From IMG/VR virus record IMGVR_UViG_3300009285_000028, positions 1 to 40,418 of that record: a stretch of DNA of 40,418 bases. One strand, given 5' to 3'. Under the pieces are notes generated by a model. The model saw only the letters and a list, made by a program, of their open reading frames with translations. It ran no database searches and was not told the origin of the DNA. Source of the stretch: a virus. A program made the translations under genes and the position numbers. This document shows, one piece after another, positions 1 through 40,418 of the stretch; positions within the stretch are counted from its first letter, which is position 1, and the number at the start of each line of letters is the position of its first letter.

Positions 1-77
1 GAGGCCATCATCTTCGGGGCGGTCTCCCACCTCGAGGGGGCGCTCGAGAACCGCAAGCCGCGCAAGCCGCGCCAGGA
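1..77. repeat. Terminal direct repeat: nt 1-77 identical to nt 40342-40418 (contig closes on itself)
   Basis: Read directly: GAGGCCATCATCTTCGGGGCGGTCTCCCACCTCGAGGGGGCGCTCGAGAACCGCAAGCCGCGCAAGCCGCGCCAGGA occurs at both ends. Confidence 0.95.
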
Positions 78-198
78 CCGAGAGACCCTGCGCGGGGCCG
101 CGCTGTTCGACCGCAGGTTCCGAGATGCGCTGGCGCGGGCGAACCAGGAGTGCAAGGACACCATCCCCATCATGCCGCTCTACTCGCGGAGCTTCTGA
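1..198 (+). CDS. C-terminal 65 codons of the wrap-around virion gene that starts at 39673
   Basis: Frame 1 reads EAIIFGAVSHLEGALENRKPRKPRQDRETLRGAALFDRRFRDALARANQECKDTIPIMPLYSRSF, stop TGA 196-198. It is continuous in frame with 39673..40418 through the 77-nt overlap. Confidence 0.7.
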   Translation, partial: EAIIFGAVSHLEGALENRKPRKPRQDRETLRGAALFDRRFRDALARANQECKDTIPIMPLYSRSF

Positions 199-2183
199 TG
201 CTGGCTGACGGTGCGCATGTCTCGGTTGATGGCGTCTCCTACATGCTCGCCGTGGACGAGGACGGACCCCACTACCAGCATCGCTACGAGTCCCTGTTCG
301 CTCCCACCCAGGCCATCGCGGGCGAGATAGCTGCGTCTCAGGTACGCCCGGAGAAGTTGCTGTGGTCCCTCACGGACTGGTCCGGTGGCGAAGGCGCGCT
401 CATCTACTACCCGCAGAACTCGACCCAGTACGACCAGGCACTGTGCATGAACGTGACCGAGCGGGGGCAGCTTACAACACGGACGAAGCGGCGGCGCTCG
501 GCGGTGACGAGAGCGGGCACCGCGACCACCGCGCTTCGGCCAGCGGGGACATCAGCCTACGCCTCCGCAATCATCGGGTGGGGGCCGAGCGACATCATCA
601 GTTCCACGGATGGCATCACCTGGTCTGCCGCGACCGACACCACACCGAGTCCCTCATCCGCCCAGTTCAGCGATGCCGTCTCCGACGGAACGAATGCGGC
701 CTTCCTCTTGGCATCGGGGGGTTTGGCCGATATCGTTGCCGTCGTCGAGGCCGATGCCAGCGTTACCGCCTGGGCGGACATGCATAGCGGCACCATCCCG
801 GATTATCCCCTCGTCGGGTGTGTGCTCGACGGCGTGCCCTACACCTTCGGGTTGGACACGACCCTCAAGGTGTTCAAGAAGGCGGCGGCGATGGACACTG
901 CCGCCGACTGGGGAGCGACCATCATCTATGCCACTGGCATCACCCCGGTCGGGACATGGGGAACGAACTACTGGACCTCTGCCGCAGCGGCCGAGACCGC
1001 GATGTACGTCAGCTACTCGACCAAGACACACGGGTTCATCTGGGAGGTCCGGGCCGACGTAGGGCGGCCTTTCTACACCGGCCCAGCGGGGTTTGCCATC
1101 AAGAAGCTCATCTACCACGAGGGCGTGCTGTTCATCCTCGGGAACCAGGCAGCGGCCGGCAACTCGTTCGCGGTGCTGAAGGCCATCCCGCTCTCACTGC
1201 GCCAACCGCTCACCATCGCCGAGCCCCGGCAGCACAAGAACGTTGCGCTGGATACGTTCTCGGTCGGGTGCCCCGGCCTCGGGGCGACGCTGTTCGTGGG
1301 GGACGAGGACAGCGGCAAGATATTCGTCTACGACATGGAACGCGATGCCCTGTCGCTGTTCGACGACCTTGTGAACGGCGGCACCGGGGATGGCGTTTCG
1401 TTCACCGCCGACACCGACAAGATTGCGTTCCTCGCCATGCACGGCGCACGGTTGTTCTGCGCCACCTGGACCCCCGGCGGGGCGGGGACGGCGCTGCAAG
1501 TCATCTCCTGGGACGACCTACAGGTGGAGAACCGTGACGCATCCCAGGCCATCGCCGGGAACCTCGAGAGCGCCGAGTGGCACTTTGGGCTGCCGATGGA
1601 GACCAAGGGCCTCATCGGCTTCTACGTGACCTTCAAGGTGACAGACTCCGGGACGACCTCCGGCCTCGTGGCGAACTCGCGCATCACGGTCTCCTACTCC
1701 GCCGATGACGCCGCCTACGTCGCTACCACCACCATCACCTCGGCCACCACACCTACCGGGGTCAAGGGAAGGGTGTTCATCGCGGCCCCTACGGGCTCGA
1801 ACACGGTCAAGTTCTCGCGCCTGAAGGTCAAGATAGCCCTGGACAACAACTCGCAGGCCGTCGCTCCGCCCATCGTCTACGCCGTCACTGTCGAGGCCCA
1901 GCCGCTCGCCTACACGGAGACCTGGGACCTCGTGCTCCGGGTCGAGGACGAGACCAGCAACGAGCGTCCGACCACGCGGAACTTCGACGCCAACACGCTC
2001 CGCGACAAGCTGAACACGCTCGTCACGAACAAGCAGATAGTCACGCTGCTCGACGGGTACGGCGACCGCATCCCGAACTCCTACAACACCCACACGGTCG
2101 TCGTCGAGGACCCGCTGCACGACATCCGGGACGCCGATACCGGCAACGGCATCACCCGCATCCGTCTGCGGGCGGTGACGTGA
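198..2183 (+). CDS. Virion structural protein, 661 aa (tail module, function unassigned)
   Basis: Track ORF 150..2183. ATG 198 shares TGATG with the upstream stop. High GC3; Thr/Ser/Ala-rich sequence; sits in the tail block. Confidence 0.7.
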   Translation: MLADGAHVSVDGVSYMLAVDEDGPHYQHRYESLFAPTQAIAGEIAASQVRPEKLLWSLTDWSGGEGALIYYPQNSTQYDQALCMNVTERGQLTTRTKRRRSAVTRAGTATTALRPAGTSAYASAIIGWGPSDIISSTDGITWSAATDTTPSPSSAQFSDAVSDGTNAAFLLASGGLADIVAVVEADASVTAWADMHSGTIPDYPLVGCVLDGVPYTFGLDTTLKVFKKAAAMDTAADWGATIIYATGITPVGTWGTNYWTSAAAAETAMYVSYSTKTHGFIWEVRADVGRPFYTGPAGFAIKKLIYHEGVLFILGNQAAAGNSFAVLKAIPLSLRQPLTIAEPRQHKNVALDTFSVGCPGLGATLFVGDEDSGKIFVYDMERDALSLFDDLVNGGTGDGVSFTADTDKIAFLAMHGARLFCATWTPGGAGTALQVISWDDLQVENRDASQAIAGNLESAEWHFGLPMETKGLIGFYVTFKVTDSGTTSGLVANSRITVSYSADDAAYVATTTITSATTPTGVKGRVFIAAPTGSNTVKFSRLKVKIALDNNSQAVAPPIVYAVTVEAQPLAYTETWDLVLRVEDETSNERPTTRNFDANTLRDKLNTLVTNKQIVTLLDGYGDRIPNSYNTHTVVVEDPLHDIRDADTGNGITRIRLRAVT

Positions 2184-2869
2184 GCCGCCTGCGCCCGCTG
2201 GGGATGTTGGACCTGCGGCCCGACCGCCGCCGCCCCGTTCTGGCCGACGTGGCCGCGCGCCAGCAGTTCTACTCCGGGGCCATCACCACCACGCACACGA
2301 CGCTCGCCGTGAACGAGACCATCACCGCGTTCACCGACGAACTCCAGCGGTTCAGGGGCGTTCAGGTCGGGGCCGTGGCAGGGGGGACCGTCACGGTTCA
2401 GGTCCAAGCCGAGGGGCGGGACCTGTTCGACGACACCACGCGGCCTGTCTCCGGTGGCGAGGTCCAGCGGCCGACAGAGCCATACCTCATCCCTGCGGGC
2501 ACGCCCATCACCACCATCATCGAAGCTACCTCGGGGGTCCCCACGGGGACGGCGGGGGTGGTCATCGAGACCGAGCCCTTCGTGGTCCACCCACGCCCCG
2601 CCTGGGTGGAGTTGCGGGGCAAAGACCGCATGTTCGCTTCCCGCCGTCGTCAAGCCGAGGCGGCCAACCGTGGGGAGAGCCTGCTGCCCAGGAACTGGCT
2701 TGGGCGGATGGGGCGGCTCGACAGGGCGAGTCCCGAACTGGCATCTCCGGTCACGGCGGGCCAGTCAGCCAAGAGGCTACTCCATCGCACACCTGCGGAC
2801 CTCGGAGGTCGCCCGCCCCACCCCTCCGCCGGGGGTGGAAAGTCGGACTGGCCTCCATCTGCGCCCTAG
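2180..2869 (+). CDS. Hypothetical virion-module protein, 229 aa
   Basis: GTG 2180 in a GTGA overlap with the upstream stop. The C-terminal third is Arg/Pro/Gly-rich, so the true extent is uncertain. The TAG stop lies inside the motif copy at 2861-2875. Confidence 0.45.
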   Translation: MSRLRPLGMLDLRPDRRRPVLADVAARQQFYSGAITTTHTTLAVNETITAFTDELQRFRGVQVGAVAGGTVTVQVQAEGRDLFDDTTRPVSGGEVQRPTEPYLIPAGTPITTIIEATSGVPTGTAGVVIETEPFVVHPRPAWVELRGKDRMFASRRRQAEAANRGESLLPRNWLGRMGRLDRASPELASPVTAGQSAKRLLHRTPADLGGRPPHPSAGGGKSDWPPSAP

Positions 2870-2875
2870 ACACGG
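2861..2875 (+). promoter_or_regulatory. Recurrent motif copy A: GCGCCCTAGACACGG
   Basis: Exact 12-mer GCGCCCTAGACA shared with 17891 and 35311. Lies 20 nt upstream of ATG 2895, ahead of the lysis block. Confidence 0.5.
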
Positions 2876-2894
2876 GGGGCATCGTGCAGGTGAG

Positions 2895-3080
2895 ATGTTC
2901 ACCCCCGCGAGCACGCGCCCAGCCGCCGATATCGCTGACCTATTCGCGGAACAGGCGGCCACCCTCGCGAAGGTCGCCGACCTCAATCAGCGACTCACCC
3001 GTCTGGTTGCCGAGGTTACGGAGCTGAACGGGCAGGTCGTGGACATCCAGCGCCGACTCGACGGGACGGACCCCAAGTGA
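2895..3080 (+). CDS. Small coiled-coil protein, 61 aa
   Basis: ATG 2895 in the frame of track ORF 2454..3080 (the upstream part looks like a shadow frame). Heptad-like LAKVADLNQRLTRLVAEVTELNGQVVDIQRRL. Stop overlaps the next GTG (GTGA). Confidence 0.5.
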   Translation: MFTPASTRPAADIADLFAEQAATLAKVADLNQRLTRLVAEVTELNGQVVDIQRRLDGTDPK

Positions 3081-3712
3081 GCGTCCGCTACCTCGTGCGG
3101 GGGACCAAGGAAGGGAACTGGTCCAAGCCGCTCCGGCTCCTCGCGGCGGTCCGCAAACTCCGCGCTTTCCTCAGGGACCGTGGCGAGGAGTTCGTCATCC
3201 ACCGGAAGGGGGGTGAGGCATCCACACCAAGGGACCTATCGGGAACGGTCGAACGCCTCAAGGCATTGCTCGCCAAAGAGCCAGTAGGTGAAACCTACAT
3301 CGTCAGAGGGAGACTCGACCACGACCCGGTGACGGTCCGCGTCATCGAAGATGCCCCCCCGCCCGCCGAGGACATCTGCGGCATCCCCGCCGTCAAGGAG
3401 TTCGCCGGATGGGTGCGGGAGAAGTGGCCCAAGGCCCGGTTCGCGGGCTCGTGCGTCTGCAAGTACTCCTCGGGAACGACGTGGAGCGACCATGCCTACG
3501 GGGCGGCCATCGACTACTTCGACACCTGGGCGGACATGGAGGCGATGAGGGACTTCGCCATCGCTAACGCCCACGCGCTAGGGGTCAAGTACGTCATCCT
3601 CGGCGACCGCATCTGGTCGGCGCTCGGAGGCTGGTCGAACTACGGCGGCAGCTACCACTATCACGTCCACGTCAGCTTCCTGCATGGACCGGAGAGGATT
3701 GCCTGTGCCTGA
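3077..3712 (+). CDS. Endolysin, zinc peptidase of the M15/LAS type
   Basis: SDHAYGAAID matches the SxHxxGxAxD (H-x6-D) signature and HYHVHVS supplies HxH. 211 aa, sits at the head of the lysis cassette. Confidence 0.8.
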   Translation: MSVRYLVRGTKEGNWSKPLRLLAAVRKLRAFLRDRGEEFVIHRKGGEASTPRDLSGTVERLKALLAKEPVGETYIVRGRLDHDPVTVRVIEDAPPPAEDICGIPAVKEFAGWVREKWPKARFAGSCVCKYSSGTTWSDHAYGAAIDYFDTWADMEAMRDFAIANAHALGVKYVILGDRIWSALGGWSNYGGSYHYHVHVSFLHGPERIACA

Positions 3713-3926
3713 GGACACGAACGGCTCGGTGCGGGTGACGCTGAAGGACGTGTACGAGGTGCTCCGGCGCGTCGAGGCGGACGTGGCGGAACTGCACTCC
3801 ATCGCCACGAAGGTCCCCGACCACGAGGCGCGCATCCGCAAGCTCGAGGCGTGGCGCTACGCCATCCCTTCTTCCGTCATCCTCGCCATCGGTGCTCTCG
3901 TCGCCGCGCTCGCGGGGTCCAAGTGA
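3705..3926 (+). CDS. Tail-anchored membrane protein, 73 aa (lysis accessory / holin-like candidate)
   Basis: GTG 3705 preceded by GGAGAGG. Coiled-coil N-terminus, then a C-terminal hydrophobic helix IPSSVILAIGALVAALAG. An alternative ATG at 3684 lacks an SD. Confidence 0.55.
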   Translation: MPEDTNGSVRVTLKDVYEVLRRVEADVAELHSIATKVPDHEARIRKLEAWRYAIPSSVILAIGALVAALAGSK

Positions 3927-4159
3927 GGCGCGTCACGGTCATGTGGCGGGACGCGACACGCACCGAGTCCCTGCCCTCTGACCTTGTGGGGAGCTTCCAT
4001 ACCGCCTGCACCCGCCACGCCTGCGCCTGGCTCGTGCGCGATGACGACAGCGGCATCGTTATCGCCATGGACGAGGCCACGTCCCCCGACGGGGCGACCG
4101 AGTATACCCACGCCTACTACATCCCGCGCGACTACATCATCTCCATCAGCCGATGGTGA
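3923..4159 (+). CDS. Hypothetical protein, 78 aa
   Basis: GTG 3923 in a GTGA overlap with the upstream stop; in frame with track ORF 3851..4159. Confidence 0.45.
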   Translation: MRRVTVMWRDATRTESLPSDLVGSFHTACTRHACAWLVRDDDSGIVIAMDEATSPDGATEYTHAYYIPRDYIISISRW

Positions 4160-4386
4160 ACCTCGACGCCGCCACGCCGGACCCCGGCAACCTGCTCACC
4201 CCCGCCGAGATGGTGGGCAACGTGACCACCATCCTTTCTAACTACGTCGAGCCCGAGCGAGCCGAGGAGATAGCGCGCCGGGCCGTGGGCATCCTCATCT
4301 CCACCGGCTACGTCGAGGAGTGGGGCCTGACCGAGGGGGGCGACCCGCTCTACGAACCGCACGCCCACATCACGTTCGTCCTTTAG
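4153..4386 (+). CDS. Hypothetical protein, 77 aa
   Basis: ATG 4153 overlaps the upstream stop; acidic, non-repetitive sequence. Confidence 0.55.
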   Translation: MVNLDAATPDPGNLLTPAEMVGNVTTILSNYVEPERAEEIARRAVGILISTGYVEEWGLTEGGDPLYEPHAHITFVL

Positions 4387-4416
4387 CGCCCTTGCGCCGC
4401 AGGGGATGCTGGATAG

Positions 4417-4447
4417 CACAAGGCCCGTGTACCACAAGGCCCGTGTA
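4417..4447 (+). repeat. Tandem direct repeat 2 x CACAAGGCCCGTGTA (16-nt period) abutting the holin SD
   Basis: 4417-4431 and 4433-4447 are identical. Followed by GTGAGGAGG and ATG 4461. Confidence 0.9.
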
Positions 4448-4460
4448 GTGAGGAGGCAAC

Positions 4461-4646
4461 ATGGATTGGAAGGACATCGTTAGCCGTGCCGGCAAGACGG
4501 CCGTGGAGGTGTTCCTGGCGGCGTTCCCGGTGAGTGCGGTCTTCGCACTTGACATCCCGGCGCTCAAGGCTGCGGCGCTCGCCGCTGGTGCTGCGGCGCT
4601 CGCCATCATCTGGAACGGAGTCCTGGAGTGGAGCCGTACACGCTGA
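4461..4646 (+). CDS. Holin, 61 aa, two hydrophobic helices (resembles r1t-type small holins of Gram-positive phages)
   Basis: Strong SD GAGGAGG 5 nt upstream. N-terminal WKDIVSRAGKTAVEVF followed by two Ala/Leu-rich TM segments and a charged C-terminus. Adjacent to the endolysin block. Confidence 0.7.
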   Translation: MDWKDIVSRAGKTAVEVFLAAFPVSAVFALDIPALKAAALAAGAAALAIIWNGVLEWSRTR

Positions 4647-4768
4647 ACCGCGCGCTCGTCCCCGACTTCTGGGGCCACTGCGCGCGGTGTGGTCACACCC
4701 TCCTGCTCGAGGACGTGTACTGCCCCTCCTGCGGGCACCAGAGGAGCTACGACGAGTACGTGAAATAG
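4628..4768 (+). CDS. Zinc-ribbon micro-protein, 46 aa
   Basis: GTG 4628. Encodes CARCGH...CPSCGH (two CxxC pairs). High GC3. Below the track length cutoff. Confidence 0.4.
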   Translation: MEPYTLNRALVPDFWGHCARCGHTLLLEDVYCPSCGHQRSYDEYVK

Positions 4769-4790
4769 CCGACGACCGGAAGGAGACCTG

Positions 4791-5045
4791 ATGCCGGGGA
4801 AACGTCAGGGACGCTCGCTCGTCGATTACGAACGCGCGAAGCGCCGTAGTGCATGTGCCGTCTGCTCGCTGCCCGACCCCCTGTCTGCGGAGGTGCGCGC
4901 GGCACGGAGCAAGAAGATACCGCAGACAACGGTGCTGGAGTGGCTCCGCGAGGAGCACGGCGTCACGCTCACCCGCGCGCAGTTCGTAGCCCATAGCGCG
5001 GCGCACCATGACCAATGGGACGAGGAGGCGGCTGCCGGTGTCTAG
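4791..5045 (+). CDS. Small basic protein, 84 aa (possible DNA-binding)
   Basis: SD GGAAGGAG upstream of ATG 4791; CAVC pair and a helical C-terminal half. Confidence 0.6.
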   Translation: MPGKRQGRSLVDYERAKRRSACAVCSLPDPLSAEVRAARSKKIPQTTVLEWLREEHGVTLTRAQFVAHSAAHHDQWDEEAAAGV

Positions 5046-6135
5046 GTCCGTCGAGGAGTTTGCTGAACAGAAAAAGCAAGCCCAGTTCGCCGAGAATCAG
5101 GAGTTCGCCCGGATGCTCCGCGCGGTGCGCGCCGAGCTAGGGGTCGTCACCGCCGAGAAGACACGCCTCGCCTCCGAGCTGGAGGCCATCGAGCGCGTCT
5201 ACGACGAGGCCCTCATCCTCCAGCCGCAGCCCGGTTGGCTCGCCAAGGGGAACGGGAAGGCCGAGAAGCACCGCGCCACCCTGGTCGCGTTCTGCTCCGA
5301 CCTGCACGCCGGTGAGGTCGTTCGCGCCGAGGAGATGGGCGGCTACAACGCCTACAACCTCCGCATCGCGGACCTGCGGCTGCAACGGTTCTTCACCAAG
5401 ACCATCGAGCTTGCCCGCACCTACTTCGCGGGCGTGACGTACGACGGCATCGTGCTCGCCCTCGGGGGAGACATGGTGTCCGGGGACATCCACGACGAGC
5501 TTGAGCAGACCAACGAGCTGTCCGTGCTCGACACGACGCTCTGGGTCGCTCCCCGGCTCGTCGCGGGCATCGAGCGGCTCGCGGAGGAGTTCGGCGCGGT
5601 GCATGTCGTGAGCGCCCCCGGCAACCACGGCCGCGATAGCAAGAAGCCCCGTCACAAGGGCCGCAGCGCCCACAACGCCGACACGCACATCGCCCGGATG
5701 GCCGCCATGTTCTTCTCGTCCTCGAACCCGTCAGCCCCCGTGACGTTCGACATCCCCGAGTCCTTCGACGTGCCGTTCAGCGTCTACGACTGGCGCTTCA
5801 ACATGGAGCACGGGGACAACATGAAGTTCACCGGAACGGCGGAAATCGGAGCCCTCGGTCCGGTCAAGCGAGGCACGCTGCGCAAGGCCAACCAGCATCA
5901 GCAGGAGGGGCATCCGTTCGACGTGAACCTTGTCGGGCACTTCCATCAGTACGTGCCGGCGACCGGCCAGGGGTTCGTGATGAATGGGTCTCTCAAGGGG
6001 TTCGATGAGTACGCGCGCTCCTGGCACCTCAAGCCGGAGCCGCCGCAGCAGGCGCTCATGGTTGTTTCCCCGGAGCATGGTCCGACGACGCAGGCCCCCG
6101 TCCTGGTGGGGGACCGGAAGGCAGAGGGCTGGTAG
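5038..6135 (+). CDS. Calcineurin-like metallophosphoesterase with an N-terminal coiled coil
   Basis: Motifs SDLHAG, GGDMVSGDIH, GNHG and GHFH in canonical order. GTG 5038 has GAGGAGG 9 nt upstream (the track start at ATG 5008 lacks an SD). Confidence 0.8.
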   Translation: MSRSVEEFAEQKKQAQFAENQEFARMLRAVRAELGVVTAEKTRLASELEAIERVYDEALILQPQPGWLAKGNGKAEKHRATLVAFCSDLHAGEVVRAEEMGGYNAYNLRIADLRLQRFFTKTIELARTYFAGVTYDGIVLALGGDMVSGDIHDELEQTNELSVLDTTLWVAPRLVAGIERLAEEFGAVHVVSAPGNHGRDSKKPRHKGRSAHNADTHIARMAAMFFSSSNPSAPVTFDIPESFDVPFSVYDWRFNMEHGDNMKFTGTAEIGALGPVKRGTLRKANQHQQEGHPFDVNLVGHFHQYVPATGQGFVMNGSLKGFDEYARSWHLKPEPPQQALMVVSPEHGPTTQAPVLVGDRKAEGW

Positions 6136-6339
6136 GTGGGCATCCGTAGCGTCGGCTGGCCGATGGACGCCGACGGCCACAACACCGAGCACAACGGCAC
6201 CTGGACGAAGTGCTGGGCGGAGGTCCAGGACGGCGTGGAGTGCTCCGTAGCGACGACGGACCCGCTCGGGTTGTGCGAGCGGCACCGCACCGAACTCGTC
6301 GAGGGGCTGGATTTGACCTCTCCGGGTAGCGGGGCGTAG
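6136..6339 (+). CDS. Hypothetical Cys-containing protein, 67 aa
   Basis: GTG 6136 immediately after the upstream TAG; high GC3. Confidence 0.5.
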   Translation: MGIRSVGWPMDADGHNTEHNGTWTKCWAEVQDGVECSVATTDPLGLCERHRTELVEGLDLTSPGSGA

Positions 6340-6351
6340 CGTCCGCCCAAG

Positions 6352-6720
6352 GTGAAGACCGAGATAGCGGGCTCCTACGGCGGCACCCAGATACACCTGC
6401 TCGACATCCACGGTGTCTCGTTCTGCGGCCTGGTCCCACGGCGCCTGCGGCCCGACTACGACGGGCGCACCGAATGGCACGAGATACTGGACTGGGAGCG
6501 GTGTCAGGTCTGCCGGGTCAATGACCCTCGCCCGTGGCCGGTCCATCGCTTTCACAAGGGGGTTCTGCTGCCAGCGCGGGAGGCAGCTCACCGAAGGCGC
6601 GAACGATGGACACGAGGTGTGGGTAAGAAGGCAGCGACGTTCCAAGCGCCCACTTCTCCACCGTTCGGGGATGCACGTAACTATGAGCAGATAGCCGCCA
6701 GGCCGCCTTCGCCTGGCTGA
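6352..6720 (+). CDS. Hypothetical protein; only the first ~65 codons look coding
   Basis: GTG 6352. High GC3 up to about 6550. The remainder overlaps the convergent HTH gene and looks like a shadow frame. Confidence 0.35.
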   Translation: MKTEIAGSYGGTQIHLLDIHGVSFCGLVPRRLRPDYDGRTEWHEILDWERCQVCRVNDPRPWPVHRFHKGVLLPAREAAHRRRERWTRGVGKKAATFQAPTSPPFGDARNYEQIAARPPSPG

Positions 6721-6787
6721 GTCTCTCCCGGCGCAAGAGGCCCCTCCACCACTCTCGAAACTCCGGGTCCTTCACCGTCGTGGGCAT
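6518..6787 (-). CDS. Helix-turn-helix regulator (Cro/CI-like candidate), 89 aa
   Basis: The only convincing minus-strand protein gene. Segment LSQAKAAWRLSAHSYVHPRTVEKWALG reads as an HTH. High GC3 at the 5' end. Start ATG 6787 (MPTTVKD). Confidence 0.6.
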   Translation of the reverse strand: MPTTVKDPEFREWWRGLLRRERLSQAKAAWRLSAHSYVHPRTVEKWALGTSLPSYPHLVSIVRAFGELPPALAAEPPCESDGPATGEGH

Positions 6788-6795
6788 GTAACCGG

Positions 6796-6824
6796 ATTCT
6801 ATCCACACCTGTTACACGGGTCGA
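6796..6824 (-). promoter_or_regulatory. Putative promoter of the HTH gene (-35 TCGACC, 17 nt, -10 TAGAAT), near-leaderless
   Basis: On the minus strand, TAGAAT (6796-6801) ends 8 nt before ATG 6787, and there is no SD. Confidence 0.4.
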
Positions 6825-7017
6825 TATCGTTCCCGCACAACCCCGCGAATCACACTCCTGTCATTCCCTGCACCTGCGACAGGGATGCAACTGCCTGCTA
6901 TGGCGATTAGGTCGGTGGCTCGCGCACGGGGGATGACTCCCGAAGACAACGCCAACCACAACCGATGGTGCTCCGCGCACCCCGCCGAAGAATGTGGGAC
7001 AAAAACGCCCCGCCTGC

Positions 7018-7047
7018 TTGACTTCCCCCGTTCTCGGGGCATAAGGT
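7018..7047 (+). promoter_or_regulatory. Putative early promoter TTGACT-18 nt-TAAGGT with the palindrome CCCCGTTCTCGGGG in the spacer
   Basis: -35 at 7018-7023, -10 at 7042-7047 (TANNNT), ATG 7055 lies 7 nt downstream, which suggests a leaderless mRNA. Confidence 0.55.
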
Positions 7048-7054
7048 TCGTTCC

Positions 7055-7489
7055 ATGGCCGCCGATAACGTGCGAAGTGGGGCTCCGACGGATGAGATTC
7101 CAGCGGTCGGATTCGTTCCCACCCCGGAGACCAACAAGCGTCCGTTCGCCGCGAGGACTGCGAGGAAATCTCCGGGCATTTCCCGGCTCCCCGCAAAGGA
7201 GGGGCGTACCGGCTCTCCATCCGAGCGAGTTGCGCCGGTCGAGGACTCCGCACCGAGACTCGGAAGTGCGGAGGGTGTAGCGGCGAACGGACCCTCCATG
7301 CCACAGGACCCGGAGACCAGCCTCTCCGAAACCCTTGCGCTGCTGCTGAGCATCGACGTAGCAGTGCATGACGTGTACCGGGGCTACATCGGTCCGATGG
7401 CGGCCGTGGACAGGATGAAAGACAACCTGCCCTCGGTCCTGCGGCTCGTGCGCTCGGCGCTGAGCGAGCTAACGGCGGGCGAGCGATGA
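7055..7489 (+). CDS. First early protein, 144 aa
   Basis: ATG at the predicted transcription start. The C-terminal 60 aa are helical and convincing; the N-terminal half is low-complexity (alternative start ATG about 7298). Confidence 0.5.
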   Translation: MAADNVRSGAPTDEIPAVGFVPTPETNKRPFAARTARKSPGISRLPAKEGRTGSPSERVAPVEDSAPRLGSAEGVAANGPSMPQDPETSLSETLALLLSIDVAVHDVYRGYIGPMAAVDRMKDNLPSVLRLVRSALSELTAGER

Positions 7490-7782
7490 CCACCTTCGCT
7501 TGCATCTTCTGCGGCCTCCGGGGACACGACCCCGAGAAGATGGAGCACCACCTGTTCGTCGAACATCACCACCGGGTCGGGCTAGACCCAACGCCCTCGC
7601 GCGAGGAACTACACCGCCACCTCGACGAGGAACACGACGAAGACGACTGGAATCGCTGTGTCCGCTGCCACGACAGGGGCTGGACCTGGACCCAGGGTCA
7701 TCGGTATGAGTCGTGCTCGCACGAGGAGCGAATCCTGGTCTGCAACCGCTGCGGGGAATACCGGGGAGATGAGCCCGCATGA
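7486..7782 (+). CDS. Zinc-finger protein, 98 aa
   Basis: ATGA overlap. Contains CIFCG...H..H, CVRCH and CNRCG pairs. Confidence 0.65.
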   Translation: MTTFACIFCGLRGHDPEKMEHHLFVEHHHRVGLDPTPSREELHRHLDEEHDEDDWNRCVRCHDRGWTWTQGHRYESCSHEERILVCNRCGEYRGDEPA

Positions 7783-7955
7783 GTCCCGGTGACATCACGG
7801 CGGTTATGACCGAGGAGCAGGTGAACGACCTACGCGAGGCGCTCGGGAATCCCCCGGTGGTCCTGACGTGCCCCGTGTGCGGAGAGCGCGGCGGTTACTT
7901 CATCTTCCGCCCGCCGGATACACCAATGCATGTTGATTGCGAGAAGAGCGCATGA
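7779..7955 (+). CDS. Zinc-ribbon micro-protein, 58 aa
   Basis: ATGA overlap; CPVCG motif. Begins with GCATGAGTCCCGG, as does the next gene. Confidence 0.5.
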   Translation: MSPGDITAVMTEEQVNDLREALGNPPVVLTCPVCGERGGYFIFRPPDTPMHVDCEKSA

Positions 7956-8233
7956 GTCCCGGCGAGGGCCTTGTCGGCGGCACAACGACCCCCTGGTGGC
8001 GCTGCCCTGAGTGCCGGGGCGAATGGTCGTGGACCGCGCAGCGCATCCGTCACCGCTCCGACTGTCCCCGCCTCGAGGAGCAGCGTCAGCAACGCGAGGC
8101 CGATGCGCTCCGCAACCCGAGGGCACCCATCATCTCCGGCTGCGTCTTCCACGATTGGGACGGGGACCCGCTGGACTGCCCCGGCTGCATCGAGGTCGGG
8201 GACCGCGACGACTCCGTGGTGGGACCGACATGA
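7952..8233 (+). CDS. Zinc-ribbon protein, 93 aa
   Basis: ATGA overlap; CPECRG and CPGC pairs. Confidence 0.6.
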   Translation: MSPGEGLVGGTTTPWWRCPECRGEWSWTAQRIRHRSDCPRLEEQRQQREADALRNPRAPIISGCVFHDWDGDPLDCPGCIEVGDRDDSVVGPT

Positions 8234-8862
8234 GCGCCGTCCTCGTCACCAAGGTCGAGCCCCGCAACCGCGAGGGCAAGAAGCCCGACGCCAGCGTGTT
8301 CCTGTCCGATGGCACGAAGGCATGGTGCGGGGACCAGGAAGCCGCTGTAGCCCTGAAGGTGGGAGAACCCCTACCGCAGGGCTGGGAACGCTCTGAGGGC
8401 GACTACGGGCCACGTGTGAGCCCCCCTCGCAAGGGCGGAGGTGGCGGTGCCACGGCGTGGCGCAACACGAAGGAAGGCGCGGCCTACGAACGCGAGGGCT
8501 GGGCCATCAAGGAAGAGCGCAGCGACCGTCGCACGGCACTCATGCAGGCCGTGGCATTCTGCGCACCAGACCCCAGCGGCGAGGTGATGCTCGGTTTCGC
8601 CGACGACTTCTACGCATGGCTCCGCATAACCTCCGGGTCGGTGCCCCCAACCCCGCTGGGTACGACCGCGACGGCCCGGACCCCTACGGCCGCAGGGAAG
8701 CCTCATCCCTCCCCTGCGCCCAAGCCGAGTGGTAGCGGCGGGGATGCCGCCATCCCTGCCGCTCCTCGGTGCCCGGTCTGTGGCTCGGAAGACATCGGGT
8801 ACTCACCGAAGCGTGGGGTGAACGTGTGCGGAGCGTGTAACCAGGACTGGAAGAACGAATGA
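8230..8862 (+). CDS. Hypothetical protein, 210 aa, with a Pro-rich linker and C-terminal zinc ribbon
   Basis: ATGA overlap. C-terminus reads CPVCGSEDIGYSPKRGVNVCGAC. Confidence 0.65.
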   Translation: MSAVLVTKVEPRNREGKKPDASVFLSDGTKAWCGDQEAAVALKVGEPLPQGWERSEGDYGPRVSPPRKGGGGGATAWRNTKEGAAYEREGWAIKEERSDRRTALMQAVAFCAPDPSGEVMLGFADDFYAWLRITSGSVPPTPLGTTATARTPTAAGKPHPSPAPKPSGSGGDAAIPAAPRCPVCGSEDIGYSPKRGVNVCGACNQDWKNE

Positions 8863-8981
8863 ACTTCCGTCCCACCGAACCGGGTACGCCCGTGGGGACG
8901 GATGGTGGAGCACCCGGGGCCGAGGGTACTGGGGAAGGGCCTGAAGCCCCGGGTGTCACCCCACGAGAAGGAGGGGAGTAG
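8859..8981 (+). CDS. Gly/Pro-rich micro-ORF, 40 aa (doubtful)
   Basis: ATGA overlap, but low GC3 and low complexity. Confidence 0.25.
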   Translation: MNFRPTEPGTPVGTDGGAPGAEGTGEGPEAPGVTPREGGE

Positions 8982-9113
8982 ATGGAATCGGTGATGCAGG
9001 ACTTCCTGCTGGATGCCGTGACGTGGGTGTTCCGTGCCATCTGCGTCCTGTTCATCGTGTGGCTGGTGGCCATGGCCACGCTTCCCCTCTGGATGGATAG
9101 GGGGAAGAAGTGA
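8982..9113 (+). CDS. Membrane micro-protein, 43 aa
   Basis: SD GAAGGAGGGG upstream; one TM helix FRAICVLFIVWLVAMATLPLW. Confidence 0.5.
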   Translation: MESVMQDFLLDAVTWVFRAICVLFIVWLVAMATLPLWMDRGKK

Positions 9114-9325
9114 AGAAGATGAAGTGGACAGTGGTGTCCAGCGACCTGTTCAGCGATGGGACATGGCAGAGCACGTCATCTCAGCGCGACGCCCATTACC
9201 GGGCGATTCTGGAGACCCACGGAGGCGATACCGCGTATCCGGAACACGCCTTCCTCTACAAGGGCATTCCCGGAGAAGACCTGACCCTCGTAGCCACCTA
9301 CGAGAACGGGGTGAAGAAGAAGTGA
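9110..9325 (+). CDS. Hypothetical protein, 71 aa
   Basis: GTGA overlap; track ORF. Confidence 0.5.
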   Translation: MKKMKWTVVSSDLFSDGTWQSTSSQRDAHYRAILETHGGDTAYPEHAFLYKGIPGEDLTLVATYENGVKKK

Positions 9326-9483
9326 CGACGCGCGCGGCTCGTCGCCCCGTCGAGTTCTTTGCCCATCTCGCCTGCGGACACATCGTCGTCTGCTCCGAGA
9401 ACCGCAGAGAGGGAGAGCGGGAGGACTGCTGGAGATGCGGAGTGCCCGTTGTGGTGGAGAAGGTCAGGGAGGGGAAGAAGTAG
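9322..9483 (+). CDS. Cys-containing micro-protein, 53 aa
   Basis: GTGA overlap; CGH...C...CWRCG. Confidence 0.45.
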   Translation: MTTRAARRPVEFFAHLACGHIVVCSENRREGEREDCWRCGVPVVVEKVREGKK

Positions 9484-9921
9484 GTGCCCTACCTCCGCCT
9501 GGACGACAACATGATGGAGCACCCGAAGGTAGACCGCCTCTCCGACCCGGCCTTCCGCATCTGGATGAAGGGTCTGACCTACTGCGCCCGGTTGATGACC
9601 GATGGGTTGATACCCCGCCGCCTCGCGCTGTCGTGGGGGTCGCTGAAGCGCATCGGCGAGTTGCTGTCGGCCGGACTGTGGGATGAAGAGGGGGTCGGCT
9701 ACCGGGTCCACGACTGGCTGGACTGGAACGAATCCCGCCAACGGATTCTGGACAGACGCCGTGCGGATTCCATACGGAAGGCCGGTGGGAATCCGGGCAG
9801 GAATCCTGACGGAAGCCTCGCGCGTGCGGGAGTGGAGGGGGTTGGAGAAGGGAAAGAGAACAGGAGTCGCGGCGGATTCGTGCATCCGCTCGACCGCGAA
9901 CTGGGGGGCGACGATGGCTAG
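9484..9921 (+). CDS. Hypothetical protein, 145 aa (possible DNA-binding / replication-associated)
   Basis: GTG directly after the upstream TAG. The N-terminal PYLRLDDNMMEHPKV...FRIWMKGLTYC segment looks like a phage winged-helix family; assignment is tentative. Confidence 0.55.
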   Translation: MPYLRLDDNMMEHPKVDRLSDPAFRIWMKGLTYCARLMTDGLIPRRLALSWGSLKRIGELLSAGLWDEEGVGYRVHDWLDWNESRQRILDRRRADSIRKAGGNPGRNPDGSLARAGVEGVGEGKENRSRGGFVHPLDRELGGDDG

Positions 9922-10438
9922 TGTGAAGTACCGCACCATCGTCGCTGACCCACCGTGGCCCTATGAGGGCATGAGCGCTCCGTGGCGTTCCGCCGTAACG
10001 GCTCACTACGACTTGATGAGCCTCGCGGACATCAAGGCCCTGCCGGTGGCAGACATGGCCGAGGACGCATCCCACCTGTACCTGTGGGCCGTGTTGCCCC
10101 AGATGCGTCAGGCGTTCGACGTAATGGGCGCGTGGGGTTTCACGCCCTCCACGATGGTGACGTGGTGCAAGCCTGGCCCCGGCCTCGGCGCTGGATGGAG
10201 AGGCAACACCGAGCACTTGCTTGTGGGCCGGCGCGGCAACCTTCGGTTCGACGGCGTGGGTCGGGGAACCTGGTTTCAGGCATCCCGACTTACCCATTCG
10301 CGCAAGCCCGAGCTATTCCTGGACCTCATCGAGGAGATGAGTCCCGCCCCGCGTCTCGAACTCTTCGCCCGTCGCAACCGTCTCGGCTGGGACACCTGGG
10401 GCAACGAGGCGTTGGAGCATGTGGAGATGGAGGCATGA
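9914..10438 (+). CDS. MT-A70-type N6-adenine DNA methyltransferase
   Basis: Catalytic DPPW motif (IVADPPWPYE), then LYLWAV, WCKP and HSRKPE blocks typical of the MT-A70 family. Confidence 0.8.
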   Translation: MASVKYRTIVADPPWPYEGMSAPWRSAVTAHYDLMSLADIKALPVADMAEDASHLYLWAVLPQMRQAFDVMGAWGFTPSTMVTWCKPGPGLGAGWRGNTEHLLVGRRGNLRFDGVGRGTWFQASRLTHSRKPELFLDLIEEMSPAPRLELFARRNRLGWDTWGNEALEHVEMEA

Positions 10439-10887
10439 GCCCTAGCGATGCCGCCCGCAGGCACGCCGCCAGCCTGCTCTCGCATTGGCCCGGTGCGTTC
10501 ATCGCCGAGGCCCACCTCGTAGCCATCGCCGAGGACCTGGAGCACGCCGGCCTGGACATCGCCGACGACGTGATAGCCCTGCTGCGCCTCCGGTGCAGGT
10601 CCGTCCCCTCCGGCCCCGACATCCACGAGACTGCCCGAGAGGTGCGCCGCGAGACGATGAGTCCCCGCATGGACCTCGGCTACAAAGACTGGGGGCATCG
10701 CCCGATGACCGCCGACGAATGGGCGCACGGTGCGTTCCACCTCGAGGCGCTTCTCTGCACTCGGGCCGAAGACCGAACCGATGAGCAACGCGAACTGTCC
10801 CGGAACCCGCAGCGGTGCGACTGCACAGCACGGCGCAGGCGTGGGCTTGCGGGTGTCGCCCTCACCCCAGAACGGAGAGAGACATGA
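10435..10887 (+). CDS. Hypothetical protein, 150 aa
   Basis: ATGA overlap; in frame with track ORF 9982..10887. Confidence 0.55.
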   Translation: MSPSDAARRHAASLLSHWPGAFIAEAHLVAIAEDLEHAGLDIADDVIALLRLRCRSVPSGPDIHETAREVRRETMSPRMDLGYKDWGHRPMTADEWAHGAFHLEALLCTRAEDRTDEQRELSRNPQRCDCTARRRRGLAGVALTPERRET

Positions 10888-11096
10888 GCAATGCGCGTTG
10901 GACCGATGGCGCGGCCGTGGTGAACATCACGCGGTTCGGATTCGAGTGGGGCTCGATGGTGGTGGAACGTCTCGCCGACGACCCGCGAGGTGGAACCTGG
11001 GTGCGGGTCAGTTCGCTCGGCCGCAGCCAGGGCTATGTAGACGTGCGGGTTTCGGCTCGAGGCGCGACCGTCCAACTCGTGGAGGACGCGACATGA
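10884..11096 (+). CDS. Hypothetical protein, 70 aa
   Basis: ATGA overlap. Confidence 0.55.
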   Translation: MSNARWTDGAAVVNITRFGFEWGSMVVERLADDPRGGTWVRVSSLGRSQGYVDVRVSARGATVQLVEDAT

Positions 11097-11203
11097 GCGG
11101 TTTCTGGTTCGGCGTACTGGCCGGCTGGGTCGGGGGACTGGCCCTCACAACGCTGGTCCTGCTGTTCCTCGCCGGAGGAAGCCGAAAGGAGGCACCCAGA
11201 TGA
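11093..11203 (+). CDS. Membrane micro-protein, 36 aa
   Basis: ATGA overlaps on both sides; FWFGVLAGWVGGLALTTLVLLFLAG. Confidence 0.4.
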   Translation: MSGFWFGVLAGWVGGLALTTLVLLFLAGGSRKEAPR

Positions 11204-11457
11204 CCACGCTGCAGGAGATTCTGGACGAGGCTCGCAACCCAGGATTCATCGGCTCTGCGCTCTATCTAGCCGACCGCATCGAAGCCTGGGCCTACGGCGA
11301 GGAGAAGGAGTGCCCGACCGCACACGGGCATGGTCGTTGCCCCACCTGCCACGGCACCGGCACCATCAGCACAGAGAGACTGGTGTTTCGGGTCATGGGC
11401 TACAGCCGCGACGACGTGTACGAACGGCTAGAACAGGAGCTAGGAAGGAAACCATGA
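11200..11457 (+). CDS. Protein with a DnaJ-type CxxCxGxG zinc finger, 85 aa
   Basis: CPTAHGHGRCPTCHGTG. Confidence 0.6.
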   Translation: MTTLQEILDEARNPGFIGSALYLADRIEAWAYGEEKECPTAHGHGRCPTCHGTGTISTERLVFRVMGYSRDDVYERLEQELGRKP

Positions 11458-12203
11458 GCCGTTCCTCTCAGCGCGCTGCCGCAGACCGCGCCCAATGCGC
11501 AATCGATGGGTGCGCTGAGTTCGCTCGAGCGCGAGGTTGGTGCGGGGCGCACTATCAACGATGGAGGCGCTTCGGTGACCCCAATGCGCTGGCGTTGCCG
11601 CATCGCAAGGAGACCGATAGCTCTCGCCGAACCGCCAATGGGACCGCCTACTTCACGGACGAGGGGCGCGCGTTTCAACTTCGGCGTGGCGTCGGCGGGT
11701 CCATTCGCCGCGTCTACGGAGAGGTGCGTGTATGTGAGGGGTGCAAGGAGGAGTTCCTGGCTCGCAAGTTCAGGGGGGCCTGGGGCCGCTTCTGCTCGAC
11801 ACGCTGCGAGAAACGGGGGGAGCGCAATCCGATGCGCCGCAACATGCGCCGTCGAGGCACGGTTGCGAAGCATACGGCCGACCACTGGTTCTCCCGAATT
11901 GTACGGAGCAAGGGGTCCTGCGAACGATGCGGAGGTATTGCTAGCCTGCAATGCGCCCACGTGTTTTCGCGGCTGTATCTCAGCACTCGTTGGGATGAGG
12001 ACAACGCCCTCTGCCTGTGCTCGGGGTGCCACATGTTCTTCACCCATCACCCGATTGAGTGGGAGGATTACATCATCGGCCGGATGGGGGAGGCAGCCTA
12101 CTACGCGCTGCGGCGCAGGGCAGCCACTCCACAGAAGCCGGACTACGAGTCTCTGCTTGACCACCTAACCGACCGCATGTCGGACATGGGGCTGAACGTA
12201 TGA
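11454..12203 (+). CDS. NinG/Rap-like structure-specific endonuclease with an N-terminal Cys-rich domain
   Basis: The C-terminal SCERCGG...LQCAHVFSR...RWDEDNALCLCSGCH pattern resembles lambda NinG. N-terminus CAIDGC...GWCGAHYQRWRRFGDP. Confidence 0.6.
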   Translation: MSRSSQRAAADRAQCAIDGCAEFARARGWCGAHYQRWRRFGDPNALALPHRKETDSSRRTANGTAYFTDEGRAFQLRRGVGGSIRRVYGEVRVCEGCKEEFLARKFRGAWGRFCSTRCEKRGERNPMRRNMRRRGTVAKHTADHWFSRIVRSKGSCERCGGIASLQCAHVFSRLYLSTRWDEDNALCLCSGCHMFFTHHPIEWEDYIIGRMGEAAYYALRRRAATPQKPDYESLLDHLTDRMSDMGLNV

Positions 12204-12270
12204 ACAAGCTGGATTACCTCGCCATCAAGCGTGATTTCACTCAGCACCTTGAGCAGTTGGAGGGAGAGAC

Positions 12271-12579
12271 ATGACCGAGAAGGGCTCCGTGGTGGAGCTT
12301 GCCGAGAAGTGGGCACACGCAGAAGCCCCAACAGAGGGCGACCCGATGAAGGTCATGCTCGTCGAGTTACTCACGGGCGAGATTCGGATTCTGGCGAACG
12401 AAGTCCTCCGACTTGTCTCCCTAGCAGAAGCGATGGAGCGGGTCATGGAGGCGGCGGAGGCGGTCGCCGGTAACGGCTACGACGCCGACGGTCGCTACAT
12501 CCTTATGGATGACCGCATGAACGCCCTCCGCTCCGCCCTCCAAGCCCTCCACTCCCTCGAAGAGGAGACAGAGAGATGA
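12271..12579 (+). CDS. Hypothetical protein, 102 aa; paralogue of 16709..17002
   Basis: Shares AEAMERV(M/V)EAA(E/K)A and nucleotide blocks with the second copy. Confidence 0.6.
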   Translation: MTEKGSVVELAEKWAHAEAPTEGDPMKVMLVELLTGEIRILANEVLRLVSLAEAMERVMEAAEAVAGNGYDADGRYILMDDRMNALRSALQALHSLEEETER

Positions 12580-12622
12580 CCGCGCAGATTCGTCGTCAGT
12601 CCCCCCAAGGAGATACCCAACA

Positions 12623-12991
12623 GTGAGCCACGGCCTCTACTCGACCTATCAACACGGATGCCGGTGTGGCCCGTGTACGAGGGCCGTGGCCGACTACGGC
12701 AAGGACTGGCGCGCACGCGCGGTCGAGTACCAGTGGCGCAAGCTCCCACCGGCACCGCTTGCCGCCATCTTGGAGAACGAGGCGAAGATGCGCTCCCGGC
12801 AGGGGCAGCAGGCCAGCGGCAACGTGGTCCTGGCCCGCGAATACTCCCTGCGCTACGGGGGAGCCGTGATGTCCCACGTCAAGTTCCTCGAGCGCCTAGC
12901 CCAGAACCACTACGTCTGGGAGCAGACCGCCGACCGCTGGCTCACGCTCATCGGTACTCACCTCGACGCCCTGTATCCGAGGGGCGCATGA
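12623..12991 (+). CDS. Protein with an N-terminal HGxxSxYxxGCRCxxC motif (actinophage-type DNA-binding candidate)
   Basis: GTG 12623 with AAGGAG upstream; HGLYSTYQHGCRCGPCTRA. Confidence 0.6.
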   Translation: MSHGLYSTYQHGCRCGPCTRAVADYGKDWRARAVEYQWRKLPPAPLAAILENEAKMRSRQGQQASGNVVLAREYSLRYGGAVMSHVKFLERLAQNHYVWEQTADRWLTLIGTHLDALYPRGA

Positions 12992-13455
12992 AGCCGATAC
13001 GCGGCTCATTCCCGTGGACGATACGCCGGGGCGCTCCACGCCACGACTTCCTTGAGCTGCTTCACCGCAAGGCGTGGCACGCCGAGGCCCTGTGTGCCGA
13101 CTCCTCGCGCGCGGACTTCCGCTGGTTCTTCTCGGAGCGTTCGAGCGAGCAGCGGGCCGTCAAGGGCTTCACCGAGGCGGAGGCGCGAGCCAAGACCTGC
13201 TGCGCCCAGTGTCCGGTGCGCAAGGACTGCCTCCAAGAGGGCCTGTACGAACCCGCCGGCATCTGGGGCGGAACCCTCCCCACGCAACGCTCGCGGTATC
13301 GGCACACGGCCGACTGCGAGCCTGGCACCAAGTGGCACCCCCGGAACCACATGGCCTGCAACCCCGACTGGATGCAGGTGGCGCACCTGTTGGTAGAGAT
13401 GGAGGTAGAGGCCCAGGAACATGGCCTCGTACCCCGAACAGAGGAGGTCGCGTAA
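12988..13455 (+). CDS. whiB: WhiB-like (Wbl) Fe-S transcription factor with a ~70-aa C-terminal extension
   Basis: ALC...CCAQCPVRKDC (C-Xn-C-X2-C-X5-C) followed by GIWGG. Confidence 0.8.
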   Translation: MKPIRGSFPWTIRRGAPRHDFLELLHRKAWHAEALCADSSRADFRWFFSERSSEQRAVKGFTEAEARAKTCCAQCPVRKDCLQEGLYEPAGIWGGTLPTQRSRYRHTADCEPGTKWHPRNHMACNPDWMQVAHLLVEMEVEAQEHGLVPRTEEVA

Positions 13456-13853
13456 TGGACAACCAGGTAATCCTGGCGGCCCATGAGGCGCTGAAGACCG
13501 AGCAAGCGGAAGAGATGTATTGGCGGGAGTACACAGACACGCCCTGGTGGAGGGTGCGTAGGAAGGAGGCTGCGTATCGCGTCTACCTGATGATGTGTGC
13601 CCAGGCGGACGAGAGCGAGCGCAGGTTTCGCCGCCTGCTGGAGGAGGACAAGATGAGTGACACCATGCCCGACGAACTTTGGCCACCCACGTTGGAGTGG
13701 CAACAGGACAACGATGGTGTGTTCAGGGTCGTGGTCACCCGCGCCTCTCGGTCGGGGGGCTGCGAGGTGTTGCTAGACGCACCGCTCGATGCAGCCCTGA
13801 TTAGCGCGATTCGGGGGCAGCGAACCCCGACGAAGCAGGAGCAGAACCGCTGA
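13455..13853 (+). CDS. Hypothetical protein, 132 aa
   Basis: TAATG junction, preceded by the 20-nt repeat that carries GAGGAGG. Confidence 0.6.
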   Translation: MDNQVILAAHEALKTEQAEEMYWREYTDTPWWRVRRKEAAYRVYLMMCAQADESERRFRRLLEEDKMSDTMPDELWPPTLEWQQDNDGVFRVVVTRASRSGGCEVLLDAPLDAALISAIRGQRTPTKQEQNR

Positions 13854-13996
13854 GTAACGCCGCCGTGATGTTCTACGAACCGGACTGCGATGACGACATC
13901 GTTGAGCAGGCGGAGCGCACCGGGGTCCTTTGCCTGTCGGTCGAGGGCGGGTATCTCACGAAGTACCTCACAGGTACCCCGAACAGAGGAGGTGGC

Positions 13997-14257
13997 ATGA
14001 GCCACACACCGGGACCCTGGCAATACGACGGCGGTTACATCTACGGGAAAGACAAGATACGACCCGTGTGCGAGACCTTGTACTACGGCGGGGAACACCA
14101 CGCTGAGTCCGTGGCAAACTCACGCCTCATCGCCGCCGCGCCGGAGATGTATGCGGCGCTGAAGGCTATCGCGGCGGACGTGGACCTGGAACAGCGGGCA
14201 CCACACATCACGCATATCGCCCGCACTGCCCTCGCCAAAGCAAAGGGGGAAGCATGA
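13997..14257 (+). CDS. Hypothetical protein, 86 aa
   Basis: ATG 13997 preceded by the same 20-nt SD-containing repeat; PGPW...LIAAAPEM pattern. Confidence 0.6.
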   Translation: MSHTPGPWQYDGGYIYGKDKIRPVCETLYYGGEHHAESVANSRLIAAAPEMYAALKAIAADVDLEQRAPHITHIARTALAKAKGEA

Positions 14258-14523
14258 GCACCGAAGCAGACAACGTGGTTCAGATGCCCGAACGCCCCGA
14301 GCGCACTCAGCTCGTATTCGAGTTGGAGGGCTTCCCGGACCCCACCGGGCTCTACTTCAACCTAGCTAGCGCCAAGAACCTGCCCACGGACAAGACCCTG
14401 GGCTGGGAGCAGCACGTCTCCGGCCGCTTCGAGGGCACGCTGACGGGCACCGAGTTCATGCGCCGCCAGGGAGAGCTGGTGCAGGTGTGGAAGATAACGG
14501 TCCTCGAGGCTACGCTCGACTGA
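14254..14523 (+). CDS. Hypothetical protein, 89 aa
   Basis: ATGA overlap. Confidence 0.6.
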   Translation: MSTEADNVVQMPERPERTQLVFELEGFPDPTGLYFNLASAKNLPTDKTLGWEQHVSGRFEGTLTGTEFMRRQGELVQVWKITVLEATLD

Positions 14524-14849
14524 TGGGCGCGAATGCTATCTCGTGGAAGCGGGTGCAGCGGGTAAATCGCAGGCTGGAGGAGCAGTTCGTGCATGCCTCG
14601 ACATCCTCGCATGGGGAGTGGTGGCGGTGGTTCTGCATCCGACATGACGGCACCGCAGCATCGGTAAACACCCGAACGTGGGAGGTTGAAGAGGAGCCCC
14701 GCCAGGTCACCTCTACACAGCGGCTGCTGCGGGAGCGCCGGCCTACCGCCTACCTGTTGGATGAGACTGATTGGTTGGCCGAACTCGACGAGCGAGCAGC
14801 AACCCTAGTGCCGCTGAATCTCGCCGAAGATGGTGGACCCATTGTCTAG
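14523..14849 (+). CDS. Hypothetical protein, 108 aa
   Basis: TGATG junction; in frame with track ORF 14487..14849. Confidence 0.55.
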   Translation: MGANAISWKRVQRVNRRLEEQFVHASTSSHGEWWRWFCIRHDGTAASVNTRTWEVEEEPRQVTSTQRLLRERRPTAYLLDETDWLAELDERAATLVPLNLAEDGGPIV

Positions 14850-14874
14850 GGGGCGGGGGCGGCTTCGTTGAGTC

Positions 14875-14985
14875 AAGGAGCGGTGGGACTCGAACCCACG
14901 ACCTCCGGGACTCGAGGGTCTCGCACGGGGGCGACCCGCACGGTTGCCCTTGCTCCCGGCGCTCTGCCAACTGAGCTACGCTCCC
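14875..14985 (-). tRNA. tRNA-like gene, 111 nt, with a 38-nt insertion in the anticodon loop (candidate loop CUCGAGU, anticodon CGA)
   Basis: The reverse complement folds as acceptor GGGAGCG/CGCUCCU, D arm GCUC-AGUUGGCA-GAGC, anticodon stem CCGGG/CCCGG, variable AGGUC, T arm GUGGG-UUCGAGU-CCCAC. There are 45 nt instead of 7 between the anticodon-stem halves. Confidence 0.6.
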
Positions 14986-14998
14986 TAGGCTCCCCCCG

Positions 14999-15027
14999 AT
15001 TCTCCTCCCCCTGAACGCTACATGCAA
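14999..15027 (-). promoter_or_regulatory. Putative promoter of the tRNA-like gene: TTGCAT-17 nt-GAGAAT
   Basis: On the minus strand, -35 is at 15022-15027 and -10 at 14999-15004. The -10 ends 13 nt before the tRNA 5' end. Confidence 0.45.
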
Positions 15028-15051
15028 GGGTATGCAACTAGCGACTACCCC

Positions 15052-15080
15052 TTGACATGGGCAGGGCACGGGTTCAGGAT
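15052..15080 (+). promoter_or_regulatory. Possible rightward promoter TTGACA-17 nt-CAGGAT restarting + strand transcription after the tRNA-like gene
   Basis: Perfect -35 hexamer but a weak -10. Followed by CTAGACGAGAGG and the SD of ORF 15116. Confidence 0.35.
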
Positions 15081-15115
15081 GAGGCTCGAAGGACTAGACG
15101 AGAGGAGGCATCGAG

Positions 15116-15271
15116 ATGGCGCGGTACCTGGTCACCTGGAGGCGCCAGGACGGAACCATCGGCACGTCCTGGGAACTGGTCGAGTTGAAGCGCTGCGTGT
15201 CGCTCGAACTCATGGGTTTCTGCTCATGCGACACCCACCGCTGGGCCATAGCGGGTGATGCCTCCGCCTAG
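15116..15271 (+). CDS. Micro-protein, 51 aa
   Basis: SD GAGAGGAGG upstream of ATG 15116; below the track cutoff. Confidence 0.45.
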   Translation: MARYLVTWRRQDGTIGTSWELVELKRCVSLELMGFCSCDTHRWAIAGDASA

Positions 15272-15305
15272 GTTCACGGAAGCCATCTCGAGGGAAGGAG
15301 GAGGG

Positions 15306-15542
15306 ATGAGCGAGCGGATGACCCGGCCGCAATGCGAGGCCGTGCTCGGGCAGGTGAACAACCTCCTGAACCGCGACACGGGGGATGAGGGCGCGTATCT
15401 CATCGAGGGCGTATACGGCGGCCTCGGCCTGTACCGCCGAGCTGGACACGGTTACGCGGAGACGGTCGGCTACCGCATGACCACGCGGGAGATGTACTAC
15501 GTCCTCAAGGGCATGAGGGATGCCCTGGAGTCGGTTCGATGA
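15306..15542 (+). CDS. Hypothetical protein, 78 aa
   Basis: SD GGAAGGAGGAGGG upstream of ATG 15306. Confidence 0.55.
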   Translation: MSERMTRPQCEAVLGQVNNLLNRDTGDEGAYLIEGVYGGLGLYRRAGHGYAETVGYRMTTREMYYVLKGMRDALESVR

Positions 15543-15745
15543 TGTCCGTCCAAGAGCTCGCGGCCATGATAGGCCAGCAAGGCACCGTGGAGGTCCGAGC
15601 CTCGGACAAGGAGACCTTCCGGGTGGCGGTCGTGGTCCTGGACGTGAAACAGGCGTACGGTCACACGAGAGCCCTGGTGGAGCCCGTAGCCGGCGAAGGG
15701 CGAGTGTGGGTAGGGTCGGAGCGAGTCAGGATGGAGGGGGCGTGA
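15539..15745 (+). CDS. Small protein, 68 aa, first of three with a conserved ...ERV(R/K)(M/V) C-terminus
   Basis: ATGA overlap; ends GSERVRMEGA. Confidence 0.55.
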   Translation: MMSVQELAAMIGQQGTVEVRASDKETFRVAVVVLDVKQAYGHTRALVEPVAGEGRVWVGSERVRMEGA

Positions 15746-15975
15746 TGACAAACGCACTGCGGGAAGGCGCAACGCCGGCGGTGCTGAGCATCTTGTCCGA
15801 TACGGCGCACGGTGAAGAGGTGGGATTCACGTTCGAGCGGGAGGACGGTACTCACGAGACGTTCAAGGTCCCCGTGGAGGCGTGGTGGGTACGCGCGCTG
15901 GCCCGAGACATGGTGCTTCGGCTCGTGGAGGGTCGGGTAGGGGCGGAGCGAGTCAAGATGGGGGGGGTGGAGTGA
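15745..15975 (+). CDS. Small protein, 76 aa, second of the ERV trio
   Basis: TGATG junction; ends GAERVKMGGVE. Confidence 0.55.
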   Translation: MTNALREGATPAVLSILSDTAHGEEVGFTFEREDGTHETFKVPVEAWWVRALARDMVLRLVEGRVGAERVKMGGVE

Positions 15976-15976
15976 G

Positions 15977-16189
15977 ATGACGGCGTACGTGAGGTGGGTC
16001 GAGGATGAGAACGGCGATGCCGTGGACGTGGAGACGTACTGCGTCCTTCACGCTCCGCCCGCTGCCCGCCGCTGGCCGTGCTACGGCGATGAGCTGAACC
16101 CCGGGGAGGCCGCATACTGCCCGACCTGCGAGCGGCCCGTAGCTTTCGGGGATGCCGAGCGAGTCAAGGTCACAGGAGGCAAGGCATGA
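15977..16189 (+). CDS. Small Cys-containing protein, 70 aa, third of the ERV trio
   Basis: Ends DAERVKVTGGKA; CPTCERP motif. Confidence 0.55.
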   Translation: MTAYVRWVEDENGDAVDVETYCVLHAPPAARRWPCYGDELNPGEAAYCPTCERPVAFGDAERVKVTGGKA

Positions 16190-16368
16190 GAGAGACCGAG
16201 TGCCCATCCCCGGCGCACCTGGTCAACGACCACGGCCTGCTGCTCTCGAGGTGGGACGCCAGGCCGCAGGTGGAGCCAGCGGATGAGCTGCGGCGCCAGC
16301 GTGGGCTGGTGGAAGCACACCGTCTCGCGCATGACGAGCACCGCGAAAGGGTGAGGACAGATGGGTGA
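16186..16368 (+). CDS. Hypothetical protein, 60 aa
   Basis: ATGA overlap. Confidence 0.5.
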   Translation: MRETECPSPAHLVNDHGLLLSRWDARPQVEPADELRRQRGLVEAHRLAHDEHRERVRTDG

Positions 16369-16549
16369 GACGACGAACGAGGTCATCCTGCTCGACTGTC
16401 GCTGGTGCGGTCACCAGGGCGTGCATGGTGTCGAGATAGAGTTCCGCGACGACCTCGCCGATTGGCAGTGTGTCGACGCAAAGGCTTGCAACGAGCGGGA
16501 GGCCGTGGTTGCCGAGGAGAACGTCCAGGAGGGAGAGACAGATGGGTGA
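16361..16549 (+). CDS. Zinc-ribbon protein, 62 aa
   Basis: CRWCGH...C...C. Its start sits in the repeated junction GACAGATGGGTGAGA. Confidence 0.55.
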   Translation: MGETTNEVILLDCRWCGHQGVHGVEIEFRDDLADWQCVDAKACNEREAVVAEENVQEGETDG

Positions 16550-16712
16550 GAAGCTACGCAGGGTCGCAGCCGGTCTGGTCATCGTGGCCAGCCTCGGACT
16601 GAGCACCTACTTCCTGCCGGGCCAGCCCTGCTGGGGTGTGGGTCGGCACGAGGGAACCAAGGCGACGTTCTGGTGCGTCCCGACACCCCCGGAAGGAGTG
16701 AGCGTGCGATGA
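16542..16712 (+). CDS. Membrane/secreted micro-protein, 56 aa
   Basis: Same junction repeat; hydrophobic VAAGLVIVASLGLSTYF. Confidence 0.45.
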   Translation: MGEKLRRVAAGLVIVASLGLSTYFLPGQPCWGVGRHEGTKATFWCVPTPPEGVSVR

Positions 16713-17002
16713 GTGAGAGCGGAACGGCATACGGAGCACGGTACGACGGCGGTACGGTGGTGGAGGTGCTGGAGTATGCAGCGGGTGACCTTTACCTCGC
16801 AGCGATGGGCGAGGGCAATCCGTTGTCCGCTTCAGATGATGTGCGCGCCGCCATCCCCCGCGCAGAAGCGATGGAGCGGGTGGTGGAGGCGGCGAAGGCT
16901 TGGCGTGCGGGTTCAACCGCCGCGACAGACCAGGGCCTGGTCGGGGCGCTCAATGAGCAGCTCGCTGCCTCCACTCCCCCTCGAAGAGGAGACGAAGGTT
17001 GA
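16709..17002 (+). CDS. Hypothetical protein, 97 aa; paralogue of 12271..12579
   Basis: ATGA overlap; AEAMERVVEAAKA block. Confidence 0.55.
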   Translation: MSESGTAYGARYDGGTVVEVLEYAAGDLYLAAMGEGNPLSASDDVRAAIPRAEAMERVVEAAKAWRAGSTAATDQGLVGALNEQLAASTPPRRGDEG

Positions 17003-17169
17003 TGTTCGCCTGCGACAAGGATTACGACGCGAACCCGGACCTCAAGATGCTCTGTCCGCGTTCGTACGGAGCATGTGAGGTCTGTGGCAAGGTGACCCTT
17101 TGCTACGACGTTCCCGGAGCGTGGGCCTCCAGGGCCGTCCTTCGGGGCGGTCCTTGCGTTATGCCCTAG
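17002..17169 (+). CDS. Cys-rich micro-protein, 55 aa; last gene of the early block
   Basis: TGATG junction; 7 Cys including CEVCG. The stop TAG lies inside motif copy B. Confidence 0.45.
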   Translation: MFACDKDYDANPDLKMLCPRSYGACEVCGKVTLCYDVPGAWASRAVLRGGPCVMP

Positions 17170-17175
17170 ACAGAG
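17161..17175 (+). promoter_or_regulatory. Recurrent motif copy B: atGCCCTAGACAGAG
   Basis: The 10-mer GCCCTAGACA is shared with all copies. The downstream CCTGAG(C/G)GC sits at the same offset as in copy C. Confidence 0.45.
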
Positions 17176-17831
17176 GTGGAAGCCTGAGCGCAGTCCTGCA
17201 GGCGAGCAGGAGTCGGCGGGTGGGCCGGTCGGCCACCGAAGAGAGCCAGTATCCCCACGCCACCCCGGCAACGCGAACCGAACCCGCGTTCACCGTGGGC
17301 TTGCACGTCCTGAGGGATCTTGAGGACCATGAGAGGCTGAAGCGTGTAGGGCTCGTGGCCCTCCTTTGTTGAGGGTTCAGGGGTGCGGGGTAGGGGAGAG
17401 CTCGAGTCGAGTGGAGCGTCATCCATCCCTCATCCTGGGTTAGGAGGATGCCACCCGATACGCCACCCCGCCGTCTTGCCCGTGACCGCACCTACCGAGC
17501 GTGAGCCTCGTGCCTAGCTTACCGTAATCACCCTTATGGGCAGGTGTTTGCCCTGCTCAGCGCAGTGATGCGCATGGTGGGTGCTGATACGCACAGTGAG
17601 ATGGGGGCAGTAGCACTACGAACTTGCAGTGCTCTGTCCAACCCACCCCATGCCCCTGCGTACCCCATCTGACCAGGGGGTTTGCACCCGGTCCGTAAAA
17701 AGGAGGGTGTGGTGTTGTGTAGTGTGTCCCGCGTTCGTACGGTGAGAAATCGTTCTGAGTCGGCGTGAAGCGGAAGGAAACGTCGCCTAGCGGTTCGTGC
17801 CTGCGGCCCACTACCGAACCCTTGCTTCCGG

Positions 17832-17877
17832 GGCAGTGCCTTTCCCCCACGGGTCTGTCTGGGGGTCCTGCACTGCC
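17832..17877 (+). other. Extended two-tier hairpin (8 bp + 6 bp) just upstream of motif copy C
   Basis: GGCAGTGC/GCACTGCC pairs outside CCCCCA/TGGGGG, with a 10-nt apical loop and no U-tail. Confidence 0.6.
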
Positions 17878-17890
17878 GCAGTGACGTAGT

Positions 17891-17905
17891 GCGCCCTAGA
17901 CAGGG
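17891..17905 (+). promoter_or_regulatory. Recurrent motif copy C: GCGCCCTAGACAGGG
   Basis: 91 nt upstream of the first late ORF (17996). Confidence 0.5.
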
Positions 17906-17995
17906 GCGGTTTCCTGAGGGCGGGGTCGGTGGAAGACCCTTGTTCGCGTACGTGCGGTCCTCGGGGAAGTGCTGTGGAACGAAAGGGGCTCCGGT

Positions 17996-18103
17996 ATGGG
18001 CAAGAAGAGGGGCGGGGGTAAGCCCATCAAGGGCAAGACCACGAAGAAGCGCACCGGGGAGCGGGTCACGTACCCCAAGGGCCGGCCGCCCAAGCCGAGG
18101 TGA
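17996..18103 (+). CDS. Ultra-basic micro-protein, 35 aa (9 K, 5 R, 7 G; KGRPPKPR AT-hook-like end)
   Basis: 34 of 35 codons end in G/C. Sequence MGKKRGGGKPIKGKTTKKRTGERVTYPKGRPPKPR. Confidence 0.55.
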   Translation: MGKKRGGGKPIKGKTTKKRTGERVTYPKGRPPKPR

Positions 18104-18111
18104 GGTCCCTG

Positions 18112-18225
18112 ATGCCGGCGAAGAAGAAGATGACCCCCAAGCGCAAGGGCATGCACAAGATGCCTGGCGGCAAGATGATGACCGACGCCCAGATGAAGGC
18201 CATGAAGAAGAAGGGCATGAAGTAG
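18112..18225 (+). CDS. Met/Lys-rich micro-protein, 37 aa (9 M, 12 K)
   Basis: SD GAGGTGAGG upstream. 36 of 37 codons end in G/C. Sequence MPAKKKMTPKRKGMHKMPGGKMMTDAQMKAMKKKGMK. Confidence 0.55.
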   Translation: MPAKKKMTPKRKGMHKMPGGKMMTDAQMKAMKKKGMK

Positions 18226-18246
18226 GTGCCCCCGACTGGGGACTAG

Positions 18247-20133
18247 ATGCCCACCCGCACAGACCGACCCCTGCTCATCGACACCTCCGTGAAACGCCGT
18301 GGGCGCGAGGTGCAGGCGCGGCTGCGTAAGAGGTCGGGGACCAAGAACTTCCGCACCATGGACCTGGCTGAAGAGGTCGCCAAGCTCATGGAGCCGCCCA
18401 ACAGGTGGCCGAAGTACCTCATCGCCCAGTCCCTCGGCATCACCGAGCGCAGGGTGGCTCAGGCGCTGGCGTATCGGGCGAAGACGATGCACACCAAGCC
18501 GCTGTACGAGGACATCACCGACGAGGCGCGGGCGATGCTCGCGTGGTCGGTGGACGCCTTCGAGCGGTTCTTCATCACCTTCTCCGGGTACGACTCCTTG
18601 CCCAACCACGTCCGTCCCTGGATAGCGGCCTTCCTGGCACAGCGGAACCTCATCTTGAACGTGCCTCCCCGCCACGCGAAGTCCACCTACTTCATGGTCT
18701 GGATACCCATATGGCTCATCTGCCGGGACCGCAACGTGCAGTTGCTGCTCGTGTCCAAGACGCACGAGTTCGCGCAGAACTGGGCGCTGGAGATTGCGGC
18801 GAACCTCGAGCACAACGAGGGGCTCATCAAGGCGTACGGGGCCTTCAAGGCCGACAAGGAGGGCGACCAGAAGTGGAAGCCCAACTCGGGCACGTTCACC
18901 GTGCTCGGACGGACCAAGACCATCCGGGGCGCGCAGTTCACCGTCGAGTCTCGGGGCATGAACGGCCAGGTGCTCGGCCGTGAGGCGGACTTCATCATGG
19001 TGGACGACCCCACCGACCAGGAAGAGGCCGAATCCGAGACCTCGCGCCGACGCGAGCTGAAGCACCTCCAGGAGCAGGTGTTCACCCGCGCCGAGCCGCA
19101 GGCCGACAAACCCGGCGGACGCATCGCCGTGGTCGGTCAGAGGGTTCACCTGCTGGATGTGTACGGCACGCTCGCCAAGATGGAGTGGGAGATAGGTCCG
19201 AACAAGGGCGAGAAGCTCTGGCACGTCGAGAAGTACCCCGCCGTCTTGGACTGGGACTCCAAGCGGGTCCTGTGGCCGGAACGCCACTCGTGGGACGAGT
19301 TGATGCTCACCTACGCCCGTGTGGGCGGGCACGGGCCGTTCTCGACCCTGTTCCAGCAGGAGCCGCTGCCGGAGGGCTCGGCGCTTGTGACTCAAGCATG
19401 GGTCGAGGGTTGCCGCGACCACTCCCGCAACGCCTTCCAAGGGATGCGTGTGGACGACGCCGGGGCGCAGGTGCCGGTCGTCCGGGTGCTGTCGTTGGAC
19501 CCATCGCCGACGAAGTTCAACGGCATCGTCGTTGGGGACCTGTTCTACAACAAGGACCGCTTCGTGTTCGCCATGACCGAGGCTTACCGCCTCCAGGCGG
19601 GGCAGTACGGGGTCAAGGCCAAGGTGGACGAAATCATCAACCGGGCCAAGCCCGACTACTTCATCTTCGAGGAGTCCGGGTTCCTGCACTGGTTCCGAGA
19701 CGACCCGTGGTTCATGGAGCTGAAGGACCGCGTGAAGCTCGAGCTGCACCACACGGGCGCGAACAAGAACAGCATGGAGTACGGCGTGCAGTCCCTCGCC
19801 GGCGACTTCGAGTTCAAGAACCTCTCGTTCCCCTACGGCGACGACGAGGCGCGGCGCATGAGCGACCTGGTGTCAGGCGAAGCGCTCATCTACCCCTACG
19901 GCGAGACCACCGACATGCTGATGGCGCTGTGGTTCATCAAGTTCAACTACAAGCGCCTCTCTCCGGTGAGGTTCCTGCCCACCCGCGTCAAGGGGACCGA
20001 AGGCAGAGACACCACATGGAGTTGGTACAAGCAGTTGAAGGGCAAGAAGAACACACAGGAGGCGGCCTACCAGAAGTACAAGGCCGACAAGGCCAAGCGG
20101 CAGGCCGAGATGAGGAAGGTGGCAGTTGGCTGA
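18247..20133 (+). CDS. terL: Terminase large subunit with an N-terminal ~100-aa HTH-containing extension
   Basis: Walker A-like NVPPRHAKST, Walker B-like ADFIMVDDP and acidic nuclease-type blocks (VLSLDPS, FIFEESG). Followed by an overlapping portal-size gene. Confidence 0.85.
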   Translation: MPTRTDRPLLIDTSVKRRGREVQARLRKRSGTKNFRTMDLAEEVAKLMEPPNRWPKYLIAQSLGITERRVAQALAYRAKTMHTKPLYEDITDEARAMLAWSVDAFERFFITFSGYDSLPNHVRPWIAAFLAQRNLILNVPPRHAKSTYFMVWIPIWLICRDRNVQLLLVSKTHEFAQNWALEIAANLEHNEGLIKAYGAFKADKEGDQKWKPNSGTFTVLGRTKTIRGAQFTVESRGMNGQVLGREADFIMVDDPTDQEEAESETSRRRELKHLQEQVFTRAEPQADKPGGRIAVVGQRVHLLDVYGTLAKMEWEIGPNKGEKLWHVEKYPAVLDWDSKRVLWPERHSWDELMLTYARVGGHGPFSTLFQQEPLPEGSALVTQAWVEGCRDHSRNAFQGMRVDDAGAQVPVVRVLSLDPSPTKFNGIVVGDLFYNKDRFVFAMTEAYRLQAGQYGVKAKVDEIINRAKPDYFIFEESGFLHWFRDDPWFMELKDRVKLELHHTGANKNSMEYGVQSLAGDFEFKNLSFPYGDDEARRMSDLVSGEALIYPYGETTDMLMALWFIKFNYKRLSPVRFLPTRVKGTEGRDTTWSWYKQLKGKKNTQEAAYQKYKADKAKRQAEMRKVAVG

Positions 20134-21844
20134 GTCCAAGGCACTCAAGGTCTACAAGAACCGCGTGACCGAGCAGTACATCCTCGACCAGGTGCTCTAT
20201 CACTTCGACTCGGAGTCCTTCAGCGACCACAAGCGCCGCGTCGAGGATGGGGACCGCCTCTACAAGGGCGACCTGGCGGGGCTGTTCCCCGACGAACAGG
20301 CGCTTCCCGATACCCCGCTGGTGGAGAACAAGTTCAAGAACGCCATCCACGACTGCGCCCGCCTCGCAGCAGAGGGCCGGGGCCTGGTCAAAGCCATCCC
20401 CCGTGGAGACCGTGACCGCGACATGAAGGGTGCGCGCGTCGCCGAGGCCATCGACGAGGGCTACTGGACCGTCAATCGGATGCGTTACCGGGAGCGCAAG
20501 CTGTACCTGGACCTCATCGGCACCGGGATGATGGCGCTATCGGTGTTCTACAACGATGACTCGCCCTATCCGCAGATTCGCCACCTGGACCCGCGCTTCT
20601 GCTACCCGGATGTCGTCGATGGGCGGCTGAGCGACATGCTCTACGTGCAGACCATCAAGCGCCGTCAGGCCGCGCGGCTGTTCCCCGGCTTCGAGATAGA
20701 CGTTGACGGCGCGGACTCCTCCGACGTGATGCTCGTCGCCTACTACGACGACGAGGGGGTCTCCGAGGCGCTCACGTTCATCAACAACGACCGCCCCGAG
20801 CGGGCCATCATCACCAAGCAGTGGGCGCACGACCTCGGCGTGGTTCCCGTCGCGTTCGAGATGCTGGACACCTACGACGGGGCGTTCCACGGGCTGTTCG
20901 AGCAGCTCTCGGGGCCGCTCATGGTGCGCAACAAGATAGTGCGCTTCATGGTCGACTACATCGAGTCCATCGCGCACTCCCCGCTTGAAGCTCGGGGCAT
21001 CATCAACGCGGATACCCCGCCAGGGCCGGATACCGTATACCAGCACGACCTCACCGAAGAGAACACCCACATCGGCCGCGTTCCTCCCGCCGCCCCTGCC
21101 GGGTCACTCTTCGGGCTGCTCCAGTACATGGAGGGCCAGGAGGAGCGCGAGTCCATCCAGCCGCCTTCGCGCGTGGGCAATGTGTCGCAGTCCATCGCGT
21201 CGGGCAGCTTCGTGGACCGGACGCAGGGCCAGCTCACCTCGCTCATCAAGGAGTTGCAGGACAAGGTGGCCTCGCTCCGCGAACAGGCCAACCTCATCTG
21301 CAACAGGGTGGACGAGGTTCACCTGAACGTCGCCAAGCCGCTGCTGCGCCCCGTGTCTGGCCAGAAGATGTACACCCCGTCAAAGGACATCGACGGATGG
21401 TACCTGCACGAGGTCAAGTTCGGCGCAGGGGCCGGGCTGGACCGCCTGAACGCCGACGGGCGGGTGCTGAACCACCTGGCCGCGCGGCTCATCTCACGCG
21501 AAGAGGGCAGGGCCGAAATCGACTACCTCGACGACTCGGCATCCTCCCAGGACAAGGTGGACCGCGAGGCGCTGGCCGATGCCATCTTGCAGCGGTTCGT
21601 CCGCGACCCGGCCGTACCCATGTCCTCCATCGCCCGGACGTGGCTGCTGATGAAGAAGGACGGCAAGAGCCTGGACGAGGCGCTGGACGAGACCGTGCCC
21701 GAGATGCTCGCAGCCGAGGCCGCTGCGGCACCCCAGCCCGGCCCCGAGCAGATGGGCGGGACCCAGGGCGGGGCGTCCGAACTCGGGCAGGTCAATCTGC
21801 CGCTCCCGCCGCTCCAGCAGCTATTCGTCCGACAGGGGAGCTAA
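20126..21844 (+). CDS. Portal protein, 572 aa
   Basis: TTG start with GAGGAAGG upstream; overlaps the terL stop by 8 nt. Size and position are typical; no motif-level proof. Confidence 0.75.
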   Translation: MAESKALKVYKNRVTEQYILDQVLYHFDSESFSDHKRRVEDGDRLYKGDLAGLFPDEQALPDTPLVENKFKNAIHDCARLAAEGRGLVKAIPRGDRDRDMKGARVAEAIDEGYWTVNRMRYRERKLYLDLIGTGMMALSVFYNDDSPYPQIRHLDPRFCYPDVVDGRLSDMLYVQTIKRRQAARLFPGFEIDVDGADSSDVMLVAYYDDEGVSEALTFINNDRPERAIITKQWAHDLGVVPVAFEMLDTYDGAFHGLFEQLSGPLMVRNKIVRFMVDYIESIAHSPLEARGIINADTPPGPDTVYQHDLTEENTHIGRVPPAAPAGSLFGLLQYMEGQEERESIQPPSRVGNVSQSIASGSFVDRTQGQLTSLIKELQDKVASLREQANLICNRVDEVHLNVAKPLLRPVSGQKMYTPSKDIDGWYLHEVKFGAGAGLDRLNADGRVLNHLAARLISREEGRAEIDYLDDSASSQDKVDREALADAILQRFVRDPAVPMSSIARTWLLMKKDGKSLDEALDETVPEMLAAEAAAAPQPGPEQMGGTQGGASELGQVNLPLPPLQQLFVRQGS

Positions 21845-21847
21845 GAG

Positions 21848-22246
21848 ATGGCCGAGTTCAGGCGAGGACAGGGACCGAACGCTCTCCCGCAAGGTGGTGC
21901 AGCGCAGGTCAACGCAAGCACCCCGGCCGCAGAAGACCTCGCGGGTACACCGCTGGAGCCGGGCGGCGACATCCCGGTCGTGTATGCGCGCGGGGAAGCC
22001 GACCCGGTATCCAACGATGACAACGGGCTCAGTGAAGAGGCGCAGGTGCTCCTGGCCCCACCCAATCCCGGCTTCGCCCCTTCGCTGATGTCCGCCCAGG
22101 GGGCCGGGCGCGTTCCTCGCTACGTGGTGCGCCACCTGCCCATCCTGATGGCTGCGGCGCGTGACCCCGAGGCCCCCGTGACCATCCGTGCCCTCTACAA
22201 CGCGGTGGTCCGCCGCCTCGAGGCCGAGATGCGACAGGGGCTCTAG
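21848..22246 (+). CDS. Hypothetical head-module protein, 132 aa
   Basis: ATG 3 nt after the portal stop. Confidence 0.6.
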   Translation: MAEFRRGQGPNALPQGGAAQVNASTPAAEDLAGTPLEPGGDIPVVYARGEADPVSNDDNGLSEEAQVLLAPPNPGFAPSLMSAQGAGRVPRYVVRHLPILMAAARDPEAPVTIRALYNAVVRRLEAEMRQGL

Positions 22247-25200
22247 ATGCCCATCCTGTTCGAGGGTCCGGTCGAACCGGAGGCACCGGAGGAGCCGAAG
22301 GCCCCTCGTCCGACGGACGTGCCCGCCCCCCGCAGGCGAGGTGAGTTCGCCCCTGCTGTAGCGACCCATACCGCCTCAGCCGCCGAACTGCTGGCGAACG
22401 CCTCCGCCATCCAGGCTCAGCGTGTGGCGTCGGTGTTCGAGGGTGTGAACGATACGGCCCTGTATCAAGTGCCGGACACGCTTGTCTGGACCGGGGTGCA
22501 GGAGAACAGCACCGTGCTCACAGCATCGGTCAACGACGCGGCATCGTTCTTCGCTCGCATCTACGGTGGCGACAACCTCGCGGCCTTCATGACGGCGGAT
22601 GTCTTCGGCGACCCGGTGCAGACCGAGCGCACGATGGCGACGTTGGCCTACCTCCGGGGGTTCGCAACGACCGCCTACGCGCGGGATGGAACACCCATCT
22701 TCCAGGCAGGCGGCTCGGGGTCGCAGGAACGCGGCATGGAACTCCTGCGTCAGGTGCTCGCCAACAGCGGCTCCACCGCCGGACTCACCGAGGCGGAGCG
22801 GGCGCAGGTTGGCACGCTGGCGCAGACGCTCTACACGAACCTACAGACCCTCCCGGACACCGGCACCTCGCTCGCGTTCAAGACGGCGGTTGCGGTGGGA
22901 GCGACCCAGGATGTCACCCTCGCGCTGTCAGCCGATGAGGTGGCCACCCTGGAGCGTTACGTCCAGGCGGAACTCGGTCAACTCGGGGGGCTGCGGCAGA
23001 CCGGGGAGACTCCCACCCTCGCATCGGTGGGCATCGAGCAGGTGCGCCAACTGAACGATGGCGTCATCGTGCTCGACCGGGACTTCGCCAAGGCGAACCC
23101 CGCTGAGGCGTACGCGGTCGAGACATGGCTCCACCAGAACTACCCGGAGCTGGAGATTCAGTACGACCGTCAGGGCGTGGTCGGCTCGCTGCTCGACAAG
23201 TTCGGGATGGGAGTGGACTACCTCACCGCCCCCATCGCGGCCGGGGCCATGCAACTGAAGGAGTTCGGGGAACAACTCTCCAACAGCCCGGAGGACCGGG
23301 CCAGGATGCTCGCACGGGCAGACGAACTCGAGCAACAACTCATGCGTGGCGAGGTCCCCGAAGCGGACGTGGAACGCACGTTGAGCGACATCGCTTTGCT
23401 GCGTGACATAGGAACGGTAGAGGTGGGCTGGCAGCAGTACCAGGACGACGTGTTTCGGGGCACCAATGCGCGCATAGCCGGCTTCGGGTTCGCCGACACC
23501 ATCATGCGCTCGTCCGGCATGATGCCCGGAGACCCAGGGTACGGAGCCACCTACGCCGTCGTGGGCCTACTGTCCAACATCATCGCCGACCCCTTCAACA
23601 TCGGTCTCCTCGGTCTTACGGGCGCGCGTAGCGCACGGCTCATCGCGACGTTGGAGAAGGGTGTCGTCCCCGCCGACGTGGGCAGGGGCATCGTGCGCGC
23701 GACCGCCTATCGAGCACTCGCGAAAACCCCCGAGGAGATGCTCGTCACGCGCCCCATGATGCAAGCGGCCGACCGCCTCTACGAGATGCGCACGGCGCTC
23801 GGACCCGATGAGTTCGCCGGGATGCTCGCAGGCTTCTATCACGATGAGCGCGGCCTGGGCGGCGGAGCGGAGGCTGCGCACCTGCTGTCCCAGGCGACGA
23901 GTTCGGAGGACATGGCGATAGCGATGGTCTCCACCCAGTTCCCGATAGCGGGTGGGGGGTTGCCCATCGAGCCGCTCATGGAGCGCATGAACGAAGCGAC
24001 CAGACTGCTCGACCGGGAGGCCGAACTTCCGGGGCTCATCAATGCATCACAAGACCCGGCACTCGTCCCCGGCCTGCAAGCCGAACTCGATGTCCTTCGG
24101 TCGCAGCACACGGACCTCATCGCGCAACGCGGCCTGTACTCGTCCATCGTCGAAGGTACGGAGTGGGTACGCCCCGTCAGGCAGGTATTCAGCTCGCGCC
24201 AGATACGCAGGTTGGAGCGTCTGACCGGCGAGCGCCTCGATGCGCGGATGCGAGCGTTCGAGGCTGCGACCGCATCTGTCGAGGGCTTGCCTGCGGACGT
24301 GCTCCGTGCCGGGCCGGATGCCATCGCCGCGCACATCGCGGCCAATCCCAACGTGGAAGCGACCACCGCTATCTTGATGCGGCGTGCTCGCAGGGCGTTC
24401 ACCCCCTCGGGTGCCGGTGAGGTGCTGACGTTCCCCCACACCTCGGACCAAGCGGCGGCAGTAGCCAACCTGTTCAAGAAGGGGCGGCTCCTGGCCGACC
24501 ACAGGGAGGAATCGTTCGCCCGCATCCTCGGACTCGGCCGCCGGTTCGGACTGTCGGATTCCCGCGTCGAGGAACTGGTGCGTCCCTGGGTTGCAGGCGA
24601 ACTCACCGGCCCCTCCGCGAGCTATCGGTGGTGGACGAAGACCTGGGAGAGCTTCGTAGACGAGTCCCCGCTCCTTGGGGCGGCGGGCAAGGAGAAGCTC
24701 GCCAAGATGTGGGACACGCCGCTCGAGGGTCGCCCCACGGGGCTCATCGAGACGCGCGGCGCATCGGGGTTCGCCGAGTACGAGCCGGTCTGGTACAAGA
24801 GCGAGGTTGAGCCCGTCACCGGCCTGCTCGAGCGCAAGCCCCTGCCCGACGCCGAGGCGTTCATGTTCCAGACCTGGACCGCCCCGAGCGACGAGGCTAT
24901 CACCGCGTACATCTCGCACGCGCAGCGCACCGTGAACGAATGGCGGAAGACTGGCGGCTGGGGCAAGCGGTCAATCTCGCTCGCGCACCTGCGGCTGGCG
25001 CAACTGTGGAGCGGCTGGAACCACCTGTGGCGCACCGGGGCGCTCATCTTCCGTCCCATCGCGTGGCCCGCCCGCGTCATGGGCGAAGAGATGGTGCGGA
25101 TAGCGACCTTCGGCTACTCCTCGCTCGTGAACAACCCCATCGAATGGTTGCTGTCCACCAAGATGGGGACGCGGCTGTTCAAGAGCACCGACTTCGCGCT

Positions 25201-28200
25201 CATGGGCGAGTCACCAACGCACGCGCTCGGCGGGCTCATGGGCATCATGGAGAACAACCCGAACCTGCGCCTCGCGCAGCTCGGGACTCAGGAGGTCTCT
25301 ATCGCCAGCGGCCCCGCCTTCTGGCGTTCCTACGCGGACACGCTGTCCCGGCAGTACGCCTCGCCCTCGGTGCGTGTTCAGTTGCGATACATGGACCACC
25401 CCGCTTCCGCGCTTGCCGCCATCGAGGCGAGCGACGACGGGGCCTGGTGGCTCGCGCACGTCGCCGAGTCGGACTTCACCCCGCTGGAGGCCATCGCTCG
25501 CAAGCAGGAGCAGTTGCGCCAGCTCCTCGGCTCGGGCGAGGACGCGGACCTAGTTCGCACCGCACTCACTCGTGGTGCAGTCTCGGTAGACGGCGAGGTC
25601 ATCGAGGTCGGCTCTGATGGGTTCGCGGCGTTCCTGGAGAAGCTGGCGAACGAGGGGCGCTGGACGCCGGGCATCTCCACGCTCCCGCGCTCCGCCGGGG
25701 ACTACCTGCCCGTATCGCGCATGAGCGCGGCGACCGAAGTCACGGGGCGTGCGTTCTCGTTCTTCGCCACCGCGCCGGATAACGCGCTGGCCCGCAGCCC
25801 GCTCTGGCGGCAGATGGCCGCACGGGAGTTCCGCGACCTCGTACGGCGCGGCTACAGCAAGGAACGTGCGCTCGAGATGGCCCGCGCCTGGGCTGCCAGG
25901 GGCACCCGCGACACACTGTTCACCATCGGGGCGCGCACCCCCGGTGAGGTGTGGTTGCGCAACGTCAACCCGTTCTTCCCCGCCTACCGCGAGTTGGCCG
26001 ACACCTGGCTCATCCGCGCCGGTCAGCGGCTCGGCAACAGTTCGTGGGCGCTTGGCGTGGGCAAGATGGGGCGGCGTGTCGATGTCTGGATGGACTTCTT
26101 CTCCAACATGGGTCTCATCCGCCGGGATGAGCGGGGCAAGATGTATGTGCCCATCCCCGGCCTGGGCGGCATCATCTCCGCGTTCACCGGAGCCAACGTC
26201 GAGTTCGATTCGAGGGCTCCGGCCGACACGTTCGCGGGCGTGCTGCCGACCCCCATCGGGGTCATGGACAAGGACGAGGAAGGCAACCCGCTGCCCTGGT
26301 ACAAGCGCCTCCAGGGGCTTCTGCCGACGCTCGGCGGTCCCGCTACGTTCGTCCTCGGTGCCATGAACGACCTCTTCGGCGGGGAACTCGACGCCGCCGA
26401 GAACTGGCTGACGCTCTACGGCACGGACGCATCGCAGGGTCCCACGTCCATCGACCGCGCACTCGAGGCGTTCGGGTTCGTCGCTCCGTGGATGACCGCC
26501 ACGACCCGCGAGATGCACGAGGCAACGCGGACCTGGGCCGTGGTCGATGGTATGCGCATCGCCGCCAGCGAGACACCCGCCCCGAGCTACGTGGAGTTCG
26601 ATGCCGACGGCGATGGGGAACTCACCACCGACGAGATGCAAGCCTACGCGGAAGCCGACCGCCAGTGGAAGCTGGACCTGCTGAACCGTGGAGAGCGGTA
26701 CGCGCAGCGGTTCTACCTGCTCCGCTCCGTCATGAGCGCCGTCTTGCCGTTCTCCGTCGCCTCGTCCGATGAGGCCAAGCAGCAGATGAGCGCCGTCTGG
26801 ACGATGCTGAACGCCATCCCCGACAAGGCGGGGGGAGGCGAGTTCAAGTCCGCCCTGCTCGACGCCATCCTGGCCGAGTACCCCCAGTTGGGCGCGTACA
26901 TGACCGGCAAGACCCAGGACTTCCGACCGGGCATCGTGAAGCCCGAGGAGAACCTGGAGGAGTGGATGCAGGCGGTCAAGAACGGGGAGGTCAAGGTCCG
27001 CAACGCTACGGACTGGGCCGTGTTCGCCTCGGGCATGAACAGCTACTCCATCTTCCAGTCGCGCATCGACGCCATCTTCGAGGAGGCCGGCCCGGTCGCG
27101 GCCGATTGGCTGGTCAACTTTGCCGGCAAGGAAGAGGTCGCCCAGGAGAAGGCGAAGTGGCAGGTGTTCCTCGACGCCTCCGAGGTACGGGAGAACTGGC
27201 TGCTGCCCGACCAGACCAAGGGCTTCGCCACGATGCTCGATGACTACTTCGACCTCAAAGCCATCCACGAGGGGGAGGCCACCGACCTCACGCTGGAGCA
27301 GCAGCGGCTCCTTGACCTCACCGGGCTGATGCGGGAGTTCTCGCTGTCGCTCACGCCCAACGAGCCGAGCACGGATGACTACTACAAGCTCCGGGACCAG
27401 GCGTACGCGGCGCTCGGCCCCCCCAAGGGCGAGATAGGCAAGGGCGTGGACTGGTGGTTCTCCACGGTCAACACCCCCTACTACGACGAGCTGCACGCGC
27501 TGGCCGACACGCTCGATGCCACGGAGCCGAGGAACCAGGGTCCCATCTACGCCCAGATGAACGCGGTGCGCAACGCCTACTACCACGGCTGGACCGACCC
27601 CAAGCATCCCGAGTGGGGCGAGTTCGTCTCACCGGAGGAGTATGGCTTCATCGCGCTCACGCCCGAGGAGCGGACGCATCAGGTCGCGGCGTGGGCCAAC
27701 CTGCCGGCCGGGTTCCTCTCGCAGTTCCAGCGGGAGCAGGTCGGCTACGACATCCCCGAGGACAAGCAGGACAAGGCATCGGACTTCGTGGCGATGGTGG
27801 ACCGCGCCAACCGCAAGTTCGAGAAGTACGTGGTGCAGCACGACCTGTCCTACGCCTCGACGGCCATCAAGGATGCGCGTGCGAAGCTCGACGCGGCGTT
27901 CGCCGAAATCGCAGACGAGCGCGGGCTGAGCGCCTTCTGGAAGCAGGCCAACATGGCCGAATACCAGCGGGTGGACCTGGCGCTGAACCTCTCGGAGACA
28001 TCGGCCTCGTGGAAGCACGTTACGCGCCTCGCCACCTCCCTGCGGAACTACATCGAGTCGCAGGATTACGTCCCCGGCGGCTCATCTGCGCTCGCCGAGC
28101 AGGGGCGGACGTGGTTCGTCAACATGGTCACGAAGGTGCGCGGGAACGACGCGGGGTTCGATGACCTGATGAGCGACCTTCAGGTGGCACTGGGAGACAA

Positions 28201-28291
28201 GGGCTCGCCCCTTGCCGACCAAGAGATAGTTGAGACGCTGTTCTTCGACGTATGGAGCACATCAAACTCGTTCTACCTGGACAGGAGGTAA
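22247..28291 (+). CDS. Giant virion-module protein, 2014 aa (internal/ejection protein candidate) with an EF-hand-like loop
   Basis: Uninterrupted 6045-nt ORF with high GC3 throughout. DADGDGELTTDE is encoded at 26600-26635. Confidence 0.85.
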   Translation: MPILFEGPVEPEAPEEPKAPRPTDVPAPRRRGEFAPAVATHTASAAELLANASAIQAQRVASVFEGVNDTALYQVPDTLVWTGVQENSTVLTASVNDAASFFARIYGGDNLAAFMTADVFGDPVQTERTMATLAYLRGFATTAYARDGTPIFQAGGSGSQERGMELLRQVLANSGSTAGLTEAERAQVGTLAQTLYTNLQTLPDTGTSLAFKTAVAVGATQDVTLALSADEVATLERYVQAELGQLGGLRQTGETPTLASVGIEQVRQLNDGVIVLDRDFAKANPAEAYAVETWLHQNYPELEIQYDRQGVVGSLLDKFGMGVDYLTAPIAAGAMQLKEFGEQLSNSPEDRARMLARADELEQQLMRGEVPEADVERTLSDIALLRDIGTVEVGWQQYQDDVFRGTNARIAGFGFADTIMRSSGMMPGDPGYGATYAVVGLLSNIIADPFNIGLLGLTGARSARLIATLEKGVVPADVGRGIVRATAYRALAKTPEEMLVTRPMMQAADRLYEMRTALGPDEFAGMLAGFYHDERGLGGGAEAAHLLSQATSSEDMAIAMVSTQFPIAGGGLPIEPLMERMNEATRLLDREAELPGLINASQDPALVPGLQAELDVLRSQHTDLIAQRGLYSSIVEGTEWVRPVRQVFSSRQIRRLERLTGERLDARMRAFEAATASVEGLPADVLRAGPDAIAAHIAANPNVEATTAILMRRARRAFTPSGAGEVLTFPHTSDQAAAVANLFKKGRLLADHREESFARILGLGRRFGLSDSRVEELVRPWVAGELTGPSASYRWWTKTWESFVDESPLLGAAGKEKLAKMWDTPLEGRPTGLIETRGASGFAEYEPVWYKSEVEPVTGLLERKPLPDAEAFMFQTWTAPSDEAITAYISHAQRTVNEWRKTGGWGKRSISLAHLRLAQLWSGWNHLWRTGALIFRPIAWPARVMGEEMVRIATFGYSSLVNNPIEWLLSTKMGTRLFKSTDFALMGESPTHALGGLMGIMENNPNLRLAQLGTQEVSIASGPAFWRSYADTLSRQYASPSVRVQLRYMDHPASALAAIEASDDGAWWLAHVAESDFTPLEAIARKQEQLRQLLGSGEDADLVRTALTRGAVSVDGEVIEVGSDGFAAFLEKLANEGRWTPGISTLPRSAGDYLPVSRMSAATEVTGRAFSFFATAPDNALARSPLWRQMAAREFRDLVRRGYSKERALEMARAWAARGTRDTLFTIGARTPGEVWLRNVNPFFPAYRELADTWLIRAGQRLGNSSWALGVGKMGRRVDVWMDFFSNMGLIRRDERGKMYVPIPGLGGIISAFTGANVEFDSRAPADTFAGVLPTPIGVMDKDEEGNPLPWYKRLQGLLPTLGGPATFVLGAMNDLFGGELDAAENWLTLYGTDASQGPTSIDRALEAFGFVAPWMTATTREMHEATRTWAVVDGMRIAASETPAPSYVEFDADGDGELTTDEMQAYAEADRQWKLDLLNRGERYAQRFYLLRSVMSAVLPFSVASSDEAKQQMSAVWTMLNAIPDKAGGGEFKSALLDAILAEYPQLGAYMTGKTQDFRPGIVKPEENLEEWMQAVKNGEVKVRNATDWAVFASGMNSYSIFQSRIDAIFEEAGPVAADWLVNFAGKEEVAQEKAKWQVFLDASEVRENWLLPDQTKGFATMLDDYFDLKAIHEGEATDLTLEQQRLLDLTGLMREFSLSLTPNEPSTDDYYKLRDQAYAALGPPKGEIGKGVDWWFSTVNTPYYDELHALADTLDATEPRNQGPIYAQMNAVRNAYYHGWTDPKHPEWGEFVSPEEYGFIALTPEERTHQVAAWANLPAGFLSQFQREQVGYDIPEDKQDKASDFVAMVDRANRKFEKYVVQHDLSYASTAIKDARAKLDAAFAEIADERGLSAFWKQANMAEYQRVDLALNLSETSASWKHVTRLATSLRNYIESQDYVPGGSSALAEQGRTWFVNMVTKVRGNDAGFDDLMSDLQVALGDKGSPLADQEIVETLFFDVWSTSNSFYLDRR

Positions 28292-28294
28292 GAC

Positions 28295-29311
28295 ATGGCC
28301 ACGAACACCACCGGCCCCGATGAGCCGTCGCGCGCCGGAGAGGATGCCCCCGGTGGGCGCGCTGCCCCGCCCGGCTTCCACTACAACGCGGCGGGCAAGC
28401 TCGTGCCCAACAAGGGCCGTCGTCTGAACGTCGGCAAGGAGGGCTACGAAGGGCCGGGGAGGACGGACGAGAATCAGCTTGGCAAGGACGTTGCGGGCCA
28501 GGACATCCCCCAGGCGTTCATCAACAAGCTCGAGGAGGCGGGTCTCTACATCGACCCGGAGACGAACTCGCTCACGGTCCTTGACCCAAGCATCATGGGG
28601 GACCTCCAAGCCTTCGTCGAGAGCGTTTCGGGGAAGAAGCTCACGGAAGAGGAGCGCAAGAAGCTGACGCCCAAGCAGAAGGCCATCCTGGAGAAGCTTG
28701 AGGCCAAGGTCATGAAGACCTACCAGAAGAACGCGGGGGGAGGGGGCCTAACCAAGGAGAACCTGGCCCTCATGCAGGTCGCCTACAACCGCTTCGGCCT
28801 AACGAACAACGCCTACAACACGGCCCTCGTCGCCAAGACGAAGGACGGCGGGAGCGTGAACCTGACGACGGGGCAGACCGATTCGGGTTCATACCTCTCA
28901 GATGAGGAACTGGCGCTGCTACAGATGCGCAGTGGGTACGACGCGGACGTGGCCTTCCAGCAGTTCGTCGAGGCGAACACATGGAACCTGCCCGGTGGGG
29001 GCACGTACTCCTCCTACATCGCGCAAGACCAGGAGCGGTGGGCGGAATGGGTGACGAAGAACCGGGAGATTAGGATGGCCGTGCCCGAGTACACAGGGCG
29101 TACCTCGGAGACGACCGCTACCCCGGAGGCGGGCCCGAGCTTCGCCGGCGGGTTCGACTTCGACACGGTGGGCACGCCGGAACTCCAGACCGCATCCACC
29201 TCGCTCCAGCAGATGCTCGCCGCACGCCAAGCCCGCGAGACCGCCACCCGGACAGACACCGGCAACTCCTTCTTCGAGGATGAGTTGCTGTTCCCGCAGG
29301 ACGAGGGGTAA
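28295..29311 (+). CDS. Head-module protein, 338 aa
   Basis: ATG 3 nt after the giant ORF stop; non-repetitive. Confidence 0.7.
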   Translation: MATNTTGPDEPSRAGEDAPGGRAAPPGFHYNAAGKLVPNKGRRLNVGKEGYEGPGRTDENQLGKDVAGQDIPQAFINKLEEAGLYIDPETNSLTVLDPSIMGDLQAFVESVSGKKLTEEERKKLTPKQKAILEKLEAKVMKTYQKNAGGGGLTKENLALMQVAYNRFGLTNNAYNTALVAKTKDGGSVNLTTGQTDSGSYLSDEELALLQMRSGYDADVAFQQFVEANTWNLPGGGTYSSYIAQDQERWAEWVTKNREIRMAVPEYTGRTSETTATPEAGPSFAGGFDFDTVGTPELQTASTSLQQMLAARQARETATRTDTGNSFFEDELLFPQDEG

Positions 29312-29314
29312 GCC

Positions 29315-30334
29315 ATGCCTATCGACTGGGGGTCGGTCTTCGGTGGAGGGGGAGGCGACACGGGGTCAACCACGTCCACCGGGACCTCGACCAGCACCGC
29401 CCCATCAGGGCCGTCCGAGGCCGAGCAGCGTGCGCTGGAGGCGATGTTCTATGGGTTCCGGGAGACCCTGCGGCGATGGGGGCTCCGCGCCTCGAAGAAC
29501 CTCCTGAACCTCATCGAGCGTGCCGTCAGGGGGCGCTGGTCCACGAGCCAGTTCCTCGACCACTTGCGGCAGACACCCGAGTACCGCGAGAGGTTCGTGG
29601 GGCTTCAGTGGAAGACCGGCATGACCGAGGGCCAGTACCTCGCGGAGTACGCGCAGTTCAAGGCGCGTGCCCAGGACGTCGGGATGCAGCTCAGCCGGCA
29701 GGACTTCGCCAAGGTGCTGAAGCGCGGCGTGAGCTTCGAGGAGTTCAGCGCCCGCGTCGATGCGCTGGGGGCCATCGAGCAGTACGGCCCCATGTGGAAG
29801 CAGTTCGAGTTCGAGCTGCAACAGGTCGGCGAGTTGGGCGAGAACGAGCGGCTGACCAAGAAGGGCATCGCCGACCTCATCATGGGGGTCGGTTCGAAGA
29901 AGTGGGAGACCATCTGGCAGCGCGCCTACATCACGACCGCGCTCGAGAAGGTGGCCGGCATCGATGTCGTCGAGAAGGCCAAGGGCGAAGCCGCGTCACC
30001 GGACGGCTACGAACTGAGCCGCAACAACCTGCTCTCCATCATCAAGTCGGTTGAGGCGCTGTCGCCTGGCTTCGACATCGAGTCGCTGAAGGGGATGGAC
30101 TTCGCCGAGATTGGCAAGAACATCCGGTCCTTCGACCTGCGCTACCTCCGTCGCTACGGGCTCGAGGTCAAGGACATCCTGTCCATGCAGCTCGGCGGGC
30201 CGAACGCGGCCAAGCTTGCAGCCAGGGCCGAGCGGGTCAAGGCCACGCAGGAGGCGTTCTTCGAGCCCCGTGCGCAGGAGGACTTCCTCGCCGCTGCCGC
30301 TCAGCAAGCGGAGGAGTTGCCCCAGAGCCGCTAA
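29315..30334 (+). CDS. Head-module protein, 339 aa, with a Gly/Ser/Thr-rich N-terminus
   Basis: ATG 3 nt after the upstream stop. Confidence 0.7.
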   Translation: MPIDWGSVFGGGGGDTGSTTSTGTSTSTAPSGPSEAEQRALEAMFYGFRETLRRWGLRASKNLLNLIERAVRGRWSTSQFLDHLRQTPEYRERFVGLQWKTGMTEGQYLAEYAQFKARAQDVGMQLSRQDFAKVLKRGVSFEEFSARVDALGAIEQYGPMWKQFEFELQQVGELGENERLTKKGIADLIMGVGSKKWETIWQRAYITTALEKVAGIDVVEKAKGEAASPDGYELSRNNLLSIIKSVEALSPGFDIESLKGMDFAEIGKNIRSFDLRYLRRYGLEVKDILSMQLGGPNAAKLAARAERVKATQEAFFEPRAQEDFLAAAAQQAEELPQSR

Positions 30335-30340
30335 CGCACT

Positions 30341-30355
30341 GCGCCCTTGACAGGG
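30341..30355 (+). promoter_or_regulatory. Recurrent motif variant E: GCGCCCTTGACAGGG
   Basis: 14 of 15 identical to copy C (A to T change creates TTGACA). Lies in the 142-nt gap upstream of scaffold and capsid. Confidence 0.5.
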
Positions 30356-30476
30356 ATTCCATGCTGTAGACGCGCAAGGAACCCTTGCCTGGGCCTCCGT
30401 GGCCGCAGTGCCCTCCTTGCAGAACCGGCGTGTATCCACACGCCCCGGCCCTGCGGCAATCAGGAGGTCAACTTCC

Positions 30477-31001
30477 ATGTCAGACGACATGAGCACTTCC
30501 TTCCTCGATGACGACGAGGACGAGGAATCCACTACCGAGAACAAGAGTGCTTCAGCGTTCGCCCAGATGCGCAAGGAACTGAAGGCTTCAAAGAAGGAGC
30601 TTGAGGAACTGCGCGTGTTCAAGGTGGAGCAGGAGAAGGTCCAGCGAGTCACCTCCGTCGCGGAGGCGTTCAAGGGCGTTGGCCTGAATCCGAAGCACGC
30701 GAAGTTCTATCCCGCCGATTCCGAACCGACGCCCGAGGCCATCAAGGAGTGGGCGCTCGCGGAGGACTTCATCAAGGCGGAGGAGGGCGAGGCCGAAGCG
30801 CCGCCGCCCCCAGAAGAGGCTGGGTTCACGCCAACCGTCGTGTCGGGGGGAGCCACCCCCGGAGCCAAGGTCTACACCGCCGAGGAGTTCGACCAGCTCA
30901 TGCTGACCGACCCCACCAAGGCGATGCAGGTCTACAAGGCCGGCCGGGTGCAGAAGGAGCAGGCCCCCGGAGGTTCCGTCTTCGCGGGGCGTGACCGCTA
31001 A
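30477..31001 (+). CDS. Scaffolding protein, 174 aa
   Basis: SD CAGGAGG. Acidic N-terminus DDDEDEE and a charged helical KE-rich body. Immediately upstream of the capsid gene. Confidence 0.7.
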   Translation: MSDDMSTSFLDDDEDEESTTENKSASAFAQMRKELKASKKELEELRVFKVEQEKVQRVTSVAEAFKGVGLNPKHAKFYPADSEPTPEAIKEWALAEDFIKAEEGEAEAPPPPEEAGFTPTVVSGGATPGAKVYTAEEFDQLMLTDPTKAMQVYKAGRVQKEQAPGGSVFAGRDR

Positions 31002-31018
31002 GACGAAAGGCACGACCT

Positions 31019-31861
31019 ATGGCTGCAACAGGCAAAGCTGCCCTCGATGACTCCGTATTCGCGGAACTCGTCGAGTCACGCATGGTGCGGGAGTTGCGTC
31101 CCGCCCTGACGAGCCGCCAGTTCGTTCGCTTCGGCGCGAAGGGGCCGTCAACCGTCAGGTCGTTCCCGCTGTGGGGCGACCCCGGCTCGGCTGCTGCTCC
31201 GACGGATGACCTGTCCGAAATCTCCAGCACGGCGCTGTCCGACACGCAGGTGTCGGCGACCGCCGCCGAGGTTGGTCTTCGGGTGGATGTCACGGACCTC
31301 ATCCGTGAGACGCACCCCTCCAACCTCTATGCAGAGGTGGGTGGCATCGTCGCTCGTTCGGTCGCGGAGAAGTGGGAAACGGACCTCGCGGCCCTGATGG
31401 ACGACTTCGACGGCATCACGACCGCCGCATCGACGCTGACCCCAAGCGACCACCTGGCCGCCGTGTCGGCGCTCGAGGTGCGGGACATCCCTGCTCCGTA
31501 CGTCGCCTACTACGACCCGAAGCAGACCGGCGAACTCCGTCAGGAAATCGCATCCACCACTGCCGTCTGGCAGGCCGGGAAGAACGACGACCTCGTTCGC
31601 CCGTTCGGTGACTCCGGTTTCTTCGGTACGTACATGGGCGTTCCCATCTGGCAGACCTCGCTCGTCGTCACGACCTCCGGTCTGGTCGGCGGCGCGGTCT
31701 TCAACTCCGAGGACACCATCGGTGGCTACATCGTGTGGGACTCCCGGCTGGAGACCCAGCGGGACGCCTCATACCGCTCGCTGGAGTTCGTCGGAACGAT
31801 GGCGTACGGCCTGTGCGAAATCAGCGACACCCGTGGCCAGACCGTCAAGTCGGCCGCGTAA
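31019..31861 (+). CDS. Major capsid protein, 280 aa
   Basis: Position after the scaffold; size and composition typical of HK97-fold coat proteins. No search was possible. Confidence 0.7.
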   Translation: MAATGKAALDDSVFAELVESRMVRELRPALTSRQFVRFGAKGPSTVRSFPLWGDPGSAAAPTDDLSEISSTALSDTQVSATAAEVGLRVDVTDLIRETHPSNLYAEVGGIVARSVAEKWETDLAALMDDFDGITTAASTLTPSDHLAAVSALEVRDIPAPYVAYYDPKQTGELRQEIASTTAVWQAGKNDDLVRPFGDSGFFGTYMGVPIWQTSLVVTTSGLVGGAVFNSEDTIGGYIVWDSRLETQRDASYRSLEFVGTMAYGLCEISDTRGQTVKSAA

Positions 31862-31885
31862 GGAGGGAAGTGGGGGGGCCTAGGG

Positions 31886-32179
31886 ATGTTGTGCCAGGAG
31901 CCGGGGTGTTCGAACCTCGGTGAGTCTAAGGGCAGTGGCATTCGCCACACTAGGTGTCATCGGCATCGGGGGCGCAATGTGACACGTGCCCTCCGCCGAA
32001 AGCCGTACCTAATGTTTCGTGGTTCCGTGTGCGAGCGGTGCGACTTTCAGGCTGAGGACCCGTGCCAGTTGGACGTGGACCACAAAGATGGGAACCACGC
32101 CAACAACAATCCCGACAACCTGGCAACCCTGTGTGCGAATTGCCATCGTCTCAAGACACGCCTGGAACGCATCGCCTGA
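31886..32179 (+). CDS. HNH endonuclease, 97 aa (free-standing, homing-type candidate)
   Basis: DVDHKDGNHANNNPDNLATLCANCH. Slightly lower G+C by hand count (~59%). Confidence 0.85.
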   Translation: MLCQEPGCSNLGESKGSGIRHTRCHRHRGRNVTRALRRKPYLMFRGSVCERCDFQAEDPCQLDVDHKDGNHANNNPDNLATLCANCHRLKTRLERIA

Positions 32180-32191
32180 GCCCCCCCGACT

Positions 32192-32232
32192 CCCCCGTCA
32201 TCAAGGGGAGGCACGCCCCCGTAATCAAGGGG
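32192..32232 (+). repeat. Two copies of the 17-nt hairpin-forming repeat CCCCCGT(C/A)ATCAAGGGG, 24 nt apart
   Basis: Copies at 32192-32208 and 32216-32232. Each has CCCC/GGGG arms. Located between the HNH gene and the next structural gene. Confidence 0.85.
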
Positions 32233-32254
32233 CCACAAGGAAGGAACGTGCAAC

Positions 32255-33121
32255 ATGGCACTCGTCACCGGAAGCATCAACGACCGGGGCATCAAGGGCA
32301 TCGAATACCAGGACAAGCGCATCAACTTCAAGGGGGCCTCGTGGATTGACCCCACATCCGGCTCCATCGCCCTGATGGAGGACTTCGTGGGGCCGCTTGC
32401 GACCGCAGGGCTTGCGACCATCAATCAGTCCGGTACGCCAACCACGTCCGCAGCCCTCTCCGGGTCCGCTGGTCCGCTGCCGGTCGGTCACGGTGGGTGG
32501 GTGGCCGGTTCCGTGGACAACGTGGACGGCGAAATCGATGAGGTCGCCCTTGGTGGCGTTCTCTGGATGAACCCGAGCCGGGCCGGCAAGGGCATGATGG
32601 TCTCCGAGTTCGGGTTCGTCATCCCGACCGCGCTTACTGCCCGGATGTACTTCGCCGGGTTCGGCACCGCGCTGACCACGGCCACAGCCGACGGCACGCT
32701 GTCCATCGTCACCGGCACCACGCTGGTTGACGGGTCGGGCACCGGGGACGGTGCGGGGTTCGTCTTCTCCTCGCTGGCTACCGATGCCGACGGCTTCTAC
32801 ATGGGCGCCGTCAAGGCAACGGTGGTTGGCACCGCCGTCCTGTGTGTGGCCGCCGACGGGAGTTCCTTGGAGACGGTTGCGGTGGACAACTACATCAAGC
32901 TCCGGGTCGAGGTGGACTCCGCCGGGAACGTCTACTACTACGGAATCGAGGACACGGCTACCACCGCCATCAACCGCAGCGCCATCCTGAAGCGGACGGG
33001 CACCCAGGCCACGGCCATCACGGCCAACGAGCTGTACTGCCCCATCTTCTCCGCTGCGTCCACCACGACCACGGCCGTGGAGTGGGAAGTGGACTACGTC
33101 TTCGGAGCGGTGGCTGCGTGA
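32255..33121 (+). CDS. Abundant-type structural protein, 288 aa (beta-rich; decoration or tail protein candidate)
   Basis: SD AAGGAAGG; Gly/Thr/Ala/Val-rich. Confidence 0.65.
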   Translation: MALVTGSINDRGIKGIEYQDKRINFKGASWIDPTSGSIALMEDFVGPLATAGLATINQSGTPTTSAALSGSAGPLPVGHGGWVAGSVDNVDGEIDEVALGGVLWMNPSRAGKGMMVSEFGFVIPTALTARMYFAGFGTALTTATADGTLSIVTGTTLVDGSGTGDGAGFVFSSLATDADGFYMGAVKATVVGTAVLCVAADGSSLETVAVDNYIKLRVEVDSAGNVYYYGIEDTATTAINRSAILKRTGTQATAITANELYCPIFSAASTTTTAVEWEVDYVFGAVAA

Positions 33122-33318
33122 ACTACCTGAAGCAAGGACGGCTCGACAGCGGGACGGATGAGGTCCGGGAGATGGCCCGGCCTCTGACGCCGCGCTCCGA
33201 GCGGCCCAGGTCTACGTGGGGCTCCCTGGCCGTGTCGTTGCAGACGGTCAGGGGGCTCTGCCCAAACGGAAGGTGCCTGAAGAAGGAAGGTCACGCCAGC
33301 GGTTGCTGGCCCACGTAA
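33118..33318 (+). CDS. Small basic protein, 66 aa (doubtful)
   Basis: GTGA overlap; in frame with track ORF 32842..33318. Confidence 0.35.
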   Translation: MNYLKQGRLDSGTDEVREMARPLTPRSERPRSTWGSLAVSLQTVRGLCPNGRCLKKEGHASGCWPT

Positions 33319-33350
33319 GGACCGCCTCCGGTCAAGAGTAGGAGAGGAAG

Positions 33351-34037
33351 ATGACCGACAAGAAGAACCTCAAGGCCATCCCCGGCTTCAGCCAGGGTGT
33401 ACGGCCGAACGCCGCGATTCGGATGGTGAAGCTCGCAAGGCCCATCTGCCCGAACTCGAAGATAGAGATGGAGGTCACACCCGAGGGGCGCATCGTCCCC
33501 AAGCGCGAGGTGGACCCGAACCGGCAGAACTGCCAGAAGCTCGGCGTCGGCTGGTGGGAACACTGTGAGGAGCAAGGTCACGACCCGTACTTCACCACGC
33601 GGGTCTGGTACTCCAGGTCCGACAAGTTCGAACTCGACGAGGCCACCGGGGAGCAGGTCAAGGTCGGCGAGCGCACCGTGCGCCACGAGACCAAGTACCC
33701 GAACGTCGCCCAGGTGGCTGCACACATCCGCGTGAACAGCGGGCGTGGGGCTCGCCACGCCATGGAGCGCAAGGGCTTCAAGCGCCTGACGGACATCGGG
33801 TACGCGGAGGTCTGTCAGTTCCGCAACTGCCAGAAGCCGGTCACGGTCACGTCCAACATCGGCTTCTACTGCGGGCAGGAGCACGCCACGCTCTGCGCGG
33901 CTGACGCCCAGTCGATGCTGATTACGCAGATACCGGGGAAGGACCTCGACCTGGGACACGAGCAGGAGATTCGGCAGAAGCGCGCGAAGCAGTTGCTCGA
34001 GGCCGCGATGTTCGCCAACATCCAGTCGAGCAAGTGA
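33351..34037 (+). CDS. Cys- and Lys-rich protein, 228 aa
   Basis: SD GGAGAGGAAG upstream of the ATG; 8+ Cys. Confidence 0.65.
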   Translation: MTDKKNLKAIPGFSQGVRPNAAIRMVKLARPICPNSKIEMEVTPEGRIVPKREVDPNRQNCQKLGVGWWEHCEEQGHDPYFTTRVWYSRSDKFELDEATGEQVKVGERTVRHETKYPNVAQVAAHIRVNSGRGARHAMERKGFKRLTDIGYAEVCQFRNCQKPVTVTSNIGFYCGQEHATLCAADAQSMLITQIPGKDLDLGHEQEIRQKRAKQLLEAAMFANIQSSK

Positions 34038-34528
34038 TTGCCCCGGTCGCCAACCGCCGCTACACCAAAGCCGAGATAGCGCGTCTGCGTGAGTTGAACC
34101 CCGGCTTCACGATGCCGGGGCACGTCATGCGCTATGACGCCGACGGCGGGGTGTCGTTCGTACCCTGGCGGCAGGCTGGTGGAGGCCACGGATGGGCGGG
34201 GGACCCCGGAGCCCCCGCCCGTGGCTTCGTGGCGACATGGGACGAGGACCCGTGGCCGAAGGACCCCATCCGCCGACGCACGCCCCAGCAGAGGGTTGAC
34301 AGTCTCATGCTCAAGTTCATCGACGACTGCAAGCGCACGGGGACGGTCCCCGGCCTCTCGGACGAGCGCATCCGCGCCATCGTGGGGGAGGACTGGAAGG
34401 ACGGGCAGGCTCGGGGTATCACGGCCGAGGACGTGCGAGCGGTGGCCCAGCACTTCCTCGCCGATGCCGGGGCGAAATACGAAGCGTCCGAGTACAAGAA
34501 GGTTACCCGAACCGCGCCGAGTGACTGA
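34034..34528 (+). CDS. Hypothetical protein, 164 aa
   Basis: GTGA overlap. Confidence 0.6.
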   Translation: MIAPVANRRYTKAEIARLRELNPGFTMPGHVMRYDADGGVSFVPWRQAGGGHGWAGDPGAPARGFVATWDEDPWPKDPIRRRTPQQRVDSLMLKFIDDCKRTGTVPGLSDERIRAIVGEDWKDGQARGITAEDVRAVAQHFLADAGAKYEASEYKKVTRTAPSD

Positions 34529-34529
34529 G

Positions 34530-34676
34530 ATGAAGAGGCAACGGCGATACAAACTCAGAAGGCATGAGTATGAGAAGGACCGGGTTGCTCGGTATTGGGA
34601 TATCCGTCTCATCCAGGGTCGGCGCTGGAACGTCCAAGTTCAGGTCCATCGGATTCACGACCGGACACTCCCATGA
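34530..34676 (+). CDS. Very basic micro-protein, 48 aa
   Basis: ATG 2 nt after the upstream stop; ATGA overlap with the next gene. About 54% G+C by hand count. Confidence 0.4.
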   Translation: MKRQRRYKLRRHEYEKDRVARYWDIRLIQGRRWNVQVQVHRIHDRTLP

Positions 34677-35308
34677 GCAAGGTCGCCATCGGCATGATTC
34701 ACGACGCAACGATGGATGCCCGGTTCGTGCGTTGCCTGACCGGGGTGAACGCCGCTCGTCGGCCGGGCCTGGAGACGCTGTACGTGGAATCCGGTGGGGG
34801 CTCGCTCGACCGGGGACGGAACCTCCTGGTGCAGAAGTTCCTCCAGAACTCGACCGACGACTGGTTCCTCCAGGTGGACACCGACATGTTCTTCTCCGTC
34901 GAGAACTACGACCGCCTGCTGGAGACCGCCGAGGGGCGGCAGATAGTGAGCGGCGTCTACTTCGCCAACGAGCGCCCGCCCCGCCCCGCCATGCACCGCT
35001 GGGACGAGACCGGCCACGGCGTCGCCGTGACCGAGTGGGAGGAACACGAGGTACTGGACGTGGACGGGTGCGGGGCTGGGTTCCTGCTCGCCCACCGGGA
35101 TGTCTACGAGAAGATGGACCACCCCGAGGACTACCGAGGCCGGGCGGGGTCGTGGTTCACCCAGGACAAGCTCGGCCCGGCCGGTCAGCTCTTGAACGAG
35201 GACTCCGGGTTCTGCCTGCGCGCCCAGGAGCACGGGTTCCGCGTCTACGTGGACACCGATTGCTTCGTGGGCCACATCAAGAATCGCATCCTCGGGGTGG
35301 ACCTGTAA
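34673..35308 (+). CDS. GT-A fold glycosyltransferase (family-2-like), 211 aa
   Basis: DxD-type VDTDM and NEDSGFCLRAQEHG (ED..FC) motifs. Confidence 0.75.
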   Translation: MSKVAIGMIHDATMDARFVRCLTGVNAARRPGLETLYVESGGGSLDRGRNLLVQKFLQNSTDDWFLQVDTDMFFSVENYDRLLETAEGRQIVSGVYFANERPPRPAMHRWDETGHGVAVTEWEEHEVLDVDGCGAGFLLAHRDVYEKMDHPEDYRGRAGSWFTQDKLGPAGQLLNEDSGFCLRAQEHGFRVYVDTDCFVGHIKNRILGVDL

Positions 35309-35310
35309 GA

Positions 35311-35325
35311 GCGCCCTAGACACGG
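35311..35325 (+). promoter_or_regulatory. Recurrent motif copy D: GCGCCCTAGACACGG
   Basis: Identical 15-mer to copy A. Starts 3 nt after the glycosyltransferase stop, upstream of the tail block. Confidence 0.5.
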
Positions 35326-35385
35326 ACGAAACACTTGGTGCGCCAGTAGATCGGGCTGGAAGAGGCCCGGGGAAGAGAGAGAGAC

Positions 35386-35865
35386 ATGGCAGCCATCACC
35401 ACCATCAGCATGGGCGGTCAGAGTTACAAGCTCTGCGAGACCATCGCCATCACCAACCAAGTGGCGAACAGCACGGCCGTCACCAAGGCCATCGCAGTCC
35501 CGCCCTGGGCGAAGGACTGCACGCTAGTCATCGGGAACCTGACGATGACCGGGACCTCGCCGCTGCTAGACTTCGCGCTCTACGGGGCTGATGTGGCGGT
35601 CGCTGCGGGCCAGCCGCCGGATGACGGCTACATCTACCTGTTGGCCGGGTGGGCGGGCATCACACAGAAGACCGCTGCCACGGCCACGACCACGACCATC
35701 GATGTTGGCCCGGCCATCGCGTTGGACACAACGGGCTCGGCAACGGCGTCGGACCGCTACGGCATCCAGTCCTTGCTCCCGCCCTGGTTGGTCTACAAGT
35801 ACACGACCGACGGCACCTCGGACGACGAGGACTACGCGGCCACCATCACGGTCTACTTCAAGTAG
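35386..35865 (+). CDS. Structural protein, 159 aa, with Thr-rich stretches
   Basis: SD GGGGAAGAGAGAGAG upstream; beta-rich; first gene after motif D. Confidence 0.65.
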   Translation: MAAITTISMGGQSYKLCETIAITNQVANSTAVTKAIAVPPWAKDCTLVIGNLTMTGTSPLLDFALYGADVAVAAGQPPDDGYIYLLAGWAGITQKTAATATTTTIDVGPAIALDTTGSATASDRYGIQSLLPPWLVYKYTTDGTSDDEDYAATITVYFK

Positions 35866-35872
35866 GTGGCTG

Positions 35873-36619
35873 GTGGGGGCTACGGTCGTTCTGCGCAAGT
35901 GTCCGGAGCATGAGTCCTGCCAGCTCGAGCGGCGGGATGACGGCCCCTGGCGGCACACGCCCGCCTCCCGCCCCCTCGTGGAACGCCTCACCCAACGACC
36001 CGAATCTCAAGAGGCCCTTGAGCACCGCCTGGCCGGTGAGGTAAGCGCGGCGAACAAGCTCCGCACCCGGCTCTCGGAGCAGGCGGAGGGGGTCACGCAG
36101 CGCCTCGGCCGGCTGGACGACGTGGTGGCCCTGCTCCCCAAGGTGGAGGCCCGCCATCGGGAGGCCGGGGCCGTGGGGGACCGCCTGGCCGACCTTCAGG
36201 ACGAGACCGAGCTGCTTGCCCTGCGCTTGCGTCATGCGCTCGACCGTGTAGATGCGGTCGAAACGGAACTCAAGCACCGTGTCTCACAGGTCGAACGGGC
36301 GCAGGACCGCAACGTGGAGGTCATCGCCGGGGCCGAGCAGCGAGCCGTCGGTCTCGAGGAGCGCCTGCTGCGGGCAGACGGGTTCCTGCTCCGCGCGGAT
36401 GACCTCGTGGGCAAGCTCAGCCGCCTCGACGACGTGCTCGCGGCCGTGGGGACCAGCGAGAGCCTGCTCCTCGATGAACTAGCTGCGCTTCGCCGTCGTG
36501 TCGATGAGGTCGCGCACGATACCGCGCACGAACGCGCCGAACGCCTACAGGCCACGGCCAAGAGCGTCCGCACGGACCAGATGCTTGCCAAGCGCATCGA
36601 GGAGGTGGGCCGTGGCTGA
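35873..36619 (+). CDS. Long coiled-coil protein, 248 aa (tail/fibre-associated)
   Basis: GTG 35873. Leu/Arg/Glu/Ala heptad-rich throughout. Confidence 0.55.
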   Translation: MGATVVLRKCPEHESCQLERRDDGPWRHTPASRPLVERLTQRPESQEALEHRLAGEVSAANKLRTRLSEQAEGVTQRLGRLDDVVALLPKVEARHREAGAVGDRLADLQDETELLALRLRHALDRVDAVETELKHRVSQVERAQDRNVEVIAGAEQRAVGLEERLLRADGFLLRADDLVGKLSRLDDVLAAVGTSESLLLDELAALRRRVDEVAHDTAHERAERLQATAKSVRTDQMLAKRIEEVGRG

Positions 36620-38357
36620 CCTGCCCTCCAATCAGAGCACGACCTTCACGGCCGGCACGGGCATCCAACTCACCTTCACCGAGACCGAGGGGGCCTACTG
36701 GGACATCGCCGTAGAGTCCACGGCTGGGGGTGCCCCCTCGAACGCCGACTATCTCGTGGGCACGGCCAACGGGTCGCTGTCTGCGGAGATAGTCGTCGGC
36801 TCCACACCCGGCGGCGAACTTGGGGGAACCTGGGCCTCGCCGACAGTGGACACAACCCACGCAGGCGGCACCCACGCAGCGGCGGGCAGCGACCATATCG
36901 CCGATGCCTCTGCTGCCCACGCAGCCTCGGCTGTCTCCGTCGATTCGACGACGCTCGTTGGAACCGGGACGGACCAGCAGGCGGTGGACGAGGAGTTCGA
37001 CAACGCCATCGTCACCGCCCAGGCTGCGGCCGACAACCACATCGCGGACGCAAGTGCCGCCCATGCCGCCTCGGCAGTCTCGGCGGACTCGACCACGTTG
37101 GTCGGTGTCGGCACGGACGTTCAAGCGGTGCTCGAAGAACTCGACAACGGCATCGCCGACCATCTCGCGGACGCTACCGACGCCCACGATGCCTCTGCCA
37201 TCTCCATCCTCGACGCCGCCACCCAGTACACCGCGACTGACGTAGAGGCTGCGTTGGCCGAGGTCCTGGACGCCGAGCAGGCGCACGAAGCCGATGCGGT
37301 CGGTGCCCACGCAGCGACCGCTATCGCCAACACTCCGGCCGGTTCGGTTGCCGCTACGACAGTTCAGGCCGCCATCGACGAACTCGCTACCGACTACGCC
37401 TCCGCCGACTCGACGCACGCGGGCGCAGCGGACCCGCACGCCGACTACCTCAAGGAGTCGGTCTTCACGACCAAGGGCGACATCGTGGCGGCTACCGCTG
37501 CCTCGACGCCCGCCCGCCTTGGGGTCGGCACGGACGGCCAGGTTCTGACCGCCGATGCTGCATCTGCGGGAGGGGTGAAGTGGGCTGCCGGTGGCGGGGG
37601 TGGGGCGGTTGCCACGGATGTCATCTGGGATGCGAAGGGGGACCTTGCCGCAGGAACCGGGGCCGACACGGCTACCAAGCTCACCGTCGGAGCCGACGAC
37701 ACCATCCTCATGGCCGATGCTGCGGTCGCCAACGGCTTGAAGTGGGTTGCCTCCGCCACGCCCTCCACACAGGCGTTCGGTGATGCTGCTGCCGTCGGGA
37801 CGGGTGACACCTTCACGCGCGGCGACCACAAGCACGCGATGATGGCGGACCCGACAACGGCCCACGTCGCTGCAGGGGACCCGCACACTGGCTACGTCTT
37901 GGAGACATGGGAAATCATGGCTCGCAAGGCGGCCGACCAGACGTGGACCTCCGATGCCATCGTGGATGATGTCACCACACTAGGCTTCGCCATCGGCTCG
38001 AACGATGTCTGGGTGTTCGACCTATTGCTGTGGGTTGCCGGTGCGACGACGGGGGACATCCAGATAGGTTTCACCGGACCCGCTGGTGTCACCATCAAGT
38101 GGGGCGCATCAGTCGGAGCTGCTCTCGCGGCAGCCAACACCACCGCATCGTCCGTCTCCTGGGGACAGGAGACCACGGGCACACGGGGATTCGCTACCGC
38201 TGGGGTCGCTACATTCGGGCTTCTGCGCATCGCGGGCATCGCCCGCAACGGTGCGACGGCGGGGACCATCCAGTTGCAAGCGGCACAGGTGGTCTCGGAC
38301 GCCACCGCGACCACCATCCAGGCCGATAGCGTCATCGTCGCCAAGAGGATTGCCTGA
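36612..38357 (+). CDS. Tail fibre / receptor-binding protein, 581 aa
   Basis: GTG 36612 overlaps the upstream stop. Four tandem ~41-48-aa repeats H(I/L)AD..(A/D)AH(A/D)ASA(V/I)S....(T)(D/T)VQA.L.EL, typical of phage fibre repeats. Confidence 0.8.
   Translation: MADLPSNQSTTFTAGTGIQLTFTETEGAYWDIAVESTAGGAPSNADYLVGTANGSLSAEIVVGSTPGGELGGTWASPTVDTTHAGGTHAAAGSDHIADASAAHAASAVSVDSTTLVGTGTDQQAVDEEFDNAIVTAQAAADNHIADASAAHAASAVSADSTTLVGVGTDVQAVLEELDNGIADHLADATDAHDASAISILDAATQYTATDVEAALAEVLDAEQAHEADAVGAHAATAIANTPAGSVAATTVQAAIDELATDYASADSTHAGAADPHADYLKESVFTTKGDIVAATAASTPARLGVGTDGQVLTADAASAGGVKWAAGGGGGAVATDVIWDAKGDLAAGTGADTATKLTVGADDTILMADAAVANGLKWVASATPSTQAFGDAAAVGTGDTFTRGDHKHAMMADPTTAHVAAGDPHTGYVLETWEIMARKAADQTWTSDAIVDDVTTLGFAIGSNDVWVFDLLLWVAGATTGDIQIGFTGPAGVTIKWGASVGAALAAANTTASSVSWGQETTGTRGFATAGVATFGLLRIAGIARNGATAGTIQLQAAQVVSDATATTIQADSVIVAKRIA
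36891..37410 (+). repeat. Intragenic tandem repeats of the tail fibre gene (units start about 36891, 37035, 37158, 37278)
   Basis: Seen at both nucleotide and protein level. Confidence 0.8.
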
Positions 38358-38758
38358 TGGGTACTTCCGGCTCACCCGACCCCACCGTGTTCATGTTGAA
38401 CGCCGGACCTGCGGCCATCTGGACGAACATGCCCGTAGCCGCTACGGAGTTCTTCGGTAACGCTCAGCGCCGCATCATCGCCGACTGCGCGCTCTCCCGC
38501 GAGGTGCGCCTGCGCTGGCGACAGATAGTGGCGGGGGTTGCAGGCTCCGTCGTGCGCGTGCAGTACGCAACAGACGACTCGAACTTCGTGACCATCGGCG
38601 GCGACGTGTCCCTGGTCGGCACCGGCTGGAAGGACACCGGCTGGATGGCGCTGCCTTCCGGCGCGAAGGTGGACAACTGCACGTTCATGGTCCAGGGACA
38701 GGCCGGCAACGCGGCGATAGACCCGTCGTTCTCATCCGTCGCTTTGTGGCTCAGGTGA
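38357..38758 (+). CDS. Tail-module protein, 133 aa
   Basis: ATG shares its A with the fibre TGA stop. Confidence 0.6.
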   Translation: MGTSGSPDPTVFMLNAGPAAIWTNMPVAATEFFGNAQRRIIADCALSREVRLRWRQIVAGVAGSVVRVQYATDDSNFVTIGGDVSLVGTGWKDTGWMALPSGAKVDNCTFMVQGQAGNAAIDPSFSSVALWLR

Positions 38759-38770
38759 AAGGACAACCAG

Positions 38771-39676
38771 GTGACCATCGCCGATGACCTCCGAACCCTC
38801 GCGCTGAGCGTGGACGGGCTGCTACAGGAGAACACGCACCTCGCCTCGCAGGTGGCCGACCGGGATGCGGATATCGCCGCGCTCAACACGGAGTTCGACG
38901 CGCTCACTCAGGCGCTGGAGGACTGCCGGACCGCACTTGCGTCCCCGGCGGTGTGGTTCGGCCGCAACGAGGGCGGGACGGAACTCGAAGGGGTCGTACC
39001 TACGGCACGCTCGGCCATCCGCGTGTTCAAGACGGACGCGAATGCCCCGTGGACCGACGTGGACGGATACCTCGCCGAAGGACGGCGGGTCTACCTGTCG
39101 GTGCGGACCCCGGCGCAGGCTGAGGCCGTTGCTGACACGTACGGAGGCGCGGACAACCTCGTGCTCATCGTTCACCACGAGCCTGAGAACGACAGCATCA
39201 GCCCGACGCTGTTCCGCGTCGAGCAGGCTGAGGCCGTCGCCCTCGTCGCCGGCCGGCTCCCGATGGCCCCGGTCCTCATGGCGGCAACGTACCGTACGAA
39301 CGCGGACGCCTGGATTGACCCCACCCTGCCCTACGTCGAGATAGGTGTGGACGGCTACTTGCGGGCGTACCCGTGGAACAGCCGTGGCTTTGACCTCATC
39401 TTCGAGAGCCCCGTCGCGTTCGCCCGCAGTCACGGGTTGCCGCTCGCCATCTGCGAGGTAGGCGTGCTCTCGGCCATCAACACGACGGTCGTACCCGAGT
39501 CGGCGCAGGCTGCTGAGTTCGTCCGCCTGCACTCCATCCTTGACGCCGCGCCCGAGGTTCGGGCGCTCATGTACTTCCACGAGGCCGTCACCAAGGATGC
39601 AACCCGCGACTACCGCTTCGCTCACCGCCCCACCGTGCTGGCGGCGTACCGAGACATGGTGAAGGAGACCCCATGA
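38771..39676 (+). CDS. Tail-associated glycoside-hydrolase-like enzyme with an N-terminal coiled coil, 301 aa
   Basis: IVHHEPEND (acid/base NEP-like) and ICEVG (nucleophile-like), spaced as in clan GH-A TIM barrels; tentative. Confidence 0.55.
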   Translation: MTIADDLRTLALSVDGLLQENTHLASQVADRDADIAALNTEFDALTQALEDCRTALASPAVWFGRNEGGTELEGVVPTARSAIRVFKTDANAPWTDVDGYLAEGRRVYLSVRTPAQAEAVADTYGGADNLVLIVHHEPENDSISPTLFRVEQAEAVALVAGRLPMAPVLMAATYRTNADAWIDPTLPYVEIGVDGYLRAYPWNSRGFDLIFESPVAFARSHGLPLAICEVGVLSAINTTVVPESAQAAEFVRLHSILDAAPEVRALMYFHEAVTKDATRDYRFAHRPTVLAAYRDMVKETP

Positions 39677-40418
39677 GCCTGAGTCAGGCCACACTCGTCC
39701 AGCGTGTCCGGTGGGAACTCGGGGACCGCCCCTGGGAGGATTCCGCCCTCACGGCCGCCTCTGCCTCCTCGACCATCACGGGGGCCACCACGGGCTACTG
39801 GGTGAAGGGAGACATCGGGGAGTTCATCGAGGACGGCGACACGTGGCTGACCATCTCCGAGACCACGGGAACCATCACGGCAACCCGCTCCTACGACGGC
39901 TCCACCGGGGCCGCGCACACCACCAAGCGTGGCCTGAAGAACCCCCGCTATCGGTACAACGAAATCGTCAACGCCATCGAGTCCGTCATCCAGGACCAGC
40001 TCTGGCCGAAGGCCTGGAAGAAGGTGGCCGACACCATCACGCCGCTGTCCACGACGACGTGGTACGACCTCGCTGCCGAGGCGCGGGGCCTCATCAACGT
40101 GCGGCAGCTCTACGGGACCAGCGACGCCAAGGAAGGGCGCTACGGGGGACGCCACAGCGCCTACCCGGTCTGGTTCCGACGCAACATGACCACGAGCCTC
40201 GTCACCTCGGGCGTGGGACTGCGGTTCCCCGGCGGCATGTACCACGCCTCCAACACGGTGAACGTGGACTACGCCGCCAAGATAACGGACACCATCGCCA
40301 CCCCCAACCACTCAGACCTGAGTGACGGCGATGCCGTGGTCGAGGCCATCATCTTCGGGGCGGTCTCCCACCTCGAGGGGGCGCTCGAGAACCGCAAGCC
40401 GCGCAAGCCGCGCCAGGA
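39673..40418 (+). CDS. Virion protein, 288 aa in total, truncated by linearisation (continues as 78..198)
   Basis: ATGA overlap at 39673. The open frame runs to the window end and is in frame with 1..198. Confidence 0.7.
   Translation, partial: MSLSQATLVQRVRWELGDRPWEDSALTAASASSTITGATTGYWVKGDIGEFIEDGDTWLTISETTGTITATRSYDGSTGAAHTTKRGLKNPRYRYNEIVNAIESVIQDQLWPKAWKKVADTITPLSTTTWYDLAAEARGLINVRQLYGTSDAKEGRYGGRHSAYPVWFRRNMTTSLVTSGVGLRFPGGMYHASNTVNVDYAAKITDTIATPNHSDLSDGDAVVEAIIFGAVSHLEGALENRKPRKPRQ
40342..40418. repeat. Second copy of the 77-nt terminal repeat
   Basis: Identical to nt 1-77. Confidence 0.95.

Follow-up and report, generated by a model that had tools for sequence, protein, structure and literature searches.

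A repeated box in register with a -10-like hexamer points to a phage-specific promoter class in an uncultured phage lineage

What reads a 15-nt sequence that recurs, always in the direction of transcription, between the gene blocks of a phage genome? The question was raised by an original prediction made on the whole stretch of DNA analysed here (40,418 nt, the window), which proposed either a phage-specific promoter or activator site or a stoperator-like repressor site. The phage is uncultured, comes from a groundwater metagenome and belongs to a lineage without a cultured relative. Its nearest capsids are those of Pelagibacter podophages (~30-35% identical), its nearest terminases are those of Streptomyces phages (~25% identical), and a WhiB domain in one of its proteins (PF02467, 6e-12) points to an actinobacterial host.

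Copies of the motif in the window

Repetition of a 15-nt motif at gene-block boundaries proved to be real. The sequence GCGCCCTWGACASGG has four exact matches on the plus strand, at 2861, 17891, 30341 and 35311, and none in 100 dinucleotide shuffles, which establishes the enrichment over a composition-matched background; the 12-mer GCGCCCTAGACA, claimed to be present three times, is indeed counted three times. The copy at 17161, ATGCCCTAGACAGAG, has three mismatches to the motif, and a three-mismatch search of the window returned nine matches against 8.5 expected, so that this copy alone is not significant at that stringency. Its standing as a fifth copy was borne out by a position matrix built from 21 related-phage instances only, with the window sequences left out, under which it is the top site of the window at 22.1 bits; the other four copies score 15.4-20.6 bits, and the next sites, at ~10 bits, fall within shuffle noise. 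All of the strong copies lie on the plus strand and are intergenic or overlap stop codons, and their positions relative to stop codons and the next genes are as first described. Of the two weaker relatives that had been put forward, the one on the minus strand near 14852 reaches 10.1 bits, no more than noise, though it has the A/T pair described below, and CTAGACGAGAGG at 15093 is without support. The minus-strand tRNA-like gene is real by Rfam (14875-14985, 54 bits); ARAGORN misses the tRNA.

Box, -10 element and predicted start site

The analysis extends to 32 non-redundant intergenic instances from the window and its metagenomic relatives, many of them orthologous to one another and thus not fully independent. 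With x0 placed at the G of GCCCTWGAC, the box consensus is T(x-3), C(x-1), GCCCT(A/T/G)GAC(A), and exactly 8 unconserved bases separate it from a hexamer nAnnCT at x17-22. Within this hexamer, A is found at x18 in 29/32 intergenic instances, T at x22 in 26/32 and both in 24/32, and the flanking columns hold ~0 bits; conservation is therefore split, with x9-17 and x23-28 unconserved. Among the window copies, four of five have A18 and all five have T22. Core matches in coding regions never carry both bases (0/9; Fisher p = 7e-5 vs intergenic), and A-N3-T at any other offset occurs in at most three of the 32 instances. The claim that there is no -10 element at a fixed distance was therefore wrong: an A-N3-T lies 8 bp after the core.

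Judged from their sequence and spacing, A18 and T22 correspond to A(-11) and T(-7), the two -10 hexamer bases recognised by region 2 of sigma-70-family factors. The dinucleotide (C/T)G often precedes the hexamer at -15/-14, as in mycobacterial promoters, and T(-12) is kept in only 6/32 instances, unusually few for promoters of TANNNT type. The predicted transcription start is x29, ~7 nt past the hexamer; a pyrimidine stands at -1 (x28) in 24/32 instances and a purine at +1 (x29) in 23/32. ATG or GTG starts of long ORFs fall at x29 (five), x30 (two), x31 (two) and x32 (one), against ~0.3 per offset elsewhere, a clustering expected of leaderless mRNAs. With a start at x29, the box would occupy -32 to -21, partly overlapping the -35 position. 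For method, the lesson is to align a strong repeat together with its flanks across relatives, as the decisive signal here consists of two single bases outside the repeat.

Operons headed by the proposed box promoters and their counterparts in relatives

Box promoter 1 (2860..2892, plus strand, 19.5 bits) has the box T-N-C-GCCCTAGACA at 2860-2872, the TAG of which is the stop of ORF 2180..2869, followed by the -10 hexamer CATCGT at 2880-2885 and a predicted start at ~2892. The next ATG, at 2895, would make the mRNA near-leaderless, and the operon it heads (2895-6339) includes putative lysis genes and an exonuclease. Its syntenic counterpart, C180:28664, lies directly after the homolog of 2180..2869, with a leaderless ATG at +29; C180, a relative of 39 kb, carries seven box promoters, each of them in register with a -10 element. 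Box promoter 2 (17160..17192, plus strand) is the 22.1-bit site, with its box at 17160-17172, the TAG in it being the stop of ORF 16999..17169, a -10 hexamer AAGCCT at 17180-17185 preceded by TGG, and a predicted start at ~17192. Immediately upstream is a hairpin of 10 bp with a UUCG loop, and the promoter points into a non-coding region of roughly 700 nt (17.2-17.9 kb); it is syntenic with C180:401, ~620 nt upstream of the terminase promoter of C180. Beyond this region lies box promoter 3 (17890..17922, plus strand, 15.4 bits), with TTTCCT at 17910-17915 and a predicted start at ~17922. The sole window copy without A(-11), it is preceded by a strong hairpin (z -2.1) and heads two tiny basic ORFs, terminase, portal, a 2014-aa ORF and the ORFs beginning at 28295 and 29315; the hexamer at the syntenic site C180/L002:1025 is CTTCCT.

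The head and tail genes follow two further copies. Box promoter 4 (30340..30372, plus strand, 20.0 bits; CATGCT at 30360-30365; predicted start ~30372) precedes an operon running from scaffold and capsid to a glycosyltransferase-like gene, with a leader of ~105 nt to the scaffold ATG at 30477; this start, behind an AGGAGG ribosome-binding site, replaces GTG 30399. Orthologs of this promoter occur in L004, L006, L007, L009, L010, L019, L022, L023, L031, L039 and L042. Box promoter 5 (35310..35342, plus strand, 20.6 bits; AACACT at 35330-35335; predicted start ~35342), syntenic with C180:19386 and L036:3852, heads the tail block, which begins at 35386 and passes through the circular junction to end at 2869. 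A degenerate sixth copy, GCCCTTGCG, may lie at 4385..4417 on the plus strand with the hexamer GATGCT; its 10.1 bits are noise on score alone. It occupies the intergenic space immediately past the stop codon of ORF 4153..4386, in the orientation of the genes and in rough synteny with C180:32660 (21.1 bits), both standing ahead of the block formed by the exonuclease and the gene at GTG 6352. The class here thus comprises five copies, possibly a sixth. As a label, 'late-gene blocks' was right about operon boundaries but too narrow, the operon of copy 1 including an exonuclease and copy 2 facing the non-coding region.

In relatives the core always lies on the gene strand and at matching boundaries: upstream of the scaffold, terminase and tail genes, and following the 2180..2869 homolog. 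Conservation at syntenic boundaries was a point on which the original prediction had staked itself, and together with the co-orientation of the copies with genes at operon boundaries it supports phage-specific promoters that probably include an activator site.

A contrasting class of promoters, TTGACN-N17/18-TAnnnT, serves the early genes and is limited to the early/regulatory region; neither the window nor C180 has a box in its early region. Read from the sequence, an early rightward promoter at 7018..7057 (plus strand) consists of TTGACT-N18-TAAGGT with a leaderless ATG at 7055 (ORF 7055..7489), and a leftward one at 6785..6824 (minus strand) of TCGACC-N17-TAGAAT with a leaderless ATG at 6787, the start of a small HTH protein (6787..6518). 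A third promoter of canonical type (6313..6354, plus strand), TTGACC-N18-TAGCGT, directly precedes GTG 6352, the start of a gene for a small Cys/His-containing protein that is conserved in C180 and in L055, another box-bearing relative. Canonical sigma-A-type promoters also stand at the syntenic scaffold site of certain relatives, as TTGACA-N17-TATAAT in L046 (shared with L008), TTGACG-N17-TAGGGT in L037, TTGACT-N17-TATCAT in L044 and TTGACT-N17-AAGGTT in L005, which identifies the scaffold site as a promoter site. Hexamers that depart from the TANNNT norm, CATGAT and AAGGTT, occur in canonical promoters of relatives as well.

Recognition of the box

The reading that we prefer, with a probability of roughly 0.7, is that of a middle/late promoter class specific to the phage and used by host RNA polymerase, with the motif as its upstream half and the box in place of the -35 element. 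Resemblance to a canonical sigma-70/sigma-A promoter would lie in A(-11)/T(-7) and a predicted start ~7 nt downstream; what is missing is a TTGACA-like hexamer 16-19 bp upstream. Host sigma-A RNA polymerase would first transcribe the early genes from the canonical promoters at ~6.3-7.05 kb. A factor that binds the box, most likely an early phage protein but conceivably an alternative sigma factor or a protein of the host, would then recruit or stabilise polymerase at the -35-less box promoters. Expression of the operons for lysis/recombination, packaging, head and tail would follow, in several cases from leaderless mRNAs; we infer the polymerase used, the dependence on a factor and the timing from the architecture, conservation and phase of the sites. 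Pfam and PHROG scans of ~47 ORFs gave no candidate activator or sigma factor; they returned only the WhiB-like protein and, weakly, an HTH match. The WhiB-like protein, which had been proposed as a binder, is an unlikely one, since box-bearing C180 and L055 are without a WhiB signature.

Several known systems resemble this arrangement in part. The middle promoters of T4 have a MotA box, (a/t)(a/t)(a/t)TGCTTtA, centred at -30 and 12 +/- 1 bp from the -10 element, about half of them with TGn (PMC2988021). Like the MotA/AsiA system, the proposed class would join a host-type -10 element to a phage-specific box in place of the -35 element, in a temporal switch that follows host-type early promoters (PMC2988021); unlike it, GCCCTWGAC is centred at ~-25/-26 with an 8-bp gap, has a different sequence and belongs to a phage of an actinobacterial host. 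No Pfam match to MotA or AsiA was obtained among ~47 ORFs scanned, a search that remote homologs could escape. According to work of Lehnherr et al. from 1991/92, an inverted repeat of 9 bp near -22 reportedly takes the place of the -35 element in the late promoters of P1. Several copies heading late operons, and a -10 element joined to a conserved element in the spacer region instead of a -35, are common to P1 and the window; the P1 element, however, is an inverted repeat, whereas the core GCCCT(A/T/G)GAC is asymmetric and without dyad, CCCT...AGGG symmetry being confined to some window copies rather than family-wide, and the host phylum differs. P1 late promoters depend on the phage activator Lpa (PMC8198154). 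In mycobacteria, leaderless mRNAs are found along with promoters that have a TANNNT -10 element without a -35, CGN or TGN before it and a purine at +1 (PMC3898074), and SigA-like promoters are predicted in Cluster O phages (PMC4351075). Such -10-only sigma-A promoters of M. tuberculosis and Cluster O phages share with the box promoters A(-11)/T(-7), (C/T)GN, a pyrimidine at -1, a purine at +1 and start codons at +1, but have no conserved upstream box, and T(-12), part of their consensus, is not conserved here.

That last likeness admits a repressive reading, in which the promoters would be self-sufficient -10-only sigma-A promoters, a type common in actinobacteria, and a phage repressor, such as the HTH protein, would block polymerase from -32 to -21. 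Much the same sequence picture would result, -35-less promoters work in mycobacteria (PMC3898074), and the HTH protein, whose PF01381 match is weak (E = 0.068), is conserved in C180 and L055. The sites are also asymmetric, 10-13 bp long, and lie along the direction of transcription within short intergenic gaps, like the ~13-bp stoperators (L5 gp71 type) of Cluster A mycobacteriophages (PMC9283540); the latter, however, exceed 20 per genome, belong to temperate phages and are mostly unrelated to promoters, whereas the window has five sites (possibly six) and C180 seven, every one phase-locked to a -10 element and predicted start across an invariant 8-bp gap. Such a phase at non-homologous loci suggests that recognition of the box is coupled to polymerase binding. 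As the Pfam/PHROG scans also found no integrase or other lysogeny function, and the divergent promoter region of the HTH gene is without a box, we regard the stoperator-like site of the original prediction as unlikely. Only slightly better placed, and still improbable, is a reading without any phage factor, by which an alternative sigma or DNA-binding protein of the host recognises box and -10 element together, the promoter class itself being one that the phages copied from the host. It would account for the retention of the box in L007 and L040, which have little else in common with the window beyond the capsid-to-tail module, and no non-structural protein family common to all box-bearing genomes was found in the parts of those genomes covered; yet the close relatives L046, L037 and L005 have ordinary promoters at the same site, and we know of no actinobacterial sigma consensus of box plus -10 form.

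The remaining two readings are far less probable. If T(A/T)GACA were the -35 hexamer of standard sigma-A promoters, its likeness to TTGACA would be explained, and L044 indeed has CCCTTGACT at 17 bp before TATCAT. A -35 role nevertheless fails, because only 7 bp separate TWGACA from the -10 hexamer: A-N3-T follows the TWGACN hexamer at a spacer of 7 in 24/32 instances and at the canonical 16-19 bp in one. The box promoters have no -35 element at canonical spacing, a sigma-70 promoter scan detected none of the motif copies, and the hexamer also admits G as its second base; together, the spacing counts and A18/T22 conservation contradict this reading. Least probable of all is that an RNA polymerase encoded by the phage uses the motif as its promoter, or that the motif acts at the RNA level (as a terminator, processing site or start-associated sequence). 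Although a 2014-aa ORF without assigned function lies among the virion genes, no polymerase signature or family match was found in any ORF, and conservation falls into two parts, -32..-21 and -11/-7, unlike the block contiguous to +1 of T7-type single-subunit polymerase promoters. Hairpins precede window copies 1-3, but no hairpin or covarying structure is shared across the copies. Nor is the motif a translation signal, because in most copies the distance to the next start codon is 45-135 nt (full range 29 to ~135 nt), with separate ribosome-binding sites on long leaders; Cluster K start-associated sequences, by contrast, adjoin start codons and include the ribosome-binding site.

Within the preferred reading of a box that replaces the -35 element, we raise, tentatively and as somewhat unlikely, an undescribed actinobacterial counterpart of sigma appropriation, in which a small protein unlike MotA, AsiA, Lpa or a sigma factor would read the 10-12-bp box and couple sigma-A polymerase to -35-less promoters, many of them yielding leaderless mRNAs. 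The -35-like T(T/A/G)GAC would then lie exactly one helical turn nearer the -10 element than a real -35. Box and canonical promoters at one syntenic site in sister phages suggest evolutionary interconversion of the two recognition modes.

Late-gene promoters of actinophages are poorly understood, and the sites described here provide a base-precise, sequence-derived model of promoters, predicted start sites and operons for an uncultured actinobacterial phage lineage. The fixed phase between a box at -32 to -21 and a -10 element of host type implies that some factor takes over from -35 recognition. Were this factor encoded by the phage, it would represent a new way to redirect actinobacterial RNA polymerase, and factor and promoter together might find use in high-GC hosts as a compact, orthogonal pair for expression.

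Distribution and conservation of the box

The repeated 15-nt box, with its core GCCCTWGAC, exceeds chance expectation in the window: GCGCCCTWGACASGG has four exact matches, all on the plus strand (2861, 17891, 30341 and 35311), and none in 100 dinucleotide shuffles. This bears out the enrichment over background supposed in the original prediction, whose placement of the copies relative to stop codons and following genes was also accurate. Copy 2, at 17161, has three mismatches to GCGCCCTWGACASGG and is non-significant at that stringency. Under a matrix derived only from relatives it scores highest of the five window copies, which range from 15.4 to 22.1 bits, while everything else reaches about 10 bits or less, the level attained by shuffles.

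Searching IMG/VR and JGI metagenomes with the capsid and terminase yielded approximately 40 related contigs with capsid identities of 61-85%, including C180, a 39-kb relative assembled from contig IMGVR_UViG_3300036859_000180 (loci L002, L019 and L054). In these contigs the core nGCCCT(A/T/G)GAC is found between genes, on the strand that carries them, at syntenic boundaries: ahead of the scaffold and capsid genes (11 contigs), ahead of the small ORFs and terminase, ahead of the tail genes, and immediately 3' of the homolog of ORF 2180..2869. C180 contains seven core sites, mirroring the five copies of the window and a weak sixth at 4388. Because the core recurs at matching boundaries, the lack of syntenic conservation that the original prediction had envisaged as counting against the motif is not seen. 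Literature searches found nothing relevant, either on the motif string or on comparable actinophage promoters.

A -10 element in register with the box

When 32 non-redundant intergenic instances are aligned with the G of GCCC as x0, from which positions are counted, A stands at x18 in 29 and T at x22 in 26, with all other flanking columns near 0 bits. Less strongly favoured are C at x21, (C/T)G at x14-15, T at x-3 and C at x-1. The earlier statement that no -10 element lies at a fixed distance is thus superseded; beyond the core, no shared downstream RNA or DNA element was found when the five window copies were aligned with their flanks. The combination of A18 and T22 never occurs in nine core matches within coding sequences, mostly Ala-Leu-Asp codons (Fisher p = 7e-5), and A-N3-T begins at x18 in 24/32 instances, while no other offset between x10 and x49 has it in more than 3/32. 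The bipartite motif can be written as GCCCTNGAC-N9-A-N3-T; a pattern with 14 specified bases would match only three of the 32 known instances.

In the -10 hexamer read by sigma-70-family factors, the flipped-out bases are A(-11) and T(-7), with three bases between them. Equating A18 and T22 with this pair sets the hexamer at x17-22, and a transcription start is therefore expected near x29, in agreement with a pyrimidine at x28 in 24 and a purine at x29 in 23 of the 32 instances. Start codons of ORFs of at least 45 codons also cluster here (five at x29, two each at x30 and x31, one at x32, against a background of ~0.3 per offset), among them one opening a 628-codon terminase-like ORF in the related contig L007 and, in C180, the ATG of the gene that follows the ortholog of window copy 1. 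These -10 and start features correspond to the documented mycobacterial promoter signature, in which mRNAs are leaderless, TANNNT lacks a -35 element and is preceded by CGN or TGN, and +1 is a purine and -1 a pyrimidine (PMC3898074).

For the window copies, the hexamers and predicted starts are CATCGT and 2892 (copy 1, x0 at 2863), AAGCCT and 17192 (copy 2, 17163), TTTCCT and 17922 (copy 3, 17893), CATGCT and 30372 (copy 4, 30343), and AACACT and 35342 (copy 5, 35313). The predicted -1 base is C in four copies and T in copy 1, and +1 is a purine in all five. In the related contig L036, two overlapping boxes 11 bp apart (GCCCTAGACGCGCCCTTGAC, 3852-3872) precede the tail genes, and the A-N3-T register is held by the upstream box only, an arrangement that looks like a promoter caught mid-duplication or mid-turnover.

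The resemblance of TWGACA to a -35 hexamer suggests an ordinary sigma-70 promoter, a reading that the spacing excludes. The box occupies -32 to -21, leaving only 7 bp between TWGACA and the -10 hexamer; a real -35 element would stand exactly 10 bp farther away. Because of this spacing, and because the second base can also be G, TWGACA is not a -35 element. No -35-like sequence is present at the proper position. The prediction's other proposal, a repressor operator or stoperator, fits the asymmetry and orientation of the box (PMC9283540), but the small number of copies, their strict phasing with the -10 element and the failure to find lysogeny genes argue against it. A promoter for a phage RNA polymerase or a signal acting at the RNA level is not supported: hairpins occur upstream of copies 1-3 only, with modest z-scores, Rfam gave no match between 17100 and 18000 (E <= 1) to suggest that copy 2 drives a non-coding RNA, and the predicted transcript of that copy, 184 nt long, folds no better than shuffles. 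The box promoters are best described, from their sequence, as phage class-specific promoters in which the box, unusually positioned, would replace the -35 element.

Canonical promoters and genome context

Promoters of canonical form are found in the regulatory/early region, where TTGACT-N18-TAAGGT serves a leaderless ATG at 7055; TCGACC-N17-TAGAAT, on the minus strand, serves the leaderless ATG at 6787 of a small HTH protein, and TTGACC-N18-TAGCGT precedes the GTG at 6352. In both the window and C180, the early region contains no box. Sister phages with capsid identities of ~61-73% have canonical promoters at the exact site of box promoter 4: TTGACA-N17-TATAAT in L046, TTGACG-N17-TAGGGT in L037, cccTTGACT-N17-TATCAT in L044 and TTGACT-N17-AAGGTT in L005. 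This location is therefore a promoter site, at which the two classes have been swapped during evolution. An inverted repeat unlike the box, TCCCTG-N9-CAGGGA (6858-6878), lies in the divergent promoter region that separates the HTH gene from the rightward early promoter, and may serve the HTH protein as an operator.

The window, assembled from a groundwater metagenome, is circularly closed and has ~65% GC, with nearly all genes on the plus strand. Bases 1-77 are repeated exactly at 40342-40418, within coding sequence, and the unique genome is therefore 40,341 bp; the duplication is an overlap produced by the assembler, the genome being circular or terminally redundant, and the tail-block operon spans the circular junction. 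No DNA-level relative was found by blastn of 7 kb of the window against 50,697 phage records, and a capsid search of 185,579 species genomes for a prophage or host gave no match. The capsid is ~30-35% identical to those of Pelagibacter podophages and the terminase ~25% identical to Streptomyces phage terminases, and an encoded WhiB domain (PF02467, E = 6e-12) suggests that the host is an actinobacterium.

The sole clear minus-strand gene in the early region is a tRNA at 14875-14985 (Rfam, 54 bits; not reported by ARAGORN), in which 45 nt stand where a 7-nt anticodon loop is expected, amounting to an insertion or intron of ~38 nt. An 830-nt non-coding stretch (17170-17996) separates early from late genes, and box promoter 2 is predicted to transcribe into it in both the window and C180. 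It includes CGTGCCTAGCTTACCGTAATCACCC (~17509-17533), a block shared with the syntenic C180 region (L002, ~690-715), and could be a packaging site or replication origin. An element common to copies 2 and 4, GTATCC(C/A)CACGCC...CCCGGC, lies 88-91 nt after the motif start (17249-17270 and 30430-30450) and was not seen after copies 1, 3 and 5; the version at copy 4 folds into a perfect 7-bp hairpin, GGCGTGT-ATCC-ACACGCC. Between box promoter 3 and terminase, two tiny, very basic ORFs rich in Lys, Arg, Gly and Pro (17997-18103 and 18100-18225; 35 and 41 aa), with similar ORFs at the same place in C180 (L002, ~1100-1325), may take the place of a small terminase subunit or encode DNA-binding peptides. 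A 2014-aa ORF between the portal and scaffold genes (22247-28291) is conserved in relatives at 22-41% identity and matches no Pfam or PHROG family, the sole hint being a weak match of residues 1157-1236 to the SF3 helicase P-loop (Rep40/Rep68; E ~0.03). Inside a 619-aa ORF (36498..38357), probably a tail fibre or spike built from repeated domains, there are four in-frame repeats (36887-37328) that measure 123-144 nt and are 69-75% identical.

Candidate binders of the box and the operons it would serve

The WhiB-like protein, proposed originally as a binder, is an unlikely one: C180 and the related contig L055, both of which have box promoters, showed no WhiB signature. Peptide patterns located no WhiB relatives in IMG/VR. 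The protein (12988-13455) carries, after its GIWGG turn, a C-terminal extension of ~55 residues that includes additional Cys and His residues (HTADCEPGTKWHPRNHMAC). The HTH protein is conserved among the window, C180 and L055, as are part of 8011..8862 and a small Cys/His protein (6352..6720) that has a canonical promoter of its own. None of the three was found in the covered parts of L040 and L007, more distant box-bearing contigs that were partly covered and were searched with HMMs of the HTH and Cys/His proteins; the binder may therefore be a host factor. Homolog searches with the Cys/His protein gave no matches and a PDB search nothing meaningful, while phylogenetic profiling for a box-linked early protein, over partly covered contigs, returned only structural families in common.

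T4 middle promoters have, in place of a -35 element, a MotA box that is centred at -30 and separated from the -10 element by 12 +/- 1 bp (PMC2988021). The box promoters follow the same logic and also resemble the Lpa-dependent late promoters of P1, although geometry and sequence differ in both cases. No MotA, AsiA, sigma or RNA polymerase families were detected in ~47 scanned ORFs.

The motif is a real, conserved and biologically meaningful element. Its architecture is bipartite, with a strict 8-bp phase at non-homologous loci, and it is conserved and restricted to non-early operons; start sites and factor dependence are predicted from sequence and comparative evidence. The -10 half would be read by the host sigma-A polymerase and the box by something else, in place of -35 recognition. 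Copy 2 lies in tandem ~620-730 bp upstream of copy 3, an arrangement conserved in the window and C180, and faces the non-coding region. With the two halves of the motif read in this way, expression would pass in time from canonical early promoters to box promoters, which would drive four operons. Copy 1 would serve the lysis and recombination genes, copy 3 the terminase-portal-giant-ORF operon, copy 4 the scaffold-capsid operon and copy 5 the tail genes.

Follow-up and report, generated by a model that had tools for sequence, protein, structure and literature searches.

We have found that a groundwater phage carries, in the orientation opposite to all of its other genes, a 111-nt tRNA-like gene (minus strand, positions 14875-14985) in which 45 nt stand in place of the 7-nt anticodon loop, and the data favour a non-decoding tRNA mimic or scaffold over a tRNA that is interrupted by an intron. 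That the locus is a tRNA-derived gene for a non-decoding tRNA-like small RNA, a mimic or "tRNA scaffold", is a plausible reading, if somewhat short of probable. The window, that is the whole stretch of 40,418 nucleotides analysed (IMG/VR record IMGVR_UViG_3300009285_000028), represents the complete circular genome of the phage, of 40.3 kb, and an independent ENA assembly of the same run was identical to it, with no mismatches across 21.9 kb. The phage is a novel, probably lytic actinophage; an actinobacterial host is pointed to by a WhiB gene and by host-like tRNA stems from Actinomycetota.

Read along the minus strand, the gene runs GGGAGCG UA GCUC AGUUGGCA GAGC G CCGGG up to the 45 nt, and continues after them with CCCGG AGGUC GUGGG UUCGAGU CCCAC CGCUCCU U. 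In the acceptor stem GGGAGCG (14979-14985) pairs with CGCUCCU (14876-14882). The Rfam alignment places the D arm GCUC AGUUGGCA GAGC at 14961-14976, with A14, G18, G19 and A21 present, the variable loop AGGUC at 14900-14904 and the T arm GUGGG UUCGAGU CCCAC at 14883-14899, while both the alignment and the predicted fold pair the anticodon-stem strand CCGGG (14955-14959) with CCCGG (14905-14909). All 21 stem pairs are intact, 20 of them Watson-Crick and the remaining one the G1-U72 wobble at the top of the acceptor stem; pair 3-70 is G-C, and the conserved tRNA bases U8, A14, G15:C48, G18, G19, A21 and G53-U54-U55-C56-G57-A58 are all present. Position 73 is a U, for which ARAGORN draws a possible eighth acceptor pair (A 14986 with U 14875, or A-1:U73). 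The preliminary description of this DNA had outlined the same anatomy of acceptor, D and T arms, a 5-nt variable loop and a 5-bp stem around 45 nt, and had noted that no CCA is encoded at the 3' end of the gene; both the sequence and the Rfam match bear this out.

The element matched the Rfam tRNA family (RF00005) from end to end, over model positions 1-71, with a score of 54.0 bits against a gathering score of 29 and E = 5e-9 for the whole window, and the 45 nt were aligned at the place where the model expects 7. This score was reached despite the loop penalty, and ordinary phage tRNAs in L032 score between 36 and 66 bits. RF00005 was the only Rfam match in the window and the plus strand of the element had none, so that the Infernal check suggested earlier returned the tRNA family and neither tmRNA nor Y RNA. 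The cloverleaf, the stems and the tertiary bases are those of a canonical tRNA; what is absent is an encoded 7-nt anticodon loop (Y32 U33 NNN R37).

Minimum-free-energy, centroid and arm-only folds were computed for the 45-nt segment (minus strand, 14910-14954), which is predicted to lengthen the anticodon stem, by way of small internal loops, into an irregular rod of ~20 bp. The rod would contain the pairs A32-U76 and C34-G73, a helix of 4-5 bp and a helix of 8 bp (14935-14942 with 14922-14929, two G-U pairs included), and would end in a 5-nt loop, UCGCC (14930-14934). Since such a hairpin takes the place of the anticodon loop, the RNA could not read a codon and would offer no anticodon loop to cut. 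The stability of the hairpin is not above that of shuffled sequence (z = -1.2; 66 of 500 shuffles folded equally well), and the plus strand folds just as well, with -30.6 against -29.0 kcal/mol for the arm and -55.1 against -53.8 kcal/mol for the whole element. The G-U pairs were not kept as an argument for which strand makes the RNA, since the arm is equally stable when folded on the plus strand. A repeated palindromic element of the MITE or REP kind was rejected because the hairpin is single-copy in the genome. A trans-acting antisense RNA was also rejected; the best complementarity was 13 nt, to a target at 4336-4348 within a coding region, a length attained by 4.5% of shuffles and by 13% of random genomic 45-mers.

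The additional nucleotides might also be an intron. It was proposed in the preliminary description that CUCGAGU is the anticodon loop and that 38 nt are inserted next to it; removal of these 38 nt (14917-14954) by a bacterial or phage pathway, for example through a double-strand cut in the long arm and a subsequent ligation of the RtcB type, would give a decoding tRNA of 73-75 nt with the anticodon CGA. With default settings ARAGORN reported no tRNA in the window. Its intron mode, which had been named as a check, gave exactly this parse, calling tRNA-Ser(cga) at c[14874,14986] and placing an intron of 38 nt at 32/33, with an 8-bp acceptor stem and the loop C-U-CGA-G-U; the same mode also yielded a spurious "tRNA-Gly" with a 1016-nt intron and is weak evidence by itself. 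The CUCGAGU loop is in turn weak evidence because a 7-nt loop can be cut from the segment by eight splits, and by our estimate one acceptable loop is about what chance would provide. Two of the eight splits (31/32 and 32/33) supply U33, both with the anticodon CGA, and the 37/38 split supplies G33; a loop with U33 and R37 would be expected by chance in most inserts of this kind, again by our own estimate. Furthermore, the seven bases of CUCGAGU are mostly paired in the minimum-free-energy fold, where they extend the anticodon stem. Of the original proposal the parse was reproduced, as just one formal division of the segment (an insert at 31/32 with an anticodon loop after it), and the significance of the loop was not.

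No split of the 45 nt gives a loop that is consistent with the body. The CGA anticodon would read Ser codons, whereas the body is of class I, with a variable loop of 5 nt and U73. In bacterial tRNA-Ser the variable arm is long and position 73 is G. This mismatch, which had been pointed out before, is valid and now stands as evidence against decoding, which is disfavoured by a Ser anticodon on a body with a short variable loop. A motif search found no bulge-helix-bulge (3-nt bulge, 4-bp helix, 3-nt bulge) anchored on the anticodon stem at 27-33/75-81, and it did find the motif at the anticodon stem of the archaeal positive control, L023. Group I introns and other ribozyme families gave no Rfam match even at E <= 10, as anticipated for an insert of 38-45 nt when a group I ribozyme core (P1-P9) takes ~200 nt or more, and neither ARAGORN nor Rfam called a tmRNA. 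Actinobacteria are not known to possess a tRNA splicing endonuclease of the archaeal/eukaryal type, and neither an RNA ligase nor an endonuclease was recognised in the phage. It is therefore quite improbable, in our judgement, that the element is a decoding tRNA with a short intron, and of the three readings that had been offered at the start the mimic and scaffold readings are favoured and the intron reading is disfavoured.

Some support for splicing comes from outside this genome. Short introns of an unexplained kind have been described in phage tRNAs of the Lak megaphages (Devoto et al. 2018/2019, 10.1101/356790). Like the element, these tRNAs carry a short insert in the anticodon region that fits no known splicing mechanism or intron class, and they too are missed by bacterial tRNA finders unless introns are allowed. 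The Lak introns, however, occur in large tRNA arrays of genomes of >500 kb, are conserved across genomes and leave isotype-consistent tRNAs on removal, whereas the element occurs once, in antisense orientation, in an actinophage of 40 kb, and removal of its insert leaves a Ser anticodon on a non-Ser body.

Long tRNA-like genes were also encountered in other IMG/VR phage contigs. In a large family of phage tRNAs, with L003, L016, L086 and L160 among its members, a conserved insert of 40-47 nt lies beside an intact anticodon loop; it enters after position 28, within the 5' strand of the anticodon stem, and consists of a covarying hairpin followed by an invariant ACAGCAA, with a normal 7-nt anticodon loop remaining. 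This family indicates that intron-like elements exist in phage tRNAs, which speaks for the spliced reading, and its members resemble the element in being phage tRNA genes that are ~40-47 nt larger in the anticodon arm. The element nevertheless has neither the invariant ACAGCAA, opposite which its own sequence is gapped (alignment A1), nor the insertion position of that family, nor an intact loop. The acceptor stem and T arm of one member, L160, are identical to those of the element, the acceptor identity being at about the level expected by chance. The design of the element itself, an intact body with one closed hairpin replacing the loop, was seen again in 21 of 69 unique long tRNA-like genes (for example L015, with a GC of 0.69, L008/L013, L014 and L009), and phage tRNA(UAA) genes with inserts of ~200 nt occur as well (L186). 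The element adds to this scattered evidence for short unexplained inserts in phage tRNAs, which comprises the Lak introns and dozens of IMG/VR cases. Bacteria or phages may splice short tRNA introns that are not of group I by an undescribed pathway, and removal of any of these inserts would reveal such a tRNA splicing route in bacteria.

An isotype assignment was attempted and rejected, as the body is ~83% identical to Lys, Ile-like and His tRNAs alike. Among genomic tRNAs with the same anticodon stem and T loop, 46 of 49 are tRNA-His of Actinomycetota, phage tRNA-Lys(UUU) genes have the acceptor and T arms in common with the element, and the exact match of the acceptor stem is at about chance level.

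The tRNA-like gene occupies a 266-nt gap between the called genes 14523-14849 and 15116-15271, and this gap is non-coding, with no codon-position GC signal. The upstream plus-strand gene (14523-14849, 108 aa) converges on the element, with 25 nt separating its stop codon from the element's 3' end, and the first plus-strand gene past the gap (15116-15271, 51 aa) is preceded by a ribosome-binding site. The promoter that had been assigned to the element, TTGCAT-17-GAGAAT on the minus strand (14999-15027), did not hold up; it agrees with the consensus at 7 of 12 positions (3/6 + 4/6), was not reported by a consensus promoter scan of 14400-15500 and has 50 sites of equal quality in the genome (~1 per 1.6 kb of strand), and we regard it as a weak, possible promoter. 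By contrast, a strong promoter-like site was found on the plus strand, TTGACA-17-CAGGAT at 15052-15080, which is directed away from the tRNA-like gene and is followed by the ribosome-binding site GAGAGGAGG and then by the ATG at 15116. The pattern TTGAC[AT]-N16-18-NANNNT occurs only twice on the plus strand of the genome, both times between genes. Rather than inside a long operon, as was first thought, the tRNA-like gene is, as judged from these sequence signals, at a boundary between transcription units, in a divergent-promoter layout.

This arrangement could also suit a functional unit that is the DNA itself or a plus-strand transcript and not the minus-strand RNA, such as a terminator, attenuator or processing site ending the upstream unit, or a tRNA-derived relic of recombination or attachment. 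The element lies exactly between the upstream stop codon (14849) and the promoter at 15052, and its plus copy folds as strongly as its minus copy. Genes for tRNAs are common phage attachment sites, and partial-tRNA junctions of the attachment-site kind were seen in L005, L010 and L201. A terminator, however, needs no antisense tRNA signatures such as the GUUCGAGUC T loop and the AGUUGGCA D loop, and no terminator or U-tract was seen at the element, just as its plus strand lacks an Rfam match. An attachment site normally includes just the 3' portion of a tRNA and not both halves, and no integrase was found by Pfam or PHROGs among ~35 ORFs that cover nearly the whole genome, in agreement with the first reading of the sequence; the genome moreover is a complete circle with all its genes on one strand, and its GC skew shows no turning point at the element. 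A DNA or plus-strand unit is for these reasons a doubtful explanation, to be held as very much a minor one. An attP or integration site was likewise considered unlikely, given that no integrase was found and the genome is complete, and a replication origin at the element was rejected since the GC skew does not turn there.

In the non-decoding reading that we prefer, transcription of the minus strand by the host RNA polymerase would begin in the region of divergent promoters at 14990-15080. The acceptor, D and T arms would fold into a tRNA elbow, RNase P would presumably cleave at G1, the 3' trailer would be trimmed, and CCA would be added by the host nucleotidyltransferase, none being encoded, to leave a stable RNA of ~111-114 nt. 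Such an RNA would probably serve to bind putative partner proteins with a specificity for the body of a tRNA, or to present the hairpin on a chassis resistant to nucleases; it could for example be a sponge or decoy that occupies a toxin or defence enzyme of the host directed at tRNAs, or an adaptor of the Y RNA kind. Selection for the shape of a tRNA without decoding would produce an intact body and an absent loop, which is what suggests a mimic. The mimic reading is further supported by the lack of a known splicing signal, by the position in a non-coding gap beside a strong plus-strand promoter, by the recurrence of the hairpin-for-loop design in IMG/VR and by the precedents of YrlA and the tRNA scaffold. 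Against it, the element, body and hairpin alike, is represented by a single sequence; the hairpin is about as stable as its shuffles and the plus strand folds equally well; the site that could serve as its minus-strand promoter is weak, and it shows no terminator; and, with all other genes on the plus strand, the element could be a passenger in reverse orientation. In addition, no partner protein was recognised in the phage, where Pfam and PHROGs identified no Ro/TROVE protein, RNA ligase or nuclease among the ORFs, and no significant trans target was found.

Several of these observations also fit an ordinary phage tRNA that was disabled when illegitimate recombination or a small insertion put a GC-rich palindromic stretch into its anticodon loop or in place of it, and that persists as a young, undecayed pseudogene. 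In favour of this, the element is an orphan, opposite in orientation to all other genes, with a weak promoter and no terminator, and its insert folds like random GC-rich sequence and on both strands, as a DNA palindrome does. In G1-U72 and U73 the element differs, furthermore, from the phage tRNAs nearest to it, in which position 73 is A and CCA is often encoded. Yet the 21 stem pairs and the conserved tertiary bases are free of mismatches, and no isotype-consistent 7-nt loop can be recovered, which implies more than one change in the loop region and none in the body; compact lytic phage genomes of 40 kb, moreover, seldom retain dead DNA. A disabled tRNA, which had been named earlier only as a way in which the first proposal might be refuted, remains a substantial alternative, if on the unlikely side, and the element would then be of little importance.

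The orphan status of the element rests on several collections. An exact search with the 5' half gave no match in IMG/VR, searches there with the exact 3' end and with degenerate "long tRNA" patterns gave no homologue of the insert, and all that a specific pattern retrieved from the JGI metagenomes was an archaeal tRNA-Met whose intron is canonical. A blastn search of 50,697 phage records (INPHARED) found no match to the region and only generic half-tRNA matches to the element. The phage was present in one sample only, and protein queries recovered no syntenic relative. Its terminase has 120 homologues, but the closest long contigs begin ~1.5 kb upstream of the terminase, so that the equivalent region is missing from them, and no tRNA was found in those contigs; remoter relatives have a different early region, and one of them carries an ordinary 81-nt tRNA-Tyr-like gene. 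Queries with the WhiB and exonuclease proteins gave no relevant relative, the PF27050 neighbour gave no close one, and the 108-aa upstream protein has one distant homologue, in another gene context. A literature search did not find this architecture described in actinophages.

Several known RNAs resemble the proposed mimic. In M. smegmatis the tRNA-like RNA YrlA undergoes cleavage by RNase P and addition of CCA, and the GNCGAAN0-1G motif of YrlA is the likely contact of Ro60 (Chen et al. 2014, PMC4201824). Like YrlA and other Y RNAs, which are non-decoding and belong to a family present in Actinobacteria and their phages, the element combines a tRNA-like D arm, T arm and acceptor stem with a long helix that is not that of a tRNA. 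YrlA is, however, circularly permuted, with its ends in the "anticodon" helix and its acceptor stem capped by a loop, and is encoded beside rsr, whereas the element keeps the normal order of a tRNA and has no match to RF02553 at E <= 10. The GNCGAAN0-1G motif is absent from its 111 nt, and no TROVE gene was found among the scanned ORFs or the precomputed Pfam calls of the phage; a true YrlA-type module is present in the Microbacterium phage BAjuniper. In the tRNA-like domain of tmRNA an acceptor stem and a T arm are similarly joined to a long helix in place of the anticodon arm, but tmRNA has a reduced D arm, the G3-U70 alanine identity pair, pseudoknots and a tag reading frame, and the element has a full D arm, G3-C70 and no reading frame. 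Among phage RNAs, the RNase P-processed regulatory C4 RNA of P1/P7 and CI RNA of P4 and the stable RNAs species 1 and 2 of T4 are tRNA-like, are matured by host tRNA enzymes and work as RNAs and not as adaptors. All of them resemble a tRNA only loosely, and for C4 and CI antisense targets are known, whereas the element has a complete cloverleaf and no significant target complementarity was found for it. A further parallel is the engineered "tRNA scaffold" for recombinant RNA of Ponchon and Dardel, whose anticodon arm is said to accept large inserted RNAs and which is reportedly processed correctly and highly stable in E. coli. Here too a foreign structured RNA takes the place of the loop, in an identical architecture, the scaffold being a laboratory construct.

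If it is expressed, the element would offer a clean natural case of a full, unpermuted tRNA body that carries another RNA structure, in a small, probably lytic actinophage with known functions for hardly any of its proteins. A narrower proposal, that this would be a natural tRNA-scaffolded RNA serving to decoy or inhibit a toxin or defence of the host directed at tRNAs, or another host factor that binds the hairpin, is speculative and seems to us rather unlikely. Toxins and defence nucleases that target tRNAs are abundant in Actinobacteria, and variant tRNAs are a known phage counter to them; a look-alike that can be neither decoded nor cleaved would differ from variant tRNAs in strategy and, if the decoy reading is true, would represent a new class of RNA-based anti-defence element in actinophages. 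The kinds of tRNA-directed defence or toxin named in this connection are VapC, MazF, MenT, PrrC and PARIS.

The tRNA-like gene on the minus strand (14875-14985) reads GGGAGCG UA GCUC AGUUGGCA GAGC G CCGGG, followed by 45 nt and then CCCGG AGGUC GUGGG UUCGAGU CCCAC CGCUCCU U, and its stem pairs and conserved tertiary bases are all present. Against the Rfam tRNA model it scored 54 bits over the full length of the model (gathering score 29), which, the insertion penalty notwithstanding, is within the range of ordinary phage tRNAs, and the alignment assigned the 45 nt to the slot of the 7-nt anticodon loop. tRNA was the sole Rfam family matched in the 40-kb window, and again the only one in a laxly filtered search of the local 700 nt that admitted hits up to E = 10. 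ARAGORN reported no tRNA for the element in its default mode; with introns allowed it returned a tRNA-Ser(cga) having an 8-bp acceptor stem and a 38-nt intron at 32/33, exactly the CGA anticodon and 38-nt insert of the preliminary description. Since the same intron run also yielded a clearly spurious tRNA with a 1016-nt intron, this mode alone is little proof. The identical sequence was found in another ENA assembly made from this sequencing run, and the matching sequence, the Rfam score, the ARAGORN parse and this assembly together confirm a tRNA-like gene with 45 nt in place of the anticodon loop.

The sole loop parse with a U33 gives CGA, a Ser anticodon, and decoding as tRNA-Ser is implausible because the body carries a 5-nt variable loop and U73. 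No isotype could be assigned to this body, since phage tRNA-Lys(UUU) genes, actinobacterial tRNA-His and an Ile-like tRNA from a Vibrio phage are all ~83% identical to it; that one IMG/VR tRNA-Lys has exactly the same acceptor stem is about what chance would give among 282 tRNA sites. A tRNA that decodes after splicing is improbable, given the mismatch between Ser anticodon and body and the fact that no splicing signal or enzyme was found. A motif search found no bulge-helix-bulge motif anchored on the element's anticodon stem; the same search did recover one, at the anticodon stem, in its positive control, an archaeal tRNA that contains an intron. Rfam and ARAGORN gave no match to a group I intron, tmRNA, Y-RNA or other family. 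The Y-RNA motif GNCGAAN0-1G (PMC4201824) is absent from the element, which is also not permuted, whereas YrlA is, and unlike a Y RNA/Ro system the phage has no recognisable Ro gene.

Minimum-free-energy and centroid folds predict that the 45 nt (14910-14954) prolong the anticodon stem instead of looping. Outward from the stem, the pairs A32-U76 and C34-G73 are separated by a 1x2 internal loop; a 1x1 internal loop then leads into a 4-5-bp helix, and a 3x1 internal loop joins this to an 8-bp helix that includes two G-U pairs and ends in a 5-nt tip, UCGCC. The seven bases earlier proposed as an anticodon loop are thus mostly paired within the predicted rod. This rod is statistically unremarkable, with 66 of 500 interior shuffles (closing stem fixed) folding as well or better (z = -1.2), and the complementary strand of the arm folds with equal stability, so that no selection on the hairpin itself is claimed and the G-U pairs cannot mark the functional strand. 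The hairpin sequence has no second copy elsewhere in the genome, and a trans target was rejected, the longest complementarity elsewhere in the genome (13 nt, inside a coding region) being no better than chance.

The most telling clue is that the tRNA body is flawless while the decoding region bears no resemblance to tRNA, a pattern that fits selection for tRNA shape without decoding. Because of this contrast we favour, tentatively and with somewhat less than even confidence, the reading that the element might be a non-decoding tRNA mimic; a decoy role is a guess. A tRNA disabled only recently is less likely, as it would explain why the element is an orphan, why it runs in reverse and why its hairpin is unremarkable, but would explain less well a wholly changed loop region beside an unchanged body. 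Precedents exist for non-coding RNAs that resemble tRNA and for phage tRNAs carrying unexplained inserts; what is new here is a complete, unpermuted cloverleaf with a replaced loop, solitary in a small, probably lytic, actinophage. An expressed decoy or a spliced tRNA would be of high interest, and as it stands the interest is moderate.

The element lies within a 266-nt gap, lacking codon-position GC signal, between the called genes 14523-14849 and 15116-15271. It had been described as sitting inside an operon with a promoter of its own (TTGCAT-17-GAGAAT, 14999-15027, minus strand). That promoter is possible but not a textbook one, since it agrees with 7 of 12 consensus positions and equal matches turn up roughly every 1.6 kb of strand; a consensus scan of the surroundings gave no promoter and no terminator. 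The same gap holds a plus-strand promoter-like site, TTGACA-17-CAGGAT (15052-15080), which shortly precedes the next gene's ribosome-binding site and ATG. This places the element at a transcription-unit boundary instead: it converges with the unit upstream and stands back to back with the promoter that serves the unit downstream. The pattern TTGAC[AT]-N16-18-NANNNT occurs at only two sites on the plus strand of the genome, both intergenic, the second being TTGACU-N-UAAGGU (7018-7047) in the 6720-7055 gap. A DNA-level or plus-strand element acting at this operon boundary is quite unlikely, for it would leave the asymmetric tRNA signatures unexplained.

The terminal 77 nt are identical (1-77 and 40342-40418), showing that the window represents a complete phage genome of 40,341 bp, assembled as a circle, which comes from a groundwater metagenome and has a G+C of 66%. 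Its recognised products are the large terminase, exonuclease, capsid protein, MT-A70 methylase and WhiB-like protein, and nearly all remaining proteins had no match in Pfam or PHROG. Every convincing gene is on the plus strand, and no integrase was found. An actinobacterial host is indicated by the WhiB gene and by the almost exclusively Actinomycetota origin of genomic tRNAs that share the element's anticodon stem and T loop. No related cultured phage was found by blastn. Exact and degenerate DNA patterns in IMG/VR, JGI metagenomes and blastn of phage records gave no second copy of the element, and searches via terminase, WhiB, exonuclease and the two nearest conserved neighbours gave no contig of a close relative spanning the equivalent region; contigs of the nearest terminase relatives start ~1.5 kb upstream of terminase, apparently at a genome end.

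A gap of ~730 nt almost without coding signal (17373-18100) lies upstream of the terminase gene, and the contigs of four related phages (L024-L027) start 1.4-2.7 kb upstream of their own terminase, which suggests that the physical genome ends (a cos or pac region) lie within this gap. After the terminase, a 572-aa and a 132-aa protein comes a 2014-aa protein (22247-28291) with no Pfam or PHROG match, an arrangement that every terminase relative keeps, with a protein of similar size (2027-2781 aa, L024-L031) in the corresponding position. Imperfect repeats with a period of 123-144 nt (36887-37328) lie within a 619-aa ORF (36498-38357), likely a repetitive tail or fibre protein. Two copies of a 15-nt direct repeat, CACAAGGCCCGUGUA (4417-4431 and 4433-4447, 16 nt apart), directly precede the ribosome-binding site and start codon (ATG, 4461) with which the first gene past the structural block begins, and may serve as an operator or regulatory site.

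In phage contigs, long tRNA-like genes are no rarity. Pattern scans gave 69 unique cases with 40-70 nt between D arm and variable loop, 21 of which have, like the element, an intact body and one closed hairpin replacing the anticodon loop (high-GC members L015, L008/L013 and L014). At least 25 others belong to a family of distinct phage tRNA genes on contigs of 40-230 kb with GC 0.33-0.52 (L003, L016, L086 with 15 identical copies, L087, L089, L100, L108, L109, L112, L114, L119, L121, L124, L129, L088, L136, L130, L135, L146, L154, L160, L162, L170, L173). Their conserved 40-47-nt insert interrupts the anticodon stem in its 5' strand, following position 28 (GAGC-R-CG^UA...), and consists of a hairpin with compensatory changes and an invariant ACAGCAA, followed by a normal 7-nt anticodon loop with GUU, UUU, GGU and other anticodons. 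These inserts look like an undescribed family of intron-like elements, perhaps a more tractable lead on phage tRNA introns than the element. Unexplained short introns in phage tRNAs were explicitly reported from Lak megaphages (10.1101/356790), and no further explicit account was found in the literature.

A near-identical 101-nt tRNA-like gene, GUCUAGG...GAGC-A-GCGAGCGC[C/U/G]AGCGGUCAUGAACGC[G/A]AACGCUCAUCCAAUGC-AGGUC..., with 42 nt in its central region and lacking a clear anticodon arm, occurs in at least 10 prophage contigs of GC about 0.6, several from isolate genomes (L091, L094, L099, L107, L125, L139, L141, L153, L159, L169). Three loci of GC 0.66-0.67 (L166, L098, L161) have a common acceptor stem and T arm (GCGCG.../CCGGGUUCGAAUCCCGG UCGCGCA) around mutually unrelated middles of 40-56 nt, as if a conserved chassis held a variable middle. 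Phage tRNA(UAA) genes (L184-L187, L196, L199, L209, L213, L221) carry ~200-nt inserts between U34 and A35, the classic position at which a group I intron interrupts tRNA-Leu(UAA), and have the same 3' end as the element (GUGGGUUCGAGUCCCACCGCUCCU, with G1-U72). Microbacterium phage BAjuniper has two tandem unannotated tRNA-like modules (OQ938582.1 41286-41423, equal to 1430-1567 of locus L034, and L034 1338-1427), circularly permuted in the order T arm, capped 7-bp acceptor stem and D arm, which score 36-37 bits against the tRNA-like core of Rfam YrlA, below the threshold of 69, and adjoin a 90-nt gene annotated as tRNA-Pro(agg), itself without a normal D arm.

Follow-up and report, generated by a model that had tools for sequence, protein, structure and literature searches.

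The gene-free stretch at positions 17170-17995 of IMG/VR virus record IMGVR_UViG_3300009285_000028 (analysed in full as a window of 40,418 nt) is a genuine non-coding region, conserved throughout a phage family both in its position and in blocks of its sequence, and it is very probably a composite of different elements rather than a single RNA. The balance of the evidence slightly favors the presence of a small structured RNA within its first ~190 nt. For the 3' half of the region, a packaging site or the genome termini would be our best guess. As a whole, we tentatively read the region as an sRNA gene followed by a control region for packaging and the late operon, located where the early and late genes of an actinobacterial phage meet, although we give this complete reading somewhat less than an even chance.

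The initial annotation reported no credible ORF in this interval, and we agree, since only short ORFs overlapping on both strands were found. A hidden small protein was considered and discarded: in a six-frame comparison with 11 relatives, identical stretches match in multiple frames and on both strands, and in the comparison of the gap with that of the relative L021, indels are mostly not multiples of three and mismatches per codon position amount to 83/95/77. All relatives with recovered upstream sequence (TerL identity 43-65%) have a gene-free gap of 650-1000 nt upstream of the terminase gene TerL. The proposed placement between the early and late modules was also correct, with small early-type ORFs before the gap and the first late genes after it (two tiny basic ORFs, TerL at 18247-20133 and a portal-like gene). 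Two other arguments for the singularity of the region carried less weight. The gap indeed lacks GC3 bias, but this is weak evidence because most early genes here have little GC3 periodicity; and it could not be established as the only long gap of the genome, since positions 6361-7501 are likewise devoid of periodicity and contain only competing ORFs that could not be annotated. A blastn search of the gap region against GenBank phages gave no match.

The host is an actinobacterium, as indicated by a WhiB-like protein that the phage encodes. More than 100 relatives of its TerL were found in metagenomes, with no cultured member, and a search for prophages or hosts in 185,579 genomes recovered no member of the family (the best match was an Actinomycetota MAG, at 32%). 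TerL is long in this phage, and in several relatives its precomputed Pfam match is an HTH domain (PF13384); no recognizable gene for a small terminase subunit was seen. TerL does not belong by profile to the T7 family of large terminases, its only NCBIfam match (NF033889, termin_lrg_T7) scoring 28.4 bits where the cut-off is 150, over residues 125-277 only, and it had no match among PDB sequences. An ORF of 2014 aa was considered as a virion RNA polymerase and rejected, as its sole DxDxD motif is an EF-hand-like loop.

The region had been described as hairpin-dense and proposed to encode one structured non-coding RNA of ~650 nt, of the GOLLD/ROOL type, running from the motif copy B to a large hairpin at 17832-17877. 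Such an RNA would fit an ORF-free region of conserved position with a motif copy at its start, a large hairpin at its end and local covariation within the first 190 nt. The listed hairpins do exist. However, the whole region folds no better than shuffled sequence (MFE z of -0.68 and -1.44 for the + and - strand, respectively), so its apparent density of hairpins reflects only GC content. Windows of 150 nt in 11 relatives gave no signal either (mean folding z from -0.9 to +0.2), and the 5' domain at 17181-17375 had an MFE z of +0.75 against composition-matched shuffles, with values from -0.72 to +0.69 in seven relatives. Neither the window nor 16 relatives matched GOLLD (RF01998), ROOL, HEARO, OLE, raiA or any other Rfam family; the sole match of the window with cmscan at the gathering threshold was a tRNA at 14875-14985, and a scan of the region at E<=10 yielded just one chance snoRNA match, outside the region. 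In RNAalifold comparisons with relatives, covariation was found between the window and L021 at 17186-17372 and none at 17505-17995, where no consensus structure emerged in 9-11 relatives. Furthermore, a terminator-like hairpin interrupts the proposed RNA at 17348-17372, the hairpin at 17832-17877 is confined to the window and a site within the 3' half (R2, below) varies in orientation between relatives. Finally, the 5' domain is non-homologous across sub-lineages, which are described by different covariance models (R1 and R2), so that no single ornate RNA of ~650 nt is conserved. A single RNA of this size is thus not supported, and we regard it as the least probable of the explanations weighed here. 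What stands of the proposal is an RNA gene that is probably present in the first ~190 nt, whereas the remaining ~520 nt show no conserved pairing. In a long ORF-free stretch of a high-GC phage, visible hairpins are no ground for postulating one ornate RNA when, as here, composition suffices to explain them.

The last early ORF ends with a terminator-like hairpin on the + strand at 17131-17160 (AGGGCCGTCC-TTCG-GGGCGGTCCT, then TGCGTT), detected with a scan for hairpins with T tails. Immediately after it comes motif copy B (GCCCTAGACAGAGGTGG, 17163-17179, + strand), the TAG of which is the stop codon of the ORF at 16999-17169. The candidate small RNA follows at 17186-17372 (+ strand) and would consist of helix H1 (17194-17211, loop AGGCGA), a GGCC/GGCC hairpin (17219-17237), helix H2 (17270-17290, loop AACCGAACC), an enclosing helix (about 17249-17304) and a terminator-like hairpin (17348-17362) followed by CCTTTGTT. 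RNAalifold predicted 43 pairs for this interval in the comparison with L021; of these, 13 have both partners changed, 2 have one changed and none is broken. Slid controls of the same comparison gave 0-3 compensatory pairs, and coding regions at similar identity gave 3-10 (mean about 5.6). The loops of H1 and H2 are kept in L021 while their stems swap 2 and 3 pairs, respectively, and a terminator-like hairpin with a T-rich tail is found at the matching relative place in both genomes. The excess of compensatory pairs over the controls is the pattern by which a structured non-coding RNA is recognized from an alignment, which for the window's own domain comprises one relative, L021. The covariance model built for it, R2, matches only the window and L021, and a pattern scan of IMG/VR DNA for more members of this sub-lineage gave one chance match in coding DNA.

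In seven other relatives we found an analogous cassette formed by the motif and a domain of 125 nt, which covaries well beyond coding controls. Of the 28 pairs of the domain, 12 carry double changes (12-13 over the comparisons made, and 0-6 such pairs in coding controls). Its paired cells reach 89.7% compared with 74% in shuffles, and its covariation score is 0.42-0.45 against 0.16-0.18 for shuffles; at a score of 0.445, for which shuffles give 0.178, none of 500 shuffles reached it. Covariance model R1, built for this domain, does not match the window, and it retrieved a previously unseen seventh member, L067, with 62 bits and on the opposite strand. Upstream of the domain, L067 has GCCCTTGACC-N17-CCACAG, arranged as it is in L002, L065 and L022. 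Inversion of the cassette together with its motif is what would be expected of an independent transcription unit. G-U pairs were used for strand assignment, and covariation proved equally good on the reverse strand; the + strand is suggested instead by the motif, the terminator and the inversion in L067. If transcribed in this way, the product could be a trans-acting or 3'-end-derived phage sRNA. We also note that the 5' RNA domain differs among sub-lineages of one phage family.

Symmetric changes at palindromic protein sites can mimic covariation. The region might accordingly be seen as ordinary intergenic DNA with promoters, terminators and operator palindromes, where dimeric regulators co-evolving with their palindromes create the appearance of covarying helices without any functional RNA. 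The strand symmetry of the covariation and a folding z of about 0 would agree with this, as would the gaps of relatives such as L016, which are packed with CGAAC-N6-GTTCG palindromes and short iterons, and the fact that RNAalifold on two sequences gives "compensatory" pairs in coding DNA too. Nevertheless, each domain has six to eight distinct helices, some of them nested or enclosing, and the asymmetric conserved loops (AGGCGA, AACCGAACC and GUCAGAG) are atypical of operators. The signal is also above that of matched coding controls (12 pairs vs at most 6; 13 vs a mean of 5.6), and the cassette of L067 has moved and been inverted as a unit with the motif upstream of it. Hence, we consider it quite improbable that the region is only ordinary intergenic DNA.

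The two motif copies said to bracket the region were confirmed as exact matches at 17163 and 17893, and so was the sequence CCTGAG(C/G)GC at an identical offset after copies B and C. The motif is not particular to the gap, as further copies are located at 2864, 30344 and 35314; these five genome matches compare with 0.87 expected, and none of 100 shuffles reached five. At the site of copy B, relatives have GCCCTTGACW, which resembles a -35 element, and its equivalent precedes the RNA domain in L002, L065, L022 and L023 (inverted in L067). Motif copy C (GCCCTAGACAGGGGCGGTTTCCTGAGGG, 17893-17920, + strand) has as its counterpart in relatives GCCCTTGACTG...TTTCCTTGGGG, ~100 nt before the first late ORF. 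The copies are candidate promoters with a good -35-like TTGACW or TAGACA. Most have no TAnnnT -10 element 17-18 nt downstream, and the use of TAGACA as a -35 with standard spacing would place the start site within H1. A sigma-70 promoter scan of 16500-18500 found no site. The site at 15049 has a canonical promoter sequence.

Downstream of the candidate RNA, the interval 17375-17995 contains conserved sequence blocks, and its alignments show no conserved pairing. A consensus structure was sought for Block III, for Blocks V-VI and for Block VI through motif C, with either no result or only a 4-bp GAA/TTC stem. The first element is a G-rich block (GGGTTCAGGGGTGCGGGGTAGGGGAGAG, 17375-17402, + strand), found in sequences and alignments of the relatives at the corresponding place as a GG(T)AG(A/G)GAGAG-type sequence. 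Block III (CGTGCCTAGCTTACCGTAATCACCCTTATGGGCA, 17509-17545, + strand) is shared by 9 loci, which yield no consensus pairing for it; it reads cTTGnCATAAT in relatives, resembling an extended -10 promoter, and distant relatives have a canonical TTGACA-17/18-TAnnnT, likewise 135-210 nt upstream of Block VI. After Block III, relatives conserve site R1 (TGCCCTGCTCAG, core CTGnnCAG, 17549-17560, + strand), the only exact copy of which in the genome is this one. Block V (ACCCACCCCATGCCCC..., 17640-17668, + strand) is C-rich and G-poor, with CCACCCCAT in most close relatives, and is followed by site R2 (CCCCCTGGTCAG, 17669-17680, - strand), which is inverted in the window and L014 and direct in L002, L021, L022 and L064. 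Between Block VI and motif C, the only consensus pairing given by RNAalifold is the inverted repeat AGAA-ATCG-TTCT (17746-17757, + strand), with the family consensus GGAA-N4/5-TTCC ~22 nt past Block VI. The large hairpin upstream of motif C (17832-17877, + strand) is an imperfect 46-nt structure (inverted repeat I1, 18-nt arms, 78% complementary) and a window-specific insertion missing from the aligned relatives; it may act as a terminator or insulator. The lack of conserved pairing, together with the inversion of the repeated site in some relatives, points to DNA-level signals in the 3' half.

The most conserved element of the region is Block VI (17686-17732, + strand), a bipartite element formed by CCCGGTCCGTAAA, ~27 nt without C (AAGGAGGGTGTGGTGTTGTGTAGTGTG) and TCCCG. 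The A-rich spot and the TG tract highlighted in the initial annotation are real and belong to it. Its family form is GGTCCRTAAA, ~27 C-poor nt and then a C-run, and it was found in 14 distinct loci with nhmmer and in 22 by pattern (ten of these instances chosen by eye). Across the 22 loci, C makes up 6.9% of the tract vs 29% of the flanks (Wilcoxon p=5e-7); G occupies positions -6 and -5 in 21-22 of the 22, C occupies position -2 in 21, and the C-run extends from +32 to +35. In every one of them, down to roughly 35-45% TerL identity, Block VI has the orientation of TerL, a link that holds in relatives with their early genes on the other strand. A conserved hairpin directly before Block VI, suspected by eye, was discarded (mean z of -0.33 over the 22 loci), as were the 34 matches of a degenerate Block VI pattern in an IMG/VR scan, essentially all due to chance according to nhmmer.

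The genome contains the core of Block VI only once, and likewise R1; they lie 550 nt upstream of TerL. A unique terminase-adjacent site accompanied by repeats that look like protein sites is a feature of cos and pac sites, necessary although not sufficient to identify one here. We advance a packaging role for the bipartite element as a possibility, with less confidence than the reading of the region as a whole. Two observations speak against it: the window is a circular assembly with its 77-nt k-mer overlap inside coding sequence, and the contig ends of relatives that fall within the gap, used as a stand-in for physical termini, show no clustering.

The same blocks could instead form the promoter and leader of the late operon, in the manner of lambda pR'-6S-tR', with Block VI as a site of transcription control and not of packaging. 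Transcription from a constitutive promoter at Block III would then end close to Block VI, e.g., through Rho acting on the C-rich Block V, and yield only a short leader as long as no phage factor brings about antitermination or activation. This is favored by a promoter-like element that both close and distant relatives have at a constant 135-210 nt ahead of Block VI; in L015, L083 and L085, it is a canonical TTGACA-N17/18-TAnnnT or TGnTATAAT site. The C-rich, G-poor tract directly upstream of Block VI, the orientation of the latter tied to the late genes and the WhiB-like regulator encoded by the phage are also in agreement. On the other hand, Block VI has neither a hairpin-plus-U terminator nor a conserved RNA fold, a CTGnnCAG site that can be inverted is no signal at the RNA level, and motif C, situated between Block VI and the late genes, looks like a proximal promoter. 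In the window itself, Block III would be a poor promoter (TTACCGTAAT; the scan found none). On balance, we find the leader unlikely, albeit the strongest of the competing explanations.

The initial annotation listed a replication origin next to a packaging site or genome termini, and of these alternatives it is the one we favor least. An origin could be RNA-primed as in cluster A parABS mycobacteriophages: the structured RNA would be made from a promoter, an R-loop would arise at the G-rich block, the repeated sites would serve as iterons and the C-poor tract of lower GC would unwind. ORF-free, transcribed, RNA-based origins have a precedent in actinobacteriophages (PMC7157519), and the region does have a candidate structured RNA with a G-rich block after it, the repeated sites R1 and R2 and a strand-asymmetric tract of 25 nt with a GC content below that of its flanks. 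However, Block VI keeps the orientation of TerL even in genomes with an oppositely oriented early module, and the minimum of the cumulative GC skew is near 6-7 kb, not at the gap. There are only two repeats rather than an iteron array, no parABS or recognizable initiator among the proteins scanned and no sequence similarity to any GenBank phage. An origin is thus improbable, only a little less so than ordinary intergenic DNA.

Our preferred reading remains the composite one. The first part (17163-17372) would be a small transcription unit, in which the promoter-like motif copy B drives a multi-hairpin RNA of ~190 nt that ends at the hairpin with the T-rich tail. The second part (17375-17995) would provide DNA-level signalling for the late and packaging module. 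Here, the promoter-like block at 17509-17545 would be followed, about 135-210 nt downstream, by the bipartite element at 17686-17732, flanked by two CTGnnCAG sites of the kind recognized by a dimeric DNA-binding protein. The bipartite element and these sites would serve for terminase recognition and the start of packaging, as a pac site or concatemer junction through which late transcription reads, and motif copy C would precede the first late genes. Both the transcription of the region and its strand are what we infer from these features. A more specific version is speculative and, in our opinion, distinctly unlikely, though less so than an origin: Block VI with the promoter 135-210 nt upstream would be an undescribed transcription-coupled packaging-initiation site, recognized by a TerL with its own DNA-binding domain, and the adjacent lineage-variable sRNA would be a new class of phage RNA involved in the early-late/packaging switch.

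If the composite reading is correct, an uncultured family of actinobacterial phages gains a covariation-supported small RNA absent from Rfam, and the repeated promoter-like motif outlines phage transcription units. The start of the packaging/late module would be marked by a sharply defined cis element, which could help to set the orientation and limits of such genomes in metagenomic data.

Among known systems, the large ornate RNAs (GOLLD, ROOL, HEARO, OLE and raiA) share with this region a phage association and a long ORF-free stretch; they differ in that here there is no covariance-model match, no thermodynamic signal and no conserved fold past ~190 nt, and the 5' domain is not conserved in the family. 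Cluster A parABS mycobacteriophages have ORF-free origins of ~600 bp that are thought to act via a non-coding transcript (Wetzel et al. 2020, PMC7157519); they adjoin parABS in mid-genome, are involved in prophage maintenance, are transcribed and are sufficient for autonomous replication (PMC7157519). Our region resembles them as an ORF-free stretch of about 600 bp in an actinobacteriophage that varies between relatives, but it adjoins the terminase, without parABS among the proteins scanned and without detected similarity.

Lambda cos (cosQ-cosN-cosB, with its R sites) and headful pac sites are comparable as a unique element located a few hundred nt before the terminase gene, with nearby protein-site-like repeats, where late transcription would, by analogy, read through on circular or concatemeric DNA. 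In contrast, no separate small terminase gene was recognized here and there is no sequence similarity; the fixed-length C-poor tract has no counterpart in cosN or cosB. The concatemer junction and terminal repeat of T7 (NC_001604, bases 1-400; phiOR promoter) differ from our region in the context of gene order, TerL being here the first gene of the late module, followed by the portal-like gene and the 2014-aa ORF. Moreover, a phage RNA polymerase was not found, and the element is single and not an array of heptamers. The likenesses to T7 are a non-coding, terminase-adjacent location, a promoter (putative here) located upstream at a short and constant distance, and a TerL with its only curated family match, far under the cut-off, to the T7 type. 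The end of the T7 terminal repeat is, like Block VI, G/T-rich and C-poor (...GTGTCCCT) and ends in GTGTCCC(T/C), and the T7 heptamers CCTAAAG/CATAAAG also recall Block VI, resemblances that are short and partly judged by eye.

Phage sRNAs with their own promoter and terminator (lambda OOP and 6S, P22 sar and the ncRNAs seen by RNA-seq in mycobacteriophages) offer a further comparison. Our candidate has no sequence or Rfam relation to the described RNAs and varies by sub-lineage. It shares with them the design of a short, ORF-free, multi-hairpin unit between gene modules, with a promoter-like motif before it and a hairpin with a T-rich tail after it, on either strand, as illustrated by L067.

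From the stop of ORF 16999-17169 to the ATG at 17996, the gap at the early/late junction (17170-17995) holds no ORFs other than short ones that overlap each other on the two strands. In every metagenomic relative with fetchable upstream DNA (relatives were retrieved through TerL, the terminase large subunit, and carry L handles), 650-1000 nt without a called gene lie upstream of TerL. A six-frame comparison among 11 relatives matched the same nucleotides in several different frames and in either orientation. In the alignment to the closest relative, most indels have lengths not divisible by three, and the mismatches are spread over the codon positions without periodicity (83/95/77). The initial annotation had also called the gap hairpin-dense, but it folds like its dinucleotide shuffles (z -0.68 and -1.44), and 150-nt windows over 11 relatives likewise fold no better than shuffles. 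GC3 periodicity is indeed absent, as had been claimed, but most early genes show little of it either, and 6361-7501 (>1 kb) similarly lacks a clear coding signal: it has no GC3 periodicity, only ORFs that compete across the two strands, and nothing matched in PHROG. The gap is therefore not demonstrably the only long one. This second stretch coincides with the cumulative GC-skew minimum (6-7 kb) and holds an inverted repeat of 16 nt (7137/7280); it, too, may be non-coding or origin-like. The A/TG-rich spot described in the gap is real. Between the gap and TerL are two tiny, extremely basic ORFs (17996-18103 and 18112-18225; 35 and 37 aa) for which a family search gave no match; relatives have short basic peptides at the same place, with the pattern S.AQRRY..A.HPE.A..W..KYG.

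The phage genome is a circular assembly of 40,341 bp: bases 1-77 and 40342-40418 are identical and lie within coding DNA, and these shared 77-nt ends are the assembly overlap and no biological terminal repeat. GC is 65%, and practically every long ORF lies on the plus strand. The first 17 kb codes for an exonuclease, an HNH/NinG-type nuclease and a WhiB-like regulator, the last of which points to an actinobacterial host. The early genes are followed by TerL (18247-20133, plus strand, a long 628 aa), a weakly portal-like gene, a 2014-aa ORF (22247-28291, plus strand) and a major-head-like protein. Since no GenBank phage is similar at the DNA level and TerL shares only ~25% identity with the terminases of Streptomyces and Mycobacterium phages, the phage belongs to an uncultured family, as yet undescribed; metagenomes supplied 121 TerL relatives (E<=1e-30). 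The 2014-aa ORF has no match in Pfam or PHROG, and ORFs at its place in relatives range from 1685 to 2781 aa; a polymerase site was considered and rejected, as its sole DxDxD motif (aa 1452, DADGDGELTTDE) resembles an EF-hand calcium loop instead. A late ORF carries four 39-nt repeats spaced 123-144 nt apart (36900-37328), and repeat pairs of 33-46 nt, 87-91% identical, lie between small early genes (12416-12461 and 16854-16899; 15708-15740 and 15935-15967), which suggests that these genes are paralogous. The sole minus-strand feature is a tRNA-like gene (14875-14985) that fits the full-length Rfam tRNA model (54 bits) and carries a 45-nt insertion in its anticodon loop; ARAGORN called nothing there. 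It is followed by a minus-strand motif copy, CCCTAGACA, at 14851, and in L016 an odd 93-nt "tRNA-???" adjoins the gap.

The two exact motif copies said to bracket the gap (17163/17164 and 17893/17894), with their common CCTGAG(C/G)GC, are present. The same GCGCCCTWGACA recurs at 2864, 30344 and 35314, always on the plus strand and at gene junctions; several copies directly follow a hairpin, and at 2869, 17169 and 35319 the ORF upstream stops at the TAG of the motif. Its form in relatives is GCCCTTGACW, which in L067 also precedes leftward genes, followed by TACGGT. The motif looks, by its sequence, like a -35-type promoter element, but most copies, among them those at 2864, 30344, 35314 and (minus strand) 14851, are not followed by a TAnnnT -10; it is a likely candidate promoter. 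A canonical promoter-like site, TTGACA-17-CAGGAT (15049-15085), faces the small-gene cluster from 15255 on.

Alignment with the gaps of ten relatives whose TerL is 51-65% identical (L002, L004, L012, L013, L014, L021, L022, L023, L064 and L065) revealed conserved islands separated by indel-rich spacers. In order, these are a motif copy (GCCCTTGACW; GCCCTAGACA in the window), the 5' domain, a G-rich block, Block III (CGTGCCTAGCTTGnCATAAT..TTATGGGCA; 17509-17545), TGCCCTGSTCAG, a variable stretch, the C-rich CCACCCCAT of Block V (17640-17668), a second CTGSTCAG, the bipartite Block VI (17686-17732), GGAA-N4-TTCC, and the second motif copy with TTTCCTTGGGG after it, ahead of the late genes. The gaps of more distant relatives (L015, L016, L084, L090 and L093) are full of short recurring sites (in L016, at 2150-3000, palindromes of the form CGAAC-N6-GTTCG as well as GGCAGGCACG iterons; in the others, the 8-9-mers GACCTAGG, GGTCTTTAG or GACTTTAG), also contain canonical sigma-70-type promoters, and look like an operator or immunity-type region.

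The gap probably holds an RNA, small and lineage-variable. The first ~190 nt look like a small structured RNA: a 125-nt block aligns to L021 without gaps at 73% identity, and two hairpins, H1 (TCCTGC-AGGCGA-GCAGGA, TCGAGC-AGGCGA-GCTCGA in L021) and H2 (AACGCG-AACCGAACC-CGCGTT, AAGCGG-AACCGAACC-CCGCTT in L021), have five pairs changed on both sides with untouched loops. For 17181-17375 and L021, RNAalifold gave 43 pairs, of which 13 are double-changed, two changed on one side and none broken, against 0-3 double changes when the 3' partners were slid by 1-3 columns. Because RNAalifold on two sequences always picks consistent pairs, the same pipeline was applied to windows from TerL and the portal-like gene in these two genomes (62-70% identity), which yielded 3-10 compensatory pairs (mean ~5.6) and about as many one-sided changes; the signal is thus real but moderate (~3 sd). 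The last helix is a terminator-like hairpin (17348-17362) followed by CCTTTGTT, and in L021 the corresponding place has a hairpin with TTCCTTGCGT after it. None of the 5' domains, in the window or in relatives, folds better than shuffles, and their covariation is equally good on the reverse complement, so that motif and terminator are what assigns a strand to the candidate RNA. Palindromic protein sites that evolve symmetrically could imitate part of this covariation, but nested helices, together with loops that are conserved and asymmetric, favour a single strand that folds. The unit CTGAGCGCAGTCCTGC at the candidate RNA start (17184-17199) recurs just after Block III as CTCAGCGCAGTGATGC (17556-17571), and the two may be ancient duplicates.

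The analogous cassette of another sub-lineage is better supported than the window's own 5' RNA. A 125-nt domain occupies the same relative position in L002, L065, L004, L022, L023 and L012; it begins 17 nt past a motif copy in L002, L065 and L022 (TTGACW-N17-(C/G)CACAG), and L023 also has a copy upstream. It has 28 consensus pairs, 12 of them with double changes (GCC-GUCAGAG-GGC versus CGG-GUCAGAG-CCG; AGCUC/GAGCU versus CGAC/GUCG). Paired cells make up 89.7% of the alignment versus 74% in shuffles, and the covariation score of 0.445 (0.178 in shuffles, 0.04-0.11 in slid controls) was reached by 0/500 shuffles; six-sequence TerL windows from the same loci gave 0-6 double-change pairs and much weaker consensus energies. 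Covariance model R1, built from this domain, found an unseen seventh member in L067 (62 bits; 2443-2600), which lies between Block VI and the TerL gene, on the opposite strand to the latter. Upstream of the domain is again GCCCTTGACC-N17-CCACAG, back-to-back with and 10 nt from a second motif copy facing TerL, the two GCCCTTGACC copies making a perfect 10-bp inverted repeat. Having moved and inverted with its upstream motif, the cassette behaves like an independent transcription unit. Model R1 has no match in the window, and model R2 (window plus L021) matches nothing else; homology between the RNAs of the two sub-lineages is therefore not demonstrable.

The single large candidate RNA of the initial annotation is thus reduced to this probable small one, since the 3' ~520 nt are conserved in sequence but have no fold. 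RNAalifold gave no consensus structure for Block III (9 sequences) or from Block V to Block VI, and only a 4-bp GAA/TTC stem from Block VI to the second motif copy (11 sequences). TGCCCTGCTCAG (17549) occurs once in the genome; its partner (17669-17680) is on the opposite strand in the window and L014 and direct in L002, L021, L022 and L064, an inversion intolerable for an RNA signal but tolerable for a dimer-binding CTGnnCAG DNA site. Most relatives have TGnCATAAT in Block III, like an extended -10, and distant relatives carry canonical TTGACA-17/18-TAnnnT or TGnTATAAT at the same distance from Block VI (135-210 nt upstream of it). In the window, Block III has only a degenerate form, TTACCGTAAT, and a promoter scan gave nothing.

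At the level of sequence, Block VI is the universal element of the gap. An HMM built from 12 sequences found it at 14 distinct loci, and pattern matching added L085, L088, L089, L084, L067, L069, L009 and L090. Across 22 loci aligned on TAAA, positions -6 and -5 are G in 21-22/22, position -2 is C in 21/22 and position -1 is a purine, and the next 25 nt contain 6.9% C versus 29% in the flanks (p=5e-7), statistics somewhat inflated by ten instances having been picked by eye. The C-poor tract is often made of micro-repeats (TG, GGT, GTAGA, TAGA), and a C-run is constant at +32 to +35. A hairpin suspected by eye before Block VI was not significant. Block VI always has the orientation of TerL, also in L015, L016, L018, L020, L084, L089, L090 and L093, where the early genes run away from the gap on the opposite strand; it therefore belongs to the late/packaging module and not to the early or replication module. 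As a sharply defined cis element without earlier description, in a phage family likewise undescribed, it merits experimental follow-up.

A packaging role, one of the original alternatives, is plausible for the gap beyond the RNA, and we favour a reading in which the 3' half would be a packaging-recognition site through which late transcription reads. This is suggested by the uniqueness of Block VI and its tie to TerL, by the protein-site-like repeats flanking it, and by the long TerL (628 aa), which in several relatives has a precomputed HTH-domain match (PF13384), no separate small terminase subunit being recognised. Contig ends do not cluster within the gap, which counts against packaging. 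The chief alternative is a late promoter-leader controlled by termination, where the C-rich Block V would be a rut-like site. An origin of replication has a precedent in cluster A mycobacteriophages, where RNA-based origins are documented in ORF-free regions of ~600 bp (PMC7157519), but it is less likely here, given the link of Block VI to the late module and a GC-skew minimum that lies elsewhere. Packaging recognition also draws on T7: the only curated family match of TerL is of T7 type, far below threshold, and Block VI resembles, as a lead only, the T7 terminal repeat with its G/T-rich end tract (...GAGTGTCTCTCTGTGTCCCT) and CCTAAAG/CATAAAG heptamers. Taken as a whole, the region adds a new case to kinds of element already known: a probable phage sRNA gene, together with a candidate early/late control and packaging region.

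Follow-up and report, generated by a model that had tools for sequence, protein, structure and literature searches.

Two polycationic micro-genes directly upstream of the large terminase gene of a phage recorded in IMG/VR

Setting and coding signals of ORF1 and ORF2

In the phage genome analysed here, two very small ORFs with strongly basic products lie directly upstream of terL, where a small terminase (TerS) gene is expected, and this raises the question of whether they replace the small terminase or serve another purpose. The window, i.e. the whole stretch of 40,418 nucleotides that was analysed, is a complete IMG/VR virus record (IMGVR_UViG_3300009285_000028), and a WhiB gene present in it indicates an actinobacterial host. 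The large terminase (TerL, 628 aa; phrog_38, E = 4.6e-45) is encoded at positions 18247–20133 of the + strand and is followed in the late region by the portal gene, small genes, the gene of a 2014-aa protein and the capsid gene. What the record gives as a 'direct terminal repeat' (positions 1–77 and 40342–40418) is an exact overlap of 77 nt; it lies inside a coding region and represents an artefact of assembly circularisation and not a physical end. Two further features of the window were recorded. A segment of the – strand (14875–14985) reached an Rfam tRNA score of 54 bits over 111 nt, with no tRNA reported there by ARAGORN, and a 46-nt direct repeat (87% identical, 12416–12461 and 16854–16899) links two small early genes located 4.4 kb apart.

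Both micro-ORFs were found with the coordinates and products that an earlier note had given for them. ORF1 (17996–18103, + strand) encodes a polycationic micro-protein of 35 aa that is rich in Gly, Lys, Pro and Thr (net charge +13, pI 11.9), with 9 Lys and 5 Arg among its residues and the C-terminal end KGRPPKPR. It is nearly devoid of hydrophobic residues and, being Gly/Pro/Lys-rich, has no hydrophobic core. ORF2 (18112–18225, + strand) encodes a Met/Lys-rich micro-protein of 37 aa (9 Met, 12 Lys and 1 Arg; net charge +12), which belongs to the 'GMHKMPGGKMM' family described below. The recount agreed with the residue numbers reported before (for ORF1, 14 basic residues of 35), and the composition is unusual, as had been claimed, since Met and Lys make up only 2.4% and 3.7%, respectively, of the large proteins of this phage.

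A Shine-Dalgarno site could be read from the sequence in front of each ORF. That of ORF1 (GAAAGGGG, 17981–17988, + strand) is separated from the ATG by a 7-nt spacer, whereas that of ORF2 (GAGGTGAGG, 18097–18105, + strand), already judged good in the earlier note, ends 6 nt before the ATG and overlaps the stop codon of ORF1 (18101–18103). A GTG at position 18100 also overlaps this stop codon, as GTGA. The two ORFs were considered as a single frameshifted gene, and this was rejected: they are read in different frames, a Shine-Dalgarno site of its own precedes each, and relatives exist that have ORF1 but not ORF2.

The codon usage of both ORFs gave a strong coding signal. All codons but one end in G or C (34/35 in ORF1 and 36/37 in ORF2), versus a GC3 of 0.87 in nine confident genes of the genome. 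None of ~10,300 off-frame windows taken from these nine genes reached the values of ORF1 and ORF2, whereas ~10% of the in-frame windows did. Lys is encoded by AAG at all 21 positions in the two ORFs; over the whole genome AAG outnumbers AAA by 198 to 7. With the exception of the TerL tail, ORF1 and ORF2 are the only ORFs of up to 70 aa on both strands of the 40-kb genome that combine at least 30% Lys plus Arg with a GC3 of at least 0.85.

Homologues of ORF1 (P0030 and P0031) were present in L033, L034, L035 and L050. The 90% cluster of ORF1 includes P0030, a form of 34 aa that three further assemblies contain. One of these is a contig of 33.5 kb, recorded as GCA_041643135.1, JBGGHD010000324.1, and its TerL shares 96% identity with that of the window. 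Comparison of ORF1 with the three P0030 copies revealed 10–13 synonymous versus 6 non-synonymous differences (dN/dS 0.10–0.15), and the copies differ among themselves by 1–4 synonymous and 0 non-synonymous changes. ORF1 is 87% identical to these copies, versus 67% over the 100 nt upstream. Inside the clade of ORF2, dN/dS was 0.11–0.49, and the whole ORF1-ORF2-terL stretch recurs in a second sample with one substitution in 650 nt (L050, 99.8% identical), the phage being present at groundwater sites. As judged from these substitution patterns, ORF1 and ORF2 are genuine genes under purifying selection. They are unrelated to each other, and the homology search with ORF1 yielded no distant relatives and no fused or longer forms.

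With regard to transcription, a copy of a motif shared by late blocks (core GCCCTAGACAG) is located at 17891–17905 of the + strand, ~90 nt upstream of ORF1. With up to one mismatch, the 11-mer GCCCTAGACAG occurs in five copies on the + strand (2863, 17163, 17893, 30343 and 35313) and in a sixth on the – strand, 0.76 matches being expected over both strands. The site aligned with it in L033 and L034 reads GCGCCCTTGACTG. Since CCCTTGACTG is found at the aligned site of relatives, the motif is a possible late promoter of the phage, its core resembling a -35 element. This candidate promoter ahead of the two genes, together with the gene order of the late region, suggests that ORF1 and ORF2 are the first cistrons of a packaging/head operon. 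At the other end of the pair, minimum-free-energy folding gave a possible coupling hairpin (18213–18252, + strand), in which the end of ORF2 (GGGCAU) pairs with the start of TerL (AUGCCC) and the inner stem covers the GGGG Shine-Dalgarno site of TerL. Compared with shuffled sequence, this hairpin showed no gain in stability (z = 0.76).

The ORF2 family and the exchange of genes in front of terL

In the homology search, for which the 41-aa GTG-started form of ORF2 was used as query, 11 further 90% clusters of 35–44 aa were retrieved. Eleven positions are invariant in the family: G13, M14, H15, K16, M17, G20, K21, M22, M23, A26 and M28. In the 12-sequence alignment ORF2 shows both features by which the family is defined here, a Lys-rich N-terminus and these invariant positions, in proteins of 36–82 aa. 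A profile search run exhaustively over 1.84 billion representatives returned 10 true members (36–82 aa) with the same core and no fused forms; a 718-aa match was discarded as a false positive due to a repeated NYKLPGGKTV motif. None of 185,579 prokaryote species genomes contained a member of the family. Neither tblastn of ORF1 and ORF2 (low-complexity filter on) nor megablast of the region gave a match among GenBank phages; Pfam, PHROGs and NCBIfam contained no match for either ORF, and the PDB sequence search (E <= 10) no chain for ORF1 or for the profile of ORF2. Look-ups in protein atlases led to unnamed clusters only, and a literature search, on the ORF2 motif and on small basic phage proteins that are packaged, brought up nothing relevant. 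On the strength of these searches, ORF2 is a member of an undescribed phage micro-protein family that is confined to phages. ORF1, too, belongs to no described family; tiny basic late phage proteins are already known as a general kind.

The ORF2 family is better conserved than the terminase that accompanies it. ORF2 is 81% and 76% identical to the copies of L025 and L026, whereas the corresponding TerL proteins share only 41% and 55% identity. Every ORF2-bearing lineage of this TerL clade has ORF2 just upstream of terL-portal. Beyond the clade, other phage types have members too, as have viral contigs with a GC content of 34–57%, and the family spans phages of 34–66% GC. One of these members lies between the capsid gene and an SU10-type adaptor gene, among small genes encoding DUF6321 and DUF6496 proteins; others are located ~0.7 kb downstream of the major head protein gene (phrog_1357), downstream of a portal gene (phrog_1216) and a holin-like gene, and upstream of a virion structural protein gene. 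In one lineage an HNH endonuclease gene, the ORF2-type gene and the gene of a CBM-like protein follow each other upstream of the endolysin gene.

An AlphaFold model of ORF2, built on the 12-sequence alignment and of moderate confidence (mean pLDDT 73.5; 81–87 at residues 11–30), predicts a disordered Lys arm (residues 1–12), a beta-hairpin (14–24) whose strands 14–16 and 22–24 are joined by a Pro-Gly-Gly turn, and a helix (25–35) starting with a Thr/Ser-Asp-x-Glu/Gln cap. The invariant methionines are the sole hydrophobic side chains of this mini-domain, and the odd Met composition of ORF2 may be explained by their forming a mini-core. Foldseek returned no significant match for the model, the best being RING-H2 domains with E > 6. 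The predicted topology, hairpin then helix, resembles the classical beta-beta-alpha mini-fold of C2H2 zinc fingers, and Met14 and Met17 of the hairpin and Met28 and Met31/32 of the helix would be placed like the Cys/His ligands of a zinc finger. Unlike C2H2 zinc fingers, ORF2 lacks Cys and has only one His, and a metal dependence of ORF2 is pure speculation.

Comparison of the relatives revealed a rapid exchange of genes in this slot. In the relative whose TerL is 96% identical, ORF1 is present and ORF2 is absent, the alignment showing a clean indel of ~150 bp, and ORF1 abuts terL with a GTGA overlap; in both L033 and L034 the stop codon of ORF1 overlaps the GTG start of TerL. Conversely, ORF1 is missing from the ORF2-bearing lineages L025–L030. 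In L026 and L027 a 78-aa gene precedes ORF2 and ORFs of 53 and 76 aa follow it, whereas in L025 and L028–L030 its companions are a tiny membrane peptide and a 44–46-aa basic protein. No member of the ORF2 family was found in two complete related genomes. An additional basic micro-gene lies upstream of ORF1 in L034, and in L003, L005, L006, L007, L009, L010 and L017, which are relatives at 44–65% TerL identity, the slot is taken by further basic micro-genes. L003, L005, L006 and L017 carry a family of the MPFKSE.QRRY type, and L007, L009 and L010 different micro-proteins. When the slot peptides of the relatives were scanned against Pfam, PHROGs and NCBIfam, no family was assigned, and a single weak match to phrog_1375 (E = 0.026) was obtained.

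The slot is filled from four or five families of tiny basic genes, if not more, along with tiny membrane genes. Since its members differ between relatives, it is the type of gene (tiny, strongly basic and located before terL) that is kept, and not any single gene. Both frames are under purifying selection, but neither is kept in all close relatives. ORF1 and ORF2 are accessory genes that are gained and lost like cassettes and are dispensable at the level of the clade.

Several other features of this slot were observed. Tiny membrane peptides often accompany the micro-proteins in relatives; single-helix membrane micro-peptides of 30–32 aa lie directly before terL in L017 (1564–1662), L003/L008 (~1480–1578) and L007 (~1390–1488), and another precedes the ORF2 homologue of L028 (3–92), whereas the window has none. 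HNH endonuclease genes are found a few genes upstream of the slot in L026 (2–856), L027 (212–787) and L033 (1048–1443), and upstream of the micro-gene in an unrelated phage with an ORF2-family member (L036, 5597–5998); the window has only a weak HNH_2 match, far off at 11310–12203. The 44–46-aa slot protein that follows the ORF2 homologues of L025 and L028–L030 matches the N-terminal ~36 residues of a 438-aa protein annotated as head maturation protease in Edwardsiella phage Edno5 (gp06; L048, 4007–4120), in GF-2 and in Pantoea phage PA-1. This slot family is fused to a head maturation protease, which links it to head assembly. The slot family with the MPFKSE.QRRY / MPYKS..QRRY signature has a 72-aa homologue in gp48 of Streptomyces phage FlowerPower (L049, 3001–3219), a cultured member of the Beephvirinae. 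Gp48 combines the N-terminus of the slot family with a Lys/Ala-rich tail, and its gene adjoins the holin gene.

The small-terminase question and the N-terminal domain of TerL

No conventional TerS was detectable, in keeping with the earlier note, which had seen no ORF of TerS size: a six-frame search of the genome with four TerS Pfam families (PF03592, PF05119, PF06056 and PF16677) gave nothing at E <= 1, and Pfam and PHROG scans of the neighbouring ORFs revealed no TerS family. ORF1 and ORF2 share with TerS the position immediately upstream of terL and a basic, presumably DNA-binding character. However, TerS proteins have ~100–200 aa, a helix-turn-helix (HTH) and a ring-forming oligomerisation domain, whereas ORF1 and ORF2, with 35–37 aa, have none of these; nor do they show the TerS sequence families or the retention with TerL. 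The TerS role proposed for them is not supported. Against it speak the exchange of genes described above, neither being kept with TerL and ORF2 being gone beside a 96% identical TerL, and also the genes of the ORF2 family elsewhere, which adjoin capsid, portal or adaptor genes and not TerL. ORF1 and ORF2 most likely do not replace the small terminase.

The answer seems to lie in TerL itself. In tblastn searches TerL matched actinophage terminases from residue ~131 onward only. Residues 1 to ~135 (18247–18650) form an N-terminal domain, located ahead of the ATPase, that could be aligned across 13 relatives and whose pattern reads as an HTH. A model of this region is helical (pLDDT 82), with the HTH formed by helices 56–63 and 67–81, and Foldseek returned weak rows only for it, mostly of HTH DNA binders (ParB/Spo0J and the DNA-binding domain of DeoR). 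The predicted presence of this domain also speaks against the idea that the micro-ORFs are a minimal DNA-recognition component.

The Beephvirinae, here the Streptomyces podophages Immanuel3 and Dennebes, provide a comparison. Their TerL is a distant homologue, with ~25% identity from residue ~131. In the cultured Beephvirinae a TerL of 660 aa is encoded by gene 1 and has an N-terminal extension that, by eye only, looks basic and HTH-like; their annotation contains no TerS, and terL is preceded by a long non-coding stretch. Unlike the window, they have no basic micro-ORFs in the 640–680 nt before terL. Because their TerL begins 640–680 nt from the left end, the genome ends of the phage studied here probably lie, by analogy, in the 0.83-kb non-coding stretch 17170–17995. 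The HTH domain of TerL, together with Beephvirinae that lack both TerS and micro-ORFs, makes DNA recognition built into TerL the simpler answer. More plausibly than by the micro-proteins, the DNA of this TerS-less podophage clade would be recognised by the modelled HTH domain fused to the N-terminus of TerL, and this domain is a probable functional TerS-TerL fusion.

The earlier suggestion of an AT-hook-like core in ORF1 was not upheld. ORF1 ends in K-G-R-P-P-K-P-R and, like AT-hooks of the HMGA type, has a GRP core amid basic and Pro residues, which is kept in L033; compared with the R-G-R-P core of AT-hooks, the first Arg is replaced by Lys, and the AT-hook family PF02178 had no match in the genome at E <= 10.

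Proposed role of the micro-proteins and alternatives

Our tentative reading of these genes, to which we give somewhat less than an even chance, is that ORF1 and ORF2 encode accessory late polycations that would bind the phage DNA at or after packaging. As first cistrons of the packaging/head operon behind the late promoter-like motif, the two ~4-kDa peptides would be translationally linked to each other, and probably also to terL, and would be produced late and in bulk along with terminase, portal and capsid. ORF1 would be a disordered Gly/Lys/Pro/Arg peptide and ORF2 a mini-domain comprising a Lys-rich arm, a Gly-turn beta-hairpin, an N-capped helix and a Lys-rich tail. Both would bind the genome electrostatically, ORF2 adding a specific docking fold. 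During packaging or afterwards, their role would be that of a counter-ion, a condensing agent or a protective passenger, and they may travel with the DNA. An action in or around the filling capsid is suggested by the presence of ORF2-type genes in the head or late modules of several unrelated phages and by a slot family that is fused to a head protease. Two observations weigh on the other side: the genes of the ORF2 family are not always beside packaging genes (as in the HNH/CBM-like lineage), and a pure counter-ion would not need the strict Gly-Met-His-Lys-Met...Met-Met motif, which points to a specific partner or ligand.

Polycations that condense DNA or are carried inside the particle are exemplified by the core peptide Mu and protein VII of adenovirus and by the internal proteins IPI–III of phage T4. 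ORF1 and ORF2 are, like these, small, very basic and late, the association with the genome being what is proposed here; they have no sequence relationship to them. Closer in setting are the tiny basic head-module proteins DUF6496 and DUF6321, which are encoded together with a member of the ORF2 family in a series of small genes that separates the capsid gene from the adaptor gene; these are different families, and ORF2 matches neither. To our knowledge, it is not established that tailed phages package polycations along with their DNA, and protamine-like peptides are not known from them.

The specific partner suggested by the ORF2 motif could belong to the host. ORF1 and ORF2 would then be effectors, delivered with the DNA or without it, whose target is a component common to all hosts (the ribosome or rRNA, other RNA, or a conserved enzyme) or which counter a defence system. 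A universal partner would fit a motif that is conserved above TerL over phages of 34–66% GC, and accessory genes of host interaction are typically gained and lost in such a cassette-like manner. However, no partner was found for either protein, and the genes are located consistently in late or structural modules, not in early regions. Mimicry of small basic ribosomal or nucleoid proteins, which the earlier note had considered, received no support from the NCBIfam and PDB sequence searches: neither protein showed likeness to small ribosomal proteins (no NCBIfam match to bL37, bS22, Thx, bL36 or bL34 at E <= 10) or to any NCBIfam or PDB entry. We regard a host-directed role as unlikely, if worth keeping in view.

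A bolder version of the DNA-binding role, which we consider doubtful, would make ORF2 a new nucleic-acid-binding beta-beta-alpha 'methionine finger' with lysine arms, loaded with the DNA by diverse tailed phages. In it, the invariant Met and His residues may form the core, or a ligand set of the Cu(I)/Zn type, and the protein may be packaged in the manner of a micro-histone or protamine, or may travel as a protective passenger.

A part in the specificity of packaging, with ORF1 and ORF2 binding the pac or cos site or the N-terminal domain of TerL and being needed for packaging to start, is improbable. It would agree with their location directly before terL, with the overlap of the ORF1 stop and the TerL start in L033 and L034, with a non-coding region of 0.83 kb just upstream that probably contains the genome ends, and with a genome in which no TerS family is detectable. 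Neither gene, however, is retained across close relatives, genes of the ORF2 family are remote from any terminase in other phages, TerL appears to have an HTH domain of its own, proteins of 35–37 aa offer no oligomerisation domain and no HTH, and the Beephvirinae package their DNA without such micro-genes.

The arrangement of the genes also allows a purely regulatory reading, in which translation of the ORFs would open the ribosome-binding site of terL by termination-reinitiation coupling and the peptides would be irrelevant. The ORF1 stop inside the Shine-Dalgarno site of ORF2, the overlap of this stop with the TerL GTG in relatives and the hairpin between the 3' end of ORF2 and the start codon of TerL are in line with it. 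Against it, purifying selection acts on the amino-acid sequences of ORF1 and ORF2, invariant residues mark the ORF2 family, which is also found without terL downstream, and the stability of the hairpin does not exceed that of shuffled sequence. As the sole function this is very unlikely; translational coupling may well co-exist with a function of the peptides.

Membrane-active cationic lysis peptides are known, an example being the 'disruptin' gp28 of phage phiKT, and ORF1 and ORF2 are small, strongly cationic and predicted to be expressed late; moreover, the slot-family relative of FlowerPower adjoins the holin, and one member of the ORF2 family lies downstream of a holin-like gene. Neither protein has a hydrophobic face of Leu, Ile, Phe or Trp, ORF1 having almost no hydrophobic residues at all, and a lytic action of this kind is highly improbable. 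Finally, that both are chance ORFs, which might be supposed from their extreme shortness and their absence from Pfam, PHROGs and NCBIfam, appears effectively refuted by a codon bias exceeding every off-frame window, by the Shine-Dalgarno sites and by the excess of synonymous changes in independent assemblies.

Whichever role applies, this locus documents a hot spot before terL at which micro-genes are swapped, and genes of this size are missed in phages by gene callers and family databases. With ORF2, a micro-protein family becomes apparent whose members occur in phages of widely differing hosts and are conserved more strictly than the terminase; for one of the slot families, gp48 of FlowerPower, the sole cultured candidate encountered, offers a culturable handle for genetics. 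Should the 'methionine finger' prove true, ORF1, ORF2 and the slot families would represent an overlooked general class of co-packaged polycationic micro-proteins of tailed phages. According to the textbook view, the DNA of tailed phages is condensed by cations and polyamines only; if late polycations such as ORF1 and ORF2 travel with the packaged genome or act on it, a protein component would be added to this process.

Follow-up and report, generated by a model that had tools for sequence, protein, structure and literature searches.

The window, the whole 40,418-nt stretch of viral DNA analysed here, is a circularly closed genome of 40.3 kb (unique length 40,341 nt) with 65.8% GC. It encodes TerL (18247-20133; phrog_38, 4.6e-45) and a portal (20126..21844, plus strand) with a weak Pfam match to P22_portal. 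The portal contains 3 cysteines and is 23% identical to the annotated portals of Streptomyces Beephvirinae and 45-61% identical to the product of the equivalent gene in two related genomes, L004 and L013. Directly downstream of the portal gene is a cassette of four closely packed genes. The first, orf132 (21848..22246, plus strand), starts after a gap of 3 nt and encodes a small, cysteine-free protein of 132 aa. It is always found directly 5' of the second and largest gene of the cassette, and it is 51-57% identical at the equivalent position in L001, L002 and L004. Its stop codon abuts the ATG of that large gene with 0 nt between them (junction TAGATG).

The large gene (22247..28291, plus strand) encodes a protein of 2014 aa, hereafter the giant, with a mass of 221 kDa, a pI of 4.9 and no cysteine. 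The third gene, orf338 (28295..29311, plus strand), begins 3 nt after the stop codon of the giant, and its Shine-Dalgarno sequence lies within the last codons of the giant. After another 3 nt comes orf339 (29315..30334, plus strand). Both encode cysteine-free proteins, of 338 and 339 aa, respectively. Conservation of orf338 is weak in L001 and L002; orf339 is conserved throughout the clade (51-57% identity in L001, L002 and L004, and 27% in L013). The cassette is followed by an ORF for a cysteine-free protein of 200 aa (30399..31001, plus strand; phrog_7813) that is conserved in L001, L002 and L004 and that, from its position only, is presumed to encode the scaffold. The gene for the major capsid protein (MCP) is next (31019..31861, plus strand; Phage_capsid_4 4e-6, phrog_544), and its product is 74-77% identical in the same three genomes.

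The giant ORF is a real gene. Its GC content by codon position (0.66/0.48/0.87) is the usual coding pattern for a genome of 65.8% GC, and full-length homologues exist. By our own arithmetic, with stops at ~0.024 per random codon at the GC of this genome, an open frame of 2014 codons has a probability of ~e^-48 of arising by chance. An earlier, sequence-only reading had described one ORF of this length between the portal and scaffold/capsid genes, taking up about 15% of the genome; its positions and flanking genes hold, and we compute a share of 14.98% of the unique length. The protein is predicted to be almost entirely alpha-helical, although the AlphaFold2 (AF2) models are of low confidence (pLDDT 38 and 42), and Foldseek searches with these models found no match. 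The giant has no Pfam or PHROG match and no recognisable effector or lytic domain, profile searches against PDB sequences returned nothing for its family, and no homology to any characterised protein family was detected.

A family of cysteine-free giants

Profile and sequence comparisons indicate that the giant is a member of a large family of cysteine-free giants that had not been described before. At least 249 cluster representatives of this superfamily, mostly of 1,600-3,500 aa, were recovered in an exhaustive profile search. The giant had been thought unusually large for its slot, a view that this size range does not bear out. As defined here, the superfamily comprises the window protein, P0001-P0152 and gp09 of the Beephvirinae. 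The window giant has each of its defining features: a C-terminal backbone with a core block, a length of at least ~1,600 aa, a slot after the portal, and essentially no cysteine.

Conservation is uneven along the protein. The N-terminal region (aa 1 to ~800; 22247..24646, plus strand), which has a proline-rich start, is variable and is common to only ~15 of 117 distant full-length members. An intermediate conserved block (aa ~810-960; 24674..25126, plus strand) is common to ~50 of these 117, and the C-terminal backbone that defines the superfamily (~800 aa, aa ~1165-1970; 25739..28156, plus strand) to 95-110 of them. The most conserved part of the backbone is the core block (aa ~1165-1310; 25739..26176, plus strand), with the pattern PD.AL.RSPL.RQ ... 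FTIGA.T ... PFFPAYREL..TW; it is the best-hit region of most representatives. Twenty-seven backbone positions keep their residue in 80% or more of the members: 8 Pro, 7 Gly, 4 Ala, 5 aromatic residues, 1 Leu, R1183 and E1249, the last being the only acidic residue conserved across the family. These residues look structural rather than catalytic. The backbone had no match in Pfam, including the LPD models.

Cultured Streptomyces podophages of cluster BF encode distant members of the superfamily in the same slot, unannotated giants of 1648 aa. Twenty-nine deposited cluster-BF podophages carry such giants, all 29 annotated as 'hypothetical protein', and we found no virion proteomics on them in the literature. 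The core block is the segment that connects the two groups. It was also the top weak match to the Beephvirinae giants in BLASTP and hhalign, and a core HMM (128 members) detects the giants of Immanuel3, Manuel, RosePharie and Vorvolakos at 27-33 bits (E ~1e-10 to 1e-11). In tblastn searches the window giant did not match the Beephvirinae giants, and shallow profiles compared by hhalign gave E = 0.15. Homology is thus remote, and the Beephvirinae giants (e.g., Immanuel3 gp09, 1648 aa; Manuel gp10) fall short of the window giant by ~370 aa and lack the EF-hand loop. They do, however, contain 0 cysteines, and their core block lies at the corresponding relative position.

The order of the genes is retained in the close relatives L001, L002 and L004, in the more distant L013 and L014, and in the cultured Beephvirinae, where portal, small ORFs, giant, mid-size cysteine-free proteins, a scaffold-position ORF and MCP follow one another. 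The sequence of the giant is far less constant: it is 37-43% identical where the MCP of the same genomes is 74-77% identical. The giant evolves fast relative to both the MCP and the portal, which suggests host-facing selection.

Cysteine is absent from 120 of 127 family giants. In the window giant, 11-20 cysteines would be expected and there are none (P = 1e-5 to 3e-9), and the whole giant cassette is cysteine-free in the window genome and in its relatives. Several phage proteins are similar in this respect, including T7 gp15 (0 of 747 residues), T7 gp16 (0 of 1318), N4 gp50 (0 of 3500) and gp66 of crAss-like phages (2 of 2180). The depletion is not specific to ejected proteins, because it is also seen in the scaffold-position ORF and in some capsid proteins (0 cysteines in the MCPs of Immanuel3 and L004, and 1 in that of the window). 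By analogy with T7 gp15 and gp16 and with the N4 vRNAP, the lack of cysteine agrees with a giant that passes in extended form and has no disulfides.

An EF-hand-type loop in a variable linker

Within the backbone, a variable linker (aa ~1439-1481; 26561..26689, plus strand) separates two conserved helices; family members have 45-79 aa from one anchor of this segment to the other. In the window giant it contains the 12-residue loop DADGDGELTTDE (aa 1452-1463; 26600..26635, plus strand), exactly where the sequence-only reading had located it. The loop matches PROSITE PS00018 at aa 1452. Composition-preserving shuffles of the giant contain a PS00018-type match in only 0.54% of cases, a stricter EF pattern in 0.1%, and DxDGD in 3.4%. 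AF2 models with DSSP place helices on both sides of the loop (aa 1448-1451 and 1461-1499) with moderate confidence (pLDDT ~73-75). Pfam EF-hand_1 scores 14 bits on the loop, below its gathering score of 25.4, and there is no second EF-hand in the giant with which the loop could pair.

At the linker site, an EF-hand-type loop is present in just 5 of 114 aligned relatives. It is missing from the other 109 and from two of five close homologues (P0001 and L004), and a rough tree points to a single gain and a single loss. The loop had been offered as the signature of the protein; comparison across the family supports instead an insert that is specific to one lineage, lies in a variable linker and is optional to the family. 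It is not catalytic, and the core function of the family does not need it. Where the loop is present, its EF consensus (D1, D/N3, D/N/S5, G6, hydrophobic 8, E/D12) is kept in all five cases, so that the Ca2+-ligand positions persist at ~40% overall identity, whereas DxDGD is kept in only two of the five (the variants are DEDGN in L003, DKDKD in P0004 and DTNND in P0006). The preference for an EF-hand over a polymerase motif is therefore upheld, and the loop is probably a Ca2+ site.

Single EF-hand-like loops occur in bacterial proteins. The lytic transglycosylase Slt35/MltB of E. coli, for example, has a single EF-hand with a stabilising role. Like the window loop, those of the DxDxDG class span 12 residues, of which residues 1, 3, 5 and 12 are ligands, residue 6 is Gly and residue 8 is hydrophobic; they lie between helices, have no partner and form part of a larger protein that is otherwise not of the EF type. 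The window loop differs from them in occurring in only one subclade and in its sub-threshold Pfam score, and its Ca2+ site is putative.

Domains fused to relatives of the giant

Several family members carry recognisable modules. ART-PolyVal is found in P0010 (58.5 bits) and P0058 (32.2 bits), and ParB_N, GNAT, NlpC/P60 (P0044) and Amidase_5 also occur in the family. ParB_N-like 'EGxHR' modules are present in ~30 of 150 members, in every case on the N-terminal side of the backbone, and the ART-PolyVal, ParB_N and GNAT modules of these relatives sit in the variable N-terminal region. None of these three is recognisable in the N-terminal region of the window giant. Phage_Mu_F had no Pfam match in the window giant or in 45 scanned family members. 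The giant had been assigned to a slot of MuF/gp7-like proteins; the portal-adjacent slot is indeed shared with them, but the MuF domain is absent.

Enzymes of this kind are also encoded beside the giant in the Beephvirinae. In Immanuel3, gp10 follows the giant, and N-terminal domains of the NlpC/P60 (3.6e-30) and SLT (2.5e-5) types are present in the next two proteins. Immanuel3 encodes a separate endolysin, and NlpC/P60 and SLT proteins next to the giant in such a genome are a hallmark of virion-borne entry enzymes. The downstream neighbours of the window giant, orf338 and orf339, do not carry these domains.

Discussion

We propose, with a probability of roughly 60%, that the giant is a head-internal virion protein of a short-tailed phage of Actinomycetota, of the polyvalent-protein kind, and that it is ejected with the DNA. 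As the sequence-only reading had it, the gene occupies a position in the head module where internal or ejected proteins are encoded. The giant would be produced late, its translation coupled to that of orf132, orf338 and orf339 near the portal gene, and would be built into the procapsid together with their products. At infection it would leave through the channel of the portal and tail, either with the DNA or before it. The C-terminal backbone of ~800 aa could serve as a structural 'chassis' for packaging, translocation or both, and may also help to bridge a thick envelope. The fast-evolving N-terminal ~1,100 aa would then be the host-facing cargo part, which in relatives bears ADP-ribosyltransferase, ParB-type nuclease/NTPase, acetyltransferase or peptidoglycan-hydrolase modules. 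The loop would probably bind Ca2+ and stabilise or tune its region of the backbone.

Polyvalent proteins are the closest parallel in kind. They are very large and are encoded next to portal and terminase genes and with virion genes, like the window giant; packaging and injection with the phage DNA have been predicted for them, and ART-PolyVal-, ParB_N- and GNAT-type domains are typical of them (Iyer et al. 2017, PMC5512222). These modules and those of peptidoglycan hydrolases recur in members of the giant family. Polyvalent proteins are also expected to combine several disparate activities; P0058, P0010, P0044 and others do so, and the window giant does not.

The internal proteins of T7 offer a parallel in organization. 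T7 gp14-gp15-gp16 form a multi-gene internal-protein cassette of a podovirus, alpha-helical and with cysteine-free gp15 and gp16, as in the window cassette, and gp16 shares the presence of an SLT domain with Immanuel3 gp12 and with some members of the giant family. The T7 genes, unlike that of the giant, lie after the tail genes, and the largest T7 protein has 1318 aa. N4 gp50 (3500 aa) and crAss-like gp66 (2180 aa) are likewise giant, packaged and injected and have few or no cysteines. We detected no homology of the window giant to either, and it has no conserved catalytic residues. In hhalign comparisons of the giant family with T7 gp13-16, N4 gp50 and phi14:2 gp66/gp67, all E-values were at least 0.26 (0.31-0.46 for T7 gp14/gp15/gp16; 0.37 for N4 gp50). 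N4 gp50 also had negative bit scores with the core HMM and no phmmer matches.

The giant might instead be a structural component that stays in the virion, such as a portal-associated core or plug, a DNA-organising body in the capsid, or a tail knob or needle. We consider this unlikely, but it is the most serious of the alternatives. Position in the head module, synteny and structural-type conservation fit a retained protein and an ejected one equally well, and none of them separates the two. The modules of the relatives do speak to the difference. ART, ParB_N and GNAT modules have intracellular targets and the peptidoglycan hydrolases act on the cell wall; all of them would make little sense if kept in the capsid. 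The rapid divergence of the giant relative to MCP and portal points the same way, to host-facing selection.

It is considerably less probable that the giant is a late host-takeover or anti-defence protein that is not part of the virion and acts in the producing cell or is freed at lysis. Fused ART, ParB and GNAT domains could in principle work inside the producing cell, and we found no proteomics placing the giant in virions. However, the gene is strictly conserved in position and translationally coupled within the head-assembly block across very divergent genomes, the protein shares its cysteine depletion with known ejected proteins, and the peptidoglycan hydrolases, both fused and in neighbouring genes, point to entry from outside.

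It is very improbable that the giant acts like a tape measure or sets tail length in a long-tailed phage. The giant is large and alpha-helical and is the product of the biggest gene in the genome, and HTVC026P, whose annotation lists a tape measure, is among the nearest deposited relatives of the capsid; an hhalign comparison with that tape measure gave E = 0.9. The gene lies between portal and scaffold/capsid rather than after tail tube and frameshifted chaperone genes, and homologous giants occur in the Beephvirinae, which are podoviruses by electron microscopy (PMC9753666; PMC11536984), so the earlier view that this is not a tape-measure context stands. The large ORFs in the tail region of the window encode fibre-like or beta-rich proteins, and no helical tape-measure-like ORF was found. 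From this absence and from the distant relatives, we infer that the window phage is also a podovirus.

Giant virion RNA polymerases of the two-barrel (DPBB) kind exist (bioRxiv 10.1101/2020.03.07.982082; 10.1101/2022.12.01.518664), and the DADGD of the window loop fits the DxDGD metal loop of such enzymes in a protein of ~2000 aa, in a genome where, as had been claimed, no other polymerase is recognisable among the large ORFs; a DPBB polymerase like crAss-like gp66 or the P23-45 TMP-RNAP is nevertheless effectively refuted, since homologues share no invariant DxDGD/DFDxD loop, the loop falls in a variable linker with a helix-loop-helix model and not in a beta-barrel, and resembles the DFDID metal loop of gp66 superficially, E1249 is the only candidate acidic residue family-wide, DxDGD arises by chance in 3.4% of shuffles, PDB profile searches were negative, hhalign against phi14:2 gp66 gave E = 0.3, and a WhiB-type regulator in the genome suggests reliance on the host RNA polymerase.

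More tentatively, the cysteine-free giants might constitute an unrecognised, modular 'delivery chassis' of actinobacterial podophages, in which the C-terminal ~800 aa package and thread the protein, the N-terminal half is a bay for swappable payloads, and the loop is a possible Ca2+ switch. If so, the N-terminal ~1,100 aa of the window giant would encode new effector domains, and the payload bay of the family would hold anti-defence and entry effectors. The loop could then sense the drop in Ca2+ from millimolar outside the cell to sub-micromolar inside, triggering a conformational change after ejection.

A family of giant proteins in the head module of actinobacterial podophages

The 2014-aa giant of the window belongs to a large class of cysteine-free, unannotated giant proteins that actinobacterial podophages encode in the head module; the class has links to polyvalent proteins. 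Its ORF (22247-28291, + strand) is uninterrupted, as the sequence-only reading had stated, and its codon-position GC (0.66/0.48/0.87) is the pattern expected of coding DNA at 65.8% GC. The last 77 nt of the window (40342-40418) are the same as the first 77 nt (1-77), which indicates that the genome is circularly closed and 40,341 nt long. The giant takes up 15.0% of this genome, in line with the earlier estimate of about 15%. Upstream are the genes for the large terminase, TerL (18247-20133; phrog_38, 4.6e-45), and the portal (20126-21844) and, directly before the giant, orf132 (132 aa). Downstream are orf338 and orf339 (338 and 339 aa; no paralogy when compared with each other), a 200-aa ORF in the scaffold position, and the gene for the major capsid protein, MCP (31019-31861; Phage_capsid_4, 4e-6). 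The neighbours named in the sequence-only reading are thus confirmed. The genes from portal to orf339 are tightly coupled, with spacers of 3 nt (portal/orf132), 0 nt (orf132/giant), 3 nt (giant/orf338) and 3 nt (orf338/orf339). The view that this is not a tape-measure context also held: the window contains no tape-measure-like gene; orf619, which has internal repeats, is fibre-like, and orf677 is beta-rich.

The family is visible because we used an exhaustive HMMER search; a word-indexed protein search was insufficient and gave only two homologues of the giant, even with a profile. With a profile of giant aa 248-1415, HMMER found 249 cluster representatives at E <= 1e-3, 117 of them at E <= 1e-10, and nearly all are 1,600-3,500 aa long. 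By all-against-all BLAST, 122 giants connect over at least 60% of their length. A C-terminal backbone (aa ~1165-1970) is common to 95-110 of the 117 distant members, a block at aa ~810-960 to about 50, and the N-terminal 800 aa to about 15.

The family extends to cultured phages. A core HMM made from 128 members (block 'PD.AL.RSPL.RQ ... FTIGA.T ... PFFPAYREL..TW') matches the 1648-aa giants of the Streptomyces phages Immanuel3, Manuel, RosePharie and Vorvolakos at the equivalent position, with 27-33 bits and E ~1e-10 to 1e-11 for four targets. The same core block falls below significance in pairwise BLASTP (E = 0.75) and in a shallow hhalign comparison of a 5-sequence family profile with the four Beephvirinae giants (E = 0.15). 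The Beephvirinae, actinophage cluster BF, are podoviruses by electron microscopy (PMC9753666; PMC11536984), and the giant is labelled 'hypothetical protein' in 29 of 29 deposited Beephvirinae genomes.

Megablast and tblastn of the window giant against 50,697 deposited phages gave no match, and neither did the distant member P0036. The window giant had no above-threshold match in Pfam or PHROGs, and a hydropathy scan found no transmembrane-grade segment (maximum Kyte-Doolittle 1.57, 19-residue window). A scan of genome contigs gave a single weak match: a contig of an uncultured Gemmatimonas MAG (CAZFSA010000062.1; L006:5588-5881) matches giant aa 746-840 by tblastn, with 29% identity over 95 aa and E = 3e-5 when only the candidate stretches are counted; this may be a chance match or a very distant relative outside Actinomycetota.

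Gene order, divergence and cysteine content of the cassette

The order terminase, portal, small ORF(s), giant, one to four mid-size ORFs, scaffold-position ORF and capsid is found in every genome examined, including close relatives, the distant loci L013 and L014, and the Beephvirinae. The distant giants are 3235 aa (L013) and 1669 aa (L014), on contigs of 36-38 kb. Tblastn confirms homology between these genomes for TerL, portal, orf339, MCP, orf228, orf164 and orf677. The giant is 37-43% identical where MCP is 74-77% identical (L001, L002 and L004), and in L013 the values are 24% and 45%, so that the giant diverges about twice as much as capsid and portal in the same four genomes. The capsid protein of the window is 30-35% identical to those of small Pelagibacter phages. 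These phages also have a sizeable uncharacterised ORF between portal and scaffold (608 aa in HTVC026P; L008, 11402-13228), but the HTVC026P ORF shows no detectable similarity to the giant (hhalign E = 0.26).

Cysteine is absent from 120 of 127 giants. Cys makes up 0.98% of the other proteins of the window on average (0.57% for those of the structural module), so 11-20 Cys residues would be expected in the window giant, and none is observed (P = 1e-5 to 3e-9). The whole cassette of orf132, the giant, orf338, orf339 and the scaffold-position ORF (21848-31001; 3,023 aa) is Cys-free; Cys is present in the terminase, portal and tail-region proteins of the window. This pattern is repeated in Immanuel3, L004, L013 and L014. 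The NlpC/P60 family uses a catalytic Cys, and the sole Cys of the Immanuel3 cassette, which is in an NlpC/P60 protein, may be that catalytic residue. Proteins for which ejection is experimentally established have the same composition: T7 gp15 and gp16 have 0 Cys in 747 and 1318 aa, and N4 gp50 has 0 in 3500 aa. Absence of Cys over a whole cassette may serve as a cheap, alignment-free marker of ejected phage proteins.

Fused domains and the link to polyvalent proteins

Some family members carry known anti-host enzymes. A Pfam scan of 40 diverse members found ART-PolyVal in P0010 (aa 764-833; 58.5 bits) and in P0058 (32.2 bits; gathering score 31.2). P0058 also has ParB_N, as do two further scanned members, and NlpC/P60, Amidase_5 and GNAT each occur in a single member. 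The NlpC/P60 domain lies at the extreme C-terminus of P0044 (aa 2267-2388). By iterative search, ParB_N-like 'EGxHR' modules are present in about 30 of 150 members, some in multiple copies and always N-terminal to the backbone. Some giants, P0079 and P0087 among them, have 3-4 tandemly dispersed 'EGxHR' modules in the N-terminal half.

The domains fused in family members are those characteristic of polyvalent proteins, which Iyer et al. infer to be head-packaged in portal-terminase phages and co-injected with the DNA (PMC5512222). The window giant itself has no recognisable enzymatic domain, and we therefore class it as homologous to polyvalent proteins but not as demonstrably polyvalent itself. 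In Immanuel3, the ORF directly after the giant is gp10, and the next two proteins have N-terminal NlpC/P60 (3.6e-30) and SLT (2.5e-5) domains; a separate endolysin adjoins the terminase. This set of neighbours has the pattern of virion-borne entry enzymes.

The EF-hand-type loop and the polymerase alternative

The family is, in our view, a more interesting result than the loop that drew attention to the giant. The loop DADGDGELTTDE is at aa 1452-1463 (26600-26635), exactly where it had been reported, and fits PROSITE PS00018. A match of this kind occurs in 0.54% of shuffles of the giant, and DxDGD alone in 3.4%. EF-hand_1 (aa 1450-1467) is the best Pfam match of the giant, but its 14 bits are below the threshold of 25.4 bits, and a relaxed Pfam scan gave nothing but sub-threshold EF-hand matches.

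Five close homologues were recovered, full or partial: P0001, P0002, the IMG/VR loci L003 and L004, and a metagenome fragment (77% identical; record ERZ1292625, contig labelled 'Hain-H41'). The loop site holds DEDGDGRLSEEE in P0002 and DEDGNGELSVEE in L003; P0001 and L004 have a shorter Pro-rich linker without the loop. When 114 family members were aligned via the conserved helices flanking the site, the linker there proved to be variable, at 45-79 aa, with an EF-hand-type loop in only five: the window giant, P0002, L003, P0004 (DKDKDGYLTGDE) and P0006 (DTNNDGDLSADE). Conservation among homologues extends to the Ca2+-ligand positions (1, 3, 5 and 12), Gly 6 and hydrophobic 8, kept in 5 of 5 loops, and not to the presence of the loop. 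On a rough neighbour-joining tree, the loop would have been gained once, at the base of the window's subclade, and lost once. AlphaFold2 models of two tiles of the giant, from 3-sequence alignments, have pLDDT of 38 and 42, and Foldseek of the first, low-confidence model against the PDB found nothing at E < 0.5; the loop itself is modeled as helix-loop-helix (pLDDT ~73-75), and the model is poor elsewhere. We conclude that the loop is a real, selectively maintained insert, limited to one clade, that probably binds Ca2+. The EF-hand is an accessory of the giant, and the sequence-only reading, sound in its structural intuition about the protein, misplaced its emphasis on the loop.

The first residues of the loop had also been read as DxDGD, the metal-binding loop of certain RNA polymerases, which would make the giant a virion RNA polymerase. 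The crAss-like virion RNA polymerase phi14:2 gp66 does have DFDID at residue 1361, and the sequence-only reading had correctly noted that no other polymerase is recognisable in the window genome. We consider the polymerase reading refuted by the distribution of the loop, the conservation pattern and the null profile comparisons. A loop found in 5 of 114 members cannot be the catalytic centre of the family, and DxDGD is retained in only two of those five. In at least 80% of the 114 members, 27 positions are conserved (8 Pro, 7 Gly, 4 Ala, 5 aromatic, 1 Leu, 1 Arg and 1 Glu), and these read as a structural rather than a catalytic signature. The family profile compared with phi14:2 gp66 gave E = 0.3 by hhalign, N4 gp50 had negative bit scores against the family, and family profiles had no matches among all PDB sequences. 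A weak phmmer match of aa 1157-1236 to AAV Rep40/68 among PDB sequences (E = 0.026) was taken as chance because the family profiles did not reproduce it. A hidden virion RNA polymerase was thus a tempting but false lead.

A second acidic loop, 'DKDEEGNPLPW' (aa 1341-1351; 26267-26299), is nearly invariant among the five close homologues (D1343, G1346, N1347, L1349 and P1350). It is outside the EF-hand consensus, with Pro at position 8 and Tyr at 12.

A putative ejected protein

The most economical reading of the observed architecture, homologies and composition is that the portal-to-scaffold cassette is where this podophage clade encodes its internal, ejected proteins. We infer that the giant resides in the virion and would be the main ejected protein of the cassette. 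Its C-terminal backbone would serve packaging and translocation, and its N-terminal half would be fast-evolving and host-facing, able to hold effector modules. T7 gp13-16, N4 gp50, phi14:2 gp66 and gp67, and HTVC026P gp30 and TMP showed no relationship to the giant; by sequence, the giant falls outside every characterised ejection-protein family.

The passage of DNA from short-tailed phages through the thick actinobacterial envelope, and the cargo injected with it, are poorly understood. The giants form a large, so far unnamed family that accounts for about 15% of these phage genomes, occurs in cultivable Streptomyces phages and includes members with known anti-host enzymes. This makes the question directly testable in the cluster-BF phages. 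The N-terminal halves of the giants may also be a reservoir of new anti-defence domains.

Other genes of the window genome

Products of the window genome include an exonuclease, HNH nucleases, an MT-A70 methyltransferase and a WhiB-type regulator, a set that fits a small actinophage leaning on host enzymes. The WhiB-like transcription factor (12658-13455; Pfam Whib, 6e-12) is 265 aa, with an unusually long N-terminal extension, and supports an actinobacterial host. The exonuclease (phrog_284) is at 5008-6135 and the MT-A70 DNA methyltransferase at 9683-10438. A 97-aa HNH endonuclease (31886-32179; Pfam HNH, 1.7e-5; 8 Cys) lies directly past the capsid gene, within the structural module, and a second HNH/NinG-like protein is at 11310-12203.

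Tblastn against phages gave no informative result for orf677 or orf619. The structural module spans the window ends: orf677 (150-2183) is homologous to a 649-aa ORF of L013 that sits among genes past the capsid gene. orf619 (36498-38357) has 3-4 internal repeats, 'H[IL]ADA[ST][AD]AH[AD]ASA[VI]S...', each followed by 'TTLVG.GTD.QAV.EE.DN', and a beta-rich C-terminus, and resembles a tail fibre or receptor-binding protein. The true start is probably downstream of the annotated one, as some 40 aa at the N-terminus are rich in Arg and overlap another frame.
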